Shown here: positions 1 to 64,000 of the stretch, in pieces
Position numbering within the stretch: position 1 is the first letter of the stretch
How the letters are laid out: each line of letters begins with the position of its first letter
Assembly (NCBI GenBank): GCA_963841215.1
Contig: CAWJBW010000003.1
Span: forward strand, 680,269 to 744,268
Source: an uncultured Actinomycetes bacterium
GTDB lineage: Bacteria; Actinomycetota; Acidimicrobiia; IMCC26256; PALSA-610
Length of the DNA: 64,000 bases
Direction of reading: 5' to 3'
Translations under genes and position numbers: made by a program
The notes under the pieces: generated by a model
What the model was told of the DNA's origin: nothing
The model's database searches: none
The model's input: only the letters and a program-made list of their open reading frames with translations

Positions 1-367
1 GATCTCGTCCCACGCCTCTTCGACCTGGTCGATGTTCGCCATGTCGGCCATCGAGCAGCCCGCGTTGAGGTCGGGGAGGATCACCCGCTGGTGGTCGCCG
101 GTGAGCACGTCGGCGGACTCGGCCATGAAGTGCACGCCACAGAACACGATGTCGGTCGCCTGGTCGTTGTCGGCCGCGAACTTCGCGAGCTTGAACGAAT
201 CGCCGACCAGGTCGGCCCAACGGATCACTTCGTCGCGCTCGATAGTGGTGGCCGAGGATCAGGAGCCGTTCACCGAGCGCGGCTTTGGCGGCCTCGATCC
301 GGGTCGCGAGCTCGTCGTCGGACGCGAGGGTGTAGTCGTCCGGCAGCGGAACCTGGAGACGCAACAT
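1..367 (-). CDS. nadA: quinolinate synthase NadA, N-terminal part (gene continues past window start); frame broken once near 240
   Basis: Reverse-strand translation from ATG 367-365 (GGAGG upstream): [42 protein letters not shown]. After a 1-nt indel it continues [80 protein letters not shown], the conserved NadA N-terminal half. Confidence 0.8.
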
Positions 368-505
368 CTGGGTCCTCCCCGTTACGGGGTAGCTCTTCGA
401 CGGCCGGCGGGTGGCAGCCCGGTCGCCAGCACCGCGGGGGTGTCGGCCTCGGAGCGTGGAATATGTCGGCCGGATACCGGGCCGGCCGTGCACAGACCAT
501 AACAC

Positions 506-1300
506 TCAGGTCGAGTGGAAGCATTCCCCGGCGACCGAGTCCGTGGTCACGAATCTCGGGTCCGTCGCACCCGGCGAGGCGGAGGACGATTCAGCGGAGG
601 GGGTGCCGCCTCCGTGCGGGTGCGCCCGAGGTTGCCGACCAGCAGCGCCACCGCGCTCGACCAGGTACAGCTGGCCGTAGATCGCCTCGGTGACCGCGAG
701 CATGCGGCCCAGATCACCGACGGGCGTGAGGTCGCCGTACCCGAGCGTCGCGAGCGTCACGAAGCTGAAGTAGATGAAGTCGACCCCGTTCGGGTCGTCC
801 GTCTGCGCGAAGAACGGCGGGTCGAACGCGCCGACCGTCCAGTACACGTAGGCGAAGAAGATGCCGGCGAGCAGGTAGACGCACAACGCACCGGCGACGG
901 TCGTGAGGTCGATGCGGTGGTGGGTGAGCAGGCGGTGGATGATCGCCGGCGGGCCGGCCAGCGCGAGGAGGGCGCCCACCAGGACCGGTCCGCGCTGGCC
1001 GACCGAATCGCCGAGCACGATCGAGATGACGACGGCGGCGACGGAGACGCCGACGAACACGGTCGCGACCAGCAAGAGGCGGCGGTGCACGCGTGACGAG
1101 CGGAGGATGACGAGGAGCGTCATCCCCTCGAGCGCGACGCTCACGAGCCGCCCGACGTCGCCGTCGCCACTGAAGGCGAACGCGATGATCACCAGGATCA
1201 GCAGCAAGAGGGCCAGGAGGTAACGGTCGTACAGCCCGTCGCCCTCGGGTTCGACGAGCCCGCGCTCCTCCAGGCGCTGTTCGATCGGCTGGCCGTCCAT
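506..1300 (-). CDS. potassium channel family protein (TxGYGD pore)
   Basis: ORF 506..1369(-), likely start MDGQPIEQ at 1300. Several hydrophobic helices and the pore signature FVTLATLGYGD. The tail after IYGQLYLV looks frame-shifted near 655; the alternative frame gives SAVALLVGNLGR... and stops at 547-549. Confidence 0.8.
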   Translation of the reverse strand: MDGQPIEQRLEERGLVEPEGDGLYDRYLLALLLLILVIIAFAFSGDGDVGRLVSVALEGMTLLVILRSSRVHRRLLLVATVFVGVSVAAVVISIVLGDSVGQRGPVLVGALLALAGPPAIIHRLLTHHRIDLTTVAGALCVYLLAGIFFAYVYWTVGAFDPPFFAQTDDPNGVDFIYFSFVTLATLGYGDLTPVGDLGRMLAVTEAIYGQLYLVERGGAAGRQPRAHPHGGGTPSAESSSASPGATDPRFVTTDSVAGECFHST

Positions 1301-1340
1301 CGGGACCCGATCCTCCCTCACCACTCGCGAGAATGGGGGC

Positions 1341-3237
1341 ATGGTCACCCGCCCCGAGGCCGGCAGCATCCCCGATGCACCGGGCTCGTACCAGTTCGTC
1401 GACGCCCAGGGCCGGGTGATCTACGTCGGCAAGGCCAAGAGCCTCCGCAGCCGGCTCTCCAACTACTTCCTCCAGCCGTACCTGCTGCCGGAGCGGACCC
1501 GGCAGATGGTGCAGGCCGCGGACCGCGTCGAGTGGATCGTGTCCGCGAACGAAGTCGAGGCGTTCTTCCTCGAGTTCAACCTCATCAAGCAGCACCGGCC
1601 GCGTTTCAACATCCGGCTGAAGGACGACAAGTCGTATCCGTATCTGGCCGTCACCCTCGACGAGGAGTGGCCGCGCGCGATGGTGCTGCGCGGCCAGAAG
1701 CGCAAGGGGGTCCGCTACTTCGGCCCGTACGCGCACGCGTACGCGATCCGCGAGACGCTCGACCTCTTGCTGCGCACGTTCCCGATCCGGACATGCACCA
1801 AGGCCAAGTTCGACCGTCACCACCGGCTCGGACGTCCGTGCCTCTACGCACACATCGAGAAGTGCGCGGCGCCGTGTGTCGACGCGATCGACCACGAGGA
1901 GTACGACGGGTTGGTCAAGGAGCTCCTCGACTTCCTCGACGGCGAGCACGATGCCGTGCTGAGACGGCTCGACACGCGGATGAACGACGCCGCGCAACAA
2001 CTCGAGTTCGAGCTCGCGGCGCGCATCCGCGACCAGCTCGGCAGCGTGCGCAAAGCCATCGAACGCCAGCAGATGGTGGCGAGTCGCGAAGAGGACTTCG
2101 ACCTCCTCGGCATCGAGGAGGACGATCTCGAAGCGAGCATCCAGGTGTTCTACGTCCGCAAGGGCCGGGTCGTGGGGCGCAAGGGTCTGATCGTCGACAA
2201 GGTCGAGGACGTCGAACCGCCGGCGCTCGTCGCCCGCATCGTCGAGCAGCTCTACGCCGACGCGCCGTTGGTGCCGAAGGAGATCCTCGTCCCGGTCGAA
2301 CCCGAGGACCACGACGCTCTACGAGGAGTTCCTCTCGCTGAACCGAGGTTCGAAGGTACGAATCCGTGTGCCGCAACGCGGCGGCAAGCGCGAGCTGATG
2401 CGGACCGCGAACGCTCAACGCGAAGGAGGCGTTCGCCCGCCACAAGCTGCGCCGTGCTTCCGACCACAACGCGCGTGCCCGAGCGTTGCTCGCGTTGCAA
2501 GACGCGCTCGGGCTACCCGAGGCGCCCTTGCGCGTCGAGTGCTTCGACATCTCGAACCTGCAGGGCACCGAGATCGTCGGATCGATGGTGGTGATGGAAG
2601 ACGGCATCCCGAAGCGCAACGACTACCGGCGCTTCAAGGTGAAGTCGCTCGAAGGCCAGGACGACTTCGGCGCGATGGAGGAGGTGCTGACCCGCCGCTT
2701 CCGCAACTACCTCCGCGAGCGTGACGAAGGTGCGCACGCGGGAAAGCGGTTCGCGTACCCGCCGAACCTGCTGCTGATCGACGGAGGAAAGGGACAGCTC
2801 AACGTCGCGGTGCGCGTGCTCGAGGAGCTGGGCCTGGAAGACATCTGCGTCGCCAGCCTCGCCAAACGGTTCGAAGAGGTCTACATGCCCGGCCGCGACG
2901 AGCCGGTCCGGATCCCGCGCGACTCCGAGGCGCTGTATCTGTTGCAGCAGGTGCGCGACGAGGCGCACCGTTTCGCGATCACCTACCACCGTCAGCTGCG
3001 CGACAAGAAGATGACGAAGTCCATCCTCGACGACGTTCCCGGTCTCGGCCCGACCCGCAAGAACCGGCTCCTCAAGGAGTTCGGTTCGGTGAAGCGGTTG
3101 CGGGCGCTCGAGGAAGCCGAGCTCCTCGCGCTCCCATGGTTGCCGGATGCTGTCGCCGGGGCGGTATTCGCCCAGCTGCATCCCCTCGACGCGCGACGAT
3201 CACGCAGGCGTTGTGCGGCAGTGAGGCCGATCGATGA

Positions 3238-3241
<4 letters not shown>
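1341..3241 (+). CDS. uvrC: excinuclease ABC subunit UvrC (frame broken near 2315 and 2415)
   Basis: GIY-YIG N-terminus (SYQFVDAQGRVIYVGKAKSLRSRLSNYF); central and C-terminal UvrC sequence (ECFDISNLQGTEIVGSMVV, HRFAITYHR, LDDVPGLGPTRKNRLLKEFGS). Split across ORFs 1341.., 2368.. and 2486..3241. Confidence 0.9.
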
Positions 3242-6477
<3,236 letters not shown>

Positions 6478-6484
6478 TCATCGC

Positions 6485-7401
6485 ATGAGCAATCGCAAGC
6501 CGTTGATGGCCGGCAACTGGAAGATGCACCACACGCATCTCGAGGCGATCCAGGTCGTGCAGAAGCTGTCGTACCGGCTCGACGACAAGGACTACGACGG
6601 CCGTCGACGTCGCGGTGTTCCCCGCGTTCACCGCGTTGCGGTCGGTGCAGACGACGATCGACAGCGACGACATCCCGATCGCGCTCGGCGCGCAGAACTG
6701 CCACTGGGAGCCGCAAGGCGCGTTCACCGGCGAGGTCAGCGCGCCGATGCTCGCCAAGCTGAACTGCCAGTTCGTGATCGTCGGCCACTCCGAACGCCGC
6801 GAGCTCTTCGGCGAGACCGACGAGATGGTCGCCAAGAAGATGCGGGCCGTGCTCGGCGCGGGCATGACGCCGGTCCTGTGCGTGGGGGAGACCCTCGACG
6901 AGCGCGAGTCCGGCGTCACCGACGACAAGGTCGCGCGGCCAGGTGCGCGCCGCGCTCACCGGTCTGGCACGAGGCGGACCTCGATCGCTGCGTCGTCGCC
7001 TACGAGCCGATCTGGGCGATCGGGACCGGCCGCAACGCCACGCCCCGACGACGCGAATGCCACGATCGCGCACGATTCGGACAGGCGCTCGAAGGCGTTG
7101 CCGACGGGAATCGGACGCGACGATGCGGGTGCTCTACGGCGGCAGCGTGAAGCCGGGCAACATCGCCGATCTGATGGCGATGCCCGAGATCGACGGCGGC
7201 CTGGTGGGCGGCGCATCGCTCGATCCCGACGACTTCGCACGGCTGGTCCGCTACGCGCAGGCGTCATCCGACCGTCGGAACCGGACGCGATGTTTATGGT
7301 CGGCGACCGCGACCATAAAATTCGCGTGGGCGCAGGTATGCTGTCGCCGCTCCGCAGCGCGGGATCCAGCCGACGTAGAGAGGGAACGACAGTGCTCGTG
7401 A
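6485..7401 (+). CDS. tpiA: triosephosphate isomerase (about six frame switches; conserved sequence ends near 7265, literal stop at 7401)
   Basis: [61 protein letters not shown] and GGLVGGASL are spread over all three frames (switches near 6600, 6935, 6965, 7045, 7070, 7110). Confidence 0.85.
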
Positions 7402-7625
7402 ACGCGGTGCTCATCGGATTCCACGTCATCGCGTCGCTGATCCTCATCCTGTTCGTCCTGCTGCACGCAGGGCGGGGCGGCGGACTCTCGGACATGTTCG
7501 GGGGAGTCAGCGGCGCTTCACTCGCCGGCTCGACCGTGGTGGAACGCAACCTCGACCGGATGACGGTCGTGGTGTCACTGGTGTTCATGTTCACCACGAT
7601 TCTGCTGTCGATGCGATTGACGTGA
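7392..7625 (+). CDS. secG: preprotein translocase subunit SecG
   Basis: 77-aa ORF from GTG 7392 with two TM helices and the [10 protein letters not shown] motif. Canonical position after tpiA. Confidence 0.85.
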
Positions 7626-7717
7626 CCGGACAACCGGCGCATTTGCGTCGTATAAATCAGTTCCGGCCGCAACTTCACGAGCGGCCGATCCATGGGGAGA
7701 CGGGGAGGTCTCAGCCG

Positions 7718-9448
7718 ATGCGTCAGCGAGCGTGCGTGGTATTTGCGCCTGTTCGCCCTGCTGCACGGTGATCGTCATCGTCTTTGCCGCGTGTGGCGGC
7801 GATGACGACGACGACGGTGCAGGCAGCGGCGGCGGCACCGAAGGCACGGAGGCGACGCGGCGAGGTCCCCGAGGGCGGCGAGCTGGTCATCGGCGCCGAG
7901 CAGGAGCCCGACTGCGTCGCGTGGATCAAGTCGTGCGGCGGCTCGAGCTGGGGCTACTGGATGATGGGCGTCACGACGATGCCGCGCTCGTACGACACCG
8001 TCCCCGACGGTGACGGCTGGACGATCGAGTACAACCAGGACCTGCTCACCGGCCGAGCCCGAGCTCGACGACAGCGACCCGGCCAAGCCGGTGGTGACGT
8101 ACACGATCAACCCCGACGCGGTGTGGTCCGACAGCACGCCGATCACGTGCGACGACTTCGCGTTCACGTGGGACGCGATCGCCAACGGCGAAGACATCTA
8201 CGACCCGACCGGCTACACCCAGATCGAGTCGGTCGACTGTCCCGGACCCGAAGACCGCGGTCGTGAACTACGCCGAGCCGTTCAACGGCTGGAAGCAGAA
8301 CTTCGGCGGTCAGTACGGCATCCTCCCGAAGCACCTCCTCGAGGGCAAGGACATCGACCGCCGAGATGGGCGCCGGCTACACGTGGTCCGGTGGCCCGTG
8401 GATCATCGATCACTGGACGAAGGGCGTCGAGGTCGTGCTCGTGCCCAACGAGAACTTCTGGGGCGCGAAGCCGAAGCTCGAACGGGTGACCTTCAAGATC
8501 CAGGCCGACACCGCGGCCGAGTTCGAGTCGTTCCAGAACCGCGAAGTCGCGATGATCTATCCGCAGCCGCAGCCGGACGTGGTCGAACAGATCCAGGCCG
8601 GTCTCGAGGACGCCGAGTCCGTCGTACTCGCGCGAACACCGGCAACCTCGAAGCGCATCTGGATGAACAACGCGTCGCCGCCGCTCGACGACGTCGCGGT
8701 CCGTCAGGCCATCGCCTACTCGATCGACCGCGCCGCGATCGTCGAGCAGCTCTTCGGCGCCGCTCGGCGTCGAGCAGCCGATGCAGACGACGAACCCGCC
8801 GGTCCTCGCCGAGTTCGCGGACACCGAGGCGTTCTCGGACTACGAGCTCGACCTCGACAAGGTCGACGAGCTGATGACCGAGTGCCGGCTGGGAGAAGAA
8901 CGCCGACGGCATCTGGGCGAAGGACGGTCAGACGGCCGACCTGGTCATGCAAGACCACGACCGGGAACGCGCGGCGTGAGCTGACCGAGCAGATCCTGCA
9001 GGACCAGCTCAGGGACGCCGGCTTCGACCTGACCACCGACAACCAGGCCGCCGGTGACCTGTTCGGCCAGCAGCTGCCGGCCGGTGAGTTCCAGCTCGCG
9101 CTGTACGCGCAGGTGGCCGACGTTCATCACGCCGGGCCAGTGCTACCTGTGCTGCTCGAAGAACATCCCGACGCCGGAGAACGAGAACTCGGGTCAGAAC
9201 TGGACCCGGACCAACGTGCCCGAGGTCGACCCGCTCCTCGAGGAGACTCGAGACGACGCTCGACGAGGCGAGCATGGCGGAGCTGGGCAAGGAGGCCGAC
9301 CCGATCCTGGCCGAGAACATGGTCTCGCTGCCCGCTCGACCCGCTGCCGAACATCCTCATCTGGAACAACACGGTGCTCGGTGACGTCAGCGACAACCCG
9401 GTCCTCGGTCCGTTCCACAACCTCAACGAGCTGGGCGTACAGCAGTAG
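7718..9448 (+). CDS. ABC transporter substrate-binding lipoprotein, family 5 (peptide/nickel type); heavily frame-disrupted
   Basis: ATG 7718 with GGGGAGG upstream; lipobox IVIVFAACGGDDDD; family-5 SBP sequence (ELVIGAEQEPDC, VTYTINPDAVWSDSTPITCDDFAFTW, VLVPNENFWGAKPKLERVTFKIQ, IAYSIDRAAIVEQLFG, ILIWNNTVLGDVSDNP) scattered over all three frames. Confidence 0.8.
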
Positions 9449-9537
9449 GCCCGGAGCAGCAACGTCTATGGCTCGCGTGAAGGGGCCCGGCCCGGGATGT
9501 GGCCGGGCCCCACGCGCGGCTGGGCGATACTGACGTC

Positions 9538-10512
9538 GTGTTCATCTACGTGCTTGCGCCGCGCGATCTACTCGATCCCGGTGCTGCTCCTCGCGACGTT
9601 CTTCGTGTTCTGCGATGGTGAGCGCGACGTTCGATCCGACCGCGAAGCGTCGCGCAGATCGCGAGACGCGGCCGCAGTGCGCGCCGAGCTGCGCGAGGAG
9701 TTCGGCCTCGACCGTCCGCTCGTCGCGCAGTACGGCGACTGGCTGTCGGGCGTCGTCCACGGCGACTTCGGCGACAGCTGGCAGAGCCGGCAGGCGCGTC
9801 AGCGACGACGTCAAGCCCGCGTTCTGGAACACGATGCAGCTCATCATCTGGGGCATCGTGATCTCGACGATCGTCGCGTTGTTCGTCGGCGTCTACAGCG
9901 CGGTGCGGCAATACTCCGTATCCGACTACGTGCTCACCGGCCTCGCATTCGTGGGTATCGCCATGCCCGCGTTCTGGTTCGGCCTGATCGCGTACGACTT
10001 CTCGACGAAGCTCGCCGACTGGTTCAACGACGGCGACCCGATCTTCTACGGGCTCGGGCTGCACTCGGCCGGCGAGTCCGGCATCAACGGGGACTACTTC
10101 TTCCACCTCGTGCTGCCGGTCGCGACGCTGACGATCCAGATCATCGCGTCGTGGAGCCGGTACCAGCGCGCGTCGATGCTCGACGTCCTCTCGTCCGACT
10201 ACATCCGCACCGCGCGCGCCAAGGGCGTGCCTCGCAAGCGGGTGATCTTCAAGCACGGCTTGCGCAATGCGCTGATCCCGTTCGTCACGGTCATGGCGCT
10301 CGACGTCGGCGCGCTGTTCGGGGGCCTGGTCGTCACGGAGCAGATCTTCTCGATTCCCGGGCATGGGTCGCTTGTTCGTTGATGCGCTCGTGAGCGGCGA
10401 CGCGCCCGTCGTGCTCGCGTGGTTGCTCGTCGCCTCGGTGTTCGTGATCGTGTTCAACCTGCTCGCCGACCTGGCGTACAGCGCGCTCGATCCTCGGATC
10501 CGGTTGTCGTGA
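9538..10512 (+). CDS. ABC peptide transporter permease (DppB/OppB type); frame-disrupted
   Basis: IYSIPVLLLATFFVF N-terminus, SDYIRTARAKGVPRKRVIFKHGLRNALIPFVT conserved loop, C-terminal NLLADLAYSALDPRIR. At least five frame switches. Confidence 0.8.
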
Positions 10513-11547
10513 AGTCGCGGGAGGACCCGTCGATCTTCGCGGGTGTCGGCCACGTTCCCGAGACCCCGGTGGTGTCCGGCGACGAGTACCTGCCGGACGT
10601 CGAGCTCGAGCTCGTCGCGGATGCCGAGCCCGAGGCGCGCTCGCAGTGGCAGTTGTTCCGGCGCCGGTTCGTGCGGCACCGGATGGCGGTCGTCGCGGCT
10701 CGTCGTGCTCGTGTTGCTGTCGTCGCCTGCTTCGGTGCGAGCTGGATCGCGCCGTACCCGCGCAACGAGCAGGACCTCGCCGAGCGCGACGCAGAGCCCG
10801 TCGCTCGATCATCTGATGGGCACCGATCGCCTCGGGCGCGATCTCCTCACCGAGATCCTCTACGCCGGCCAGGTCTCGCTGTCGATCGGTCTCGCCGTCG
10901 CGTTCTTCTCGACGATCTTCGGCGCGCTCGTCGGCGCGTTCGCGGCGTTCTTCGGGCGCGCCACCGACCAGGTGCTCTCGCGCATCACCGACCTGTTCCT
11001 CGTCGTGCCGGCGTTGCTCGTCGCCGCCACCGCGCTCAGCTACGTGCGCCGGAACTCGCAAGTTCCTGTGGTGGGACGTCGGCGACAAGTTCCTCGGCGT
11101 CACGATCGACATCAAGGTCGCGATGATCGTCGTGCTCGCGTTCCTCAGCTGGACCTACATCGCGCGGATCGTGCGCGGTCAGGTGCTCTCGTTGAAGGAG
11201 AAGGAGTTCATCGAAGCCGCCCGCGCCAGCGGCGGGTCGAGCTGGCGGATCATCTTCCGCCACATCATGCCGAACTCGATCGGCGTCATCACCGTGAACG
11301 CGACGCTCGACGATCGCGGTCGCGATCGTGACCGAGGCGACGCTGTCGTTCCTCGGGTTCGGCTTGTCGCCGCCCGACTTCTCGTGGGGCTATCTCATCT
11401 ACGACGCGCGCGGCACCGTCGGGACCGACAACGCCTACTTGCTCTACTTCCCGGGGCTGATGATCCTGATCACCGTTCTCTGCGTGAACTTCCTCGGTGA
11501 CGGCCTGCGCGACGCGTTCGACCCGCACGGCCGCCAGGAGCTCGTGA
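10509..11547 (+). CDS. ABC peptide transporter permease (DppC/OppC type); frame-disrupted, 3' end approximate
   Basis: GTG 10509 overlaps the upstream stop (GTGA). LMGTDRLGRDLLTEILYAGQVSLSIG, EFIEAARASGGSSWRIIFRHIMPNSIGVI, LCVNFLGDGLRDAFDP. Confidence 0.75.
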
Positions 11548-12708
11548 GCGCGACACGAGCGACAACCCGCCGATCCAGGCGCTGCCGCCCGACGAGGCGA
11601 ACGAGCTCGACGACCGCGACTGCCGGTCGCGCCGTTCACGGTCGACGAAGGCAAGCCGGAGCTCCCGATCGGCGACGTCGTCCTCTCGGTGCGCGACCTG
11701 CGGGTCGAGTTCCCGACCGACGACGGCGTCGTCAAGGCGGTCGACGGCGTCAGCTTCGACGTCCGCGAGGCCGAGACGCTCGGCATCGTCGGCGAGTCGG
11801 GCTCGGGCAAGAGCGTCACGTCGCTGTCGATCCTCGGGCTGTTGCCCGAAGTCGGCGCGCATCACGCGGATCGAGTCGAGTTCCGCGGCGAGGAGCTGCT
11901 CGACGAAGTCCGACAAGGAGATGCGCGAGGTTCGCGGCGCCAAGATCGCGATGGTGTTCCAGGACGCGCTCGCGGCGCTGAACCCGGTCTTCACCGTGGG
12001 CGACCAGATCGGCGAAGCGATCACGGTGCACAACGAGCTGTCCCGAGCAAGGAAGCTGCACGAACGCGTCGGTCGAGCTGCTCGACATCGTCGGCATCCC
12101 GGCGCCGGGACGCCGCGTCGACCAGTATCCGCACGAGTTCTCGGGCGGTATGCGCCAGCGGGCGATGATCGCGATGGCGATCGCGAACGAGCCCGACCTC
12201 CTCATCGCCGACGAGCCGACGACCGCGCTCGACGTCACGATCCAGGCGCAGGTGCTCGAGGTCATCGAGCGCATCCAGGACCGAACCCGTTCGGCGGTGC
12301 TGCTGATCACCCACGACCTCGGCGTCGTCGCGGGCCTCGCCGATCGCGTGATGGTGATGTACGCCGGGCCGGCCGGTCGAGCTGGCGTCGGTCGACGACG
12401 ATCTTCTACGCGCCGAGCCACCCGTACACGCGCGGCCTGCTCGCGTCGCTGCCGCGTCTCGACCGCCGTTCACGCGAAGGGCGGCTGTACCGCATCAAGG
12501 GTCAGCCGCCGTCGTTGATCCGCGTGCCGTCCGGGTGCGCGTTCCACCCGCGTTGTCCGGTCGCGTCCGAACCGCGGCGGCGTCTGCTTCACGGAGCGGC
12601 CGGAGCTCGCTCCCGGTCGCGGGACTCGACGACCACGAGTCCGCGTGCCACTTCGCGGACGTCGCTCGACGAGCGCTTCGCGGCGATGCGAGCGAAGCGG
12701 CGTCATGA
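11544..12708 (+). CDS. ABC peptide transporter ATP-binding protein (OppD/DppD type); frame-disrupted
   Basis: Walker A GESGSGKS, signature [12 protein letters not shown], Walker [13 protein letters not shown], oligopeptide C-terminal region [19 protein letters not shown]. Stop overlaps the next start (ATGA at 12705-12708). Confidence 0.8.
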
Positions 12709-13750
12709 CCGCGGTCGGCGAGCCGCTCCTGCAAGTCGACGGATCTCGTGAAGGAGTTCCCGATCAAGGCCGGGTTCTTCGGCCGCCAGGTCGGCTCGGT
12801 CAAGGCGGTGTCGGGCGTCTCGTTCGCGGTGCCGAAGGGTCAGACGCTCGGGCTCGTCGGCGAGTCCGGTTGCGGCAAGTCGACGACCGGCCGGCTCGTG
12901 CTGCGGCTGATCGAGGCGACATCGGGCAGCGTCTCCTTCGACGGCCAAGACGTGCTGAACGTTGAGCGGGTCCGATCTGCGCGAGCTGCGGCGCAAGATG
13001 CAGATCGTGTTCCAGGACCCGTACGCCTCGCTCGACCCGCGCATGACGCGTGTCGGCGATCATCGGCGAGCCGATGCGCATCCACAGGACGCAACAAGCG
13101 GAAGGTCGAAGCGCGCGTGAAGGAGCTGATGGAGCTGGTCGGGCTGAACGCCGACCACACGAACCGATATCCGCACGAGTTCTCGGGCGGTCAGCGTCAG
13201 CGCATCGGCGTCGCGCGCGCGCTCGCGCTCGATCCCGAGCTGCTGATCCTCGACGAGCCGGTGTCGGCGCTCGACGTGTCGATCCAAGCCGGCGTCGTCA
13301 ACCTCCTCGACGACCTGCAGCAGGAGCTCGGACTCTCGTACGTCTTCATCGCGCACGACCTCTCGGTTGTCCGTCACATCTCGGACTTCGTCGCGGTGAT
13401 GTACCTCGGCAAGATCGTCGAGATCGGACCGGCCGACGCGGTGTTCGAGCGGCCCGCGCACCCGTACACGCACGCGCTCATGTCGGCGGTTCCGATGCCC
13501 GATCCGCGTCGGGAGCGACAGCGACGCCGCATCCTGCTCCAGGGCGACGTACCGAGCCCCGCGATGCCGCCGGCCGGGTGCCGCTTCCACACGCGTTGCC
13601 CGCTCGCCGAAGCCGTGTGCGTCGAGCAGGAACCGCCGCTCGGCGCGGATCGGGGAAGCGCACCACGTCGCGTGCCACTTCGCACTCGCAGCCGGGCGAG
13701 ACGTTGTTGCGACGCGCCGAGGCGCTCGGTCGGACCGTGTCGTTCCGTGA
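12705..13750 (+). CDS. ABC peptide transporter ATP-binding protein (OppF/DppF type); frame-disrupted
   Basis: Walker [58 protein letters not shown]. Frame switches near 12745, 12960-13100 and 13650; corrected stop at 13748-13750. Confidence 0.8.
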
Positions 13751-14193
13751 ACGAGCGTCGAGCTGAGCCGCCTGTTCGCCTGTACTCGTCGTGGCGGGGG
13801 ATCGCGCTCGCGTTCGTCTCGCCGCTCATGCTGCTCGGCGTCGGTGTGCTCGCGCTGATCGGCGGTGGTGTGGGCGTCGTGTCGATTGTGCTGCTCGTCT
13901 TCGGCGTCGGGTTTGCTCGTCGTGTCGTTGTTCGACTTCCCGATGTCGACGACGCTCGACCGAGGACTGTCTGCGTCGGCGTACGCCGTTGCGCACGCAC
14001 GCGGATCGAGTGGGATGACGATCACCGCGATCAATCGTGCGCGCGGTGGACGAGTGTCGAAGCGCATCGGGCCCCTCGCGGCCGCGGTCGGCCGTCGTCG
14101 ATATCTCCTGGTCGATCGCACCGAAAGTGCGATGGAGTACGGACAACTGCAAGCGTTGCTCACGGAGGTGGCGGTGCCCGTTCACGGCCGTGA
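13747..14193 (+). CDS. hypothetical membrane protein, apparently translationally coupled to the ABC operon; 3' end uncertain
   Basis: GTG 13747 overlaps the ATPase stop (GTGA). Hydrophobic stretch [37 protein letters not shown]. Frame changes near 13915; literal frames stop at 14193 or run into the tRNA (14305). Confidence 0.4.
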
Positions 14194-14287
14194 CGCCCGA
14201 ACGCGGAGACCGCGCCGACGTGGCTGTACCACGAGAAGCGCAGACCCGTCTGAATCCGCTGTCGCGTTGCTAACATCGCCCGTCCAC

Positions 14288-14371
14288 GTCGGAGTGGCGG
14301 AATAGGCAGACGCGCTAGGTTGAGGGCCTAGTGCCCGCAAGGGCGTGGGGGTTCAAGTCCCCCCTCCGACA
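14288..14371 (+). tRNA. tRNA-Leu, anticodon GAG (type II, long variable arm); CCA not encoded
   Basis: Hand-folded cloverleaf: acceptor GTCGGAG/CTCCGAC plus discriminator A; anticodon stem CTAGG/CCTAG with loop TTGAGGG (anticodon GAG, G37); variable arm TGCCCGCAAGGGCGT; T arm GGGGG-TTCAAGT-CCCCC. Confidence 0.9.
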
Positions 14372-14391
14372 CGCAGGAATGTTCGATCGAG

Positions 14392-14423
14392 CACCCGAGG
14401 TCACACGAACCTCGGGTGTTTTC
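14392..14423 (+). terminator. Rho-independent terminator after tRNA-Leu
   Basis: Perfect 10-bp stem CACCCGAGGT/ACCTCGGGTG with 7-nt loop, followed by TTTTCG. Confidence 0.7.
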
Positions 14424-14479
14424 GCGTCGCGCGCGCCGCTCGTTTGGTCCCGCGTGCGAGCCCGAACGCACATGTGTAT

Positions 14480-15613
14480 TCAGCGTGTCGGGAGGTTCGG
14501 TGATGCCAGCGCGTCGGCCCCGTATCGGCGTCGGACCACCATCCACGGATCCGCGAATTGCGTGACGCCATCGCGTCGATTCTCCCAGGCCGCGTGCGCA
14601 CGCAGGGCAGGACGCGCGATCGGACCGATGAGTCTCGCTGCCTGTCGCTTCTTACCAAGTGATTCCGCGATCCACTGAACGGTCTCGTCCCAACGGTGGT
14701 TTTGGTATTCCAGCGCGCGCTGAGACTCGTTGGTGTCGAACCAGTCGGTCAGGCCCCAGGCGCTGTCGTCGTCTGGGTTGCCGGGTCGATTGATCGACGG
14801 GCCGATGCGGCCGAGGCCGATCGCGGTATAGCAGTCATTTTGTACTGCGGTGTGCGTCAGTACGTGAGACTCGTCGCCACCGATGACGAACGTGGTGCCG
14901 GAGACGGTGTCGATCCGGTCCGCAGCGTTGATGCAGGCGGCGGCCGCGTCCCGTGCGTCGACCATGTGCACGCGATTGTCGCGGGGCGTGATTCGCGCCA
15001 TCATCATCAAGTCGGCGCGGATCGCAGTCATTTGGTCCGGCGACATGATTCCGCCCATGCGCAGGATCACATGCTTCAGGCCGCTCATTGTCACAAGTTC
15101 TTCGGCGGCTGCCTTCTGCTCGCCATAGCAGTCGATGGGATTGATCGGGGTTGCCGGCGTGACGCGGCCAAGGTTGCGGTAGGGATTGCGTGAGCCGTTC
15201 ACGGCCGCGCTGGACGTGAGAATGAAGGCGCTCTCCGGTACGTGTTTGACGGCTGCGGCCACGAGATGTCGTGTGCCTTCCACGTTGACCTTCCGCGCTA
15301 CGGACGGATAGCGGTAGCACGCGGGAGAGACGACGGCTGCGAGGTGAATGATCGCCGCCGGCTGGCGCTCCTCGACCAGTTGCCGCACGGCTTCCGGGTC
15401 AAGCAGGTCGACCCATGCCGACAAGAGATCACCGCGGCCGTTCGCCTCCTGGGACAACGAGATCGCCGTCGATTCCGTCCCCGAGTTGCGCACGTCCAGC
15501 GCCACCACTGCACTGCCGCGCCCGAGAAGGACCTCGACGACACGGCGACCGAGAAGACCCATCGCGCCGGTGACCAAGACGGGGCGCGCCGCCTGATGGC
15601 TCCCTCCAGTCAT
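14480..15613 (-). CDS. NAD-dependent epimerase/dehydratase family protein
   Basis: Start MTGGSHQAARPVLVTGAMGLLGRRV (Rossmann GxxGxxG); extended-SDR layout with a YGEQK catalytic YxxxK. Intact. Its ATG overlaps the upstream gene's stop (ATGA). Confidence 0.85.
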   Translation of the reverse strand: MTGGSHQAARPVLVTGAMGLLGRRVVEVLLGRGSAVVALDVRNSGTESTAISLSQEANGRGDLLSAWVDLLDPEAVRQLVEERQPAAIIHLAAVVSPACYRYPSVARKVNVEGTRHLVAAAVKHVPESAFILTSSAAVNGSRNPYRNLGRVTPATPINPIDCYGEQKAAAEELVTMSGLKHVILRMGGIMSPDQMTAIRADLMMMARITPRDNRVHMVDARDAAAACINAADRIDTVSGTTFVIGGDESHVLTHTAVQNDCYTAIGLGRIGPSINRPGNPDDDSAWGLTDWFDTNESQRALEYQNHRWDETVQWIAESLGKKRQAARLIGPIARPALRAHAAWENRRDGVTQFADPWMVVRRRYGADALASPNLPTR

Positions 15614-16656
15614 GGCCCTGTAGCGAAGGGAACGGTGGTGGGCACCGTGCTGCCATCTGGCATCACCAGCTCGCCGTCCGCGTTTATGTACCCGGATTCC
15701 TTGGTCGGAATGGGCACGTTCGGGTCTGGGCAAGCGCGGTCGCTGCCGCTGCCCTCACCGCATACGGACTGCGTGAAGTACGAACGCTCGAGCACATCCT
15801 TGGGCCAGGGGTCGGCGTGCATGGCGATCCACTGCGCCGGAATGTTGTAGAAGACGAAGAAGCACGCGCTGACGGCCCCGAAAATTGCGAGAAAGCGCAC
15901 GAACTGCTGCTTCGCAAAACCACCCCGGACGTTCTCCAAGCCGCGCTCGACGAATGTGCGCTCGCGATCGTCGGTGAAGAACTTGATCGAGGCAAGACCG
16001 GTCTCGACCGCGCCCCACATCAGGCCCTCATAGATCGGCCATTGGTAGTAGTGACCCACGTTGATCGACAACGATCGAATTGCCCCGGGGTAGGAATAGA
16101 GGCCCATCGGCAACACGATGCACGCCTCCATGATGAAGTCGAAGACGAACGCCATGGCGTAGGTGAGGAGGATCAAGCGGAAGGTCGTGATGTGCGGCCA
16201 CCTCGCCTTGATCTTTCGCATGCCTCCGACGAGGAGCATCGTGCACAGGAGCACGCCCCACGTGTAACCGGGCGCGTTGGTCAGGAGTGGTTCTGCCACC
16301 TGGTGACCCGGCGACTCGGGTGAGACCCATCCGGGGATGTCCGACGACCAAGAGCCGCGGTTGAACAGCCAGGTGTTATAGGTGCACCAGGTGTTGAAGT
16401 AGTTCAGCAGCGGGTCCTGAAAGAACATCAGTCCCATGGAGGCCATCAGCATGGCGTTCAGGCTGATGCGCCGGTCGCGTATCCATGGCTTGATCGCCCA
16501 GAACCAGACGGCGATCGGCAGACCCACCCACATGACGACCGACTGGATCGTCAGCAGCACCTTCATGAGCGTCGGCGGCTCGGTCGGCCCGCTGGAAACG
16601 GGTGTGAAGAACGGACCGCTGACCCACTTGATCCACACGTAGAGCTCGAGGGCCAA
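15610..16656 (-). CDS. polytopic membrane protein (AveC/spirocyclase-like family, tentative)
   Basis: 348-aa intact ORF with about seven hydrophobic helices and Trp/aromatic-rich loops (FFQDPLLNYFNTWCTYNTWLFNRGSW). Family assignment is from memory only. The true start may lie upstream (up to about 16750). Confidence 0.6.
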   Translation of the reverse strand: MALELYVWIKWVSGPFFTPVSSGPTEPPTLMKVLLTIQSVVMWVGLPIAVWFWAIKPWIRDRRISLNAMLMASMGLMFFQDPLLNYFNTWCTYNTWLFNRGSWSSDIPGWVSPESPGHQVAEPLLTNAPGYTWGVLLCTMLLVGGMRKIKARWPHITTFRLILLTYAMAFVFDFIMEACIVLPMGLYSYPGAIRSLSINVGHYYQWPIYEGLMWGAVETGLASIKFFTDDRERTFVERGLENVRGGFAKQQFVRFLAIFGAVSACFFVFYNIPAQWIAMHADPWPKDVLERSYFTQSVCGEGSGSDRACPDPNVPIPTKESGYINADGELVMPDGSTVPTTVPFATGP

Positions 16657-16872
16657 GACAGCCGCGCCGACCAGCGCCCAGACCTTGACTGGACTGCTCG
16701 GCGGGCTCTCACCTCCGACTCGGTCCGATGGCCGATCGCGTGACCAGCGGTTCGCTCATCTCGGCGGTCCTCTCCACATGACCGGGCGAAACAAATCAAT
16801 CGCTTGATTGGTTCGGTAGTCTGGGTTGTGGCGTGACGCACGTCAAGAAGAGCGGTCCGTTCCGACGAGGAA

Positions 16873-17520
16873 GTGCGGTGCGCGGTGGCCAACAGCGAGT
16901 CGCCCCTCGGGCGGCCAATCGGATCGATAGGCGAGGACACCCGACGACGCATCATTGCGGCCGCGATGCAATGCGTCGCCGAGCGCGGTTACGCCCGAGC
17001 AACGATCCGCGAGATCGCGCGCACCGCCGACATCACGAGCGGCAGCCTCTATCACTACTTCCCAAACAAGGCCGAGATCGTGAAGGCCACATACCTCGAG
17101 GTCAGTGAGGCGACGATGCCGCAGCTGGCGGCCGCCGCGGAACAGGCGGAAAGCGTGGTGGACAAGCTCGTGGCAGTGATCGACCAAGGCAGTCAGATCA
17201 TGCAGGACTATCCCTACGCCATCCCGTTCGACCGGGCCATCCGTGCGCCCGGCGTCGACGACGCGGCACTGCCAAAGATCAGCGAAAGCATCTTCGCTGC
17301 CCTCGGCAACATCGTCGAAGGTGTCATCCACCAAGCGCACCGCGACGGTGAGCTGAACCCAACCGTCACCGCTGCGGGCGCGACCAACGCAGTGTTCGCC
17401 GTACTGCGCGGCCTGTACGACTCCGGGCTCTCATCACCGAACGAGTTCCACGACACGGTGCAAGCGATACGACTCTTGATGCAGGGCAGCCTGGTCAACG
17501 GCTCCCGAGTTGACGCGTAA
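16873..17520 (+). CDS. TetR/AcrR family transcriptional regulator
   Basis: N-terminal HTH RRRIIAAAMQCVAERGYARATIREIARTADITSGSLYHYFPNK; intact 215 aa. Confidence 0.85.
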   Translation: MRCAVANSESPLGRPIGSIGEDTRRRIIAAAMQCVAERGYARATIREIARTADITSGSLYHYFPNKAEIVKATYLEVSEATMPQLAAAAEQAESVVDKLVAVIDQGSQIMQDYPYAIPFDRAIRAPGVDDAALPKISESIFAALGNIVEGVIHQAHRDGELNPTVTAAGATNAVFAVLRGLYDSGLSSPNEFHDTVQAIRLLMQGSLVNGSRVDA

Positions 17521-17565
17521 CAGCGCGGAGTGGTTCGGATGATCTGCGACGCACACCTGGCGCGC

Positions 17566-18201
17566 TCACTTCGATCTCCTCGTGCTGCGTGGACGCGGGC
17601 CCTCGAGGGCTCGAATGTGGCGTTCGACGAGCGCGACCGTTTCGTCGTGACCTAGTCCGACGCCGAACGCTTCGTCGGTCTTGAGATACCGCGAGATTCC
17701 CGAGAGCAGAACGATTACTGCCGCGGGCGGCCATTCCTTCGGATCCAGGCCGTAACCTTCGAGCACGTCGGATAAGCCGTCGAGCTGCATGCGACGAAAC
17801 TTGCGCGAGTTCTCGACCATGACAGTCTTGACGGCCTTACGGTGATTCGCCAACGCGATGAACTCGATCATCAGTTCGGTGCTCGACGGGTCTTGCATCG
17901 CGTCCCACAACGCCCACAGCGGTTGCCGCGAGGCCAGTGCCTCGCCGATGCGAACCGCGCCTCGCTCGGCACTACGGCGGAAGATCGCAATGAACAGGTC
18001 GTCCATCGTCCCGAAGTAGTAGTGGACGAGGGCCTTGTCGGTGCCGGCCTTCGCCGCGATGCGGCGCGTGCTGACTGCCGCGTAGCCCTCATCGAGCATG
18101 ATCGCTTCGGCCGCATCGAGTAGCGCGTCGTGCGCCGATGGAGTTTGTTCTCCAGTTGGTCGCCCGCGCGTTCGAACGACTGGGCTTGCGCTCTTCGTCA
18201 C
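17566..18201 (-). CDS. TetR/AcrR family transcriptional regulator
   Basis: HTH ALLDAAEAIMLDEGYAAVSTRRIAAKAGTDKALVHYYFGT; intact 211 aa. Divergent from the oxygenase cluster. Confidence 0.85.
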   Translation of the reverse strand: MTKSASPVVRTRGRPTGEQTPSAHDALLDAAEAIMLDEGYAAVSTRRIAAKAGTDKALVHYYFGTMDDLFIAIFRRSAERGAVRIGEALASRQPLWALWDAMQDPSSTELMIEFIALANHRKAVKTVMVENSRKFRRMQLDGLSDVLEGYGLDPKEWPPAAVIVLLSGISRYLKTDEAFGVGLGHDETVALVERHIRALEGPRPRSTRRSK

Positions 18202-18249
18202 TCGGTGAATTATAGTTCGTCGGCCGACGAATTATCGGGGAGGTTGCGA

Positions 18250-19512
18250 ATGGGGCGCTGGCCCAAGCCCGCCGAGGGCACCTGGACGCAGCACTACCCG
18301 GAGCTCGGCACCGCGCCGATCTCGTTCGACGACTGCGTCTCGCCCGAGTTCTATGAACTCGAACGGGAGGCGATCTTCAAGCGGTGCTGGCTGAACGTCG
18401 GCCGAGTCGAACAGCTTCCCCGAAAGGGGAGCTATTTCACGAAGAACATCGATGTCGCGAACGCGTCGCTCATCGTGGTCCGCGATCGTGACGGCGCCGC
18501 CCGCGCGTTTCACAACACCTGCCGTCATCGGGGCAACCGACTCGTGTGGAGTGACGACCCTCGCGAGGAGACGCAGGGGTTCTGCCGGCAGTTCGTGTGC
18601 AAGTACCACGGCTGGCGCTACGGCATCGACGGCGAACTCACCTTCATCCAACAGGAGAACGAGTTCTTCGACGTCGACAAAGATGCGAACGGGTTGGTTC
18701 CGGTTCACTGCGACGTGTGGAACGGGTTCGTCTTCGTGAACCTCGACCGGGAACCGCGTCAGAGCTTGCGCGAGTTTCTCGGGCCGATGATCACGGCGCT
18801 CGACGACTACCCCTTCGGCGCGTGTGCGGAGCACTACGACTTCGAAGCGCACAACAACAGCAACTGGAAGCTGTTCGCGGACGCGTTTCAGGAGTACTAC
18901 CACGTGCCGTCGCTGCATTCGCAGCAGATACCGCCGGCGGTACGACCTCCGAACATGGCGGTCGAATGCGCGCACTTCGGTATCGACGGCCCGCATCGCG
19001 TCGTCAGCACTGCCGGGGCGCGCCGGTGGACGATGCCGCCGGAAGCCATGTACCCGATTGAGCGCGCGACCAAGAGCGGCCTGGTCGGTCCATGGGAGAC
19101 ACCTGATCTCGGGCCGCTGCCGGCGGGACTGAACCCCGGTGGCGTCGAGCCGTGGGGCATCAGCAATTTTCAGATCTTTCCGAACACGGAGATCTTGATC
19201 TACGGCGGGTGGTGGCTCGTCTACCGGTATTGGCCGACATCGCCGGGCACCCATCGTTTCGAAGGCACGCTCGCGTTTCACCCGGCCCGCACGGTGCGCG
19301 AGCGGATCGAGCATGAAGTTGCGGCGGTTGTCTTCAAAGAGTTCGCGCTGCAGGACGCGGGCATGCTCGGTGGCACGCAGGCCGCGCTCGAGTCGCGCGT
19401 GCTCGACCGGTTCCCGCTCAACGACCAAGAGATTCTCGTTCGCCACTTCCACGCAGTTGTCGGCGAGTGGGTCGACCGGTACCGCCAGGAGAACGCGATG
19501 GTCGACGCGTGA
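18250..19512 (+). CDS. Rieske [2Fe-2S] oxygenase, alpha-subunit type (copy 1)
   Basis: Rieske ligands CRHRGNRL...CKYHGWRY, then a catalytic domain with FQEYYHVPSLH. Intact 420 aa and alignable along its whole length with 20702..21972. Confidence 0.85.
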   Translation: MGRWPKPAEGTWTQHYPELGTAPISFDDCVSPEFYELEREAIFKRCWLNVGRVEQLPRKGSYFTKNIDVANASLIVVRDRDGAARAFHNTCRHRGNRLVWSDDPREETQGFCRQFVCKYHGWRYGIDGELTFIQQENEFFDVDKDANGLVPVHCDVWNGFVFVNLDREPRQSLREFLGPMITALDDYPFGACAEHYDFEAHNNSNWKLFADAFQEYYHVPSLHSQQIPPAVRPPNMAVECAHFGIDGPHRVVSTAGARRWTMPPEAMYPIERATKSGLVGPWETPDLGPLPAGLNPGGVEPWGISNFQIFPNTEILIYGGWWLVYRYWPTSPGTHRFEGTLAFHPARTVRERIEHEVAAVVFKEFALQDAGMLGGTQAALESRVLDRFPLNDQEILVRHFHAVVGEWVDRYRQENAMVDA

Positions 19513-19843
19513 CGGCGATGCTGCCGCGAGCGTTCGCGGAGTTCGAGTCGTTCGCGCCGGTGTGGTGCTTGCCAACCGAGGTTGAGCGGTGGCAGTCAGC
19601 GCCATTGCAGCACCATGGCGGAGCTCAGCGCGTTCTATGACGCGTTCTTTCCCGCGTCTCGAAGAAGCGATCGAGTTTTGCGACCAGTTTCCGCTCGACG
19701 ATCTTCCCGCCGACGTCACGAACTTGCTGCAGCTGATCCATTCCCTCGTCATGGTGGCGATGGCGGTCGAGATTTTCGGTCAGCCGAAGACGATCGATGC
19801 CGCCGACGCGGTCCTGGATCGCATCCGGGAGCCGTTGCCGTGA
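19509..19843 (+). CDS. small conserved hypothetical protein paired with Rieske oxygenase (copy 1; two frame switches near 19590 and 19650)
   Basis: GTG 19509 overlaps the oxygenase stop (GTGA). The pieces MLPRAFAEFESFAPVWCLPTEVERW / STMAELSAFYDAFFP / RLEEAIEFCDQFPLDDLPADVTNLLQLIHSLV align with the intact paralogue at 21969..22298. Confidence 0.6.
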
Positions 19844-20688
19844 TCACGATCGAGACCCGGCCGCTGGGTGCGAGCGTCGGTGCCGAGGTGCTCGGCGTCG
19901 ACGCCGAACAACTCGTCAACGACGCTGCGATCGCGCCCGAGCTCGTCGACGCGCTCGAGGCGAATGGCGTCCTCCTCTTTCGCGGGTTGCACCTGCCGCC
20001 CGAGCAGCAAGTCGCGTTCTGCCGCCACATCGGCGAGGTCGACAGCTCGAACGGCAACCACGATGTCGACGGCATCTACCGGGTCTCACTCGACCCCACG
20101 ACGAATCGGCGTTCCGCCGCCTACCTCCTCGGCACCTTTGCCTGGCACGTCGACGGTTGTACGCCCGATGGCGACGAGTGCCCGCAGATGGCGACCGTCT
20201 TGAGCGCCAAGGCCGTTTCTCAGGACGGCGGTGAGACCGAGTTCGCGAGCAGCTATCGGGCGTATGACGATCTCGCCGACGACGAAAAGGTGCACCTCTC
20301 GACCCTGCGGGTCGTGCATTCGCTCGAAGCGTCGCAACGGCGCGCGACACCCGATCCGTCGCCGAAACAACTGGCGGCATGGAGATCGCGGCGCGCCCCA
20401 CGAGCACCCGCTGGTGTGGACGCACCGCAGCGGGCGCCGATCGCTCTTGCTCGGCGCGTCGGCCGATCACGTCGTCGGGATGGATCTCGACGACGGGTCG
20501 CGCACTGCTCGAAGCGCTGCTCGCAACGCGCGACCACGCCCGATCGCGTCTACCGGCACGAGTGGTCGGTCGGCGACACCGTGATCTGGGACAACCGCGG
20601 CGTGTTGCACCGCGCCGCGCCCTACGACCCGTCGTCCGGGCGAGAGATGTTGCGTACGACGATCCTCGGCGACGAGCCGATCCAATAG
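19840..20688 (+). CDS. TauD/TfdA family Fe(II)/2-oxoglutarate dioxygenase (three frame switches, 20385-20530)
   Basis: ITIETRPLGASVGAEVLGVD, FAWHVDG (HxD iron ligands), ATVLSAKAVSQDGGETEFAS, HPLVWTHRSGRRSLLLG, VIWDNRGVLHRAAPY. Confidence 0.8.
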   Translation: MITIETRPLGASVGAEVLGVDAEQLVNDAAIAPELVDALEANGVLLFRGLHLPPEQQVAFCRHIGEVDSSNGNHDVDGIYRVSLDPTTNRRSAAYLLGTFAWHVDGCTPDGDECPQMATVLSAKAVSQDGGETEFASSYRAYDDLADDEKVHLSTLRVVHSLEASQRRATPDPSPKQLAAWRSRRAPRAPAGVDAPQRAPIALARRVGRSRRRDGSRRRVAHCSKRCSQRATTPDRVYRHEWSVGDTVIWDNRGVLHRAAPYDPSSGREMLRTTILGDEPIQ

Positions 20689-20701
20689 GAACGACCCAGA
20701 G

Positions 20702-21972
20702 ATGTCTCGCTTTCCCAAACCGCCCGAGGGCTCGTGGACCGAGCACTACCCCGAGCTCGGAACGCAGCCCGTCGCGTACGAGGACTCGATCTCGCCCGAG
20801 ATCTACGAGCTCGAGCGAGAAGCAATCTTCAAGCGGGCCTGGCTGAACGTCGGCCGCGTCGAACAGATACCGCGGACCGGCAGTTACTTCACCAAAGAGC
20901 TCGCGGTCGCGAGCACATCGATCATCGTCGTGCGCGACCGCGACGGCGCGGTCAATGCGTTCCACAACGTCTGCCGGCACCGCGGCAACAAGCTGGTGTG
21001 GAGCGACGATCCGCGCGCCGAGACACAAGGCACCTTTCGGCAATTCGTCTGCAAGTACCACGGCTGGCGCTACGACCTCGACGGCAGCCTGTCCTTCGTG
21101 CAACAAGAGGACGAGTTCTTCGACCTCGACAAGAGCTGTCACGGACTGGTGCCCGTGCACTGCGACGTGTGGGCCGGCTTCATCTTCGTCAACCTTGCGC
21201 CCGAGCCCGAACAATCGCTGCACGAGTTTCTCGGCCCGATGATCACCGCGCTCGAGGGATATCCGTTCGAACAGATGACGGAGCGATTCGCGTATCGCAC
21301 GGACGTGCGCGCGAACTGGAAGCTCTTCATGGACGCGTTCGCGGAGTTCTACCACGCACCGGTCCTGCACGCGAAGCAGTCACGGGAGCGCTACGCGGCC
21401 GCCGGCGAGAAGTACGGCTTCGAAGCGCCGCACTATCGCATCGAAGCACCACACCGGCTCGTCAGCACGTCGGGTGTGCGCAACTGGGAGATGGGCGACG
21501 ACGCGGTCAAGCCGTCGGAAGTCCTGACGCGCGGCGGATTGTTCGGCCCGTGGGACAAGCCCGACCTCGGCGAGATGCCGCCCGGCCTGAACCCAGGGCG
21601 CTGCAAACCGTGGGGACTCGACTCGTTCCAGCTGTTCCCGAACTTCGTCATCCTGATCTGGAACCAGGGCTGGTACCTCACGTACAACTACTGGCCGACG
21701 TCGTACAACACGCACACCTTCGAGGGGAACGTGTACTTCCTGCCCGCGCAGACGGCACGGGAACGCGTCGCGCACGAGATGACGGCCGTGACGTTCAAGG
21801 AGTTCGCGCTGCAGGACGGCAACACGCTCGAAGCGACGCAGGTGTCGTTGGAAACGCGGGCGGTCGATCACTTTCATCTCAACGACCAGGAAGTGCTGTT
21901 GCGCCACCTGCACAAGGTCGCCGGCGACTGGGTCGACGACTACCAGCACGCGCCGCGAGGGCACGCGCATGA
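20702..21972 (+). CDS. Rieske [2Fe-2S] oxygenase, alpha-subunit type (copy 2); stop apparently lost by a late frame change
   Basis: CRHRGNKL...CKYHGWRY with a full-length match to copy 1. The literal ORF runs on to 24304 through three downstream genes. By analogy with copy 1 the gene should end at the ATGA junction near 21969-21972. Confidence 0.8.
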
Positions 21973-22298
21973 CGATGCTCCCCGGCGAGTTTGCCGATCT
22001 CGAACCGCTCGCCGAGAAGTGGTGTCTCGCGTCCGAACCCGAGCGCTACGAGACGCGGCTCGCCACGGCGATGCCCGAACTGCAGGCGGTCTACGACGCG
22101 CTCGAGCCGCGCATTGCCGCCGCGATCGACTACTGCGACCAGTACGCGCTCGACGACATGCCCGACGACGTCGTCAACCTGATGCGCCTCATCTACTCGT
22201 TCATCAACGTGTCGTTCCCCGTCGAGGTGTGGCTCCAGCCCCGCGTCCCCGACAGCGGATCGGCGTATTTCACCTGCTTCGTGGAGCCGCGCCCATGA
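21969..22298 (+). CDS. small conserved hypothetical protein paired with Rieske oxygenase (copy 2, intact, 109 aa)
   Basis: MTMLPGEFADLEPLAEKWCLASEPERYETRLATAMPELQAVYDALEPRIAAAIDYCDQYALDDMPDDVVNLMRLIYSF... No family recognised; paralogue of 19509..19843. Confidence 0.65.
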   Translation: MTMLPGEFADLEPLAEKWCLASEPERYETRLATAMPELQAVYDALEPRIAAAIDYCDQYALDDMPDDVVNLMRLIYSFINVSFPVEVWLQPRVPDSGSAYFTCFVEPRP

Positions 22299-23549
22299 CC
22301 GACGTCACCGTTCTGCGTGCCGACCGCTGGGTCGACGTCGAAGCGGGGGAGGTCCGGACGCCGGCCGTCATCGTCATCGAGGGCAATCGCATCGTCGCGG
22401 TCAACCCCGGCCGACGTGCCGTCGCCGGCCACCGAGATCGACCTCGGCGACGTGACGCTGTTGCCGGGCCTGATGGACATGGAGATCAACCTTCTGCTCG
22501 GCGGGCCCAACACCGGGTCGCCGGTGCGGCGCGCCGTGCACGGCGTGCAGGACGATCCCGTGTTCCGGACGTTGCGCGCGACCGTGAATGCTCGCACGAC
22601 CCTCCTCGCCGGCTTCACGACCGTGCGCAACCTCGGGCTCATGGTGAAGACCGGCGGATATCTCCTCGATGTCGCGCTGCAACGATCGATCGACGCCGGT
22701 TGGGTCGTCGGACCGCGTGTCATCCCGGCCGCGCACGCCATCACGCCGACCGGCGGTCACCTCGACCCGACCATGTTCCAGCGCATGGCGCCGCGCGTGC
22801 TGCCGTTGAGCGTCGAGGAAGGCATCGCAAACGGTGTGCCCGAGGTACGGCAGTCGGTGCGGTATCAGATCAAGCACGGCGCGCAGGTCATCAAGATCTC
22901 GGCGTCGGGCGGCGTCATGTCGCACAGCGGCGAAGCCGGCGCGCAGCAGTACTCCGACGAGGAGCTGTGTGCGATCGTCGACGAGGCCCACCGAGCCGGC
23001 TTGCGCGTCGCCGCGCACGCGCACGGCGACGCCGGCATCCGCGCCTGCATTCGCGCCGGTGTCGACTGCATCGAGCACGGCTCGCTCGCGACCGACGACA
23101 CGATCGCGCTGATGGTGAAGCACGGAACGTTCCTCGTCCCGACGAGCTATCTCGCCGAAGGTCTCGACATCTCGATGGCCGCGCCCGAGCTGCAAGCCAA
23201 GGCCGCCGTGGTGTTCCCGCAGGCGAAGCAGATGCTCGGCCGGGCGATCAAGGCGGGCGTCAAGATCGCCTGCGGCACCGACGCGCCCGCCGTGCCGCAC
23301 GGGAAGAACGCCAAAGAGTTGTGGGCGATGGTCGACCGGGGCATGACGCCGATGCAGGCGCTGCAGGCCGCGACGATGACGAGCGCCGAGCTCATCAACC
23401 GCAGCCACGAGCTCGGACGCCTCGCACCCGGATATCTCGCCGACATCATCGCCGTTCCCGGCGACCCGGCCGAGGACATCACGATGACCGAGGACGTCCG
23501 CTTCGTCATGAAGGACGGCGTCGACTACTCCGGGACCCCGCGCCGATGA
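22295..23549 (+). CDS. amidohydrolase family metallo-hydrolase (one frame switch near 22410)
   Basis: Start MTDVTVLRADRWVDVEAGEV..., LLPGLMDMEINLL, IKISASGGVMS, AHRAGLRVAAHAHG, CIEHGSL, ACGTDAP, ADIIAVPGDP. This is the typical amidohydrolase-superfamily motif order. Confidence 0.8.
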
Positions 23550-24290
23550 GCCGCATCGCGGTGGTAACCGGCGCGGCGTCGGGCATGGGGGAGGCGATCA
23601 CGCGTCACCTCGCACAGTCCGGCCACGCGGTCGCGCTGTTCGACATCGACGCGTCGAAGGCAGCGCGCGTCGCCGAGGAAGCTGACGGCGGACGGTGCTC
23701 GCGCAGTCGGCTACGCCGTCGATGTTGCCGATCGCGCGACCGTCGACGCGGCGATGGCGAAGGTCCGAGCCGAACTCGGACCGGTCGGCATCGTCGTGAC
23801 GAGCGCCGGTCGTTCGAAGTTCGAGCCGTTCGAAACGATCACCGAGGAATCCTGGCAGGGAGTCTTCGCCGTCAACATGCTCGGGACGTTTCATTGCGTC
23901 CAGTCGGCAATCGCCGACATGGTGACCGAGGGTTGGGGCCGCGTCGTCACCATCTCGTCGTCGAGCGGGCAGCAGGGTGCGCACGGCGCCGCGCACTACG
24001 CGTCGTCGAAGGGAGCGGTCATCACGTTCACGAAGGCGCTCGCCAAGGAATACGGCCGCCACGGCATCACGGTGAACAACATCGCACCGTCGCTGATCGA
24101 CACGCCGATGCAAGAAGCGGCGTCGAGCGCCGGGAACATCCCGAGCCGCGAGGCCATGGCCAAGCGCAGTCTGCTGCGCCGGCTCGGCACGGTCGACGAA
24201 GTCGCGAGCACATGCGCGTTCGTCTGCTCCGACGCCGCCAGTTACATCACCGGCCAAGTCATCGGCGTCAACGGCGGTTCCGTCCTGTGA
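23546..24290 (+). CDS. short-chain dehydrogenase/reductase (FabG-like; one frame switch near 23690)
   Basis: IAVVTGAASGMGEAI (TGxxxGxG), SSSSG...YASSKGAV (S...YxxxK), NNIAPSLIDTPM, ASYITGQVIGVNGG. Confidence 0.8.
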
Positions 24291-24309
24291 ACGTGATCCA
24301 CTAGCTCGC

Positions 24310-24650
24310 ATGGACCTCGAGTTCTCCGACGAGCAGGCGGCGCTGCGCGACAACGTCCGATCTGTGATCGCTCGCGTGTGCCCGCCCTCGGTGGCGCGCG
24401 GGATGTTCGAAGGACAGCCGGCACCACCGGCGATCTGGAACACGATGGTCGACCTCGACTGGCCGGGACTCGCCATCGCCGAGGACCTTGGTGGACTTGG
24501 CTCGACGTTCGTGGAGCTGGCGATCGTCGCCGAGGAACTCGGGCGCGCCACGGTCCCGAGTCTGCGCGCCCGCCTTCGTAGCCTCTCCGAGCGCGGCGCG
24601 CTCGACCACATGCGCGAGCTGCTTTGCAAACGCCGTCGACGGTGCGAGCA
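24310..24650 (+). pseudogene. acyl-CoA dehydrogenase, N-terminal fragment only (3'-truncated)
   Basis: MDLEFSDEQAALRDNVRSVIARVCPP...WNTMVDLDWPGLAIAEDLGGLGSTFVELAIVAEELGRA is a typical ACAD N-terminal domain. No middle or C-terminal domain follows; the sequence runs into repeat module A. Confidence 0.65.
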
Positions 24651-24794
24651 GATGACCCCATGTCGGCCTTTGTGCGCTGGTCGGAGCGGGCTCCCACGAG
24701 ACCAACATCCCATTGCCGGAAGCGAGTGCCGCCCTTCTCTGATTAGGGCTATGCCGGCGGAGTCGACCGGAGTCGGTACCGGTAATCACGGGCC

Positions 24795-25292
24795 TCATCG
24801 ACCCTCTCGCTCGAAGCGGCTCGAGTACGGGTTGCTGTCCTCTGTCCACGCTCTCGACCAGTGGGCGACGGCGTTGCCGAGGAACAGGCTCGCCCGTTTC
24901 CAGCCGTAGTCCGGGCTCGCCGCAGCCGCCACCGCGCGCTCAGCGAGATCAGGTACCGCTGCGATCGCTCGGCGGAGATCCTCGTGATTGAGGAAGGCGC
25001 CATCGGCGTCCTCGATCGCCCTCGCGAGTACCGGCCAGGTGAGCTCGGACGGCATCACTGCATCCCGCTTCGCTCGCGACCGCCGTCGCAGGCTCGAAGT
25101 TGGCGGCTTCGGACGTCGAGGCGCGCACAAGCCGCGCTGACGGCAAATGGAGGAGGCGATCGGGTCGTCGGGATGGTGCGGACAGCAGTCATCGAGATCG
25201 GTCACGCAACGACACGCTACGAGCCTTGTGGCGAGCCGCCGGTTGGCTTCGCCCAGCGTGTCCCAGCAGCGGTGGCCGCGACAGCTAGTCAC
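24795..25292 (-). CDS. hypothetical Cys-rich protein encoded by repeat module A (C-terminally truncated relative to copy B)
   Basis: ORF ...SCRGHRCWDTLGEANRRLATRLVACRCVTDLDDCCPHHPDDP...MPSELTWPVLARAIEDADGAFLNHEDLRRAIAAVPDLAERAVAAAASPDYGWKRASLFLGNAVAHWSRAWTEDSNPYSSRFEREG. No family recognised. Confidence 0.45.
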   Translation of the reverse strand: MTSCRGHRCWDTLGEANRRLATRLVACRCVTDLDDCCPHHPDDPIASSICRQRGLCAPRRPKPPTSSLRRRSRAKRDAVMPSELTWPVLARAIEDADGAFLNHEDLRRAIAAVPDLAERAVAAAASPDYGWKRASLFLGNAVAHWSRAWTEDSNPYSSRFEREGR

Positions 25293-25346
25293 GCCGCGAG
25301 GTCGACTGAGCCTTGCCAGAGCAACGCTCTACGGAACGGAGTAATC

Positions 25347-25359
25347 GCCCCTCCGACAC
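25347..25359 (+). repeat. tRNA-Leu 3'-end direct repeat, copy 2 (GCCCCTCCGACAC)
   Basis: 12/12 identity to tRNA positions 14361-14372, same orientation. Confidence 0.85.
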
Positions 25360-25377
25360 ACAGAAGGCCGCCTGTTG

Positions 25378-26211
25378 TCACCCGCGCATGTGCGGGCTGG
25401 CCTGCGCAAACGTCCAATGATTGCCTGCGAGGTCGGCGGCGGTGTACGCACGGGCGCCGTGTTGCCACAGTTCGTCGACAATCGTCACGCCCGCGGTCCG
25501 CGTCCGTTCATAGTGTGCATCGACGTCGTCGACGAACACCCACGGCGTGTGCGTCACCGGCGCGTGCTCAGCCGCTCCGGATTCACGCCGGAACACCATC
25601 AGTGACGCGTTGCCGATGTGCAACTCGATCCACGTGTGGTGATCGTCGCCGGCTTCAGTTTCGGGGACGTCGCCGGCCGGGTCGAATCCGAACACGTCGC
25701 GGAGCCACTGCGCGGCGATCGCCGGCTTGTCGTAATACACCGCGAGCGCGAGGCGGCTCATGCGCATCGGCTCGTGCGGCACGTGATCGCGCCGTTCGAT
25801 CCAGCGACCGAACCACTTCGGGGTCGTGCGCACCCACGCCGTCCCTCCACGGTCGACGCCGCCTTCGGGGATCGTCGCCAGCACCTGCACGAGCGTGCCG
25901 CCGCTCCGCGGCACGAACGAAACGTCGATTTGCACGTCGTCGACGGAGCTCTGCCAGCCGAGCCGCGCCGGCGGATCCCACACGGTGATCCGCGCGACTT
26001 CCAGGCCTTCGCCCGTGTCGCCGTCGTACACCTCGATGATGCGGCCGCCGACGCCGGGCTCGATCCGCACCGAGTACGCGCGCGCCGCGTCGAAGAAGTT
26101 GATCGGCCCTTGGATCCACCAGCAGTCGAGTTCCTCGGTGAACACCGTGAACGCGGTGTGGGGATCAGTCGCGACCTCGACGGACGAGGTTGCGGAGTTC
26201 GGTGCCGTCAT
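25378..26211 (-). CDS. SRPBCC (Aha1-like) domain fused to a VOC/glyoxalase domain
   Basis: Intact 277 aa. N-terminal half resembles activator-of-Hsp90-ATPase/SRPBCC proteins that commonly follow ArsR regulators; C-terminal half is VOC-like (WIELHIGNASLMVF...ADLAGNHWTF). Overlaps the arsR-type gene's stop. Confidence 0.7.
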   Translation of the reverse strand: MTAPNSATSSVEVATDPHTAFTVFTEELDCWWIQGPINFFDAARAYSVRIEPGVGGRIIEVYDGDTGEGLEVARITVWDPPARLGWQSSVDDVQIDVSFVPRSGGTLVQVLATIPEGGVDRGGTAWVRTTPKWFGRWIERRDHVPHEPMRMSRLALAVYYDKPAIAAQWLRDVFGFDPAGDVPETEAGDDHHTWIELHIGNASLMVFRRESGAAEHAPVTHTPWVFVDDVDAHYERTRTAGVTIVDELWQHGARAYTAADLAGNHWTFAQASPHMRG

Positions 26212-26543
26212 CTGGTCGCCGCCTTCCCCGCGATGTGGCGCTTGAACGACTGCAGCTGTTCGTTCCAGTGGGCCTGGATCTGATCGAGCCAGGCTTGCAT
26301 CGCGGCCATCGACTCCGGTCGCAGGTGGAACACGCGCGTGCGTGCGTCGTCGCGCGGCCGTTCGTCGCGCACGATGCCGGCGTCGAGCAGCACGCGGAGA
26401 TGGCGGCTCATCGTGGGCGGTGATGTGCCCGCGGCCGCGGCCAGTTCTCCGGCGCGGCGGGGGCCCGACCCGAGCAGCTTGACGACCGTCCGGCGCGTGG
26501 AGTCGGCCAGGGCTTCGAAGACCTGTTGCTCGGCGTCAGGCAT
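26208..26543 (-). CDS. ArsR/SmtB family transcriptional regulator
   Basis: VFEALADSTRRTVVKLLGSGPRRAGELAAAAGTSPPTMSRHLRVLLDAGIV; intact 111 aa. Confidence 0.85.
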   Translation of the reverse strand: MPDAEQQVFEALADSTRRTVVKLLGSGPRRAGELAAAAGTSPPTMSRHLRVLLDAGIVRDERPRDDARTRVFHLRPESMAAMQAWLDQIQAHWNEQLQSFKRHIAGKAATR

Positions 26544-26608
26544 GGCCAGATATTTACCAGATGACAGAACTATTGTCAGCTCCCGGCTGTATCGCGTATC
26601 GTCTTGCC

Positions 26609-27010
26609 ATGGCTGATACGCAGATCCAACGCTTCAACCCGGTGCTCCGCTACGACGACGGCGAGAAGGCGATGGCATTCCTCGAGGAAGCCTTCGGGTT
26701 CGAGCCCGGGCCGGTTCACCGCTCGCCCGACGGCGTGATCGTCCACGCCGAGATGGCGCTTTGCGGGCAGTACATCGGCTTGTCGGAGCGTGCGAAGAGC
26801 GAGAAGACGATCTTCGACCTCGGTCCCTGCGTCGTCTACGTGGTGCTCGACGACGATGCGGCGATCGACGCGATGCACGCGCGAGCAGCCTCGGCAGGAG
26901 CCGAGATCGTCATGGAGCCACAGGATCAGGACTACGGCTCGCGTGACTTCTCGGCGCGCGACCCCGAAGGCTTCGTCTGGGCGTTCGGGACGTACCGGCC
27001 GGGGACGTAG
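26609..27010 (+). CDS. VOC (glyoxalase/bleomycin-resistance) family protein
   Basis: MADTQIQRFNPVLRYDDGEKAMAFLEEAFGF...VHAEM...DYGSRDFSARDPEGFVWAFGTY; intact 133 aa. Confidence 0.8.
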   Translation: MADTQIQRFNPVLRYDDGEKAMAFLEEAFGFEPGPVHRSPDGVIVHAEMALCGQYIGLSERAKSEKTIFDLGPCVVYVVLDDDAAIDAMHARAASAGAEIVMEPQDQDYGSRDFSARDPEGFVWAFGTYRPGT

Positions 27011-27029
27011 GGGAATCGAGCACCGCGCG

Positions 27030-27170
27030 ATCGTCGTCCGCGGCTCACGCAGCGGCCGGAAGGTTGCGCGCATCTCCTCCGAGAAGAGCTCCGGTTGCTC
27101 CCAGGCGGCGAAAATGGCCGCCGTTGCCGATCGCGGCCTCGAGGTCGAGCCAGCCGGTCCATCGGTCGCG
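27030..27170 (-). pseudogene. epoxide hydrolase C-terminal remnant (paralogous to the 3' end of 31383..32603)
   Basis: Reverse frames give WLDLEAAIGNGGHF / AAWEQPELFSEEMRATFRPL, matching YFNEVDKGGHFAAWEEPRLFSDELRSAFRPL of the intact gene. The 5' truncation point abuts repeat copy 3. Confidence 0.6.
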
Positions 27171-27189
27171 TGTACTTAGGGTTTGTGGC

Positions 27190-27202
27190 GCCCCTCCGAC
27201 AC
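27190..27202 (+). repeat. tRNA-Leu 3'-end direct repeat, copy 3 (GCCCCTCCGACAC)
   Basis: 12/12 identity to the tRNA 3' end, same orientation. Confidence 0.85.
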
Positions 27203-27385
27203 GCAATTGAGTAGGGGCTTTGGCCCTCTGGTCATGACCGCTACGACGCTGTGCTTGCGGATCGCACGCGACGCGCGACAGGACATCACGGTTGCCGGCA
27301 TTCGTCGTCGGCGCGTCGTGCGAAGGAGGCTCGGCGAGGTTGATGACGCTCCCCGATCCGGCGCAGCCGAGCGCCACGCCGCGTG

Positions 27386-27760
27386 CTACGCGGCGCGTGG
27401 CTGCAGGATTGCCACGCGACCGTCGGATTGGCGGACTGCTTCGATGAGCAAACGGTTTTCGGGCGTTAGGAGTCTCGGTGCATCGGGAGCACCTGTGATG
27501 GCACGCGTGAGTTCCGCCACGAGGGAGTGCACCTTCCGAGCTGACGCCAGTTGCTCGGCTTGATGTTGGATAGGCCAGCCGAGAGCCTCGGCGTCGTGAG
27601 GTTCCCCAGGAGATTCGCCAACCGTTGCTGTGCATCGGCGTTGGCCTCGAGACTCTCGCTGATAACGCCTTCGAAGCGTTCGAATGTGCCGTTCGGACGG
27701 CGAAGCATTGCCTGGGCGAGACTCACAATGCAGGCACGGCTGCTCTCGGTTTTCAAGCAC
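27386..27760 (-). CDS. hypothetical helical protein (one frame switch near 27570)
   Basis: Two overlapping reverse ORFs (27466..27756 and 27386..27760) join to ...MLRRPNGTFERFEGVISESLEANADAQQRLANLLGNL / EALGWPIQHQAEQLASARKVHSLVAELTRAITGAPDAPRLLTPENRLLIEAVRQSDGRVAILQPRAA. No family recognised. Confidence 0.4.
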   Translation of the reverse strand: MLENREQPCLHCESRPGNASPSERHIRTLRRRYQRESRGQRRCTATVGESPGEPHDAEALGWPIQHQAEQLASARKVHSLVAELTRAITGAPDAPRLLTPENRLLIEAVRQSDGRVAILQPRAA

Positions 27761-27771
27761 GTGGAGTGACG

Positions 27772-28516
27772 CTACGAGCCGAATGACGGTGTGGTGTTAG
27801 CGAGTTTCGCTGAACCCGGCAGTGAGGATGAATCGCTTCGGGTCAGTGAACGAGAGTGACCGAGGTCGAAGTACTCAGCCACGATCCGATCGTCATGCGG
27901 CTCGATGTGTGCGTGCGCACGCGCGAGCTGCCAGCCCCACGATGACGCGGAGTCCCGCGGGTCCTTGCAGAGATTAGGAGCCGTCTCGAAGTGCTCGCAG
28001 AAGAGCGCGCTCTTGAGCGTCGACTCGATCGGGACCGTGCCTCGAGCTCTGGAGAAGGTGCTAGTGCGACGGTGTCGACCGGAGTCGGTATCGGTATATG
28101 CGGGCTTCATCGCCCTCTCGCTCGAAGCGGCTCGAGTACGGGTTGCTCTCCTCTGTCCACGCCCTCGACCAGTGGGCGACGGCGTTGCCGAGGAATAGGC
28201 TCGCCCGTTTCCAGCCGTAGTCCGGGCTCGCCGCAGCCGCCACCGCGCGCTCAGCGAGATCAGGTACCGCTGCAATCGCTCGGCGGAGATCCTCGTGATT
28301 GAGGAAGGCGCCATCGGCGTCCTCGATCGCCCTCGCGAGTACCGGCCAGGTGAGCTCGGACGGCATCACTGCATCCCGCTTCGCTCGCGACCGCCGTCGC
28401 AGGCTCGAAGTTGGCGGCTTCGGACGTCGAGGCGTGCACAAGCCGCGCTGAAGGCAAATGGAGGAGGCGATCGGGTCGTCGGGATGGTGCGGACAGCAGT
28501 CATCGAGATCGGTCAC
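27772..28516 (-). CDS. hypothetical protein encoded by repeat module B plus a unique C-terminal part (frame switch near 28080)
   Basis: ORF 28061..28516 matches the module A product. Its continuation in ORF 27772..28314 (...GTVPIESTLKSALFCEHFETAPNLCKDPRDSASSWGWQLARAHAHIEPHDDRIVAEYFDLGHS...) is absent from copy A. Confidence 0.45.
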
Positions 28517-28674
28517 GCAACGACACGCTACGAGCCTGGATGGCGAGCCGCCGGTTGGCTTCGCCCAGCGCGTCCCAGCAGCCGGGGCCGCGACAGCTAG
28601 TAGTCAGGCCGCGAGGTCGACTGAGCCCTGCCAGAGCAAGGCTCTACGGAACGTAGTGATCGCCCCTCCGACAC
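28074..28674 (+). repeat. 0.6-kb duplicated module, copy B, ending in a tRNA-3'-end repeat
   Basis: See copy A (24762..25359). Confidence 0.85.
28662..28674 (+). repeat. tRNA-Leu 3'-end direct repeat, copy 4 (GCCCCTCCGACAC)
   Basis: 12/12 identity. The downstream flank GAACGTGTGTTCGATC also resembles the tRNA's own downstream flank GGAATGTTCGATC. Confidence 0.85.
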
Positions 28675-28843
28675 TCGAACGTGTGTTCGATCAGCGTCCC
28701 CAGAACGGGCGTAGTTACAGGAGTAATCCCGGGAGTAGGTGCGCGGGAGTAGTCATGCAATCGCTGTCCGCCGATTCGCCTAGTCCGGCGCGCCTGCGGT
28801 GCCGCGATCGCGCTACGCGCCGACATTGCGCCTGAGGAAGCTC

Positions 28844-29550
28844 CTACGTCAGCGCGGGAGACGTCGTGCGGTCCGCCGCGGCAATGACCTGTGCGGTGTG
28901 CTGCGGGTCGAAGACTCGACTGGTGACATGGTGCAGGCGATGACACGCTCACGAAGTCGTTCATTGCGGTCTGATTGCCGTGTACGGCCGCGAGGAGGTA
29001 TTGCATCTTGGGTGGTAGAGGGTCGAGTGTCGCCATCTGCGTCGTGAATTCGTACATCGGCATCGCGTGCCCGTCGCGTGCCTGGTGGCACGTCGACATC
29101 GCATCGTCAAAGCTGCGCCACCCGTCGAATGCGTCACATAGTGCATTCGTGAAGTGTTCGGCGTCCCCCAGAAGCGTCGCTGATGCCTTGTGCGGTGATC
29201 GGGTCTTTGTCGTAACCGGCGTCGCCGACGAGCGCCCAACCGGGACCGAACGGGCGGCGGAAGGAGTTCGATACTGCTCCGCCTGCGAAGCGGGCCTCGC
29301 GTGTGGCGTTGTGCATGCGTGCGGCGAACTCGGGTGCGAGCTCGAGGGTCTTGAGGTAGTTGCCCTCGACGTCTGCCTTGTAGGCGGCCGCCTCGGAGTG
29401 GGGCGACCCGAGGACGAGGAGCGTCAGCCCGTCGTTGGTGGGGAACGCGCCCCAGCCGCGCTCGGGTCGAATCACCGTCTCCATGCCGTCAAGGGGTAGC
29501 CCGCTCCAGTATGTGTAGTAGCTCCACTGCAGCATCGCCTGGCGTTTCAA
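28844..29550 (-). pseudogene. FAD-dependent monooxygenase/oxidoreductase, 5'-truncated and frame-shifted
   Basis: YYTYWSGLP..., GWALVGDAGYDKDPITAQGISDA, then in other frames DAEHFTNALCDAFDGWRSFDDAMSTCHQARDGHAMPMYEFTTQMATLDPLPPKMQYLLAAVHGNQTAMNDFVSV and VFDPQHTAQVIAAA. No N-terminal GxGxxG domain lies upstream. Confidence 0.65.
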
Positions 29551-30223
29551 CCCACATTCACCGGCTAAGCGCCGCGCTGCTCCAACTTGCTACCGCTCGT
29601 GTTGGGCCATATCCAAAATTTCGTCCGAGCCCAGATGTTTTCAATTGAACGTCCGACAGGCGCACGGTAGAGAAGCGGTTCGTGCTCGGAGGAGCGCGGG
29701 TTCGTTGATGGCTCATTGCGCCCTCGTGTGCGCGATCCGGAGACTTGCACCGCGACAGCAGGTGACGTATCGGATCGCCGGTGCCGTTGCCGGAGACGCG
29801 CGCACGCTGACGCCACCGTGACGCACGCGGAGCAGGACATCGACCCCGCGAACGATGTCGCGTCTGCGGCGGTTCAGCTCGTCGGCGGTGGCGTCGCATC
29901 AAATTCAGACCCGCGGACGCCAACGAGCGACGTCGAAGGCGGAGTTCTCGACCCCGACGAGAACGAACCTGTCGGCTTGGAGGGGGTTGGCCTGCCGTTC
30001 ACCGGCATTGAAGCGACTGTCGCGCTGCTACGACCTCGGTTCCGGCGGGAGATCAGCGAGACCGATCGGATGCGGGGTGGTCGGGACCGACGTGGATCCG
30101 GTGCCCAGGAGTACTAGGTAGTTCTACAGAGGCGATCGACGGCGACTCATGCGAAGGTGGCACCATGAGGTGGAGCGGTGACACGACGGTGCTCTGTCAC
30201 CCGATCAAAAGGGGGATGGGGAC

Positions 30224-30949
30224 ATGACGTCAACTTCGGATGAGATCGTGACGGTCGCACTCGTGCACGGCGCCTTCGCCGACAGCTCGGGCTGGAACGG
30301 CGTGATCGAGCGCCTCGAGAACCACGACGTGCCGGTGACGACCATTCCGAACCCGCTACGCGGCATCTCGATCGATGGCACGTACGTGAGGAGCGCGCTC
30401 GAGCAGATCCCCGGGCGGGTCCTCGCGGTCGGGCACTCGTACGGCGGAGCCGTGATAACGAATGCGGCGACCGGGCTCAGCAATGTCGTCGGATTGGTCT
30501 ACGTCGCGGCGTTCGCGCCGGAGGAGGGTGAGACGCTGCTGGAGGTCGATCAAAAGTCGAGGGACAGTGTGCTCTTCTCGGCACTGGTCCCGCGCCAGTA
30601 CCCGACCGCGGACGGCACGGCGACGGAGTTCTCGATCGACCCGCCGAAGACTCGCGAGGCGTTCGCCGGTGACTTGTCGGACGAGCAGATCGCGCTGATC
30701 GCGGCAACCCAGCGGCCGATCTCAGAGCTCGCGTTCGGGGAGCCATCCGGTCCGGCGGCGTGGAAGTCCTTACCGTCATGGGCGGTCGTCCCGAGTGGCG
30801 ACAAGGCGATCGGTACGGACATCGTGCGCTTCTACGCCGAGCGCGCCGGCGCCGCCATCACGGAGCTCGAGGGCTCACACGTGATCATGATCTCCCAGCC
30901 ACAAGCGGTCACCGACGTGATCGAGTCCGCAATCGCCAAGCTTGCCTGA
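30224..30949 (+). CDS. alpha/beta hydrolase
   Basis: Intact 241 aa: VALVHGAFADSSGW, nucleophile elbow GHSYGG, C-terminal EGSHVIMISQP. Confidence 0.85.
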   Translation: MTSTSDEIVTVALVHGAFADSSGWNGVIERLENHDVPVTTIPNPLRGISIDGTYVRSALEQIPGRVLAVGHSYGGAVITNAATGLSNVVGLVYVAAFAPEEGETLLEVDQKSRDSVLFSALVPRQYPTADGTATEFSIDPPKTREAFAGDLSDEQIALIAATQRPISELAFGEPSGPAAWKSLPSWAVVPSGDKAIGTDIVRFYAERAGAAITELEGSHVIMISQPQAVTDVIESAIAKLA

Positions 30950-31088
30950 GCGCGCGCGACATCCACCCGACGCTCACCCCTTTGGTCTGGGGATGAGCAA
31001 CGTTTCCGCGGGACATCACACGCGCACCGGTGCCTCTGGGGCACGTGGCCACGGCAGGATTCGCCAGTGCCGATCGAAATTGATCATT

Positions 31089-31098
31089 CCTCCGACAC
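31089..31098 (+). repeat. tRNA-Leu 3'-end direct repeat, copy 5 (shortened: CCTCCGACAC)
   Basis: 10-nt match in the same orientation. The flank CCCGGGAGTAGGGG...GGTCATGCA is shared with the flanks of copies 3 and 4. Confidence 0.6.
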
Positions 31099-31174
31099 AC
31101 GCTTGTACCCCCGGGAGTAGGGGAGCGCATGATCCCGGTCATGCAGCGATAGCGAACTGACCGGCAGCGGGAGC

Positions 31175-31209
31175 GCGTGGGGTGAGAGTTCGAGTCCCCC
31201 CTCCGACAC
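31175..31209 (+). repeat. tRNA-Leu 3' remnant, copy 6 (about 35 nt: end of variable arm, T arm, acceptor 3' strand)
   Basis: GCGTGGGGTGAGAGTTCGAGTCCCCCCTCCGACAC versus tRNA GCGTGGGGGTTCAAGTCCCCCCTCCGACAC. The last 22 nt match 21/22; a 4-5 nt insertion breaks the T stem. Confidence 0.8.
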
Positions 31210-31382
31210 GAACGGTGTTCGGTACTCGCTGCGGCCCGGCGAACGCACGGACCGCTCCAAGCACCCAGACCGGCGGAGAGTGTCTAGGGACCGCCGTCGA
31301 ACGAATCCTTCGTTGAGTCGAGTGGGGTTCGAGGTTCAGCAGTCGAGGAGGTCGACGCGTCCGCTAGGCCGTCGTGTGGCGC

Positions 31383-32603
31383 CTAGTTCACGAGGGTCTG
31401 CGAGCGCAGTGGCCGGAAGGCGGAGCGCAACTCGTCCGAGAAGAGCCGTGGTTCTTCCCAGGCGGCGAAGTGGCCGCCCTTGTCGACTTCGTTGAAGTAG
31501 GAGAGGGTGGGGTAGACGGCCTCGGCCCAGCTGCGCGGGGTAGCCCAGATCTCGCCGGGGAACGTCGTGAAGCCGACCGGAACCGAGACCGGCGGAGGAG
31601 GCTGGCCGCTCGCAAGCGCTGCGGCCAGCGCTCGTGCGTCCTCCCAGTACGACCGGGCCGCCGACGCTGCGGTGCCGGTCAGCCAGTACAGCGTGATGTT
31701 GTCGAGGATGTTGTCGCGGGTGAGGTTGCCCGACGGGTCGTTGTTGACGAACGCATCGGAGATCTTGAGGTAGGAGTCGGTGTCGTGGTCGAGCAGCCAG
31801 GCCGCCAGCGCGACGGGTGAATCCAGCAGGGCGTAGCTGATCGTCTGTGGCCGCGTTGCCATCTCGAGGAAGTAGCCGAAGCCGTCCTCCCTGAACGTGG
31901 CGAATGCCTCGGCGGCCGCGCGTTCCTTTTCGGATTCCTTGGGCAGGTGATCGCCGATTGCGAGCACCGCGGTGAGCAGGTTCAGGTGGTAGCCGATCAA
32001 ACCGGCGACCGCCTGGCGGCCCATCAGGTCCGTGACCAGGGCACCCACGTCGCCGCCCTGGGCGACGTAGCGGGTGTAGCCGAGGCGGTGCATCAGCTCC
32101 GCCCACGCGCGTGCGGTGCGGCCCGCGTCCCAGCCGAGTTCAGTCGGCTCGCCGGAAAAGCCGTAGCCCGGGAGGGACGGCAGCACCAAGTGGAACGCGT
32201 CTTCAGCGCGTCCACCGTGCGCGGTCGGGTCGGTGAGTGGGCCGACGGTGTCGAGTAGCTCGATGACCGAGCCGGGCCAACCATGGGTCATGATCAGCGG
32301 CAATGCGTTCTCGTGCGGCGACTTGACGTGGATGAAGTGGATGTCCACTCCGTCGATCTCGGTCTTGAACTGCGGGAGCGCGTTCAGTCTCGCCGCGCAC
32401 CTGCGCAAGTCATACCCGTTCGTCCAGTAGCGGGCGAGCTCCTGCAACGTCGCGAACTGCACGCCCTGCGATCGGTCGGCGACGAGCTCCTGGGTCGGCC
32501 AACGCGTTGCCGCGATGCGCCGGCGCAAATCGTCGATCTGCTCCTCTGGAATCTCGATCTGGAACGACCGAATATCGCTCGTGCTGTCGACGGTTGTGCT
32601 CAT
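31383..32603 (-). CDS. epoxide hydrolase (microsomal EH N-terminal domain plus alpha/beta hydrolase)
   Basis: Intact 406 aa from ATG 32603 (AAGGAGG upstream): FQIEIPEEQIDDLRRRIAATRWP, IHFIHVKSPHENALPLIMTHGWPGS, nucleophile GGDVGA, GGHFAAWEEP. Confidence 0.85.
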   Translation of the reverse strand: MSTTVDSTSDIRSFQIEIPEEQIDDLRRRIAATRWPTQELVADRSQGVQFATLQELARYWTNGYDLRRCAARLNALPQFKTEIDGVDIHFIHVKSPHENALPLIMTHGWPGSVIELLDTVGPLTDPTAHGGRAEDAFHLVLPSLPGYGFSGEPTELGWDAGRTARAWAELMHRLGYTRYVAQGGDVGALVTDLMGRQAVAGLIGYHLNLLTAVLAIGDHLPKESEKERAAAEAFATFREDGFGYFLEMATRPQTISYALLDSPVALAAWLLDHDTDSYLKISDAFVNNDPSGNLTRDNILDNITLYWLTGTAASAARSYWEDARALAAALASGQPPPPVSVPVGFTTFPGEIWATPRSWAEAVYPTLSYFNEVDKGGHFAAWEEPRLFSDELRSAFRPLRSQTLVN

Positions 32604-32665
32604 GACGCCTCCTTGTTTGTGATGTACAGCTGTTCTCCGCGGTCGGTCTCGATGCGCATCGCCGG

Positions 32666-32937
32666 CTACATCTCTGTCGCCGGAGAGGTCGAGCTGGAGC
32701 ACGCGGATGCCACGGAGGTCGAGCCAGGCCCGGGCCTCCGCGCACGATGCGGACCTCGGCGGTGTCGCATGTTGGGCATCGCAGCACGATGCCGGGCGCG
32801 CGGAGGTAGGCGTGCAGCGCTCCGATCGGTCTCGTGTCGCCGCAGTTCGCGCACGTTGCACGAGCGACGGTCATCTCCGAGGTGAAGATGTCCGCGAGGG
32901 CTCCCGCGGCAGCGTTGCCGTCGAGCGCATCGGTCAT
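32666..32937 (-). CDS. small Cys4 zinc-ribbon-like protein (DUF6510-like, tentative); frame-disrupted, 3' end inferred
   Basis: MTDALDGNAAAGALADIFTSEMTVARATCANCGDTRPIGALHAYLRAPGIVLRCPTCDTAEVRIVRG, then after a shift AWLDLRGIRVLQLDLS. The literal frames have no stop before the epoxide hydrolase ATG; a TAG at 32666-32668 is reachable with one more shift. Confidence 0.5.
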
Positions 32938-32938
32938 G

Positions 32939-33659
32939 TCAGCCTCCGGTGGGTCCAAACCGCTCGGTCCTGATGTTCGCCGCGTCGTGGCCGAGGGCGA
33001 TGAGTGTGTCGGCGGCAGTCTCGACGAATGCGGTCGGTCCGCACACGAAGCAACGAGGCTCGACCGCCGGCGGCCAGCCGACTTCAGCAAGGAGCGCGGC
33101 GTCGACCCGTCCCCGCCGGCCGGTCCATTGCGGAGGGGTGACGCGGGTGAGGGTGTGAGTCACGGCTCGGTGCCTGTCGGTGAGCTCCGTCAGCTCGTCG
33201 CGGTAGAGGAGATCCTCGGCTGTGCGTGCCGAGTAGACGAGATGCATCGCGCCTTGGTGGTCGATCGTCCGGTGGTGCCGCAGCATTGCCATGAGCGGGA
33301 CCACACCGGAGCCGCCGCCCACGAGGAGCACCGGGCGGGTGTCGTCGGGCTCCCAGACGAAGTAGCCGCCGATCGGGACCGCGTAGCTCGAGCTGGTCGC
33401 CGACGTCGAGCATCGTGGTCAGATAGGGCGACACCTCGCCGTCATCGAGCCGCACGACCGTCAGCTCCAGGAGGTCGGCGCCGGGCGGCGAGGCGATCGA
33501 GTAGCTGCGTTGGGCGGAGTAGCCGTCCTCGGCGGTGAGGCGCACGTCGACGTGGTGGCCGGCGCGGTGCCCGCGCCAGTCGGGAAGCTCGAGCCGCAGC
33601 GTGACCGCAGTGACAGTCTCGGGGATCGTCTCGGCGACCGTGGCGACAAGCCATCGCAC
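32939..33659 (-). CDS. ferredoxin-NAD(P) reductase-like FAD/NAD-binding oxidoreductase (one frame switch near 33375)
   Basis: RSYSIASPP (RxYS FAD motif), LELRGP-IGGYF, LLVGGGSGVVPLMAML (NAD GGxGxxP), CFVCGPTAF. Confidence 0.75.
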
Positions 33660-33663
33660 CGCT

Positions 33664-34269
33664 TCAGTCCTCCCAGTAGCGCTGCTCGCGCCACGGGTCG
33701 CCATAGTTGTGGTAGCCGAGGCTCTCCCAGAAGCCGGGCTCGTCCTCGTCGAGCAGCCGCAGGCCCCTGACCCACTTGGCGCTCTTCCAGAAGTAGAGGT
33801 GGGGGACGAGGAGCCGAGCAGGGCCTCCGTGCTCGGCTTCGAGTTCGTCGCCGTCGAAGGCATAGGCGACCCACGCCTTGCTGTCGAGCACGTCGGAGAG
33901 CGGCAGATTGGTCGTGTAGCCGCCGTCGGAGAAGGCGAGGACGAAGTCGGCGGACGTTTCGATGCCGTCGAGCAGGACATCGACCGACACCCCGGTCCAG
34001 CGGGTGCCGAGCTTGGACCACTTGGTCACGCAGTGGATGTCGACGGTGATGTCCTCTGTCGGCAGGGAGCGGAGCTCCTCCCACGTCCACCGCGCCGCCA
34101 CGGTGCCGCGGTCATCGACGATCGTGAAGTCCCAATCGTCGAGCGGCACCGACGGTGTGGGCCCGGCGGTGAGGACCGGAAAGTCATCGACGAGATACTG
34201 GCCGGGAGGGATGAGGCCGACACCGGGCTGACGGCGACGACCCTCGAAGCCGCGGTTGACGATGGCCAT
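33664..34269 (-). CDS. sulfite-oxidase-like molybdopterin oxidoreductase (catalytic-domain-only type)
   Basis: Intact 201 aa: DIHCVTKWSKLGTRWTGVSV, EHGGPARLLVPHLYFWKSAKWVRGL, FWESLGYHNYGDPWREQRY. Confidence 0.8.
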   Translation of the reverse strand: MAIVNRGFEGRRRQPGVGLIPPGQYLVDDFPVLTAGPTPSVPLDDWDFTIVDDRGTVAARWTWEELRSLPTEDITVDIHCVTKWSKLGTRWTGVSVDVLLDGIETSADFVLAFSDGGYTTNLPLSDVLDSKAWVAYAFDGDELEAEHGGPARLLVPHLYFWKSAKWVRGLRLLDEDEPGFWESLGYHNYGDPWREQRYWED

Positions 34270-34425
34270 CAGGCCTCCCTTCGGTGTTCAGCAACGTAGG
34301 CCGCCGTCCCGGCATGGGCAACGAGCTCGCATTGTGTTGTCCCGCGATGTGTTCGTCCTATCGGGTCATCCTCAGGTCAGTGCGAGGATGGTCCGCAAGG
34401 TGGGCGTGTGCGTAAGGTCGAACTC

Positions 34426-34438
34426 GCCCCTCCGACAC
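34426..34438 (+). repeat. tRNA-Leu 3'-end direct repeat, copy 7 (GCCCCTCCGACAC), distal island boundary
   Basis: 12/12 identity. The preceding GGTCGAACTCG also resembles the tRNA T loop/stem. Confidence 0.85.
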
Positions 34439-34443
34439 GAATG

Positions 34444-34968
34444 TCATGTCGCGAGACATCGGAGACTGATGTCGCGGGTCATGGCAGACATCAGCGACGG
34501 ACTGTTCGGCGTGGCGGCGTCCGAGGCTGATGTGGTGGAGCCGGCCTCGGTGTCGGATGGTGAGTTTGCCGTAGCGGTCGATGCGGTCGCGGTGAAGTCG
34601 GTAGCCGTCAATGGTGATTCCGGTGAGGTTCGCGCTGTGAACGCGTCGAGCGGTGTGCGTCGGTTGATGCTGCGGTGCGGCCGGGTGTTGTTGTAACCGT
34701 CGACGTGACGACGGTTGAGGTACGTATGGATCGTCTGCGCACCGCCATCGAAGCCGGCCTCGGTGAGCTGCTTGCGGAGCGCGACGATTTCGTCCTCGAA
34801 CAGGTCCGCGATCCGCGACGCGGTGCATCCCATGCGCCGCCGGCTGACCGATGTGCGTGCTGCCGCCGTGATCGTCGCGACCGACGTCATGGCTCTTGGT
34901 CGCTGTTTCTGTGGCAGCCACGCTCGTGGCTCGGCGCCTCGGCCGCGAGCGCTATATGAGCTCGACAT
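34444..34968 (-). pseudogene. IS481-family transposase remnant (internal deletion of the DDE core, plus frameshift)
   Basis: N-terminal-type FEDEIVALRKQLTEAGFDGGAQTIHTYL is fused directly to the rve C-terminal YNNTRPHRSINRRTPLDAF. In another frame comes IDRYGKLTIRHRGRLHHISLGRRHAEQSV, typical of the IS481 C-terminus. The reading frame runs into repeat copy 7. Confidence 0.7.
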
Positions 34969-36377
34969 CCGGCAGCGTCCATGTGCCGTCGAACAGCGGC
35001 GCAGTGGGGCTGTAGAGGCGGAACATCGGGTAGAAGCCTCTGCCGGGAACGGTCTCGAGCCAGTTGCTCTCTTGGCCGGCCGGTTTGTGGGGTCCGAAAT
35101 ACAGGTCGAGCGAGCCGTCCGCGTTCGTGCCGAGATCGTCGTAGGACGAGCGGGCCGCGTCGTTCGTTGGGTTCTGGAGCATGGAACGGGTCGCGCTGTC
35201 GTAGAGCGACAAGGACCAGAAGGCCGCAGCCGGTGGATTCGCAGGTACGTGCAAGCGGTAGGACTTGCCGCCGTCGAAGTGGTTGCCGTCCTTGTCCCGG
35301 AAGGTCTGGACGTAGTTCGTACCGGGACCGGGTTTCATGACGCCGATGGCCGGCGACAAGTAGATCGCGCCGTAGGTGTATTGCAAACGCTCGTCGAGTT
35401 GGCTGTAACTCTCGGCTTCCTGGCTGGGCTTCACGAGGATCACCCAGTCCCAGCGAGTGTCGGGAAACGGCTTGGGGACGTCTTTCGCGCGTGCCCTCGT
35501 ACATCACGTTGCGTGCCATCGCGTCGGCGAGATCGGCGGCCTCCTCGAGGATGGCCGTCTGCCGCGCGTCAGGGTGGAACGGCTTGCCCTTCTCGATGCC
35601 GAGCGGCTTGAGCATCGCCATGAAGAAGCGATCGTGCTCCTGAACAGGATTGTTGTTGATGACCGCAGCGAGTCGCGCCCAGTAGTCCAGACCAGCGGGA
35701 GGTGTGGTGTCGATCAGCTTGCCCGAGATCGAGACGAACTTGTTCGGCTTCGGATTCTCGCGTTCGCTCCACGGATAGATCTTGGTCTTCCGGACGCGCG
35801 CTACGGCGTCGGCGACGTCGTTGTTGACGAGGATGCCGCGCACCAGGAGGTTGTGGTTGTTCATCGTTGCCTGAAGTACGTGGTAGCCGGACGAGGGAAC
35901 TTCGCCGTCGTAGTCAGGTGGCAGGAGGAGGAACTTGCCGCCCTTGTCTCCGTCGGGTCCGGGCAGGCCGACGTCGGCGAGCGAGCGTTGCCAGAAGTCG
36001 TCCAAGAGGCCGACGATGGCGCCGGGTGGAATGTCGATCACGACCGGCCCTTGGGCGACGTCGAGGTTGACGAATGCGTAGATCGTCGTGTCGTTCGCGG
36101 TGAGCCAGACCGAGTTCGGGTCGACGAAGTTGTCTGCAATGCCCAGGTCGTTGACGTCCATGCCCAGGTCGTGCTTGGCCGTGAGCCGGATGGACTCGAA
36201 CGACACGGCGGGATAGCCCCACAGGTAGGCCTGCACTGCGCGTTGGAAGTCCATCTCGTCGTAGAGCTTCCGCGACGTCTCCGGCGTTGGGAAACCCAAC
36301 TCGTACCGCAGCGCGCCGATGCGTGGGAGCTCCACGCTGTCGGGAATCGTGGCGTTTGGGTGTGCAGCGCCGGTCAT
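34952..36377 (-). CDS. DUF1254/DUF1214 domain protein, paralogue 1 (one frame switch near 35470)
   Basis: FQRAVQAYLWGYPAVSFE, NSVWLTANDTTIYAF, DFWQRSLADVGLPGPDGDKGGKFLLLPP, then FWSLSLYD and the C-terminal RLYSPTAPLFDGTWTLPDVE. Full-length similarity to 38626..40188. Confidence 0.8.
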
Positions 36378-36477
36378 GGAGGTGTCCTTCCTAGGTGGAA
36401 TGCTGAGTCGACGACGCGAACCTTGGTGCGGTCGTCGTCACGCAGTTGCCGTGTCGCAATTGGCGGTGCGCCGTCAG

Positions 36478-37649
36478 TCGAGCATTTGTTGCACGGTGGG
36501 CTGGGCGCGTTCGGCGACTCGCTGGATGACGCCTCTGCGATCGCAGGCGCGAGATGGCGTCGCTCGCGATCACCCACGCCGGTACCGCGAGGATGAGGCC
36601 GACGATGCCGCCGAGGAGGCCGCCCAGCGCGGTGACGACAAGCACGACGAGGGGGTGGATGTCGAGGGTGCGGCCCATGACCTTGGGCTCGACGAAGTTC
36701 TCGAGCGCGAGGTTGGCGGCGAGTACGACGGCGAGCATGATGGCGGCCTCGGGGAGCCCGCCTTCGCCGAGGGCGATGATGACGGCGAGGCCGCCGCCGA
36801 GGAAGGCGCCGATGTAGGGGATGTAGCCGCCGATGAAGTTCACCACGATGATGGTGAACACCAGCGGCAAGCCCATCAGGAGCGCGGCGACGCCGACGAC
36901 GACCGACACGATGGCCGACATGGCGGTGCGGCCGCGCCCGTAGTCGCGCAGGATGCGACACGCGCTCCCGATGAAGTCGTCGAACTCACTTTGGAACGCG
37001 GGATCGACCGTTGACACGACGGCGCGCCGAAGTCGGGTGCCGTCCTTGAGCATGTAGTACATGATGAGTGCACCGAGGATGATGCCGCCTGCGATCGCGA
37101 CGATCGCGCCGATGCCGGAAACCAACCCGGAGAGCACGCCGGTCGCGATGACGGGGACCGCGTCGTTGACTGCTTTCCGGGCCGCGTCCAGTTCGCCCTC
37201 GTCGATGCCGAGTTCGTCGGTCTGATCCCCGGCCTCGTCGAGTGCCTTGTCGACCGAGGAGCTGATGTCATCGGTCTGCTCGGTGACGCCGCGGACGGTT
37301 CCGACGAGCACGCCGGCCATCAGGAGGAGGAGACCGAGGACGACCACAGCCGCAGCGAGCGACGGCTTGAATCGGTGGCGTACGAGCACTCCGATCAGGG
37401 GCCGGAAGCACACGGCCAGCACGGCCGCGAAGGTCATCGGGAGGAGGATCTCGCTGACGAACCCGAGCGCGATCACGATGATGGTCGCGGCGACGACGAA
37501 CCCGACGAAGCTCCAGGCCCACACTCCGATGCGCGGGATCCGGCGGACGGCCGCAGGAACGTCATCTGGTTCCGTACGCGCCGCTCCGTGTTTTCCTCGG
37601 TTTGAGCAGTCGTGTTGGACTCGTCCGCGAGATCAGAGATCTGAGACAT
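36478..37649 (-). CDS. AI-2E family transporter (PerM-like); frame switches near 37560 and 36540
   Basis: Eight or so TM helices; IIVVNFIGGYIPYIGAFLGGGLAVIIAL, ENFVEPKVMGRTLDIHPLVVL. Start MSQISDLADE at 37649; corrected C-terminus GVIQRVAERAQPTVQQMLD stops at 36478. Confidence 0.8.
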
Positions 37650-38613
37650 GTGCGACGGCCTCCAGGAGTCTTCGGCTTGTCTGCGATTGCTCGGCAATGG
37701 TCATGAGTCTTCGGTGCTTTGGAACGCGTCGCGGAGCGTGAGCTCGCGCGGGTGGCGGGAGCGGCGGGCGCGCGTCGGCGGCCAGTATCGGAGCGTCGTT
37801 GCCGCGGGCGAGCGCGCCGATGGGACCGTTGTCTTCGGCGAAGACGACTCCGGCGCACGCACCGAGCAAGATGCATATCGCCGCGCCGGAGAACCAGGTC
37901 ACCAATGCGAGCGCGACGCCGAAGACGCCGAACTGGTTTTCGTTGTCGGTCACCACTTCGGACATCCAGATCGTGGCCGAGAAGGCGTACACGGCGGTCG
38001 CGATCCCGGTGATCACTCCGGTCGGCAGCAACGCCCGCGCCCGGACATCACCCAACAGGAGGAACCACGCCGTGAACCACCACAGGGCCGTGGTTGCCGC
38101 GAGCGTCAAGATCGCGAAGAGCCCGAGGCCGAGCCATCCGTCGAGGGCGCCGCGCAGGGCGCCGAGGACGGCCAGCTGCACGAGAATCGCCAGCAGCCAC
38201 GTCACGCCGCGCCAGTGTGCGCCCGCGCGTGCGCCGGGCGGTCGTCGCCACACGCGGAGGTAGGCGCGCTGCAGCGCCGTCGTGAACGAGGACACGAAGA
38301 AGATCATGAACGCGAGCCCGAGCAGGCCGGTGGCCTTGCGAACGTCGTCCGACGACGCGAACGCCTCTCTGGTCGTCGTGAGCGCATCTCCCTCGAGCCC
38401 GAATCGGGCTGTGACGCCGGTGATGATCGACGTCCGGGTGCGGTCGGGCACGAACGCGGCGACGACGATGACGAGCGGGAAGAACGAGACGAATGCCTTG
38501 CCGGCGAGGGCGACGCTGCGGTCGAGGAACTCGATCTCGAGCATGCGTTCCCACACTCGCCAGAGGAGCAACCGCTCCAACCAGTTGCGCAGCTCGGCGA
38601 TTCGTTCGCGCAC
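37633..38613 (-). CDS. YihY/BrkB (virulence factor BrkB) family membrane protein
   Basis: Intact 326 aa: LDRSVALAGKAFVSFFPLVIV, SSFTTALQRAYLRVW, six hydrophobic helices. Confidence 0.8.
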   Translation of the reverse strand: MRERIAELRNWLERLLLWRVWERMLEIEFLDRSVALAGKAFVSFFPLVIVVAAFVPDRTRTSIITGVTARFGLEGDALTTTREAFASSDDVRKATGLLGLAFMIFFVSSFTTALQRAYLRVWRRPPGARAGAHWRGVTWLLAILVQLAVLGALRGALDGWLGLGLFAILTLAATTALWWFTAWFLLLGDVRARALLPTGVITGIATAVYAFSATIWMSEVVTDNENQFGVFGVALALVTWFSGAAICILLGACAGVVFAEDNGPIGALARGNDAPILAADARPPLPPPARAHAPRRVPKHRRLMTIAEQSQTSRRLLEAVAHVSDL

Positions 38614-38625
38614 GTCGCTGACACC

Positions 38626-40188
38626 TCAGATCGGTTCGATCTCACTGGGACGCCACGTCTTGTCGAAGAACGATTGGAGCGGGTTGTAGAGCCGCAGGAT
38701 CGTCCACCAGCCTTTGCCCGGGACGGTTTGGAGCCAGTTGGCTTCGTTGCCTTCCGGTGCGGTGGGCCCGAAGTAGATGTCGGTCGAGCCGTCGGCGTTG
38801 GCCGCGATGGTTCCCGACTGGCTGCCGAGACGTGGGAAGTGTTGGTCGGTTTGGAGCATGGAGCGGGTCTGCCGGTCGTAGAGCAGCACGGACCAGAAGC
38901 GACTTTCGGGGATGTCGGCCGGAAGCGTGAGGCGATAGTTGCGCGCGCCGTCGAAGTACTCGCCATTGCCGTCTCGCATCGCGAAGATGTACTGCGAGCC
39001 GATGCCCGTGAGACGCATGCACATCGCCGGCGTGATGCCCGTGGCCATGTAGAAGAAGTTGGTGCGGGAATTGAGCTTGCGGGCGCCGTCGCTGGCCGCT
39101 GCGACCGGCCCGTCGGCGGTGATCTGCGGGGGCGGGTCGAGGAACTCGTAGCCGCCGACGAAGAGCGCACTGCACCATTGCGAGTTCGGGTAGTAGGCGA
39201 AGCCTTCCTCGGGGCGTGGCGCAAAGGTGACGGTGCGGGCCGTCGCGTTGCCGACAACGACGGCGTCCTCGAGGATCTTGCGCATGCGTGCGTCGGGTGC
39301 GAACGGCTGGCCGTGGACGATCCCGACGGCGGCGAGGAGGCCGAGCAGTTCCGGATCAGCGGCGTCGGGTGGTTCTTGCTGGACCAACTCGTTGACCAGC
39401 TCCCAGTAACCGAAGTCGTTCGGGAAGATCGTGTTGCACGACATGCCCGACGCCTCGACGAAGCTCGTCTCGGGTGCTTCGGACGATGTGCCCAACGGCG
39501 CTTGTCCCGTGAGGAACGTCGCGACCGCCGTGCCCTGAGCACCGGGCACGTAGCGAGAGACGCGAAAGCCTGTGCGGATCACCTCGGTCGGGATCTTCGG
39601 ATCGTTGTCGACCATGAACGCCCGGCCAATGATTGTCACGCGCGTCGTGCGAACGTGCGAGACGTGGAAGCCGCTGTCGGGCAGCGGACCGTCATAGCCC
39701 GGCCCCACCATCAGATACCGGCCGCCCCGGCCGCGGTCCGGGCCGGGCAGACCGACGTCGGTCACCCACCGGAACCACATGTCATCGATGGTGCCGAGGA
39801 TCCCCGACGGCGCGTCGATCGAAGGCACGTCGATCACCATGGGGCCGTCGGTCAAGTCGAGGAAGCCCCAGAAGTAGATCGTGTCGCAGTTCGCAGTCAG
39901 GAAGAGCGACGCGGAATCCATCAGCTCCGGAAAGAACGAGAACGAGTTGTCCTGGACGCCCATGGAGAGAAACCCGCGGCGCACGGCCGCAATCGACGCG
40001 CCCGGCAGCGCACCGAGAAACGCCTGCACGCCTTGTACGAAGTCGAGATGGTCGTACAGCAATGCGGCCGTCGCCTCCGACGGTGCGCCATCGTCGAACT
40101 CCAAGGTTCCGAGGCGGCTCTCGACCTTGTCGGGCGTCGAGATCGACTGCAGTGTCTCGGCCGAAACGCCAGGCTGCGAACCGCTCAT
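38626..40188 (-). CDS. DUF1254/DUF1214 domain protein, paralogue 2 (intact)
   Basis: ATG 40188 with AAGGAGG upstream: FVQGVQAFLGALPGASI, LFLTANCDTIYFW, DMWFRWVTDVGLPGPDRGRGGRYLMVGP, FWSVLLYD, RLYNPLQSFFDKTWRPSEIE. Confidence 0.85.
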   Translation of the reverse strand: MSGSQPGVSAETLQSISTPDKVESRLGTLEFDDGAPSEATAALLYDHLDFVQGVQAFLGALPGASIAAVRRGFLSMGVQDNSFSFFPELMDSASLFLTANCDTIYFWGFLDLTDGPMVIDVPSIDAPSGILGTIDDMWFRWVTDVGLPGPDRGRGGRYLMVGPGYDGPLPDSGFHVSHVRTTRVTIIGRAFMVDNDPKIPTEVIRTGFRVSRYVPGAQGTAVATFLTGQAPLGTSSEAPETSFVEASGMSCNTIFPNDFGYWELVNELVQQEPPDAADPELLGLLAAVGIVHGQPFAPDARMRKILEDAVVVGNATARTVTFAPRPEEGFAYYPNSQWCSALFVGGYEFLDPPPQITADGPVAAASDGARKLNSRTNFFYMATGITPAMCMRLTGIGSQYIFAMRDGNGEYFDGARNYRLTLPADIPESRFWSVLLYDRQTRSMLQTDQHFPRLGSQSGTIAANADGSTDIYFGPTAPEGNEANWLQTVPGKGWWTILRLYNPLQSFFDKTWRPSEIEPI

Positions 40189-40477
40189 CGTGCCTCCTTG
40201 ACCGTGCTCTCGTGTGAGAGCTGCGACATGACGATCATCCGGCACTGAGCCTCGGCAGTCGTCACACAGAACGCATGAAGCTCGCTCCTGTCCGTCGAAC
40301 CGCTCGCGTGTCTCGCAGCTCTCGAAGCGAGGCCCGAATCATCTGATCTGTGTGATGCCGGTGGTGCGATTTCGGCCGACGATGGCTCGAGCGCGGCCAG
40401 CCAGCCCGATGGTCGCCAGCCGCTTGCCCACTTCTCGCGTCCCGGACGGCGCGAAGGCTCAACAGGAGGACTCGCCC

Positions 40478-40999
40478 ATGAGCATCGGACCCATCCAGGC
40501 GTTCGTGATCGGCTTTCCCGACAGCGACCTGTTCGAAGGTCGGATCGCCGAAGAGTTGGCCCGGCTCAGTGACGTCGGCCAGATCCGGATCGTCGATGCC
40601 GTCTTCGTGATGCGCGACGGCGACGACGTCGTCGCGCTGAGCGTGTCCGATCTCGATGACGACCAACGAGCCGAGTTGCGCGCCGCGGTCGGAGCCCTGG
40701 TCGGGCTGGGCCTCGCCGGCGTGGAGGGCGCAGAGGTCGGCGCCGAGGTCGGCGCGACCAGCGATGTCGAAGGCCCGAGCGCGGCCGAAGCCCTCGCCGC
40801 GGCGCTGATCGACGACCTGCCCGACGGCAGCTCGGCGCTCGTGCTCGCGATCGAGCACCTCTGGGCGATCCCGCTGCGCGACGCCGTCCGCGACGCGGGC
40901 GGTCTGGTGCTCGGGCACCGCTCGCTCACGCCCGAGGAACTGGTCGCGTTCGGCATGGACGTGGGCGACGAGCTCGAGCGACGCGACGCCGGCGCGTAG
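40478..40999 (+). CDS. conserved hypothetical protein (DUF6325/DUF1269-like, tentative)
   Basis: ATG 40478 with AGGAGGA upstream: MSIGPIQAFVIGFPDSDLFEGRIAEELARLSDVGQIRIVDAVFVMRDGDD...LVLAIEHLWAIPLRDAV. Intact 173 aa. Confidence 0.7.
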   Translation: MSIGPIQAFVIGFPDSDLFEGRIAEELARLSDVGQIRIVDAVFVMRDGDDVVALSVSDLDDDQRAELRAAVGALVGLGLAGVEGAEVGAEVGATSDVEGPSAAEALAAALIDDLPDGSSALVLAIEHLWAIPLRDAVRDAGGLVLGHRSLTPEELVAFGMDVGDELERRDAGA

Positions 41000-41063
41000 C
41001 CGTATTCCCTGGCGTGGGTTCTGATCTTCACGGCGGGGCACGTGACAGAGGGGTGAGTCGACC

Positions 41064-41397
41064 TTGGACTACACGGACGTGTTGCGCAGTCTCGCCATCA
41101 ACGACACGCATTTCGCCGAGGACGGTGTGGAGGTCGAGTTCCACGCACTCGACGCCGAAGACACTGGCACTCGTCCGCCTCGCCGCGCTGATCGCGGTCG
41201 GCGGCGCGGTGCCGTCCTACGGCGCCGAGACCGACGCGGCCGTGAACGTCGGCGCGACGGCGAACGAGATCGTCGAAGTGCTGCTCGGCGTCCTCCCGAT
41301 CGTCGGGCTTCCGTGCGTCGTTGCCGCCGCGCCCAACCTCGCCATGGCACTCGGATACGACACCGACGCGGCCCTGGAACACCAATCCGAAATCTGA
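41064..41397 (+). CDS. carboxymuconolactone decarboxylase (AhpD-like) family protein (one frame switch near 41160)
   Basis: LDAKTLALVRLAALIAVGGAVPSYGAETDAAVNVGATANEIVEVLLGVLPIVGLP is typical CMD-domain sequence. The N-terminal 30 aa are in a different frame. Confidence 0.65.
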
Positions 41398-41484
41398 CAA
41401 GCGAAGAGCACACGGTGTGGTCACCTGATCTGGGTGATGCAGCCGTGCCGTTCCGTCGACGATGGTCGAGCAGGAGGTAGATCG

Positions 41485-41958
41485 ATGCAACGTTGGAGCA
41501 AGTTCTCCGGGATCGGCCGAGCGGTCGTCGCGTGTGTTGCGCTCACCGCCGTGGTGGCGTCGTGCGGCGGCGACGATGACGATGACTCCTCATCGGCAGC
41601 GACGACGACAACGACCGCATCCGTCTGCGCGGATCGCGAGGCGTTGCAGACCTCGGTCGACAGCCTGCAGAACGTCGACCTGGTCGCGGAGGGAACCAAC
41701 GGCGTGAACGCTGCGATCGACGACGTACAAGAAGACCTGACGGCGTTGCAGACCTCGGCCAGCGCCGAATTGCAGCCCGAAGTAGAAGCGGTCCAAGACG
41801 ACGTCGACGAGCTGAAGACCGCGGCCGAGAACCTCGACTCCGGTGGTGCCGCCGGTGCCGCCGATGCCGCCGCGGCGGTGGCGGACGTCGCGAGCTCCGC
41901 GAGCACGTTGCTCGATTCGCTGGCTGACGGAGCATGTGGTTCGTCGACGACGACGTGA
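41485..41958 (+). CDS. secreted lipoprotein, Ala/Asp-rich helical
   Basis: Signal peptide and lipobox AVVACVALTAVVASCGGDDDDD. Mature part is low-complexity helical (LQTSVDSLQN..., LTALQTSA...). Confidence 0.7.
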   Translation: MQRWSKFSGIGRAVVACVALTAVVASCGGDDDDDSSSAATTTTTASVCADREALQTSVDSLQNVDLVAEGTNGVNAAIDDVQEDLTALQTSASAELQPEVEAVQDDVDELKTAAENLDSGGAAGAADAAAAVADVASSASTLLDSLADGACGSSTTT

Positions 41959-41986
41959 CCCGGTCGGCTCACCGGCGAGCGTTGTG

Positions 41987-44229
41987 CTACCCGCCGATCA
42001 AACCGATGAGGGTGGCGTGCTGCACGGCGTCGTGGCGTGAGGACACACCGAGCTTCCGGTAGATGGAGCTGACCTCAGAGCTCACGGTGTTGCGGGAGAC
42101 GAACAGCCGCTCCCCGATCTCGCGAAAGGTCAGGTGCGTCTGCAGGTAGGGGAGCAGGCGCAGCTCCGCGGGCGTGAGCGGCGGCCCGCCGCCGGCTCCG
42201 CTCCCTACGCTCGAGGCGACAACGTCGCGGAACTGCGACACTTCGTCGACGAGGACGCCGAGATCCGGGCGGTGGAGCAGGATGTCGTCGATCTCGCGCA
42301 GCAGGTGACGCGCGGTCGTGTGGTCCGCGTTCGCCCAGTACACCTTCGCCAGTTGCAGCCGGGCCCGCACCGCCATGCCGGGAAGCGCGAACGTACATGC
42401 CGGGCGGGCGCGCATCGCCCGCGTGAGTTGGCGGTTCGCTTCCTGCAGGTCGCCTCGGTGCACCGCCAGCCGTGCTGCGCCGGCGAAGGCGAGCACGCTC
42501 GTCGCGTAGTCGTGCATCCGCTGTGCGTCGATGGCTGCGAGCGCCAACGCGGAGTGCTCGGCCGCCTCGGTCCATTGCCCGCGATCCATCGCCAGCAACG
42601 CGAGCTCGGACTCGCTCACGACGAACGCGTCGGTCGGGGACGCTGCGGACACCCCGGCGGACTCTGCGAACAGCGCGCGCGCCCGTTCGAGGTCTCCGGT
42701 CAGCAGATGCGCCTCGCCGCAGATGCCGAGCGCTTGATCGCGCCATGGGCTCCACGGCGGCTCGGCGGCGATCGCCAGCAGCCCGTCACGCACTGCTTGC
42801 TCGGGACCGGCGGGACACATGAGGCTCCGCAGCATCGCCCGCGCCGAGTCGAACGACGCCGTGCCGTCGACGGGTACTCCTTCGAACGACCGCGGCGTCG
42901 ATGATCGTGGCCCACCGTTGCGCATCGGTGGTGTGTCCGGCCAGGGTCGCGATCCAGCCGGCGAGTACCGCGAGCGGCGGGTACGCCTCGATCGCCGCAT
43001 CACCGAGCGCCGAGAGCCAGCGCTCGACCGTCGACAGTTGCCCGAGGTTGTAGGTCGGGAGCACGAGCGTCGTCACCAGCTGAACGCATCGATCCCGTTC
43101 GCTCGTGTGCAACAAGTGCTCGACCGCCAACGCCGGCGTCCCGTTGGCCTCGTACCAGTCGGCCGCACGCAGGTGCAGCTTCGGGATGACGTCGGGCTCG
43201 ACGCGCCGCAGCTCACCGAGCAGGAACTCACGGAACAGTGCGTGGTAGCGGTACCAGCCGCGTCGCCGGTCGAGCGGTACCAAGAACATGCTGGATGCCT
43301 CGAGCCTGCGCAGCTGCTCGGCGCCATCGGCTTCGTCCAGCAACGCGTCGCAGAGCGGACCCGAGAGTTGGTCCAGCACCGCCGTTCGCCGCAGGAACCG
43401 CTGCGTGGGCTCCGGAAGGCGTATCAGTGCCTCCCGGTACAGGTAGTCGGCGACGTACCGATCATCGCCCGCGACCAACGCCTCGCCGTCGTTGTCCTTC
43501 GCGATCAGCGCCGCGAGGTAGAGGCCGACCGGCCAGCCTTCGGTCCGTTCGGTCACGGCCGCGGTGAACTCAGGCGTGACGGTGAGTTCCGCCGCCGCGA
43601 AGATCTGCTCGGCGCCAGTCGCGTCGAGGGCAAGGTCGCTCGCCGCGAACTCCAACGCGTCGCCCGAAGCCCGCAGTCGGGGCAGGTGCGGCTGCTCGGA
43701 ACGACTCGCTGCGACCAGTTGTGAAGTGCGAGGGATCCCCGAGATCACCACGCCCATCACGTCGTGGCATGCCGGCGACTGCAGTTCGTGGAAGTCGTCC
43801 AGCATGAGCACGAACGGCACCGGGCTCGCTCGGAACACCGATGCGAGACGCGGCGCGGCGCGTCCCAACGGCGACACGCCGATTCCGCGCATGTCGGCGG
43901 TGAGATCGATGCCTGTCCGGCGAGATGCGCGCGTACGCGGATGCCAGCAACGTGAGCAGGACCGACGGATCGTCGTCGAAGCGATCGAGCGACACCCACG
44001 CGACCGGACGGTCCTCCGCTTCCGACCATTCGACGAGCAGGGTTGACTTCCCGTATCCCGCCGGTGCGGTGATGCCCACGACGCGGCACTCGCTCCTCCG
44101 GGCTCGTTCGATCAGCTCGGCACGACTCACCGAACCGGGACGCGGCTGTGGCGGCGAGAGCTTGGCGTCGAGAAGCAGCTCGTCGAGCGCGACATCCGGG
44201 GCCGTCGCCCCGCTCGTGTCCTCGGTCAC
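41987..44229 (-). CDS. large ATP-dependent LuxR-family regulator (MalT/LAL type); frame switches near 43900 and 42870
   Basis: N-terminal P-loop ITAPAGYGKSTLL and Walker B-like FVLMLDDFHEL; central TPR-like region; C-terminal LuxR HTH LTPAELRLLPYLQTHLTFREIGERLFVSRNTVSSEVSSIYRKLGVSSR. Confidence 0.85.
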
Positions 44230-44403
44230 GGACGGATCCTAGAACGGCCGTCGGAACGCTCAATGGCCGTGCGGTGCTCTCGATCGCACCGATTCACACG
44301 ATGTGCGTGATGCGACCACGGCCGCTTCGCGGTTGGATCACACCAATACCAATCGTTCCGGCTCGTGCCGGACGATGCAGAGCCCGACGCGAGGAGATGC
44401 ATC

Positions 44404-44589
44404 ATGTGGTTCGCCTGGGGGCTTATCGGCCTCATTCTGTGGGTTGCGATCGCGTTCTGGCCGGCACGAGTGGCCGCCCGCAAGGGGCACAGCTTCATCG
44501 GGTACTTCCTGCTGAGCCTCCTCTTCTTCCCGCTCGCCCTCATCATGGCGTACGCCGTGAGCGACCGGCGTCCCGACTACGCGTACTGA
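44404..44589 (+). CDS. small two-TM membrane protein
   Basis: MWFAWGLIGLILWVAIAFWPARVAARKGHSFIGYFLLSLLFFPLALIMAYAVSDRR. The start could instead be 44365. Confidence 0.5.
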   Translation: MWFAWGLIGLILWVAIAFWPARVAARKGHSFIGYFLLSLLFFPLALIMAYAVSDRRPDYAY

Positions 44590-44691
44590 GCTTGGAACCA
44601 TGACCAAACGCGCTGCTGCATTCCTCGAGTCGCTGTCGACGCGGGAACGGTCTGCGGAGTTCGAACCGAAGTAGCAATCCGGAGGTGCAGC

Positions 44692-45242
44692 GTGGCCGGC
44701 GACGGACTTCGGTCGACGCAGGCGTGGATCGTCACGGTCGCCGCCGTCCGGGCCGTGCTGTCGGCATCCGTGCTCGTCGCGCTCTACTACGTGTTGCCGC
44801 TCGATCTCGACGACTCCGACGTCTCGACGATCGCGAAGCTGACGCTCGGGGTCTTCGCGTTCGTCGGACTGATGACGTGGAACGTCCGTGCGATCACCCA
44901 GTCGGACAATCCCGGTTGCGCGCGCTCGAGGGCCTCATGGTCGTGGTGCCGCTCTTCCTTGTGCTGTTCGCGGCGGCGTACTACGTGATGAGCCAAAACG
45001 ACGCGGCGAACTTCACATCGCCGCTGGCCCGCAGCGACGCGCTGTACTTCACGGTGACGATCTTCTCGACCGTCGGGTTCGGCGATATCAGCCCGCAGTC
45101 GGAATCGGCGCGGCTCGTGGTCAGCGCGCAGATGATCCTCGACTTGATCATCCTCGGTGCCGGAGTGCGCATCATCCTCAATGCAGTTCAACGCGGACGG
45201 GACCGACTTGCGGACGAACCGCGCGTCGATCCCGCGTCCTGA
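44692..45242 (+). CDS. potassium channel family protein (2TM type, TVGFGD pore); one frame switch near 44925
   Basis: GTG 44692 after GGAGG; pore YFTVTIFSTVGFGDISP flanked by TM helices. Confidence 0.8.
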
Positions 45243-45356
45243 CGGCCAACGCTGGAGCTCGCCAATCCGCGAGTTTCACCTTCTTTATGTGATGGCACGA
45301 AGCCGCCGTCGCGGTTTCATCGACAGACAGTTCACGAGCACCTGAGGGGTTCGAAC

Positions 45357-45776
45357 ATGGCGAATGCACCGGCTTCGACGAGGCAACCAAGTGGCGCGGC
45401 GATCGGTTGGACCTACTTCGCGGCGACGATGATGATCCTGATCGGCTCGTTCCACGCGATCGTGGGGCTCGTCGCGATCATCGACGACGAGTTCTACGTC
45501 ACGACGCGCAACTACGTCCTTCAGTTCGACGCGACGCAGTGGGGCTGGATCCACCTCATCCTCGGCATCGTCGTCGCCGTAGCCGGCGGCTACCTGCTGA
45601 CCGGGTCGGTGTTCGCCCGCACGATCGGCGTGATCATGGCGTTCATCAGCGCGCTCGCCGGCTTCGCGTGGCTGCCGTATGCACCCGTGTGGGGTGTGAT
45701 CTTCATCGCGATCGCAGTGAGCGTGATCTGGGCGCTCACGGCGCACGGACGTGACGTCGTCGCCGACTACGAGTGA
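45357..45776 (+). CDS. conserved four-TM membrane protein (DUF7144-like, tentative)
   Basis: Intact 139 aa: GWTYFAATMMILIGSFHAIVGLVAIIDDEFYV...WGWIHLILGIVVAVAGGYLLTGSVFARTIGVIMAFISAL. Confidence 0.7.
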   Translation: MANAPASTRQPSGAAIGWTYFAATMMILIGSFHAIVGLVAIIDDEFYVTTRNYVLQFDATQWGWIHLILGIVVAVAGGYLLTGSVFARTIGVIMAFISALAGFAWLPYAPVWGVIFIAIAVSVIWALTAHGRDVVADYE

Positions 45777-46449
45777 CCCGTCGAGGCCTGGAGCCGGCGT
45801 CGTCGACAGCCGAGATCGGATATCGCGTCGCAAGCGACGGGGTCACGTCGGGCGCATCGGAGGAATTACGCCCGGCGAGTAGTTCCGCCGGAAGTATGGG
45901 AGCGCATGATCGTGGTCACGCAAGGCCCGGGTCGCGATGACGAGGGTCATCGATCCCCAGGACCCTGCGCAGCCGGCTCGCGGACGGTCGGCCGGATCGA
46001 ATTGGGATGATGCGCGGCTGTAACACCTGACCAAGATGATGCCAGCGTGCACTGTTCACGACCACCCGCCGGTCGGCCTCGGTCCGAGCGGGCGAGGCGT
46101 TTCGGCCTTTGCGATCACCGCCAGTGCTCGAGGATCGAGACGACCAGCGGGCTCGAGGCAGGACCATCGTGCGATGCAGTGATCCGTCGACAAGGCGCCT
46201 GCTGCGCCGCCCCGGGTCGGGCATCTGTGAACTGTCGGGAGGATCGTCACGCGTCCGCTCACCGACCGCGTGACACGGTGCCGCCGTGAGCATGCCGAGA
46301 TCGCGCTCGCTATGGTTGAAGAACTGCGGCATGAACGGACCGTTCGCCGCGTCACTCGCGGGAAGCCGTCGCAAGCGGTTCTCAGACGAGTCACTGTACA
46401 GACAATCGAGCACGGAGAGTCTGAACGCGGACAGCCCACTGGAGGCGCT

Positions 46450-47847
46450 ATGACGTCCAATGAGATCGTCACGGACTACTTGGTCATCGGTGCGGGCGCA
46501 GCCGGGATGGCGTTCACCGACGCGCTGATCACCGAATGCGAGGCCGACGTCGTGATGGTCGACCGGCGCCACCGGCCCGGCGGCCACTGGAACAACGCGT
46601 ATCCGTTCGTGCGGTTGCATCAGCCCTCGCCGTTCTACGGCGTGAACTCGCGCGTGCTCGGTAACGACACGATCGACGAGGCCGGCCCGAACGCGGGTTT
46701 CTACGAGCGCGCAACCGCGGCGGAGATCTGCGATTACTTCGCACGCGTGCTCGACGAGACGCTTCTGGCGTCGGGCCGCGTTCGCTTCTTCGGGATGAGC
46801 GACTACCTCGGCGAGACCTCGGGCGAGCACAAGTTCGTCTCGCGCCTCACCGGTGACGCGACGACCGTGCGCGTGCGGCGCAAGGTCATCGACGCGACAT
46901 ATCTGGAAACGCCGATCCCCTCGACCCACACGCCGTCGTTCGTCGTAGACCCCGAGGCGCGATTCATCCCGGTCAACGATCTGGTCACGTTGACGGAAGC
47001 CGCGCGCGGCTACACGGTCATCGGCGCCGGCAAGACCGCGATGGACGCGTGCATCTGGCTCCTCGACAACGGCGTGCCACCCGACGCGATCCGGTGGATC
47101 CGACCACGCGACGCATGGTTGATCGACCGGAAGTACAACCAGCCGCTGCAGCTCGTGTCGTTGCTGATGGAGGGACTCGCGCGTTCCAACGAGGCGGCGG
47201 CCGAAGCGGAGGATGTGGATGATCTGTTCCGCCGGCTCGACGCGTGCGGGCAGTTGCTGCGCATCGACGCGAACGTGACGCCGACGATGTTCAGATGCGC
47301 GACCGTGAGCGAGGGCGAGCTCGAGCGACTGCGCACGATCGAGCACGTCGTGCGCAAGGGCCACGTGGTGAACGTCGGGACCGGCGAGATTGCGCTTGAT
47401 GAAGGATCGATCCCGACTGACGGCGGTCAGGTCCACGTCGACTGCACGGCGGCGGGGTTGCGCGTGTCACCTCCTCGTCCGATCTTCGAAGAAGACCGCA
47501 TCACGTTGCAGCAGGTTCGGATCTGCCAGCCCACGTTCAACGCCGCGCTCGTGGCGTACATCGAGGCAACGAGTAGGGACGACGTCGAGAAGAACCGTCT
47601 CTGCCCCCCGAACCCGTATCCGACCGCGGCGGAGGACTGGATCGACAACAACCTGATCTCGATGCGCGCCCAGGCCACATGGAACGGCGAGCCCGACCTC
47701 ATGGCATGGATGGAACAGTCTCGCCTCAACATCGCTCGCGGGATCGGCGATCACATCGCGGAACCTGCGATGCAGTCTGCGCTCACGAGATACGGCAAGT
47801 ACGCCGCGCCGGCCATCGCCAACCTCGAGAAGTTGCAGGTCAGGTGA
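46450..47847 (+). CDS. FAD/NAD(P)-binding oxidoreductase (putative flavin monooxygenase)
   Basis: ATG 46450 after GGAGG. N-terminal dinucleotide fold DYLVIGAGAAGMAF and a second GxGxxA (YTVIGAGKTAMDA). Intact 465 aa. Confidence 0.8.
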   Translation: MTSNEIVTDYLVIGAGAAGMAFTDALITECEADVVMVDRRHRPGGHWNNAYPFVRLHQPSPFYGVNSRVLGNDTIDEAGPNAGFYERATAAEICDYFARVLDETLLASGRVRFFGMSDYLGETSGEHKFVSRLTGDATTVRVRRKVIDATYLETPIPSTHTPSFVVDPEARFIPVNDLVTLTEAARGYTVIGAGKTAMDACIWLLDNGVPPDAIRWIRPRDAWLIDRKYNQPLQLVSLLMEGLARSNEAAAEAEDVDDLFRRLDACGQLLRIDANVTPTMFRCATVSEGELERLRTIEHVVRKGHVVNVGTGEIALDEGSIPTDGGQVHVDCTAAGLRVSPPRPIFEEDRITLQQVRICQPTFNAALVAYIEATSRDDVEKNRLCPPNPYPTAAEDWIDNNLISMRAQATWNGEPDLMAWMEQSRLNIARGIGDHIAEPAMQSALTRYGKYAAPAIANLEKLQVR

Positions 47848-48003
47848 CTGCGGAACCGCTCACGGCAACGACTGACATCTCTAGGCAGCGAACTGACGAA
47901 CACCCGAGGATGGAGCGGGTCATGATCGATGAGCTGACTGTCGATGCACTGAACCCAGTGACGTAGACGATTCGGGGGATCGGGACCGAAGCGATCCCCG
48001 GCT

Positions 48004-48240
48004 CTAACGCAGCGTCTCCAACACCCGCGGCCGCCGCGCCAGATCGCGCACGGCACCAACGCGCGCGAGGAACTGCCGACCGAACCGCGTCAGGTTCGAC
48101 TGCTCCAGATCAGCAGACCGCGCGGTGAGGGGCCGCATGAACCACTCGTCGCCGAAATCGTCGAATCCCGTCGCAGCGACCGCCGCGTCACGGATCGCCC
48201 CCGCCCCCGCGCCTTCCACGAGTGGATCCTCATTCGCCAT
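48004..48240 (-). pseudogene. N-terminal fragment of a sulfotransferase-family-like protein (tentative), 3'-truncated
   Basis: MANEDPLVEGAGAGAIRDAAVAATGFDDFGDEWFMRPLTARSADLEQSNLTRFGRQFLARV... resembles the non-catalytic N-terminus of actinobacterial sulfotransferase-family proteins but stops after about 79 aa. No PAPS-binding region follows. Confidence 0.35.
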
Positions 48241-48367
48241 CTGGTCGGCGTCAAAGCGGCGCAGCCGCCCGTCCCCGCTCGGGAGTCGTTCCGAGAACGA
48301 TCTCGGGAGTCGCACGCGCGCCCGGTACCGTGCTTCTCCCATGTCTGCCCGAGCGAGGCCCTGAACG

Positions 48368-50083
48368 ATGGTCACGAGCCTCAGCTCACCGGATCGCAAG
48401 TTGTATCGATGGCAGTTCGACGCGCTCGTTTCGTGGGTGCGCTGCGGGCGCCGCGGGGTCATCGAAGCGGTCACCGGCTCGGGCAAGACCGAAGTCGCGA
48501 TCGCGGCCGCGTCCGATGCGTTGCGACGCGGTCGCTTCGTCCTCGTGCTCGTTCCTTCGCGTGTGCTCATGCAGCAATGGCACGCGGCGTTGCGCGCCAC
48601 GCTGCCGGATGTGCGCATCGGACGCCTCGGCGACAACGGACGCGAGACCGCGGAGACCTGCGACGTGCTCGTCGCGACCCGCCATTCGGCGGCGGCCTAC
48701 AAGCCGATCCCGCCGAGCGCGGCCGGCGGACTGCTCATCGCCGACGAATGTCACGGCCTCGGCGGCACGACGCTGCGACGGGCGCTGCTCCCCGAGTACG
48801 AGGAACGGCTCGGGCTCACCGCGACGCTCGAGCGCAGCGACGACGCCGTCGCCGAACTGCTCCTGCCGTTCTTCGGCGGCGTTTGCTACCGGTATGGATT
48901 CGAGCAAGCGATCGCCGACGGCGTGTGCGCCCGCCCACGCGTCGCGTTCGTGGGCGTGCCGCTCTCGGGCGAGGAACGCGCGGAGTACGTCGAGGTCGAG
49001 CACCGACTCGTGCGCGCGCGACAACATCTGCGCGGCGTCCGAGACATGCCGCTCGAACCCTTTGGCGACTTCCTCGCCGCGGTCGCGCATCTGGCAGAGC
49101 GAGACGGGGGCGCCGACGGTCGGGCGGCGCGCGATTACCTCGACGCGTTCTCCAAGCGGCGCCAGATCGTGGCCCAGTCGACCGGGAAGTACGACCTGTT
49201 GGGCAGCCTCGCCCCGGCGATCAAGGACGCGGAGGGCGCGCTCGTGTTCACCGAGACCGTGCGCGCCGCGAATCACGCGATCAACCGGCTCGATCCGCTC
49301 GTCGCGGTGGAACTGATCACGGGTTCCACCCCGCGGGGGCAACGGCGCGAGATCCTCGACGATCTCCGGGTCCGCACGCTCGATGCCGTTGCCGCGCCTC
49401 GCGTGCTCGACGAGGGCATCGATGTGCCGGACGCCAACCTCGGCGTCGTGATGAGCGCGAGCCGGACCCGACGGCAGATGATCCAGCGAATGGGCCGCAT
49501 CCTGCGCCGAAAGCGCAGCGGCGTCGCCGCGCGCTTCGTGATCATGTTCGCCGAGGACACGCTGGAGGACCCGAGCAACCGATTCGAACGTGACGGCTTC
49601 CTCGACGAGATCGAACGCATCTCCGAAGGTTTGGGGGTCTTCGACAGCACCAAGTTCGAGGCGCTCGACGTGTTCCTCGCGGCGCCGGGACCATCGGTGG
49701 TCCCCGAACCCGAGTACGTCGAGCACGAGGGTGGTGCCATCGACCCGCGCGTCGGCGTCGAGGTCGCATACGCGCTGCTGGCCTTCACGAACCGTCAGCA
49801 CATGGATCACGCTCGGATCACGGACCTGCAGCGACTGGAGCCGCGACTCCCGAAGCCGACCGAGGCCGCACCTCAGTATCTCGAGCTCTCGCTCTCGAAC
49901 CTCCCACCCGTCGCGACTCCCAAGGTTGCGCCCAAGCGGCTGTCGACGGGTGAAGTGGCGCTCGAGATCGCGCGTGTGGGCGACGCGTGGCGCATCAGCT
50001 GCACCGGATGCGGCGAGGCATCACCCCTTGTGCAGTTCCGTTGGCAGGTGCTGGACCAGACCGTGCATTGCCGCTGCGGCTGA
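48368..50083 (+). CDS. SF2 DEAD/DEAH-box helicase, XPB/ResIII-like, with Cys-rich C-terminal tail
   Basis: Intact 571 aa: motif I AVTGSGKT, motif II IADECH, motif III LTATLER, motif VI QRMGRILRR. C-terminal ISCTGCGEASPLVQFRWQVLDQTVHCRCG (CxxC...CxC). Confidence 0.85.
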   Translation: MVTSLSSPDRKLYRWQFDALVSWVRCGRRGVIEAVTGSGKTEVAIAAASDALRRGRFVLVLVPSRVLMQQWHAALRATLPDVRIGRLGDNGRETAETCDVLVATRHSAAAYKPIPPSAAGGLLIADECHGLGGTTLRRALLPEYEERLGLTATLERSDDAVAELLLPFFGGVCYRYGFEQAIADGVCARPRVAFVGVPLSGEERAEYVEVEHRLVRARQHLRGVRDMPLEPFGDFLAAVAHLAERDGGADGRAARDYLDAFSKRRQIVAQSTGKYDLLGSLAPAIKDAEGALVFTETVRAANHAINRLDPLVAVELITGSTPRGQRREILDDLRVRTLDAVAAPRVLDEGIDVPDANLGVVMSASRTRRQMIQRMGRILRRKRSGVAARFVIMFAEDTLEDPSNRFERDGFLDEIERISEGLGVFDSTKFEALDVFLAAPGPSVVPEPEYVEHEGGAIDPRVGVEVAYALLAFTNRQHMDHARITDLQRLEPRLPKPTEAAPQYLELSLSNLPPVATPKVAPKRLSTGEVALEIARVGDAWRISCTGCGEASPLVQFRWQVLDQTVHCRCG

Positions 50084-50258
50084 ACAAATTCTTCCGTCGG
50101 GCGATGTTCGATGCCGACGACGGGCAGGTCCACGCAGTTATCCTGCAATCGAGCCGCACTGCGTGCGCTTCGTCGTCGCCCTGTGCATGTAGTGCCGCAA
50201 TCGGGCCTGTCGCCCGGTCTTCTTCGAGGATGCACGTCGTGTCATCCGTCAGGTTCTC

Positions 50259-53200
50259 ATGGAGATGCATGAGCGATTCGGTGGGATGGGTCGCCGCCCC
50301 CAGGCGGCGATCGTGCGATCACGTGGTGGATCCGTGACTCCGCGCGCCCGCGTCCAGAAGGTTGCTCCGTGGCAGTTCGACGAATACGTCCTCGCGGACG
50401 CCGACGGCGACGCCACGCCCGACCAGCGCGCAGTGCTCGAGGCTGATCCGGCGGCTTGGCGCGTTTCACTGCAGGCGAGACTGCGCGAGGCGGAGGAGAA
50501 CTTGAAGAGCTCCCGATCGCTGACGGGCGACGAACGCGCACAAGTCATGGCAGACCTCGACCTCGAGGTGCAGCGGTTGAAGTCGGCGTTGGCTCGGCAG
50601 AATCGAGAACCGGCGGGCGCGGCCAATCAGCGTCGCGCCCGCGCGGCTCGGGACGTGAAGCTGCACCGCGAACGCAGCCCACCGGGCGAACGCAGCTGCA
50701 GGTGTCTTGGGAACCCGGACGTGTCGTGGCATGGGCGGGTGGCCCACGCGCGCCGGTCGGAGACAGTCAAGAGGTCCGCGCGATGCTCACCGCGAGCGGC
50801 GGACCAGCATCGGGTTGGAGCCCCCACCCGCCGGTTCCGTTGTCGGGTGGAGTCAACGCTGACGCGTTCGCGATTCCAGTTGGCGACGTGTTGGGATGGC
50901 TCGTCGCAGCCGGCGCCGATCAGGTCGGTGACAACATCGGGTCGAGCGTTCGCTGGTTGGGACAGGTGGCGATCTGGGCGGTGGAGCTCACGGCGCGCGG
51001 CGCGATGGTGCCGCAGCTCCGGCGGCGCACGCGCCGAAGCTCGACGGCGAGCGACTCGAACGGTTCGTTCTCAGTGCGCTGGATGCCGGCTCTGATCGAC
51101 GTGCGGCGCCTCGATCGCATCGCCAAGAGGATGCCGGGGAGCGTGCGCGTCCTCGACCGGAAGGTGGACGCGCGAGCGCTGACCCGTTCGGCGCTCACCG
51201 GCATGGTCGACGCGATCTGCCGCGACGGCGCCCGTCGGGTCGAAGTTCCTGCGCCACCGCCCCGCGTTCGGACCGCAAGTGACGTCGCGGAGGCGTTCTT
51301 GGGTCGCCTCGACGGCAGTGCGTTCGACGCACCGGTGACAGATTGCGGGTGAGCTGGTCGCGCGACTGGAGCGTTGGAGTCGGCTCGTCACGGAGCCTCA
51401 CGCGCGATTGATCGTTCAGCTCGACGCGCCAGACGATGGCGGTGCGTGGCGTGTAGCGGTGAGCGCGGCCGGCCCGCGGGGTACGCCGATGTCGATCGAG
51501 CAGGCGATCGTCATGGCGAAGTCGAATCGACCGCACCTCGAAGCCGAGATGGCGCGCCTCGAGCGAATGCTTCCGGTGTTGCTGCGTCCGGGCGAGCTGC
51601 GGCGCGGCCAAGTGATCCTGAGCGCCGACGAAGCATGGGACCTGATGGCGACGACCGGTCCTCGGTTGGTCGCCGCCGGCTTCGACGTTCGTGTGCCGCA
51701 AATCTCGCGGCGTCGTAGCACGCCGTCACTGCGAGTCTCCGTGGAGAGCGTGTCCGAATCTGTCGTCGGCGCCAACCAACTCGCGAATGTCCGCTGGTCG
51801 GCGTTGTTCGACGACGTCGAACTCACCGCGGCCGACATCGCGCGATTGGCGAAGGAAGCGCGACCGCTGATCCGGACGGGAGGTCGGTGGGTTGCAATCG
51901 AGCAGGTTGATCTCGAGGCCGCAGCCGAAGCGCTCGCCCAACGCGACACTGCGCAGCTGTCGGGTGCGGAGATGTTGCGCCTCGCACTCGGCCTCGACGA
52001 CTCACCCCTCTCGGGTCGGATCTCGATCGAGGGTGGTGGGTGGGCGGCAGATCTGCTCGCGGCCGCCGAGAAGGTTGCGAGCGAGCCCGCGCGTACCCCG
52101 AAGGGATTCGTCGGCAAGCTCCGCAGCTATCAGGCCGAGGCGCTCGCGTGGTTGGGATTTCTCGACTCGGTCGGGCTGGGCGGTTGCCTCGCCCTCGACA
52201 TGGGTCTCGGCAAGACGCCGACGATGCTTGCCCACCTGCTGGCCAAGGCCGCGGACGGCCCGACGTTGGTGATTGCGCCGCCCGCCGTCGTCGGCAACTG
52301 GGTCGCGGAGGCCGACCGCTTCACACCGGGTTTGCGGGTCGTCGTGCACCACGGCGCGAACCGCGCCGCGCCAGACGACATCGCGGCCGAGATCGTCGAT
52401 GCCGATGTCGTCGTGACCACGTACGGAACGGCGGTGCGCGACGTCGACGCGATCGCCGCGGTCTCGTGGGAGCGCGTCATCCTCGACGAGGCGCAGGCGA
52501 TCAAGAATCCGGCGAACGATACGTCGCAGCAACTGCGAACGATCCCCGCGCGCACGCGCATCGCGCTGACCGGAACACCAATCGAAAACGGCCTGGGTGA
52601 TCTCTGGGCGATCTTGGACTTCACGAATCCTGGTCTCGTCGGCGCTCGCTCGCAGTTCATCGCTCGCCTCGGGAGCGATAGCAATGCGACGCGCGTCGAG
52701 GCCGAGCAAGCAATGCGCGCGCTCAACGGAATCCTCGTGTTCCGGCGCACGAAGGCCGAGCCGGAGATCGCGGCCGAGCTTCCCGACAAGATCGACGAGC
52801 TCGACCACTGCGCGATGACGACCGAACAGATCGGTATGTATCAGGCGGTACTCGACACGCTCGTCACCGGTTCGGATCTCGCGGAGCACGAGAAGCCGCG
52901 CAAAGGCCAGATCCTCGCCGCGATCACCGCGCTCAAGCAGATCTGCAACCATCCCGCGGCGTATCAGGACGATGGCCGGCCGCTCTCGGGACGCTCGGGG
53001 AAGCTTGCGCGCCTCGAGGAGATCGTCGATGCGGTGTTCGCGGCCGGCGAAAAGGTGTTGGTGTTCACGCACTTCGCCGAATGGGGCATGAAACTCGCGG
53101 AACACCTCTCGTCCCGCACGGGAACGCCGGTGGCGTGTTATCACGGCGGCATTTCCCGTACAGCACGTGATCGCATCATCGATGACTTCCAGAGCCGCGA

Positions 53201-53555
53201 AGGCCACGGCGCGCTGGTGCTGTCGTTGAAGGCCGGGGGCACGGGCTTGAACCTCACCGCCGCGAGCCACGTCGTGCTCTACGACCGCTGGTGGAACCCC
53301 GCGGTCGAGGATCAAGCGCGCGACCGAGCGTGGCGCATCGGCCAGACCAGCACCGTGATCTCGCACCGGCTCATTTGTCCGGGGACGGTCGACGAGCGCG
53401 TCGAGGAGGTCGTTGCCGGCAAGCGTCGCATCGCCGACTTGGTGCTGCCGAAGTCGAGTTCGCTCGCCGACCTCGACAGCGGACAGCTGCGCGTCGCGCT
53501 CGGGATCCGTCCTGACGCGGTGCTCACTGACGACCTCACGGGAGCGCGCCTGTGA
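50259..53555 (+). CDS. SNF2-family helicase with long bacterial SNF2-associated N-terminal region (HelZ-like); frame switches near 50670 and 51345
   Basis: SNF2 core: LRSYQAEALAWLGFL, LALDMGLGKT, VILDEAQAIKN, LTGTPIENGLGDLWAILDF, LKQICNHP, VLSLKAGGTGLNLT, WWNPAVEDQARDRAWRIGQ. The N-terminal about 650 aa lie in ORFs 50259.., 50456.. and 51408... The start is uncertain (50259 or a downstream GTG). Confidence 0.85.
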
Positions 53556-53845
53556 GTGCGCAGCGCCCGCGCAAGGCGTCCGAACCGGCCGACCGCGCGT
53601 CGGCGCCCGGCGACGGGTCGCGACTTCTGGGGCATCGAAGACGTTGACGAGGAGGTCGTCGAGGCAATCAGACCGACCGACGATCCCGCGGCGATGATCA
53701 AGTCCTTGGGCCTCCGCCGATTCAGGGCTACGAGAGGGCCGCGGAGCAGTACTTCGACGCCGTATACGACAAGGCCGTAGCGCTCGCCGTCGCGCTCGCC
53801 GCCGCGAACGGTCTGCTCGCCGTCGGCGATCAGGACGAGGAGTAG
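53552..53845 (+). CDS. small acidic hypothetical protein coupled to the SNF2 helicase (two frame switches)
   Basis: GTG 53552 overlaps the SNF2 stop (GTGA). Pieces SAQRPRKASEPADRASAPGDGS / RDFWGIEDVDEEVVEAIRPTDDPAAMIKSLG / PPIQGYERAAEQYFDAVYDKAVALAVALAAANGLLAVGDQDEE. Confidence 0.5.
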
Positions 53846-53895
53846 CGGAGGGAACGCTGAGGGGTAGCGCTGAAGGACCGCAGAGCCGCGACGGA

Positions 53896-54366
53896 ATGTC
53901 TCTGGATGCCGCGTCCCTCGCTGCAGAATCGCCACGCTCATGGCACGCAGGATCGTCGTCGACGACATGTGTTACATGGAGCCGATCGGCGTCGATGACA
54001 TCGGCCAGGGCTCGCGCCGGACGTTGCCGCGAGACTTCAGCTCGGCGATGGGCAGGTTCCGCAAGACCCTTCGGCGAGTCGACCACGCTCGTAGCCTGCT
54101 GCACCCGGCGCCTCGACGGCGCGCGGAGTCACTGCTGCGCATGACCGATCGACCCGTCACCGACATCTGCTGGTCGGTCGGCCTGCAGAGCCTCGGGTTG
54201 TTCACGACCAGCTTCACCCGCACCTACGGCATGTCGCCGACCCGTACGGGCGACGTACCCACCCGCAGCGATCCACGCACGGGTACCGGCCTGCGTGCGG
54301 CGGTTCTACGGACATCCGCAACACCGCACGTTTCGAGAAGCGGGTGCGAAGGCGGTCCGTCCGTGA
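53896..54366 (+). CDS. AraC-family HTH transcriptional regulator (short type); frame-disrupted, boundaries approximate
   Basis: MEPIGVDDI..., SRRTLPRDFSSAMG, RAESLLRMTDRPVTDICWSVGLQSLGLFTTSFTRTYGMSP is the classic double-HTH AraC C-terminal domain. A VOC gene follows, a common pairing. Confidence 0.6.
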
Positions 54367-54415
54367 GCGCTGGTCGCAACGCCAACGAGCGACGACTGCG
54401 ACGAGGAGGACCGTG

Positions 54416-54844
54416 ATGAAGATCGGTAACGCACAGGTGTGGGTGCACGACCAGGACGAGGCGATCGCCTTCTACACCGAGAAGCTCGGCATGGAGGTCC
54501 GGGCTGACGCCAGCTTGCCCGAGATGGGCGACTTCCGCTGGGTGACGGTCGCTCCTCCGGGCCAGGACGACGTCGCCATAGTGCTGATGGCGATCCCTGG
54601 CCCCCCGATGATCGACGAGGCGACCGCGCAGCAGATTCGCGACCTGATGGCGAAGCGGCTTGCGCCGGCACGGTGTTCCTCACCACCGACGACATGCCGA
54701 CGCCGAGTACGAGAAGCTCGCATGCGTGGGGCGTCGAGTTCACCGAGACGCCCGAGGAGAGTGCCCTACGGCATCGACTCGGGCTTCCGCGACCCGTCGG
54801 GCAACTCGTTCCGGCTCACACAGGTCACGGAGGACTGGGCGTAG
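54416..54844 (+). CDS. VOC/glyoxalase family protein (four frame switches within about 130 bp, 54650-54780)
   Basis: MKIGNAQVWVHDQDEAIAFYTEKLGMEVRADASLPEMGDFRWVTVAPPGQDDVAIVLM..., then alternate frames GTVFLTTDD / AEYEKLA / GVEFTETPEES, then PYGIDSGFRDPSGNSFRLTQV. Confidence 0.75.
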   Translation: MKIGNAQVWVHDQDEAIAFYTEKLGMEVRADASLPEMGDFRWVTVAPPGQDDVAIVLMAIPGPPMIDEATAQQIRDLMAKRLAPARCSSPPTTCRRRVREARMRGASSSPRRPRRVPYGIDSGFRDPSGNSFRLTQVTEDWA

Positions 54845-54905
54845 CCGCGCCGCGGCGTCCTCAGGGATCGGTCGCAGGTGCAGGCTTGGGAGGCCAAGGT
54901 GCCCC

Positions 54906-55135
54906 TCACGAGCGTCCTCTGATGGACTCATCAACCCGACATGGTTGCCGTCCGGGTCGACGAGGAGAGACGGCGTAACGAGCACCCCAAAAGGCGTCGT
55001 ACGGCGGTTGTGCTCGCACGTACCCAGCTCCGGGCATCTCCGCGTACCGTTCGAGCCGAAGCCGTCGCCGGGCGGGACGGCTGAGCATGTCTCGTAGAAC
55101 GCGACCTTCATAAAGTCGTAACGGGGTCGACGCAT
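54906..55135 (-). pseudogene. VOC-family remnant
   Basis: Reverse frames give YDAFWGARYA and LLVDPDGNHVGLMSP, the C-terminal beta-strands of a glyoxalase fold, without an intact N-terminal half. Confidence 0.4.
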
Positions 55136-55184
55136 TCAGCCACATCGCTGGTTGCAGACTGCTCGACATGCCTCGCGGGGGAGC

Positions 55185-55628
55185 ATGAGTGAGCTTCTGA
55201 CAATCGAACGCGTCGCGGTGCTGCAGCGCGTCGCGTTGTTCGGTGACGTTCCCGGGCACACGTTGGTCGCGGTTGCGCGCCTGCTCGAGGAGGTGCCGTT
55301 CGACGACGGTGCCACGGTGATCGAACGCGGCAACGTCGAGGACTGGCTCTTCGTCGTTGCCGCGGGCCGCGTCAGAGTGCACATTGGCGACCGGACCGTG
55401 ACCGAGACCGGCCCGGGCGGTGTCGTGGGCGAGTTCGCCGTTGTCGCGCCCGCGCCGCGGTCGGCATCGGTCACGGCGGTCGAGCCCAGCTTGCTGCTCC
55501 GCCTCCGGCGGGGGCCGTTCGAGGAGTTGCTCGACGACCGTCCCGAGATCGCACGAGGCGTGATCTCGACTTTGGCGCGGCTCTTGCAGGCCGCGGCCGA
55601 CCACGGAGTCGAGACGGTCGAGGCGTGA
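55185..55628 (+). CDS. cyclic-nucleotide-binding domain protein (stand-alone cNMP domain)
   Basis: Intact 147 aa: LFGDVPGHTLVAVARLLEEVPFDDGATVIERGNVEDWLFVVAAGRVRV...GPGGVVGEFAVVAPAPRSASVTAVEPSLLLRL (GE..A...RSA phosphate-binding cassette). Stop overlaps the next start (GTGA). Confidence 0.85.
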   Translation: MSELLTIERVAVLQRVALFGDVPGHTLVAVARLLEEVPFDDGATVIERGNVEDWLFVVAAGRVRVHIGDRTVTETGPGGVVGEFAVVAPAPRSASVTAVEPSLLLRLRRGPFEELLDDRPEIARGVISTLARLLQAAADHGVETVEA

Positions 55629-58399
55629 TCGAACCCGAACGCAGTCGCGACGCCCCCTCCCGACGGATCGTCTTGCTCGCCGAGCAGGCGTTTGCGCTCG
55701 GCTTGACGGCGGCGTGGATCACGATCCCGGCGACCGCGATCTTCCTCGAGGTCTACGGATCGGAGCTGCTCCCGCCGACGTACATCGCCGCGGCCGTCGT
55801 CGGAGTGTTGTCGAGCATGGGCCTCGCGGCGGCCCTGCGGCGGCGCCCGCTCGCATCCGTGGCGACGGTCGTCCTGGCCGGACTGTCGATCGCCCTGGTT
55901 GCTGCGTGGATCCTGCTCAGGGCCGCGGATGCCGATTGGGTTTCGTTCGCGCTGCTCGCCCTGATCCCGATCGTGGTGCCGGTCGGATTCGTGTTCGTGG
56001 TCGGCCAGGCCGGGATGCTGCTCGACGTTCGCAGCCTCAAGGCGCTCTACGCGCGGGTCGTCGCAGGCTTCGCGCTCGGTTTCGTGGCGGGCGGTCTCGC
56101 CGGCCCGGCGCTCCTCGCGGTGCTCGGCGCGACTGCCGACCTGCTGATTGCGGCTGCGGGGGCGGCCGCGATGTTCCTCGGGCTCGTGGTCGCGACCCGC
56201 CGCCGATATCCGGCGGAGCTCTCAGTGGTGGAACACGGTGAGGAGGGTGCGGAGCGCCCGACGCTCCGCACGCTGTCGCGGAACCGCTACGTCCTGCTCA
56301 TCGTCGCCTTCCAGATGCTGTCCGCAATCGAGAGCCAGTGGCTCGACTTTCTCGTGTTCGAGCGTGCCGCGCAGCGCTACGACGACAGCAGCGAGTTGGC
56401 CAGGTTCATCAGCCGCTTCTCGGCCATCGCGTACGGGACCGACATCCTGTTCCTGCTGGTCCTGGCCGGGTTACTGCTCCGGCGCTTCGGATTGCGTTAC
56501 GGGCTCACGGCAAACGCGGTCGCCGTGCTGACGGTATTGGGCGCGGTCGTCGTCGCCTCGTCCATTGGGGGCTCGTCCACCACAATCGTGTTCGTCCTGA
56601 TCGTGGCCGCGCGTGTCACCGACCTGACGTTCAGCGACGGAACCTCGCGGACCTCGTTGAGTGCGGCCTACCAGGCGGTACCCAACCGGCTGCGCGCGGT
56701 CGCCCAAGCGACTGTCGAAGGCCTCGCGGTCCCGGTAGCCATCGGCATCAGCGGCGTGGGTCTGCTCGCGGTCGAGTGGGCCGGAGGCGCGGACGGTCTG
56801 ATGCTGCCGGTGCTCACCAGTGTCGTCGTGGTGGCGTGGATCGTCGTTGCGAGCCTGTTGTACCGCGAGTACCGGACGAACCTCCTCAAGAGCCTGAGGG
56901 GTCGCATCCTCGACCCGGCCGACCTGGCCGTCGAGGGTGAGAGCAGTCTCATCGCGATCGATCGGCTCGTGGGCAGTGACGACGAACGTGACGTGCGGCT
57001 CGGGCTCGACCTCCTCACGACGGCCCGGCATCCCGAGTTGCCGGCGCGACTTCAGCGCCTCGTTGTCGACGAGCGCGTCAACGTGCGCACCGACGCGCTC
57101 GAACGTCTTGTGCATTTGGCCCCGCAGATGGCGGCGGTGGCTGCACGCGCGGCTCTCGACGATCCTTCTGCGGATGTGAGGGCGGCGAGCATTCGCGTGC
57201 TCGGCGTGGCAGGCACACCGACCGACCTGGCGCGAATCGCGGCGTGTTCGAACGACGTCAGCATCGACGTGAAGGTCGCGGTCGCGTTCGCGTTGACGCG
57301 CATGGGTGACGACGCGGTGCGGACTGACGTCGCGTCCGAGATCTCTCGGCTCGTCCGCTCGGATTCACCCTGTGATCGCACGCTCGCGGCGCTCATGCTG
57401 GGCGAGCACGGACCGGACACGGCGATGGACCGGGCCCCGCTTCGCACGCTGCTCTCCGATTCAGACTCCGACGTCGTGAACGCCGCGCTCGCCGCGTGCC
57501 GATTGCAGGACGACACGGATCTGCTCGCGGAGGTTGTGCGCCGGCTCGACAACCGGCGGACAGCCGGCGCGGCAGTCGATGCCTTGGTGCGGGGCGGAGA
57601 TGCTGCGCTGGTCGTCGTCGACGAGGGTCTCGGCGGAGGTGAGCTCAGTCGGCGAACGCAGGAGTTGCTCGTGCGGATCGGGCGGGAGATCGCAGGATCG
57701 CGTTCTACCGCGGTGCTGCGCCGGCACGTCGAGCATCGCGACCGTGAGGTCGGGCTCGCCGTCATGAGCGCGGTCGCGGCGCTGGGACCATCCGGCGCAG
57801 ACGACCGAGCTCTCTCGGAACCCGCGGTGGTCGCGGAGGACCTCGTGCACGCGACGCATGTCTTGCGCGCGCTCGTCGCCTTCGCCGACGAGGCTTCGGC
57901 GACCATGCTCTGCGACGCGCTACGGGACGAACTGGACCTCCTTCGGAAGCGTGTCCTGGCGGCCTTGTCGATGCGGCACGGAACGGAGGGTTTGAGCCGG
58001 GTCGTCTTCCAGCTTGCGCAACGAGACGCGCGGTCCCATGCCCTCGCGCTCGAGTGGCTCGACGCGACCTTGACCGGCACGGATCGGGCGGTGGTCGCGC
58101 TCCTCGAGCCCGGGTTGTCCGACCGTGACCGCATGGACGCACTCATCCGGAGGTTTCGTGTCGCGCCGCTCGATCGGCGCGGGATCTTGCACGACCTGGC
58201 GGAAGACGGTGACGAGAGGTGGCGGCGGCCATGGATCGCGGCTTGTGCGATCTACGCCGCGTCGGAAATGCCCGCTGTGAATCTCCGGGAGATCGCCGAC
58301 GTCGCGCGCGCCCCCATGGCGCTGCGGGCCGCCGAGGAGGACCACATCGTGGCCGAGACGCTCGACGGCATACTGCGCCGCCGTAGCGCTCGTTCGTGA
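55625..58399 (+). CDS. 924-aa membrane protein: N-terminal 11-12 TM transporter-like domain (MFS/TLC nucleotide-carrier-like) plus C-terminal HEAT/ARM-like repeat domain
   Basis: Intact ORF. Residues 1 to about 440 are hydrophobic helices. The remainder is a helical repeat region with recurring D..VR.AA...L elements (DPSADVRAASIRVLG, SDSDVVNAALAAC). Confidence 0.75.
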   Translation: MIEPERSRDAPSRRIVLLAEQAFALGLTAAWITIPATAIFLEVYGSELLPPTYIAAAVVGVLSSMGLAAALRRRPLASVATVVLAGLSIALVAAWILLRAADADWVSFALLALIPIVVPVGFVFVVGQAGMLLDVRSLKALYARVVAGFALGFVAGGLAGPALLAVLGATADLLIAAAGAAAMFLGLVVATRRRYPAELSVVEHGEEGAERPTLRTLSRNRYVLLIVAFQMLSAIESQWLDFLVFERAAQRYDDSSELARFISRFSAIAYGTDILFLLVLAGLLLRRFGLRYGLTANAVAVLTVLGAVVVASSIGGSSTTIVFVLIVAARVTDLTFSDGTSRTSLSAAYQAVPNRLRAVAQATVEGLAVPVAIGISGVGLLAVEWAGGADGLMLPVLTSVVVVAWIVVASLLYREYRTNLLKSLRGRILDPADLAVEGESSLIAIDRLVGSDDERDVRLGLDLLTTARHPELPARLQRLVVDERVNVRTDALERLVHLAPQMAAVAARAALDDPSADVRAASIRVLGVAGTPTDLARIAACSNDVSIDVKVAVAFALTRMGDDAVRTDVASEISRLVRSDSPCDRTLAALMLGEHGPDTAMDRAPLRTLLSDSDSDVVNAALAACRLQDDTDLLAEVVRRLDNRRTAGAAVDALVRGGDAALVVVDEGLGGGELSRRTQELLVRIGREIAGSRSTAVLRRHVEHRDREVGLAVMSAVAALGPSGADDRALSEPAVVAEDLVHATHVLRALVAFADEASATMLCDALRDELDLLRKRVLAALSMRHGTEGLSRVVFQLAQRDARSHALALEWLDATLTGTDRAVVALLEPGLSDRDRMDALIRRFRVAPLDRRGILHDLAEDGDERWRRPWIAACAIYAASEMPAVNLREIADVARAPMALRAAEEDHIVAETLDGILRRRSARS

Positions 58400-58553
58400 G
58401 CGCGCTGTCGCTCTGCGCACAGAAGCATCCCGCGCGCTCATCGCCGCGCTCGTCGCCTGACATTCGCACCACGTCCGCCCGATCCGCGATGTATCGCGGG
58501 CGTATCGAAAATCGCATACGCCACCGCAACGGTCTTCCGTCTTCAGTGGAGGC

Positions 58554-59192
58554 ATGGGCGACAGCGCATCACCGTCGGGGCCAGCCCGTCGTACGCGCAG
58601 GATCGTGCGCGTCAGTCTGGCGATCCTCGCTGTCGCGATCTCTGCGTTCGTCGTGCGGCCGTCACTCGTGGCGTCGGCTCCGTCGAGCTCGTCGGCCGCA
58701 GTTGGCCAGTCGACCGGTACGCAGACCGCGCTGGACGAAGGTGACGGTGTCATTCCCGACGGGGCGGCGGTCTCGGTGTTCGATGAGGAGAGACCGGCGG
58801 TGGGCAAGCTCGACCCGGATCTCCTCGATGTCTTGCGTCGGGCGGCGACGGACGCAGAGGCCGACGGCGTCAGGCTTTGGGTCAACAGTGGTTGGCGGTC
58901 GCCCGAGTATCAGCAGCAGTTGTTGCGGGACGCTGTCGTCGAGTACGGCTCGCGGGAAGAGGCCGCGCGGTGGGTGGCCACTGCGGAGACGTCTGCTCAT
59001 GTGTCGGGTGAGGCGGTCGACATCGGCCCGTTCGATTCCGCGGCTTGGCTATCCGAGCACGGTGCCGCGTACGGGCTGTGTCAGATCTATGGCAATGAGC
59101 CTTGGCATTACGAACTGCGGCGCGATGCTGTCGACGACGGTTGCCCACCGATGCATGCGGATCCGACTGCGGACCCGAGCATGCAGCCGTGA
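58554..59192 (+). CDS. M15-family D-alanyl-D-alanine carboxypeptidase (VanY-like)
   Basis: N-terminal TM anchor, then VNSGWRSPEYQQQL, SAHVSGEAVDI (SxHxxGxAxD), EPWHYE (ExxH). Confidence 0.85.
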   Translation: MGDSASPSGPARRTRRIVRVSLAILAVAISAFVVRPSLVASAPSSSSAAVGQSTGTQTALDEGDGVIPDGAAVSVFDEERPAVGKLDPDLLDVLRRAATDAEADGVRLWVNSGWRSPEYQQQLLRDAVVEYGSREEAARWVATAETSAHVSGEAVDIGPFDSAAWLSEHGAAYGLCQIYGNEPWHYELRRDAVDDGCPPMHADPTADPSMQP

Positions 59193-59297
59193 ACTTGCCG
59201 CCGTCGCGCTTCAGCGCCGATCAGGTCACTTCACCATGCCTGGGGCGTGCCTGGTTCGATTACGTCGGCGATATGCCGTGCTCCTTAGGCTTTAGTC

Positions 59298-59993
59298 ATG
59301 CGCGTGCTGATCGTGGAGGACGAGCCATTCCTGGCCGAGGCTGTCCGTGACGGTCTCCGGCTGGAAGCGATCGCCGCCGACATCGCGGGCGACGGCAACA
59401 CGGCCCTGGAACTGCTCGGCATCAACTCCTACGACCTCGCAGTGCTCGATCGCGACATCCCCGGCCCCTCCGGCGACGAGATCGCGCGACGAATCGTCGC
59501 CTCCGGCAGCGGCGTCCCGATCCTCATGCTCACCGCTGCCGACCGGATCGACGACAAGGCTTCCGGGTTCGAGCTCGGCGCCGACGACTACCTCACCAAA
59601 CCGTTCGAGCTTCGGGAGCTCGTCATGCGGCTCAGGGCGCTCGACCGCAGACGCGCGCACGCCCGACCCCCGGTCAGTGAGATCGCGGGCCTCCGGCTGG
59701 ATCCCTTCCGCCGGGAGGTCTTTCGCGACGGACGTTACGTCGCGCTCACCCGGAAGCAGTTCGCCGTGCTCGAAGTCCTCGTCGCCGCCGAAGGTGGTGT
59801 CGTCAGCGCCGAAGAGCTACTGGAGCGGGCCTGGGACGAGAACGCCGACCCCTTCACCAACGCCGTTCGCATCACCGTCTCCGCATTGCGCAAACGACTC
59901 GGCGAACCACGGCTCATCGCCACGGTGCCCGGCGTCGGCTATCGAATCGACACCGGCATGGAGTCCGCCCTTCCTGGCAGTACTCATGAATAG
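59298..59993 (+). CDS. OmpR/PhoB-family response regulator
   Basis: MRVLIVEDEPFLAEAV..., phospho-acceptor LAVLDRDIPG, LMLTA, GADDYLTKPF, winged helix TRKQFAVLEVL...VPGVGYRI. Confidence 0.9.
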   Translation: MRVLIVEDEPFLAEAVRDGLRLEAIAADIAGDGNTALELLGINSYDLAVLDRDIPGPSGDEIARRIVASGSGVPILMLTAADRIDDKASGFELGADDYLTKPFELRELVMRLRALDRRRAHARPPVSEIAGLRLDPFRREVFRDGRYVALTRKQFAVLEVLVAAEGGVVSAEELLERAWDENADPFTNAVRITVSALRKRLGEPRLIATVPGVGYRIDTGMESALPGSTHE

Positions 59994-61287
59994 ACGCCCG
60001 GGGCTCAGCGCCCGACTGAAACTCACCATCAGTTACGCCGGATTCGTGCTCCTCGCCGGCGCTCTCCTGCTGGCCGTCGTATGGGTGTTCCTGCTGCGCT
60101 ACGTACCCGACCGCGCCGGCGCTCCCGGGGCCAACCGCTCCGACCTCGTGCGCGCGTTCGCCCCCGCCGCGGCCACAGCAATGGCCTTCCTCCTCTTGTT
60201 CGGCCTCCTGGGAGGATGGATCCTCGCCGGCCGGATGCTCGCACCACTCACACGAATCACCGACGCGGCACGGATGGCCGCGAACGGATCACTGTCCCAC
60301 CGAATCCGCATGGAAGGCGCCAACGACGAGTTCCGCGAACTCGCCGACGTGTTCGACGCCATGCTCGAACAACTCGAATCCCACGTCACCGAGCAGCAAC
60401 GATTCGCCGCGAACGCGTCCCACGAGTTGCGCACGCCGTTGGCAATCTCGCAGACACTCCTCGACGTCGCCCGCAGCGACCCAACGCGAGATCAGGGGGA
60501 ACTCATCGAACGCCTCCACACGGTCAACACGCGAGCGATCGACCTCACCGAGGCCCTCCTGCTGCTCAGCCGCGCCGAGCGCGGCAGCTTCACCCGCGAG
60601 CCCGTCGACCTCTCCCTCATCGCCGAAGAAGCCACTGAAACGCTGCTTCCCCTCGCCGAACAGCGCCGGATCACGTTCGACGTCGCCGGCGAGACAACAC
60701 AGACCGTCGGCTCCGCGGCGCTTCTACTGCGGATGGTGACGAACCTCGTCCAGAACGCCATCGTCCACAACCTCCCCGCCGGCGGCACCGTCACGGTCCA
60801 CACCGAATCGCAAGACGATGCGAGTGTGCTGCGGGTCGCGAACACGGGCCACGCGCTCCCATCGGAGCTCGTACCGACCCTCACCGAACCGTTCCGACGC
60901 GGAACGGAACGCACACGCACCGACGGGCATGCCGGCGTCGGACTAGGGCTGGCCATCGTGCACAGCATCGTCCGAGCACACGACGGGACGCTCGACCTCA
61001 CACCCCGCCCCGCCGGCGGTCTCCTCGTCACGATTCGACTTCCCGGCACGGCGCAGGCATCGTGCCGGAGCGTCGGCTGCACTCCAGCGGGCACCGCTGA
61101 ACTCGGCGGCCGACATGCACCCGGACACTTCGCGCGCTCCGTGATGAAGCGGTTCGGGGCAGCCGATTCAGCCGGGCTGGCCGCGATTGGGTCGGGCGTG
61201 GAATCGATCACGAGGCAGCGACCGCCTGAACCCAGGCGGAACACCTTGCCGCGTTCGCGGTCACGCAACTCCGGGGACCTCCGCTGA
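59986..61287 (+). CDS. sensor histidine kinase (two TM, HAMP, HisKA, HATPase_c); C-terminal about 75 aa may be read-through
   Basis: H-box FAANASHELRTPL, N-box LVQNAIVHN, G-boxes VANTGHALP and GVGLGLAIV. The catalytic domain ends near 61050. Confidence 0.85.
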   Translation: MNRRPGLSARLKLTISYAGFVLLAGALLLAVVWVFLLRYVPDRAGAPGANRSDLVRAFAPAAATAMAFLLLFGLLGGWILAGRMLAPLTRITDAARMAANGSLSHRIRMEGANDEFRELADVFDAMLEQLESHVTEQQRFAANASHELRTPLAISQTLLDVARSDPTRDQGELIERLHTVNTRAIDLTEALLLLSRAERGSFTREPVDLSLIAEEATETLLPLAEQRRITFDVAGETTQTVGSAALLLRMVTNLVQNAIVHNLPAGGTVTVHTESQDDASVLRVANTGHALPSELVPTLTEPFRRGTERTRTDGHAGVGLGLAIVHSIVRAHDGTLDLTPRPAGGLLVTIRLPGTAQASCRSVGCTPAGTAELGGRHAPGHFARSVMKRFGAADSAGLAAIGSGVESITRQRPPEPRRNTLPRSRSRNSGDLR

Positions 61288-61364
61288 CGGATTCGGCGAT
61301 CGTTACGATTTCTCGTAGCGCGCGCTCGTGCGCCCAGCAAAGCATCCAGGCCTGTTCAGTGCGG

Positions 61365-61806
61365 CTACCGCCGCTGCGGAAGATGGAACGCGAGCGCCGA
61401 GATGACGATCGCCCGCGGCCACGACGTGCGCCAGCGCCAGCGTGACCTGGGTTGCGGTGTCGGCATCGGCCGTCACGACCGGCCCGAACGACAGGACCGT
61501 GAGCACGACGGTCGTCACGACGAATGTCCGAGCGGGACGCTTCGCCCACCGGGCGAACGCGTACGCCATACCCACGCCGACTGCCGACCAGAGCAGCGTG
61601 ATGAAGGCAAACGCCGGAATTGGGATCTCGTCACCGTCGACTTCGAGGGGAATGTCGATCGCGTCGGCGACGAGCGCGACGGCCGCAGCCCCCACTGCGG
61701 CAGCGACGGCAGCAGCAACGCCGACGAACCACAACGGGCGAGCTCGGGTCGGGGTCGGGGTCGGGGCGGAGCGGGCAGTCGAAGAGTCCATTGTCGTCGA
61801 CGCCAT
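61365..61806 (-). CDS. four-TM membrane protein (DUF6069-like, tentative), probable SoxR target; frame switch near 61400
   Basis: MASTTMDSS...RPLWFVGVAAAVAAAVGAAAVALVADAI...FAFITLLWSAVGVGMAYAFARWA...TFVVTTVVLTVLSFGPV. The corrected tail AIVISALAFHLPQRR stops near 61365 (literal ORF 61303..61842). Confidence 0.6.
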
Positions 61807-61854
61807 TGGGATTCCTCCTATCCGTGACAACTCTAGGTACACGGCGACCGTAAG

Positions 61855-61878
61855 ACCTCAACCTCACTTGAGGTCAAG
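61855..61878 (-). promoter_or_regulatory. SoxR box within a TTGACC -35 promoter, upstream of the membrane-protein gene and divergent from soxR
   Basis: Reverse strand reads CTTGACCTCAAGTGAGGTTGAGGT: inverted repeat ACCTCAA-N6-TTGAGGT overlapping TTGACC, the same architecture as the E. coli soxS operator (CCTCAAGTTAACTTGAGG). Confidence 0.7.
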
Positions 61879-61974
61879 ACTCGAACGATAGCTGCGTTCG
61901 GCCTCCGTGAGGGCCCAGGGCGGTTGTCTAAAGTTCACTCGAGGTCTATGCACGTCGTATCCTCCGCGCGGCAT

Positions 61975-62421
61975 ATGGAAACAGAGCTTCTGAGCATCGG
62001 CGCGATGAGTGAACGCACCGGAGTGGCGCCCTCTGCGCTGCGCTTTTACGAGTCCGAGGGGCTGATCCACTCGACGCGAACGGAAGGAGGACAGCGAAGG
62101 TACGCACGCGAAACCATTCGGCGGGTTTCGTTCATTCGCGTGGCGAAAGAGGTCGGCCTGAGCCTCGAAGACATCGGCGAGGCCCTCGCATCGCTGCCCG
62201 AGCGACGAACGCCCAACAAGAAGGACTGGGAGCGCCTCTCGAGCGCGTGGCGTCCCCGCATCGAGCACCAGATCCGCGTCCTGGAACGTCTGAGCGATCG
62301 CCTCACCGGATGCATCGGGTGCGGGTGCCTCTCATTGCAGGCGTGTCGCCTGCTCAATCCCGGAGACGAAGCTGCGGAACGCGGGCCCGGGCCGCGCTAC
62401 GTACTCGACGACGACGACTGA
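61975..62421 (+). CDS. soxR: redox-sensitive MerR-family activator SoxR
   Basis: MerR HTH LSIGAMSERTGVAPSALRFYESEGLI and the diagnostic [2Fe-2S] cluster motif CIGCGCLSLQAC. Confidence 0.9.
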   Translation: METELLSIGAMSERTGVAPSALRFYESEGLIHSTRTEGGQRRYARETIRRVSFIRVAKEVGLSLEDIGEALASLPERRTPNKKDWERLSSAWRPRIEHQIRVLERLSDRLTGCIGCGCLSLQACRLLNPGDEAAERGPGPRYVLDDDD

Positions 62422-62426
62422 CGCGT

Positions 62427-62789
62427 TCAGTTGACCGAAACGCCCCGGCGCACGACGACGCGATCGTAGTTGCGTCGCATCAACTCGATGATGTCACGCA
62501 CGTCGGCGTCCGTTTCGATCTCGCGAGCGGCGGGACCGCGCTTGTCGGGAAACACGGGGTGCGGCACGATGCGCCCTTCTGCCCGCAGTTCATCCCACAT
62601 CGCGTGGGGGAAGCTGAAGTGCGCGGCGTGGTCGCCGTGTACGTGGCCGATCTCGCGGCCCGCGACCTGGAACGCGACCTCGCCGAGCTCGCCCGTGTCG
62701 ACCTCGACTCCCGGCCACGATCCGACTGCTTCGGTGATCTTCTCGCTTGCGGTTGGTTCGCTCGGCATCGGTAGCTCCTCTACTCGCAC
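62427..62789 (-). CDS. luciferase-domain (DUF5519-like) small protein, probable SoxR target
   Basis: WPGVEVDTGELGEVAFQVAGREIGHVHGDHAAHFSFPHAMWDELRAEGRIVPHPVFPDKRG...DVRDIIELMRRNYD. Likely start MPSEP at 62768. Confidence 0.7.
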   Translation of the reverse strand: MRVEELPMPSEPTASEKITEAVGSWPGVEVDTGELGEVAFQVAGREIGHVHGDHAAHFSFPHAMWDELRAEGRIVPHPVFPDKRGPAAREIETDADVRDIIELMRRNYDRVVVRRGVSVN

Positions 62790-62808
62790 GTCGAGCCCTC
62801 AGCATAAG

Positions 62809-62832
62809 AGTTCAAGTGAACTTGAGGTCAAG
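62809..62832 (-). promoter_or_regulatory. second SoxR box within a TTGACC -35 promoter
   Basis: Reverse strand reads CTTGACCTCAAGTTCACTTGAACT (CCTCAAGT-TC-ACTTGAAC), about 40 nt upstream of the 62789 start. Confidence 0.7.
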
Positions 62833-62989
62833 GGCCGCCGCTCATGAGATCCGCGCGAATCGCCGCTTGAGCTCGGCCGGTGTCGAACAGAGATGCGGCC
62901 GTGACCCAGTCGGGCTGCTTGTGCCGATGCTGCTCGGCCCGGCTAACTCCAACCGATCGCCTACGCGGATCATGACGACTACCACTTGC

Positions 62990-64000
62990 TCACCTCTCAG
63001 CGGCCGCGACTTCGGCGTTGAGTGCCTTCAACGCGTCGTTGTAGATCTCGGAGAAGGTAGGGAACGGTTGGATCGTGTCGCGCAGGATCGGGAGCGGTAC
63101 GTGCGCGCGGATGGCCAACGTGGCTTGTTGGAGCCATTCGCCGGCTTCGGGCCCGAGCACGTACGCGCCGGTGAGCCGCTGCCCGTCGCTGAGGAGGGTC
63201 AGGAAGCCATTCGACTCGGCGTACGCGCGGGTGTAGGTGGCGGTTTTCGAGACCCCCGAGACCGGTGCGCTGCCGCGTGAAGCGCGCGTCGCTGTCCCCG
63301 ACGGCCGCCGCTTGCGGATCGGTGAAGACGACGCGCGGGAGCGCTTCGTAGTTGGCTGTGCGGGGCTCGCCGAGGATGTTCGCGGCGACGATGTCGCCCT
63401 GGTACTTGCCCGTGGTCGTCAAGGGCCAGATGCCGGTGACGTCGCCGATCGCCCAGATCCCGTCGCCGGCGCGCAACTGCGTGTCAACGGGGATCCCGTT
63501 GTCGTCGGCAGTGATGGCGACGGACTCCAGCCCGATGTCGTGGACGCGGGGACGGCGACCGGTCGCGACGAGCAGGCGGTCACCCCGCAGCTCGCGGTCA
63601 TCGTCGAGTTCGAGCACGAACTCGACGCCTTCGCGGCGCGCTGCGGTCGCGTTGACGCCGAGCACCATCTCAATGCCGTCGCGGCGGAGGACGTCGCCGA
63701 GTGCGAAGCCCAGCGCTTCCGGCTCCCTCGGGAGTACGTGCTCGGCCATGTCGACGAGTGCGACATCGCCGCCGAGTCGGCGCACGGCCTGGGCCATCTC
63801 GACGCCGACCGGACCGCTGCCCAGGATCAGCAGGCGGCGGGGGATCGCCTCCATCGCGGTCACCTCGCGGTTGGTCCACACACCCTTGAGCTCCGGGAGG
63901 CCCGGGACCGGCGGGATGATGGGTTCCGAGCCGGTGGCGACGACGACGTGCCGGGCGGTGTATCGAATGCCGCCGACTTCGACGGCACCGTGTCCCGCGA
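62990..64000 (-). CDS. pyridine nucleotide-disulfide oxidoreductase (dihydrolipoyl dehydrogenase / mercuric-reductase-like), C-terminal two thirds; continues past window end; frame switch near 63275
   Basis: NAD fold LLILGSGPVGVEMAQ, LLVATGRRP, IWAIGDVTG, and the dimerisation domain in a shifted frame (TYTRAYAESNGFLTLLSDGQRLTGAYVLGPEAGEWLQQATLAIRAHVPLPILRDTIQPFPTFSEIY). Confidence 0.8.

Follow-up and report, generated by a model that had tools for sequence, protein, structure and literature searches.

Tandem copies of the tRNA-Leu(GAG) 3' end delimit a stack of small segments at a site probably used mainly by large serine recombinases

The 20-kb region behind tRNA-Leu(GAG) in the 64-kb stretch of Acidimicrobiales DNA analysed here (the window) is a stack of small foreign segments joined to one another by the last 12 bases of the tRNA gene, with large serine recombinases (LSRs) as its most likely builders. 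We consider it probable that the junctions of the array arose as site-specific recombination acted again and again on the 3' end of this tRNA gene, a site used mainly by LSR elements. The window thereby holds a tRNA-linked accretion island of a familiar kind, here without an intact recombinase and with predicted LexA boxes at junctions.

Results

The 12-mer CCCCTCCGACAC occurs without mismatch six times on the + strand of the window (at 14361, 25348, 27191, 28663, 31198 and 34427), all of them positions given in an earlier, sequence-only reading of this DNA. With one further copy that matches at 10 of 12 positions, seven copies span 20 kb on one strand, at successive spacings of 10987, 1843, 1472, 2424, 111 and 3229 nt. 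That this recurrence is not due to chance, as first claimed, is supported by shuffled sequence, in which matches with at most one mismatch averaged 0.86 and none of 100 shuffles reached six or more. The imperfect copy, previously described as a 10-nt version near 31089, starts at 31087 and is taken as real because its left arm matches or resembles the arm of a copy in the array of another genome (G020). The identical 13-mer noted earlier in four copies is GCCCCTCCGACAC, common to copies 2, 3, 4 and 7, and the tRNA 3' sequence kept at copy 6, first put at about 35 nt, measures 32 nt (88% identity to the tRNA). In the whole 3.88-Mb assembly the exact copies are these six only, and a dispersed, genome-wide REP/MITE family was therefore rejected, as the copies lie at a single locus and on a single strand. 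No other core copy was found in the contig downstream of copy 7. Tandem accretion islands have this layout, their target gene being intact and its 3' end recurring behind it as direct repeats on the same strand; the features of the array are listed in Table 1.

Table 1. Features of the array behind tRNA-Leu(GAG), in window coordinates
Feature	Position	Strand	Description and basis
tRNA-Leu(GAG)	14288..14372	+	Intact; ARAGORN, Rfam tRNA 52.8 bits
Core copy 1	14361-14372	+	Last 12 nt of tRNA-Leu(GAG)
Right arm of junction 1	14373..14425	+	Degenerate SOS-box-like GGAATGTTCGAT, then terminator-like hairpin CCCGAGGT..ACCTCGGG, then TGTTTT
Segment 1	14373..25347		11 kb, lower G+C; epimerase, AveC-like, TetR, two Rieske oxygenases, TauD, amidohydrolase, SDR, ACAD N-terminal fragment; Pfam and composition
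ACAD N-terminal fragment	24310-24650		Pfam Acyl-CoA_dh_N
~610-nt repeat, first copy	24748..25359	+	95% identical to 28060-28674; ends in class B left arm and core copy 2 (25348-25359); repeat search, blastn
Segment 2	25360..27190		VOC/glyoxalase, ArsR, VOC, epoxide-hydrolase 3' remnant, type 1 LSR left arm; Pfam
Epoxide-hydrolase 3' remnant	27041-27125		In segment 2
Type 1 LSR left arm	in segment 2		GCGTGTACT..., GCGTG 18 nt before core copy 3; matches many loci
Core copy 3	27191..27202	+
LSR vestige	27835..27966	-	44 aa, residues ~13-56 of a ~545-aa protein
610-nt repeat, second copy	28060..28674	+	Ends in class B left arm and core copy 4 (28663-28674)
Predicted LexA/SOS box	28675..28690		Perfect, TCGAACGTGTGTTCGA, begins directly after core copy 4; sequence
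Four direct repeats	28707..28755	+	GG(G/C)(A)GTA(G/A)T; sequence
FAD-dependent monooxygenase	28873..29550	-	First ~177 residues missing
Alpha/beta hydrolase	30224..30949	+	Cargo of segment 4; Pfam
Core copy 5	31087..31098	+	TTCCTCCGACAC, 10/12 match
Mini-segment	31099..31197	+	Type 2 LSR right arm gcttgtaCCCCcGGG joined to type 2 left arm cgggagcGCGTGGGGT...
Core copy 6 and arm	31198..31222	+	Core (31198-31209), then degenerate SOS-box-like GAACGGTGTTCGG, spacer one base short
Segment 5 cargo operon	31383..34269	-	Epoxide hydrolase, FNR-like reductase, molybdopterin oxidoreductase; Pfam
P-type left arm and core copy 7	34402..34438	+	Core at 34427-34438; GCGTG 18 nt before core
IS481-like transposase remnant	34442..34968	-	Internally deleted; TGTCATGTCGCGAGACA as terminal inverted repeat, beginning 3 nt beyond core 7

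The ACAD fragment and the epoxide-hydrolase (EH) remnant that had been recognised by eye were both recovered. The FAD-dependent monooxygenase (88% amino acid identity to residues 178-300 of a 411-aa FAD_binding_3 protein) is indeed truncated at its 5' end, but the cut lies about 875 nt inside the segment and not at a junction, as had been thought. An ORF of 101 aa on the minus strand of the second 610-nt repeat (28061-28366) matched no known family. The EH gene of segment 5 has counterparts of 90% nucleotide identity in genomes of other families; these, and a homologue of segment 2 in G234, sit in ordinary contexts, and none of the window's segments was found elsewhere as a core-bounded cassette.

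No intact tyrosine or serine recombinase was found in the window, nor any match to PF00589, and the array region itself holds no intact integrase. The earlier statement that no recombinase is visible holds to this extent, but it overlooked the LSR vestige (56–59% identity in tblastn; family HMM E=2e-12) and the IS481-like remnant. The latter was tentatively assigned by a weak rve_3 match (E=0.0016) and by motif matches, and one of its termini matches intact copies at two other loci (L087, L101), where the insertion point likewise lies 3 nt after a core. The LSR family of the array was not found in the 71%-complete assembly either; lacking any intact recombinase, the array must be frozen as long as no such enzyme is supplied in trans. 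No excision product came to light in the public sequencing runs, whose contigs are short and of shallow depth. Decay is evident from the LSR vestige, the IS481 remnant and three truncated genes (ACAD, EH and FAD monooxygenase), in line with the decayed accretion hotspot that was one of the two options first proposed. The 111-nt mini-segment, whose arms were typed against LSR-adjacent arms in G080, G071 and G075 and matched by blastn to L048, L119, L134 and G002, is an LSR element that was emptied by deletion.

Gene order is conserved only upstream of tRNA-Leu(GAG). Downstream, unrelated DNA was found in every relative examined, so that the same 20 kb was nowhere seen in a repeat-free form; a genome of the same genus (G002) has its own, different array of five cores behind the tRNA. 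The segments, as in other accretion islands, break synteny and vary between relatives. Many MAG contigs end at tRNA-Leu(GAG). Arrays of 0.1–5.6-kb segments at this position are common in Acidimicrobiales (e.g. L002, L015, L020, G002 and many other genome-contig loci), with a median core spacing of about 2 kb, and the small segments that had been regarded as an oddity of this genome are in fact the norm at this site across the order. The arm classes that flank the cores recur in more than 100 Acidimicrobiales MAGs; the type 1 left arm shows about 85 nt of conservation across 115 stretches, of which nearly all come from Acidimicrobiia, in a locus set that was gathered by the pattern of this arm and whose frequencies are biased accordingly.

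In every case examined in relatives, an LSR gene (with Resolvase, Recombinase and Zn_ribbon_recom domains) is located 5–70 nt to the right of a core or of the tRNA; a recombinase-bearing unit adjoins the tRNA in about half of the relatives. A recombinase gene next to attL, typical of accretion islands, is present in relatives, while the window has only the LSR vestige. In four arm types the left and right motifs are reverse complements of each other at constant spacing (12–15 nt, then the 12-nt core, then 7–8 nt), and four of the five typed elements carry the same arm type at both ends; an LSR element of G080 differs in arm type between its two ends. The centre of the dyad falls on core positions 2–4, and rare core variants affect positions 1–3. 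The reverse-complementary motifs correspond to the dyad symmetry over some 50 bp around the crossover that characterizes LSR att sites, and copies 3, 6 and 7 of the window bear such left arms. In LSR systems, attB and attP differ in the position of the outer, zinc-ribbon motif, which in attB is shifted by 5 bp towards the centre (PMC3783163). The same shift is present here in the left half of the sites only, GCGTG being 13 nt from the core in the tRNA-Leu left half (attB-type) and 18 nt from it in copies 3, 6 and 7. The main enzyme family at this site is that of the large serine recombinases, not the tyrosine integrases.

Other arms are also shared between loci. The right-arm unit of junction 1 occurs 3' of cores in L033 and L100 as well (blastn to L033), and the 71-nt class B arm was found in a soil metagenome contig (L146). 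The direct repeats at 28707..28755 look like arm-type binding sites, a putative assignment from their sequence. No recombinase partner was identified for the class B arms (copies 2 and 4) or for the LexA-box arms.

A new finding is that one common right arm of the cores is a predicted, perfect LexA (SOS) box that follows the core directly. The palindrome after copy 4, CGAAC-N4-GTTCG, has the same form as the boxes upstream of recA (C3:364028) and lexA (C3:376098, 376191) in the same genome, in which 32 such sites were observed against about 4 expected from a base-composition estimate.

Segments lacking a recombinase are not confined to the window. Among 62 complete cassettes, the families matched by at least two ORFs included no Phage_integrase, Resolvase or Recombinase, and recombinase-less units hold the tRNA-adjacent position in L070, L114 and the window. 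Cassette X is 90–92% identical in two species, contains no recombinase and has unrelated neighbours, the homology ending exactly at the cores. This exchange makes cassettes mobilised in trans plausible, which was the second option of the sequence-only reading; the exchange itself was seen in other genomes and for none of the window's own segments, whose continued mobility we infer.

Discussion

We propose that the tRNA-Leu(GAG) 3' end of Acidimicrobiales would serve mainly several LSR lineages, and also tyrosine-integrase elements and an IS481-like insertion sequence. Each incoming unit would bring a left arm that mimics the tRNA 3' end, a core and a right arm, so that the tRNA is rebuilt at each integration and older units are shifted downstream. 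The array in the window would then combine LSR elements in decay, namely segment 3 and the 111-nt mini-segment, with cargo-only units, in which a LexA-box or hairpin arm may stand at the start and an LSR-type left arm at the end. Repeated integration into the 3' end of the tRNA gene, as originally suggested, is supported, and none of the findings that the earlier reading had named as contrary to it turned up.

An unlikely but serious alternative is that every segment once had its own integrase, that nothing moves without its own enzyme and that the arms are fossils. The abundant decay in the window (LSR vestige, emptied element, truncated genes, IS remnant) fits this explanation, as does the presence of a recombinase-bearing unit beside the tRNA in about half of the relatives, which the classical model expects. 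However, arm conservation is equally good in recombinase-less cassettes and in LSR-bearing units (for example, some 85 nt across more than 100 sites), cassette X has exact core boundaries in two species without a recombinase, and recombinase-less units also adjoin the tRNA.

Quite improbable is a purely homologous process, in which DNA that has been taken up recombines through the homology offered by the 70–100-nt arm and the core, with no present role for site-specific recombination. Although the arms are long and similar enough for such exchange, and arm-proximal blocks are duplicated within arrays (24748-25359 and 28060-28674; L112/L125), homology in shuffled pairs stops at the core even where the neighbouring left arms are of different classes (L026 versus L112), and the inverted-repeat covariation of arms with LSR subfamilies would be unexpected. 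That the cores are target-site duplications of an IS481-like element inserting 3 nt after the core was suggested by L087, where a 1.3-kb IS with inverted termini lies between two cores, and by the same IS end after copy 7; it is very improbable, since only copy 7 touches an IS end and the other copies bear tRNA-like, LSR-type left arms and no IS termini. An assembly artefact, in which population variants were strung together from a long-read metagenome, can practically be dismissed despite many 1-nt indels and frame breaks, as the repeats of just 12–600 nt are easily spanned by long reads and the same architecture occurs in many independent MAGs and in finished chromosomes.

Returning to LSR-driven accretion, these enzymes normally permit only attP x attB and attL x attR recombination (PMC3783163), a rule that does not by itself account for the stacking of units in tandem by a single type of LSR. 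Our most speculative suggestion, and a doubtful one, is that Acidimicrobiales possess an SOS-gated, integron-like platform for collecting genes that runs on LSRs. The LexA box that opens cargo-only cassettes might double as a B'-type half-site, the circular form carrying an attR-like site; such cassettes could enter a chromosomal attL by L x R recombination, and the tRNA would thereby regain an attB that a further LSR element could use. LexA bound at the junctions would lock them until DNA damage. If true, this would account for the growth of arrays despite the directionality rules.

Several known systems resemble the array in part. In the ICESt1/CIME model of Streptococcus thermophilus, units that are bounded by att sites but have no recombination genes stand in tandem with autonomous relatives and can be moved by them. 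The tandem arrangement of recombinase-less units with such relatives is similar here, but that system has a tyrosine integrase, conjugative elements and few large units instead of many small ones. In SCC/SCCmec composite islands, Ccr serine recombinases build a tandem stack at the 3' end of orfX/rlmH. These islands share with our array the stacking, LSR-driven there and probably so here, behind a single conserved gene at its 3' end, as well as the occurrence of units without recombinase (ccr) genes, and differ in target gene, host phylum, element size and use of a two-recombinase system. The Dehalococcoides paper cited below (PMC3146451) cites the former system and discusses the latter.

Integrons, too, collect small cassettes, most of them without a recombinase, in a stack at a single fixed site, and have a link to the SOS response. 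Here, in contrast, there is no IntI and no folded attC, cassettes are of mixed orientation with their own regulators, and the LexA box lies in the junction and not in the intI promoter. An integron proper was rejected, the window having no PF00589 match and the genes upstream being ABC transporter ATPases; integron cassettes (co-oriented, promoterless, single-gene and attC-ended) were rejected likewise, as the segments hold 0–10 genes on both strands with their own regulators.

The Prochlorococcus islands seeded by Tycheposons mostly use tyrosine recombinases (910 of 937) and often contain replication genes, neither of which was seen here; they are similar in being tRNA-anchored variable islands of tandem elements parted by partial tRNA copies, with fragmented integrases and scattered partial tRNAs (Hackl et al., bioRxiv 10.1101/2020.12.28.424599). 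The ssrA-specific genomic islands of Dehalococcoides, with the LSR DsiB (McMurdie et al. 2011, PMC3146451), have tmRNA as target instead of tRNA-Leu(GAG) and possess a six-gene integration module not seen here. The units described here are much smaller (median about 2 kb), involve several LSR lineages with different arms around one core, and have LexA boxes at junctions and, in the window, no intact LSR. Both systems form tandem islands 3' of one small-RNA gene with same-strand repeats of its 3' end, and both have a reverse-strand LSR gene whose 3' end abuts or overlaps attL, extra conserved sequence upstream of each repeat and some islands without an integration module, read in Dehalococcoides as cis-mobilisable (PMC3146451).

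A same-strand array of tRNA 3' ends

The intact tRNA-Leu(GAG) gene ends in the 12-mer CCCCTCCGACAC (the core), which recurs five more times on the same strand, together with one imperfect copy (see table). In shuffled sequences, allowing at most one mismatch, 0.86 matches were found on average and six were never reached. The sequence bears out what the sequence-only reading described: the spacings, the 13-mer common to four copies and the tRNA-like bases ahead of copy 6. The whole assembly (3.88 Mb, 11 contigs, 69% G+C, 71% complete) contains six exact cores, all of them in the array, and no additional copy was found further along the contig. Since there are these six exact copies and no others, a dispersed repeat family is ruled out. 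In Rfam searches of the arms, i.e. the sequences flanking the cores, tRNA was the sole match and no other RNA family was found.

Features of the array and its surroundings (window coordinates)
Feature	Position	Remarks
tRNA-Leu(GAG), intact	14288-14372	3' end is core copy 1; followed by degenerate LexA box
Core copy 2	25348	Exact; class B left arm, distinct from other arms
Core copy 3	27191	Exact; type 1 left arm
Core copy 4	28663	Exact; class B left arm
Core copy 5	31087	10 of 12 positions
Core copy 6	31198	Exact; followed by degenerate LexA box
Core copy 7	34427	Exact; P-type left arm, then end of IS481-like element
Perfect LexA box	28675-28690	After copy 4
LSR trace	27835-27966, minus strand	Segment 3; residues ~13-56; family HMM E=2e-12; only LSR trace in assembly
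LSR-like match	31031-31066, minus strand	Just left of copy 5; 12 residues matching LSR residues 50-61; alone not significant (E about 1)
GGGAGTAG/GGAGTAAT repeats	28707-28755; 31113-31120	Beside cores
~610-nt repeat	24748-25359; 28060-28674	95% identity; core at its end
Rieske oxygenase module	18256-18555; 20708-21007	Tandem duplication within segment 1; 76% nt identity, 2452-nt spacing
SDR gene	23555-24290	Broken across two frames
ACAD N-terminal fragment	24310-24650	Sign of decay
Epoxide-hydrolase 3' remnant	65 nt ahead of copy 3	85 nt; sign of decay
FAD monooxygenase		First ~177 residues missing; sign of decay
Epoxide hydrolase (EH) gene	31383-32590	
FNR-like reductase gene	32939-33980	Broken across two frames
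IS481-like transposase	Begins 3 nt past copy 7	Internal deletion; sign of decay
OmpR-type response regulator	59298-59993	Far outside array

Arrays behind the same tRNA in relatives

Upstream of the tRNA the gene order is kept across the family and the order Acidimicrobiales. Downstream, the DNA is unrelated in every relative, and an empty-site or same-order comparison found nothing in common; in many metagenome-assembled genomes (MAGs) this tRNA is the contig end. When reads were searched for signs of excision, the best public runs contained at most 19% of the sampled words and gave short, shallow contigs with unreliable joints. It is common for the tRNA end to recur as a same-strand array, with four copies each in two relatives (G020 and G027) and two in a third (G008). 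A genome of the same genus (G002) has at least five cores and no recombinase, and has no cassette (core-bounded segment) in common with the window except the EH gene (78%) and one arm. In another relative, G018, there is an element of 10.3 kb that has a 54-nt repeat and encodes a tyrosine integrase.

The pattern of the left flank of copy 3 matched 115 stretches in one-genome-per-species collections, almost all from Acidimicrobiia. These loci contain further cores, at spacings of 137-5556 nt with a median near 2 kb (as seen in 8-kb loci). In them the core 9-mer is found 226 times on the strand of the array and 24 times on the opposite one. Small segments are thus the rule at this tRNA site. Islands of 50-80 kb also lie behind this tRNA in some genomes (G080:C2 515-575 kb, i.e. 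locus L080; G071:C3 300-385 kb), with three tandem large-serine-recombinase elements of differing arm types, of 12.8, 25 and 11 kb.

Serine recombinases and their arms

That no integrase is visible in the window, as had been read from the sequence, held in six-frame Pfam searches, in which neither tyrosine (PF00589) nor serine (PF00239) recombinase domains were found; PF00239 had no match anywhere in the assembly. With integrases of relatives as tblastn queries only remnants were found, outside the window at C11:540723-541111. These represent a degenerate tyrosine integrase in two pieces with the middle missing, akin to the integrase that G018 carries linked to tRNA-Leu.

In many relatives the first gene past the tRNA lies on the opposite strand, with its 3' end 5-70 nt from the core, and encodes a protein of ~545 residues. 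This protein is a large serine recombinase (LSR), as it combines Resolvase, Recombinase and Zn_ribbon_recom domains. Of the 264 genomes of the order, 34 contain relatives of it, with up to 83-89% identity between families, and many copies are fragmentary.

The right arms differ with the adjacent LSR subfamily. In four types, the motif of the right arm is reverse-complementary to one found in left arms ahead of other cores (left and right motifs: type 1, GCGTGTACT and AGTACACGC; type 2, GCGTGGGGT and CCCCACGG; type 3, GGCGTTGCT and GCAACGGGG; type 4, GTGTAGCGC and GCGCTACGC). The geometry is fixed at 12-15 nt, core, 7-8 nt, and of the five typed elements visible at both ends, four had ends of the same type. 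The motif GCGTG stands 13 nt from the core in the tRNA and 18 nt in copies 3, 6 and 7; it is a hallmark of serine-integrase sites that an outer motif lies 5 bp further out in attP than in attB (PMC3783163). The centre of the dyad is at core positions 2-4 and rare core variants are at positions 1-3, which is weak evidence from a biased sample. An inverted-repeat statistic per junction was the same as for shuffled pairings, as is to be expected of arms that, at any one junction, come from different units. No conserved gene was found beside the type 1 left arm, the neighbours being diverse cargo, IS elements and toxin-antitoxin genes.

A third class of right arm, consisting of CTGACCAGG or its complement followed by paired direct repeats of ~9 nt such as ttgtctaacggttgtctaacg, was found right of the tRNA or cores in six loci (L004, L008, L012, L015, L021, L024); in G018 and G017 a tyrosine integrase gene comes next. 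The type 1 left arm, 85 nt long, also has CTGACCAGG at its outer end. Beside cores, in left and right arms alike, there are clusters of GGGAGTAG/GGAGTAAT direct repeats, in the window as well as in L048, L094 and L134; these repeats look like arm-type protein-binding sites.

Cassettes without recombinases

From other genomes, 62 complete core-bounded units were collected (144 kb, 143 ORFs of at least 150 residues), a sample that favours short units. Among families with two or more ORF matches, rve/rve_3 of IS elements were the sole recombinase-like ones, the remainder being cargo such as regulators, hydrolases, dehydrogenases and toxin-antitoxin genes. Junction pairs homologous on one side only were frequent (30 right-only, 23 left-only), and those homologous on both sides were found in duplicate or near-identical genomes only. 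A 2.4-kb cassette encoding a UGSC-family enzyme and an AsnC regulator, and no recombinase, is shared by two species (L026 and L112) at 90-92% identity, and its neighbours are unrelated and of different arm classes. As its homology begins and ends exactly at the cores, recombinase-less units are exchanged as units among other genomes of this clade. When the window's own segments were sought as cassettes elsewhere, homologues of segment 2 (G234) and of the EH gene (G114, G116, G200) had no nearby cores, and G065 is the only genome in which the EH gene adjoins a core.

Predicted LexA boxes at junctions

The commonest right arm of cargo-only units, tCGAACAaGTGTTCGAt, begins 0-4 nt past the core and has the actinobacterial SOS-box form CGAAC-N4-GTTCG. 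In the window's genome the same palindrome is located upstream of recA (C3:364028) and twice upstream of lexA (C3:376098 and 376191), a gene at C3:375336-376034. Genome-wide there are 32 such sites, against about 4 estimated from base composition, and these roughly 30 sites define a candidate LexA regulon of this organism. A perfect GAAC-N4-GTTC is present at 38 of 214 junctions of the collected loci and only 28 times in the other 1.27 Mb. Of 264 genomes in the order, 14 have core-plus-box sites, and a control with the pattern reversed had no match. As a general rule, a native tRNA flank as source of the box was rejected: since the left arm is tRNA-like at just 4 of the 17 core-plus-box sites, the box belongs to the cassettes. 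The palindromic arm was also considered as half of an inverted-repeat pair; no partner was found, and the arm is the SOS box. The box was never found next to an LSR gene. The predicted box might occlude the junction, serve as a B'-type half-site or gate read-through.

Origin of the array and known systems

The feature is real, and its initial interpretation, repeated integration at the tRNA 3' end with a decayed or trans-mobilised array as the outcome, holds. We consider it likely to be an array of att sites that was built mainly by LSR-type elements and that today has no recombinase and is partly decayed. Segment 3, with its LSR trace, is a small LSR element that has lost most of its gene. 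Copies 5 and 6 enclose a 111-nt unit in which right and left arms, both of type 2, are fused; deletion has emptied this element. The IS at copy 7 occupies the same position in two other MAGs, in one of which two cores flank it. With several genes truncated, a purely inert scar field is the next reading, which we hold to be unlikely. Homologous shuffling, IS duplications and an assembly artefact jointly make up the small remainder.

Serial integration at tRNA 3' ends is textbook biology, and tandem islands built by LSRs are known in staphylococci. The closest published analogue of the LSR-type array is formed by the ssrA islands of Dehalococcoides, which are tandem and bounded by tmRNA 3'-end repeats, where the 3' end of the LSR gene dsiB overlaps attL and some islands lack an integration module and were read as cis-mobilisable (PMC3146451); the target there is a tmRNA, whereas here it is a tRNA. 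Tycheposon islands of Prochlorococcus are alike in tRNA-seeded stacking and degraded remnants but mostly use tyrosine recombinases. Unlike these analogues, the present array has small units, several LSR lineages with co-varying arms on one common core, and LexA boxes at junctions. Nor is it an integron, as it has neither IntI nor attC and its cassettes are mixed in orientation and have their own regulators.

The addition made here is a system that spans a clade of uncultured Actinomycetota from soil and water, in which very small, mostly recombinase-less cassettes are stacked behind one tRNA, one core is common to several LSR lineages with different, co-varying arms, and many junctions have a built-in predicted LexA operator. 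If the cassettes are mobilised in trans and SOS-gated, the system would represent a second route to integron-like gene collection, independent in mechanism, and also a natural library of orthogonal LSR/att pairs for one site. For this genome, the finding accounts for 20 kb of catabolic and redox genes as a patch that was acquired horizontally and is immobile at present.

Gene content of the segments

The cargo is ordinary, metabolic and regulatory: an epimerase, AveC-like and TetR proteins, two Rieske oxygenases, TauD, an amidohydrolase, an SDR, two VOC proteins, ArsR, an alpha/beta hydrolase, an epoxide hydrolase, an FNR-like reductase and a molybdopterin oxidoreductase. The frame splits in the SDR and reductase genes are probably long-read consensus errors and not pseudogenes. 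The 610-nt repeat and its 101-residue ORF had no Pfam match and no relative among the collected loci; its last 71 nt, the class B left arm, are the sole recurring part, found in one soil metagenome contig.

The EH gene is 89-90% identical at the nucleotide level to genes of G114, G116 and G200, from two other families. Conserved flanks of the clade are at ~75%, far below this level, which points to a recent horizontal transfer of the EH gene itself. The OmpR-type response regulator has homologues of 40-58% identity in core-bounded cassettes of four loci (L104, L120, L067 and L070).

What the first reader, a model, noticed from the sequence alone, without database searches (positions are those of the whole stretch)
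27203..28674. A 1.47-kb unit bounded by identical 13-bp tRNA-derived cores carries two unassignable genes, and its core-proximal 0.6 kb is duplicated at 24762-25359
Segment C is flanked by GCCCCTCCGACAC on both sides (27190-27202 and 28662-28674). It contains only two reverse-strand genes with no family I can recognise. The 0.6 kb next to the right-hand core is repeated almost base for base at 24762-25359, again ending in the same core and about 30 nt from it. Integrases of tRNA-targeting elements usually sit in exactly this position next to att. The encoded protein has a Cys/His-rich N-terminal stretch (SCRGHRCWD...ACRCVTDLDDCCPHHPDD in copy A), followed by MPSELTWPVLARAIEDADGAFLNHEDLRRAIAAVPDLAERAVAAAASPDYGWKRASLFLGNAVAHWSRAW. 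It shows none of the R..HxxR..Y or serine-recombinase motifs. Copy A lacks the unique C-terminal part present in copy B (27772-28060) and is joined to a truncated ACAD gene. This could be a conserved end-module of a family of small tRNA-Leu-targeting elements, and its product a candidate for an undescribed att-proximal function (recombination directionality, nuclease or recombinase). That interpretation is speculative.
Basis: partly seen in the sequence, partly recalled or inferred. Interest (0 to 1): 0.65.

Follow-up and report, generated by a model that had tools for sequence, protein, structure and literature searches.

The report
Decayed element end, orphan zinc protein
The repeated 0.6-kb piece is the end of two worn-down mobile elements stacked behind a leucine tRNA gene; it carries one real gene for a very rare small zinc-binding protein of unknown role, with no sign that it is a recombinase.

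Summary
The repeats are real. The tRNA-Leu(GAG) 3' 12-mer occurs six times in the 3.88-Mb assembly. All six lie on one strand within 20 kb downstream of the tRNA. The 0.6-kb duplication (24755-25359 vs 28067-28674) is 95% identical.

The duplicated piece holds one gene, 28061-28516(-), 151 aa. It starts 146 nt from the core and ends where the duplication ends. The stretch 27772-28060 is not part of it, and the "SCRGHRCWD..." extension is not conserved.

The protein belongs to a tiny orphan family of 8 distinct sequences in about 15 billion proteins. It has four invariant zinc ligands (C-x-H...C...C) and a conserved ~95-aa C-terminal domain, and it is under purifying selection (dN/dS 0.31). No Pfam, NCBIfam, PHROGs, PADLOC or PDB match was found. 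The one homologue with context has no tRNA fragment nearby.

Same-strand clusters of this tRNA end occur in 11 of 61 related genomes, mostly without an integrase. This is a known kind of tandem accretion of decayed (CIME-like) elements, and this scan has met it often on other DNA. Interest is modest.

The parts
14288..14372 (+). Intact tRNA-Leu(GAG), head of the array; its last 12-13 nt are the repeated core
   Evidence: ARAGORN; Rfam tRNA 52.8 bits, E 5.9e-09
24310..24560 (+). N-terminal fragment of an acyl-CoA dehydrogenase gene, cut off to the left of copy A
   Evidence: Acyl-CoA_dh_N, residues 6-83 only, E 6.4e-14
24749..25205 (-). Gene 1, copy A: same gene as copy B, with one extra base at about 24801 that shifts the last ~17 codons into another frame
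   Evidence: Alignment of the copies; ORFs 24795..25292 and 24749..25003; dN/dS against copy B 0.40 on few changes
25206..25346 (-).
   Evidence: 3-nt and 1-nt indels between the copies; no similarity in L019
25347..25359 (+). Core copy closing the 11-kb segment next to the tRNA
27045..27135 (-). 3'-end fragment of an epoxide-hydrolase gene, paralogous to 31405-31469
   Evidence: Repeat family D5, 83% over 65 nt; 85.5% over 83 nt to the same-genus locus L045
27164..27202 (+). Left boundary of the unit: a degenerate tRNA 3' half plus the core ('class 1' att end), shared with three other genera
   Evidence: blastn: 95% over 39 nt to G020, 86% over 43 nt to G028, 89% over 36 nt to G029; contexts
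27209..27237 (+). Left-end motif GAGTAGGGG...GGTCATG. It also occurs right of core 28662 and in the 100-bp mini-segment. It may be an arm-type integrase-binding site (inference)
   Evidence: Alignment; contexts
27386..28110 (-). Three broken ORFs with no relatives (27772-28110, 27466-27756, 27386-27760). Two lie in one frame separated by a single TAG; the third is reached by a frameshift. Probably decayed or orphan sequence
   Evidence: Frames; no homologues for 27772-28110; no family hits; GC3 of 0.63-0.73 against 0.82-0.90 for most neighbouring genes
28061..28516 (-). Gene 1, copy B: intact 151-aa protein with a CHCC zinc-binding motif, from an orphan family
   Evidence: Homologues; alignment A5; dN/dS 0.31 against L019; conservation confined to the ORF
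28517..28661 (-). 146-nt leader and att-side region of copy B, about 93% identical to copy A
   Evidence: (family D3)
28662..28674 (+). Right-hand core of the unit
31089..31209 (+). 100-bp mini-segment between a 10-nt core and a tRNA-like 45-nt att end ('class 3'), shared with G002 and G047
34426..34438 (+). Most distal core of the array

Best explanation
The 1.47-kb unit is one decayed, recombinase-less segment (CIME-like) in a tandem stack of small integrative elements. These elements inserted repeatedly into the last 12-13 nt of tRNA-Leu(GAG). Each insertion restores the tRNA and pushes the older copy of the tRNA end downstream, so the cores are att scars (inferred from the known accretion model).

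The duplicated 0.6 kb is the tRNA-distal (attR-side) end of two related elements. It consists of a much-diverged copy of the tRNA 3' half, a 146-nt leader and exactly one gene. Everything to the left of that gene has been replaced or deleted independently in the two copies. In copy A a truncated acyl-CoA dehydrogenase gene abuts it. In copy B orphan ORF debris abuts it.

The gene is real and constrained. It encodes a 151-aa protein with an N-terminal four-ligand zinc knuckle (C-x-H-x6-10-C-x2/5-C), a basic, proline-rich linker and a conserved ~95-aa C-terminal domain ending in GN.V..W...WT...N....F.R.G....Y.Y.

My best guess (inference, about 35-40%) is a small nucleic-acid-binding regulator carried by the element, read inward from the element end. 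It is not the recombinase. Recombination at the cores would need an integrase supplied in trans, such as the tyrosine integrase seen next to the same tRNA in a relative.
For: The core occurs only in this 20-kb stretch, always on one strand.

No Phage_integrase or Resolvase match lies in the window. Integrases sit elsewhere in the assembly, and Resolvase has none.

Same-strand clusters of the 12-mer within 40 kb on one contig occur in 11 of 61 genomes, own genome included. A tRNA-Leu(GAG) heads or lies near the cluster in the 3 fetched loci where ARAGORN found a tRNA, out of 8 scanned.

Att-end types recur across genera next to different genes.

Of 9 array-bearing relatives searched for PF00589, 2 have a tyrosine recombinase inside the array. 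In G018 it lies beside the tRNA in a 10.3-kb element closed by a perfect 55-nt tRNA repeat.

Of 20 GC3-selected ORFs from relatives' segments, 12 match ordinary accessory families and none matches a mobility family.

The duplication ends 4-6 nt beyond the gene's stop codon.

Gene 1 has 8 distinct family members with C8, H10, C21 and C27 invariant. dN/dS is 0.31 over 151 codons, and similarity to L019 is confined to the ORF.

The accretion model and CIME definition come from passages read in PMC5704250. The tandem ssrA islands, 15 of 31 without an integration module, come from the abstract and sections 5 and 11 of PMC3146451.
Against: No excision or integration was observed. The only possible junction read is one low-depth contig (depth 2.4) that joins a core's left flank to 25361. 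It is ambiguous.

The 11-kb segment next to the tRNA holds only catabolic genes and has no mobility trace, so its status as an 'element' is inferred from the cores alone.

A 546-nt metagenome contig (95% identical, depth 3.7) appears to lack about 27136-27816, including the left core. In a relative, then, the unit is not bounded as it is here (breakpoints read by eye).

The regulator role has no direct support. No family or solved-structure match was found. My winged-helix (HARE-HTH) idea failed its test: hhalign probability 0.2%, E 0.34.

The one homologue with context is not next to a tRNA fragment, so the gene may be cargo unrelated to mobility.

With only two copies, the match between the duplication boundary and the gene end could be chance.
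Confidence: 0.6

Rival explanations
1. One reading: the 151-aa protein is an att-proximal recombination protein. It would be a directionality factor, an accessory DNA-bending or DNA-binding factor, or a new small recombinase or nuclease, acting on the tRNA-derived core beside it.
For: The gene lies 146 nt from a core in both copies, and the leader is co-duplicated with it. It has a zinc knuckle plus a basic linker. Arg133, Tyr141 and Tyr143 are invariant in the C-terminal domain. No other mobility gene is present in the array.
Against: There is no match to Phage_integrase, Resolvase, excisionase-type HTH or any other family, and none to a PDB sequence. The homologue in L019 has no tRNA and no core nearby. 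No homologue was found in 10 loci fetched from 8 relatives, covering their arrays and adjoining DNA and including the two with integrases. The gene is at the tRNA-distal end and is read away from the core. A domain of about 95 aa is very small for a recombinase.
Confidence: 0.1
2. The gene is ordinary cargo with a function unrelated to mobility, for example a stand-alone regulator or stress protein. The two copies arose by a non-site-specific segmental duplication or gene conversion that happened to end at a core.
For: The L019 homologue sits among unrelated genes without att features. The left boundary of the duplication is not a core. Segments in these arrays typically carry accessory genes.
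Against: The right boundary of the duplication is exactly the core in both copies, and the att-side leader is included. The 5% divergence fits two related arrivals or an old event as well as it fits a duplication. The family was not found in 60 relatives, in 400 genomes of the phylum, or among species representatives, which fits horizontally moving DNA better than a host gene.
Confidence: 0.2
3. The duplication, or the frame breaks around it, are assembly artefacts of an error-prone long-read metagenome assembly.
For: The assembly is indel-rich: pgk is in 4 frame pieces. Metagenome contigs show 1-nt differences at 28049/28050 and 28242. Completeness is 71%.
Against: The copies differ at about 5% of positions, including substitutions, and have different left flanks on one contig. 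A second assembly encodes both an A-type (...STPPA) and a B-type (...STPSH) C-terminus. Artefact is plausible for single frameshifts but not for the duplication itself.
Confidence: 0.05

Closest known systems
CIMEs and tandem site-specific accretion of ICE/IME-type elements (the ICESt1/ICESt3 model; passages read in review PMC5704250)
   Same: Segments are bounded by direct repeats of the 3' end of a target tRNA gene. They lack integration and transfer genes and are stacked in tandem behind the intact gene. Related elements share end sequences.
   Different: No functional partner element lies in this window. Segments are very small (0.1-3.2 kb, plus one of 11 kb). Mobilisation in cis has not been shown. 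The hosts are high-GC soil bacteria rather than streptococci.
Dehalococcoides ssrA-specific genomic islands (PMC3146451; abstract and sections 5 and 11 read)
   Same: Multiple tandem islands lie downstream of a tRNA-like gene, delimited by a short direct repeat of its 3' end. About half have no integration module, and the cargo is accessory metabolism.
   Different: In Dehalococcoides the integration module (serine recombinases DsiB and DsiA) sits at the attL edge. Here no recombinase is present, no Resolvase match exists in the assembly, and the conserved module is at the opposite (attR) edge.
Integron cassette arrays and CALINs (recalled, not tested)
   Same: Rows of one- to three-gene promoter-poor segments separated by a recurring recombination site. 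Some arrays have no integrase.
   Different: The sites here are direct copies of a tRNA 3' end, not attC hairpins. The array is anchored on a tRNA gene. No IntI-type integrase is present.
Small zinc-finger or winged-helix accessory proteins of integrative elements (excisionases, directionality factors, element repressors; recalled)
   Same: Small size, a putative zinc-binding motif, a basic linker, and a position at the end of an integrated element.
   Different: No sequence similarity to any such family. The test against HARE-HTH failed. The fold is unknown.

Membership tests
Tyrosine recombinase (Pfam Phage_integrase, PF00589) | A catalytic domain of about 170 aa that matches the family profile (R-H-R-Y tetrad) | tested here: not met
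   No hit for gene 1 or for any ORF of the unit at E up to 0.1-1. The genome-wide six-frame search finds 7 matches, none inside the window.
Serine recombinase (Pfam Resolvase, PF00239) | N-terminal catalytic domain that matches the profile | tested here: not met
   0 matches in the whole assembly, which is 71% complete. No hit for the ORFs. My by-eye resemblance of 27772-28110 to a recombinase N-terminus was not borne out.
Excisionase / directionality factors (HTH_17-type and others in Pfam, PHROGs) | Profile match to a known Xis/RDF family | tested here: not met
   No Pfam, PHROGs or NCBIfam hit for 5 family members. RDFs are diverse, so function is not excluded.
HARE-HTH winged helix (PF05066) | Profile-profile similarity of the C-terminal domain to HARE-HTH domains | tested here: not met
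   hhalign of the C-terminal columns of alignment A5 against 17 HARE-HTH domains taken: probability 0.2%, E 0.34.
CIME-like segment in a tandem accretion array | Bounded by direct repeats derived from the 3' end of the target tRNA gene, in the tRNA's orientation | tested here: met
CIME-like segment in a tandem accretion array | No integration or transfer genes inside the segment | tested here: met
CIME-like segment in a tandem accretion array | Descent from, or relation to, integrase-bearing elements that use the same site | tested here: inconclusive
   Int-bearing elements occur at the same tRNA end in G018 and G047, and some att ends are shared across genera. No element carrying gene 1 together with an integrase was found.
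CIME-like segment in a tandem accretion array | Excision or cis-mobilisation by a neighbouring element | not testable with these tools
   Only one ambiguous low-depth junction contig was seen.
Zinc-binding knuckle or ribbon (generic) | Four conserved Cys/His ligands with short spacings | tested here: met
   C8, H10, C21 and C27 are invariant in 8 of 8 sequences. Metal binding itself was not testable.

The most novel reading that the evidence does not exclude
The att end plus gene module is a portable 'end cassette'. Its zinc-knuckle protein would bind the degenerate tRNA-half beside it and recruit or direct an integrase supplied in trans. That would let integrase-less segments of these tRNA-Leu arrays be excised, reshuffled or captured. 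It would be a new class of att-site accessory factor and a mechanism for integron-like cassette traffic at tRNA genes.
Probability: 0.07. Interest if true: 0.65.

Novelty: new member of a known kind. Interest (0 to 1): 0.3.

Why it matters
The array adds another clear case of tRNA genes serving as stacking sites for small, integrase-less gene segments. This time the lineage is a little-studied high-GC soil group, and the same tRNA-Leu(GAG) end is clustered in at least 11 of 61 related genomes. This scan has met such arrays repeatedly on other DNA, so the array itself is not new.

The one item with its own value is the protein. It belongs to a constrained family with a zinc-binding motif that is seen only 8 times among about 15 billion predicted proteins, and here it sits twice at an element end. 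If it proved to act on att DNA, it would help explain how recombinase-less segments move. If not, it is one more orphan accessory gene.

The work also corrects the gene model. It warns that frameshifts in this assembly cannot be read as biology.

Tried and rejected
Recombinase idea. There were no Pfam, NCBIfam, PHROGs or PADLOC hits for gene 1, four to five of its homologues depending on the library, or the other ORFs. The only hits were chance-level (STG at 14 bits; a sigma-factor model at 13 bits).

By eye I thought 27772-28110 resembled the N-terminus of a large serine recombinase. Pfam gave nothing, the assembly has no Resolvase match, and the 5.8-billion-protein searches gave no homologue at near or longer lengths. 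The idea was dropped.

Reading 27466-28110 through its single TAG as X gave no family hit either.

HARE-HTH idea: rejected by hhalign.

Solved-structure sequences: 4 hits with E of 0.92-2.3, all chance.

Searches for more family members or contexts.
- 60 relatives: 3 weak hits at E 0.001-0.008, 32-40% identity over about 70 aa, inside long unrelated frames. I treated these as chance.
- 400 genomes of the phylum: none.
- Plasmids and phages by tblastn: none.
- Pattern scans of GTDB genomes, IMG/VR and JGI metagenomes with the tool's own peptide pattern: none.
- My own degenerate motif: 85 stretches in GTDB genomes and 6 in IMG/VR. None passed the family HMM; the best was E 0.0085 at 14.9 bits.
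- Only P0014's JGI contig (L019) could be fetched.
- Two of the 8 hits (P0009, P0010) are repetitive low-complexity proteins and were dropped.

Synteny with the two same-genus genomes was uninformative. One breaks at a contig end, and the rest gave only scattered paralogue-level matches.

Promoter and terminator scan of 27000-28900: nothing. Rfam: only the tRNA.

Read laying. All four runs are low-depth contig sets of relatives. Parts without cover mean nothing. The 28674->34417 joint with 9 letters between looks like multi-mapping of the core, and I did not use it.

Habitat labels of runs (soil, rhizosphere, one bird metagenome) come from small word shares (up to 0.25) and are not used as evidence.

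Supplements of the papers were not opened.
Full report
WHAT IS THERE

The window lies in a 3.88-Mb, 11-contig, 71%-complete assembly of about 65% G+C. An intact tRNA-Leu(GAG) sits at 14288-14372. The finding's 13-mer is the tRNA's 3' end. With at most one mismatch it recurs at 25347, 27190, 28662, 31197 and 34426. Counting the tRNA, that is 6 matches against 0.19 expected, and 0 of 100 shuffles reach 6. The 12-mer occurs 6 times in the whole assembly, all on the + strand and all within these 20 kb, with controls at 0. A 10-nt copy at 31089 closes a 100-bp mini-segment. Three of the copies (27168, 31175, 34404) keep recognisable, mutated remains of about 35-45 nt of the tRNA 3' half. The boundaries of the 1.47-kb unit are therefore real and far beyond chance.

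THE DUPLICATION

The right end of the repeat is the core in both. The left end falls 4-6 nt beyond a TAG stop codon at 28061-28063. The copies have different left neighbours. Copy A abuts a truncated acyl-CoA dehydrogenase N-terminus. Copy B abuts sequence with no relatives.

THE GENE

A search of 1.84 billion representative proteins with copy A's 165-aa ORF gave 8 hits. Two are repetitive low-complexity proteins and were dropped. Two are near-identical fragments from another assembly. Four are real distant relatives of 135-151 aa. A profile search of 5.8 billion proteins added three more. All are unnamed, none has a precomputed Pfam domain, and all but the near-identical ones are singletons from short metagenome contigs.

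The alignment of 8 distinct sequences fixes the gene as 28061-28516(-), 151 aa. This is the same length as P0004 and has the same start as P0004 and P0014. DNA similarity to the soil contig L019 starts at that GTG and stops at the stop codon. dN/dS against L019 is 0.31 over 151 codons. GC3 is 0.76, coding-like though below most neighbouring genes.

Four ligands (C8, H10, C21, C27) are invariant, as are A94, N111, V113, W120, T121, N125, F131, R133, G135, Y141 and Y143.

That region differs between the copies by indels and has no counterpart in L019.

Copy A differs by one extra base near 24801. I therefore cannot tell a real frameshift from an assembly error.

THE REST OF THE UNIT

The ORFs at 27772-28110, 27466-27756 and 27386-27760 have no family hits. 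The first has no homologue at near or longer lengths. Two lie in one frame separated by a single TAG, and the third needs a frameshift. One 546-nt metagenome contig (95% identical over 488 nt, depth 3.7) appears to join the epoxide-hydrolase fragment at about 27135 directly to 27817. It skips the left core and these ORFs (breakpoints read by eye). The unit is thus not a fixed entity in relatives.

WHAT THE PROTEIN IS NOT, AND WHAT IT MIGHT BE

There is no match in Pfam, NCBIfam, PHROGs or PADLOC, nor to any PDB sequence, plasmids or phages. No family member was found in 60 relatives, in 400 genomes of the phylum, in the 185,579 species representatives scanned by motif, or in IMG/VR.

The C-terminal domain looked to me like a HARE-HTH winged helix, but hhalign against 17 such domains gave probability 0.2%.

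The zinc knuckle, the basic linker and the conserved Arg/Tyr-rich end make a small nucleic-acid-binding regulator my best guess. That is inference only.

CONTEXT ELSEWHERE

The 2.2-kb contig L019 has no tRNA, no core within 3 mismatches, and no counterpart of the leader or of the downstream ORFs. This is 1 of 1 contexts examined.

The tRNA end itself is a recurrent stacking site. Same-strand clusters of the 12-mer within 40 kb on one contig occur in 11 of 61 genomes, own genome included. This is a lower bound, because many assemblies are fragmented. ARAGORN finds tRNA-Leu(GAG) in 3 of the 8 fetched loci. In two of them it heads the cluster. In the third it lies about 2.2 kb upstream of the first exact core.

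Att-end types recur across genera next to different genes. The end at 27164-27202 matches G020 (95% over 39 nt), G028 and G029. The end at 31112-31209 matches G002 and G047.

Of 20 ORFs that I picked by GC3 from relatives' segments, 12 hit ordinary accessory families and none hit a mobility family. The families include a nucleotidyltransferase, RibD_C, BBE oxidases, HxlR, TetR, SRPBCC and DsrE.

Of 9 array-bearing relatives searched, 2 hold a tyrosine recombinase inside the array. In G018 it lies beside the tRNA in a 10.3-kb element. By eye that element also encodes an excisionase-like HTH, a primase-polymerase, a small terminase, a protease and a capsid protein. It ends in a perfect 55-nt tRNA repeat. 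No gene 1 homologue is in any of these loci.

INTERPRETATION

All this fits the published picture of tandem site-specific accretion followed by decay into cis-mobilizable remnants (passages read in PMC5704250). It also fits the tandem islands behind Dehalococcoides ssrA, about half of which lack an integration module (PMC3146451, abstract and sections 5 and 11). This scan has recorded many integrase-less tRNA-Leu arrays in other genomes. The array is therefore a new member of a known kind.

The idea that its product is the recombination enzyme does not, and the accessory-factor version remains an untested minority possibility.

WHAT COUNTS AGAINST MY READING

No movement has been seen. One low-depth contig joins a core's left flank to 25361. 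It could be a circle junction, a strain without the 11-kb segment, or a mapping effect. The regulator role is a guess. With two copies and one outside context, the link between the gene and att sites is weakly sampled either way.

Noticed in passing
window ~5373-6417 (G000:C3:685641-686685): pgk is split into four collinear pieces in alternating frames. The assembly carries many 1-nt indels, so frameshifts anywhere in this window are suspect.
   Followed up: partly
G018:C3:105672-115991 (L050): A 10.3-kb element lies at the same tRNA-Leu(GAG). It has a tyrosine integrase beside the tRNA and, by eye, an excisionase-like HTH, a primase-polymerase, a small terminase, an HK97-type protease and a capsid gene. 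It is closed by a perfect 55-nt copy of the tRNA 3' half, and it looks like a phage satellite or small prophage.
   Followed up: partly
relatives G002, G008, G018, G020, G028, G029, G033, G039, G041, G047: Same-strand clusters of the tRNA-Leu(GAG) 3' 12-mer have spacings of 0.7-35 kb. Most have no integrase inside. Segments hold one to three accessory genes, which gives a cassette-like appearance.
   Followed up: partly
window 34427-34492 and L046:15905-15969 (G028): The 66 nt right of the most distal core are 89% identical between two genera and contain GACATC/GATGTC repeats. G028 has no transposase ORF in the 3 kb that follow (by eye from the ORF list).
   Followed up: partly
window 27136-27816: One 546-nt rhizosphere-metagenome contig (95% identical, depth 3.7) seems to lack this stretch. 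It joins an epoxide-hydrolase-like fragment directly to 27817.
   Followed up: no
window 31200 / 25361: One contig (depth 2.4) joins the left flank of a tRNA-like core to the sequence right of core 25347. It could be a circle junction, a strain lacking the 11-kb segment, or the tRNA itself mapping to its look-alike.
   Followed up: no
window 28700-28770, 31099-31150, 27209-27237: GGGAGTAG-type words are repeated near the left ends of three segments, and also in G002 (L045, right of 13213). They may be arm-type integrase-binding sites.
   Followed up: partly
L019:140-160 and 1430-1450: The soil contig with the homologue has a 21-nt imperfect direct repeat (76%) 1.29 kb apart, bracketing the gene and a 69-aa Cys-rich ORF. 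It may be chance.
   Followed up: no
window 20734-21972: The listed 412-aa ORF over the second Rieske oxygenase has GC3 of 0.41 and GC1 of 0.88. It is read in the wrong frame, so the true gene lies in another frame or is broken by indels.
   Followed up: no
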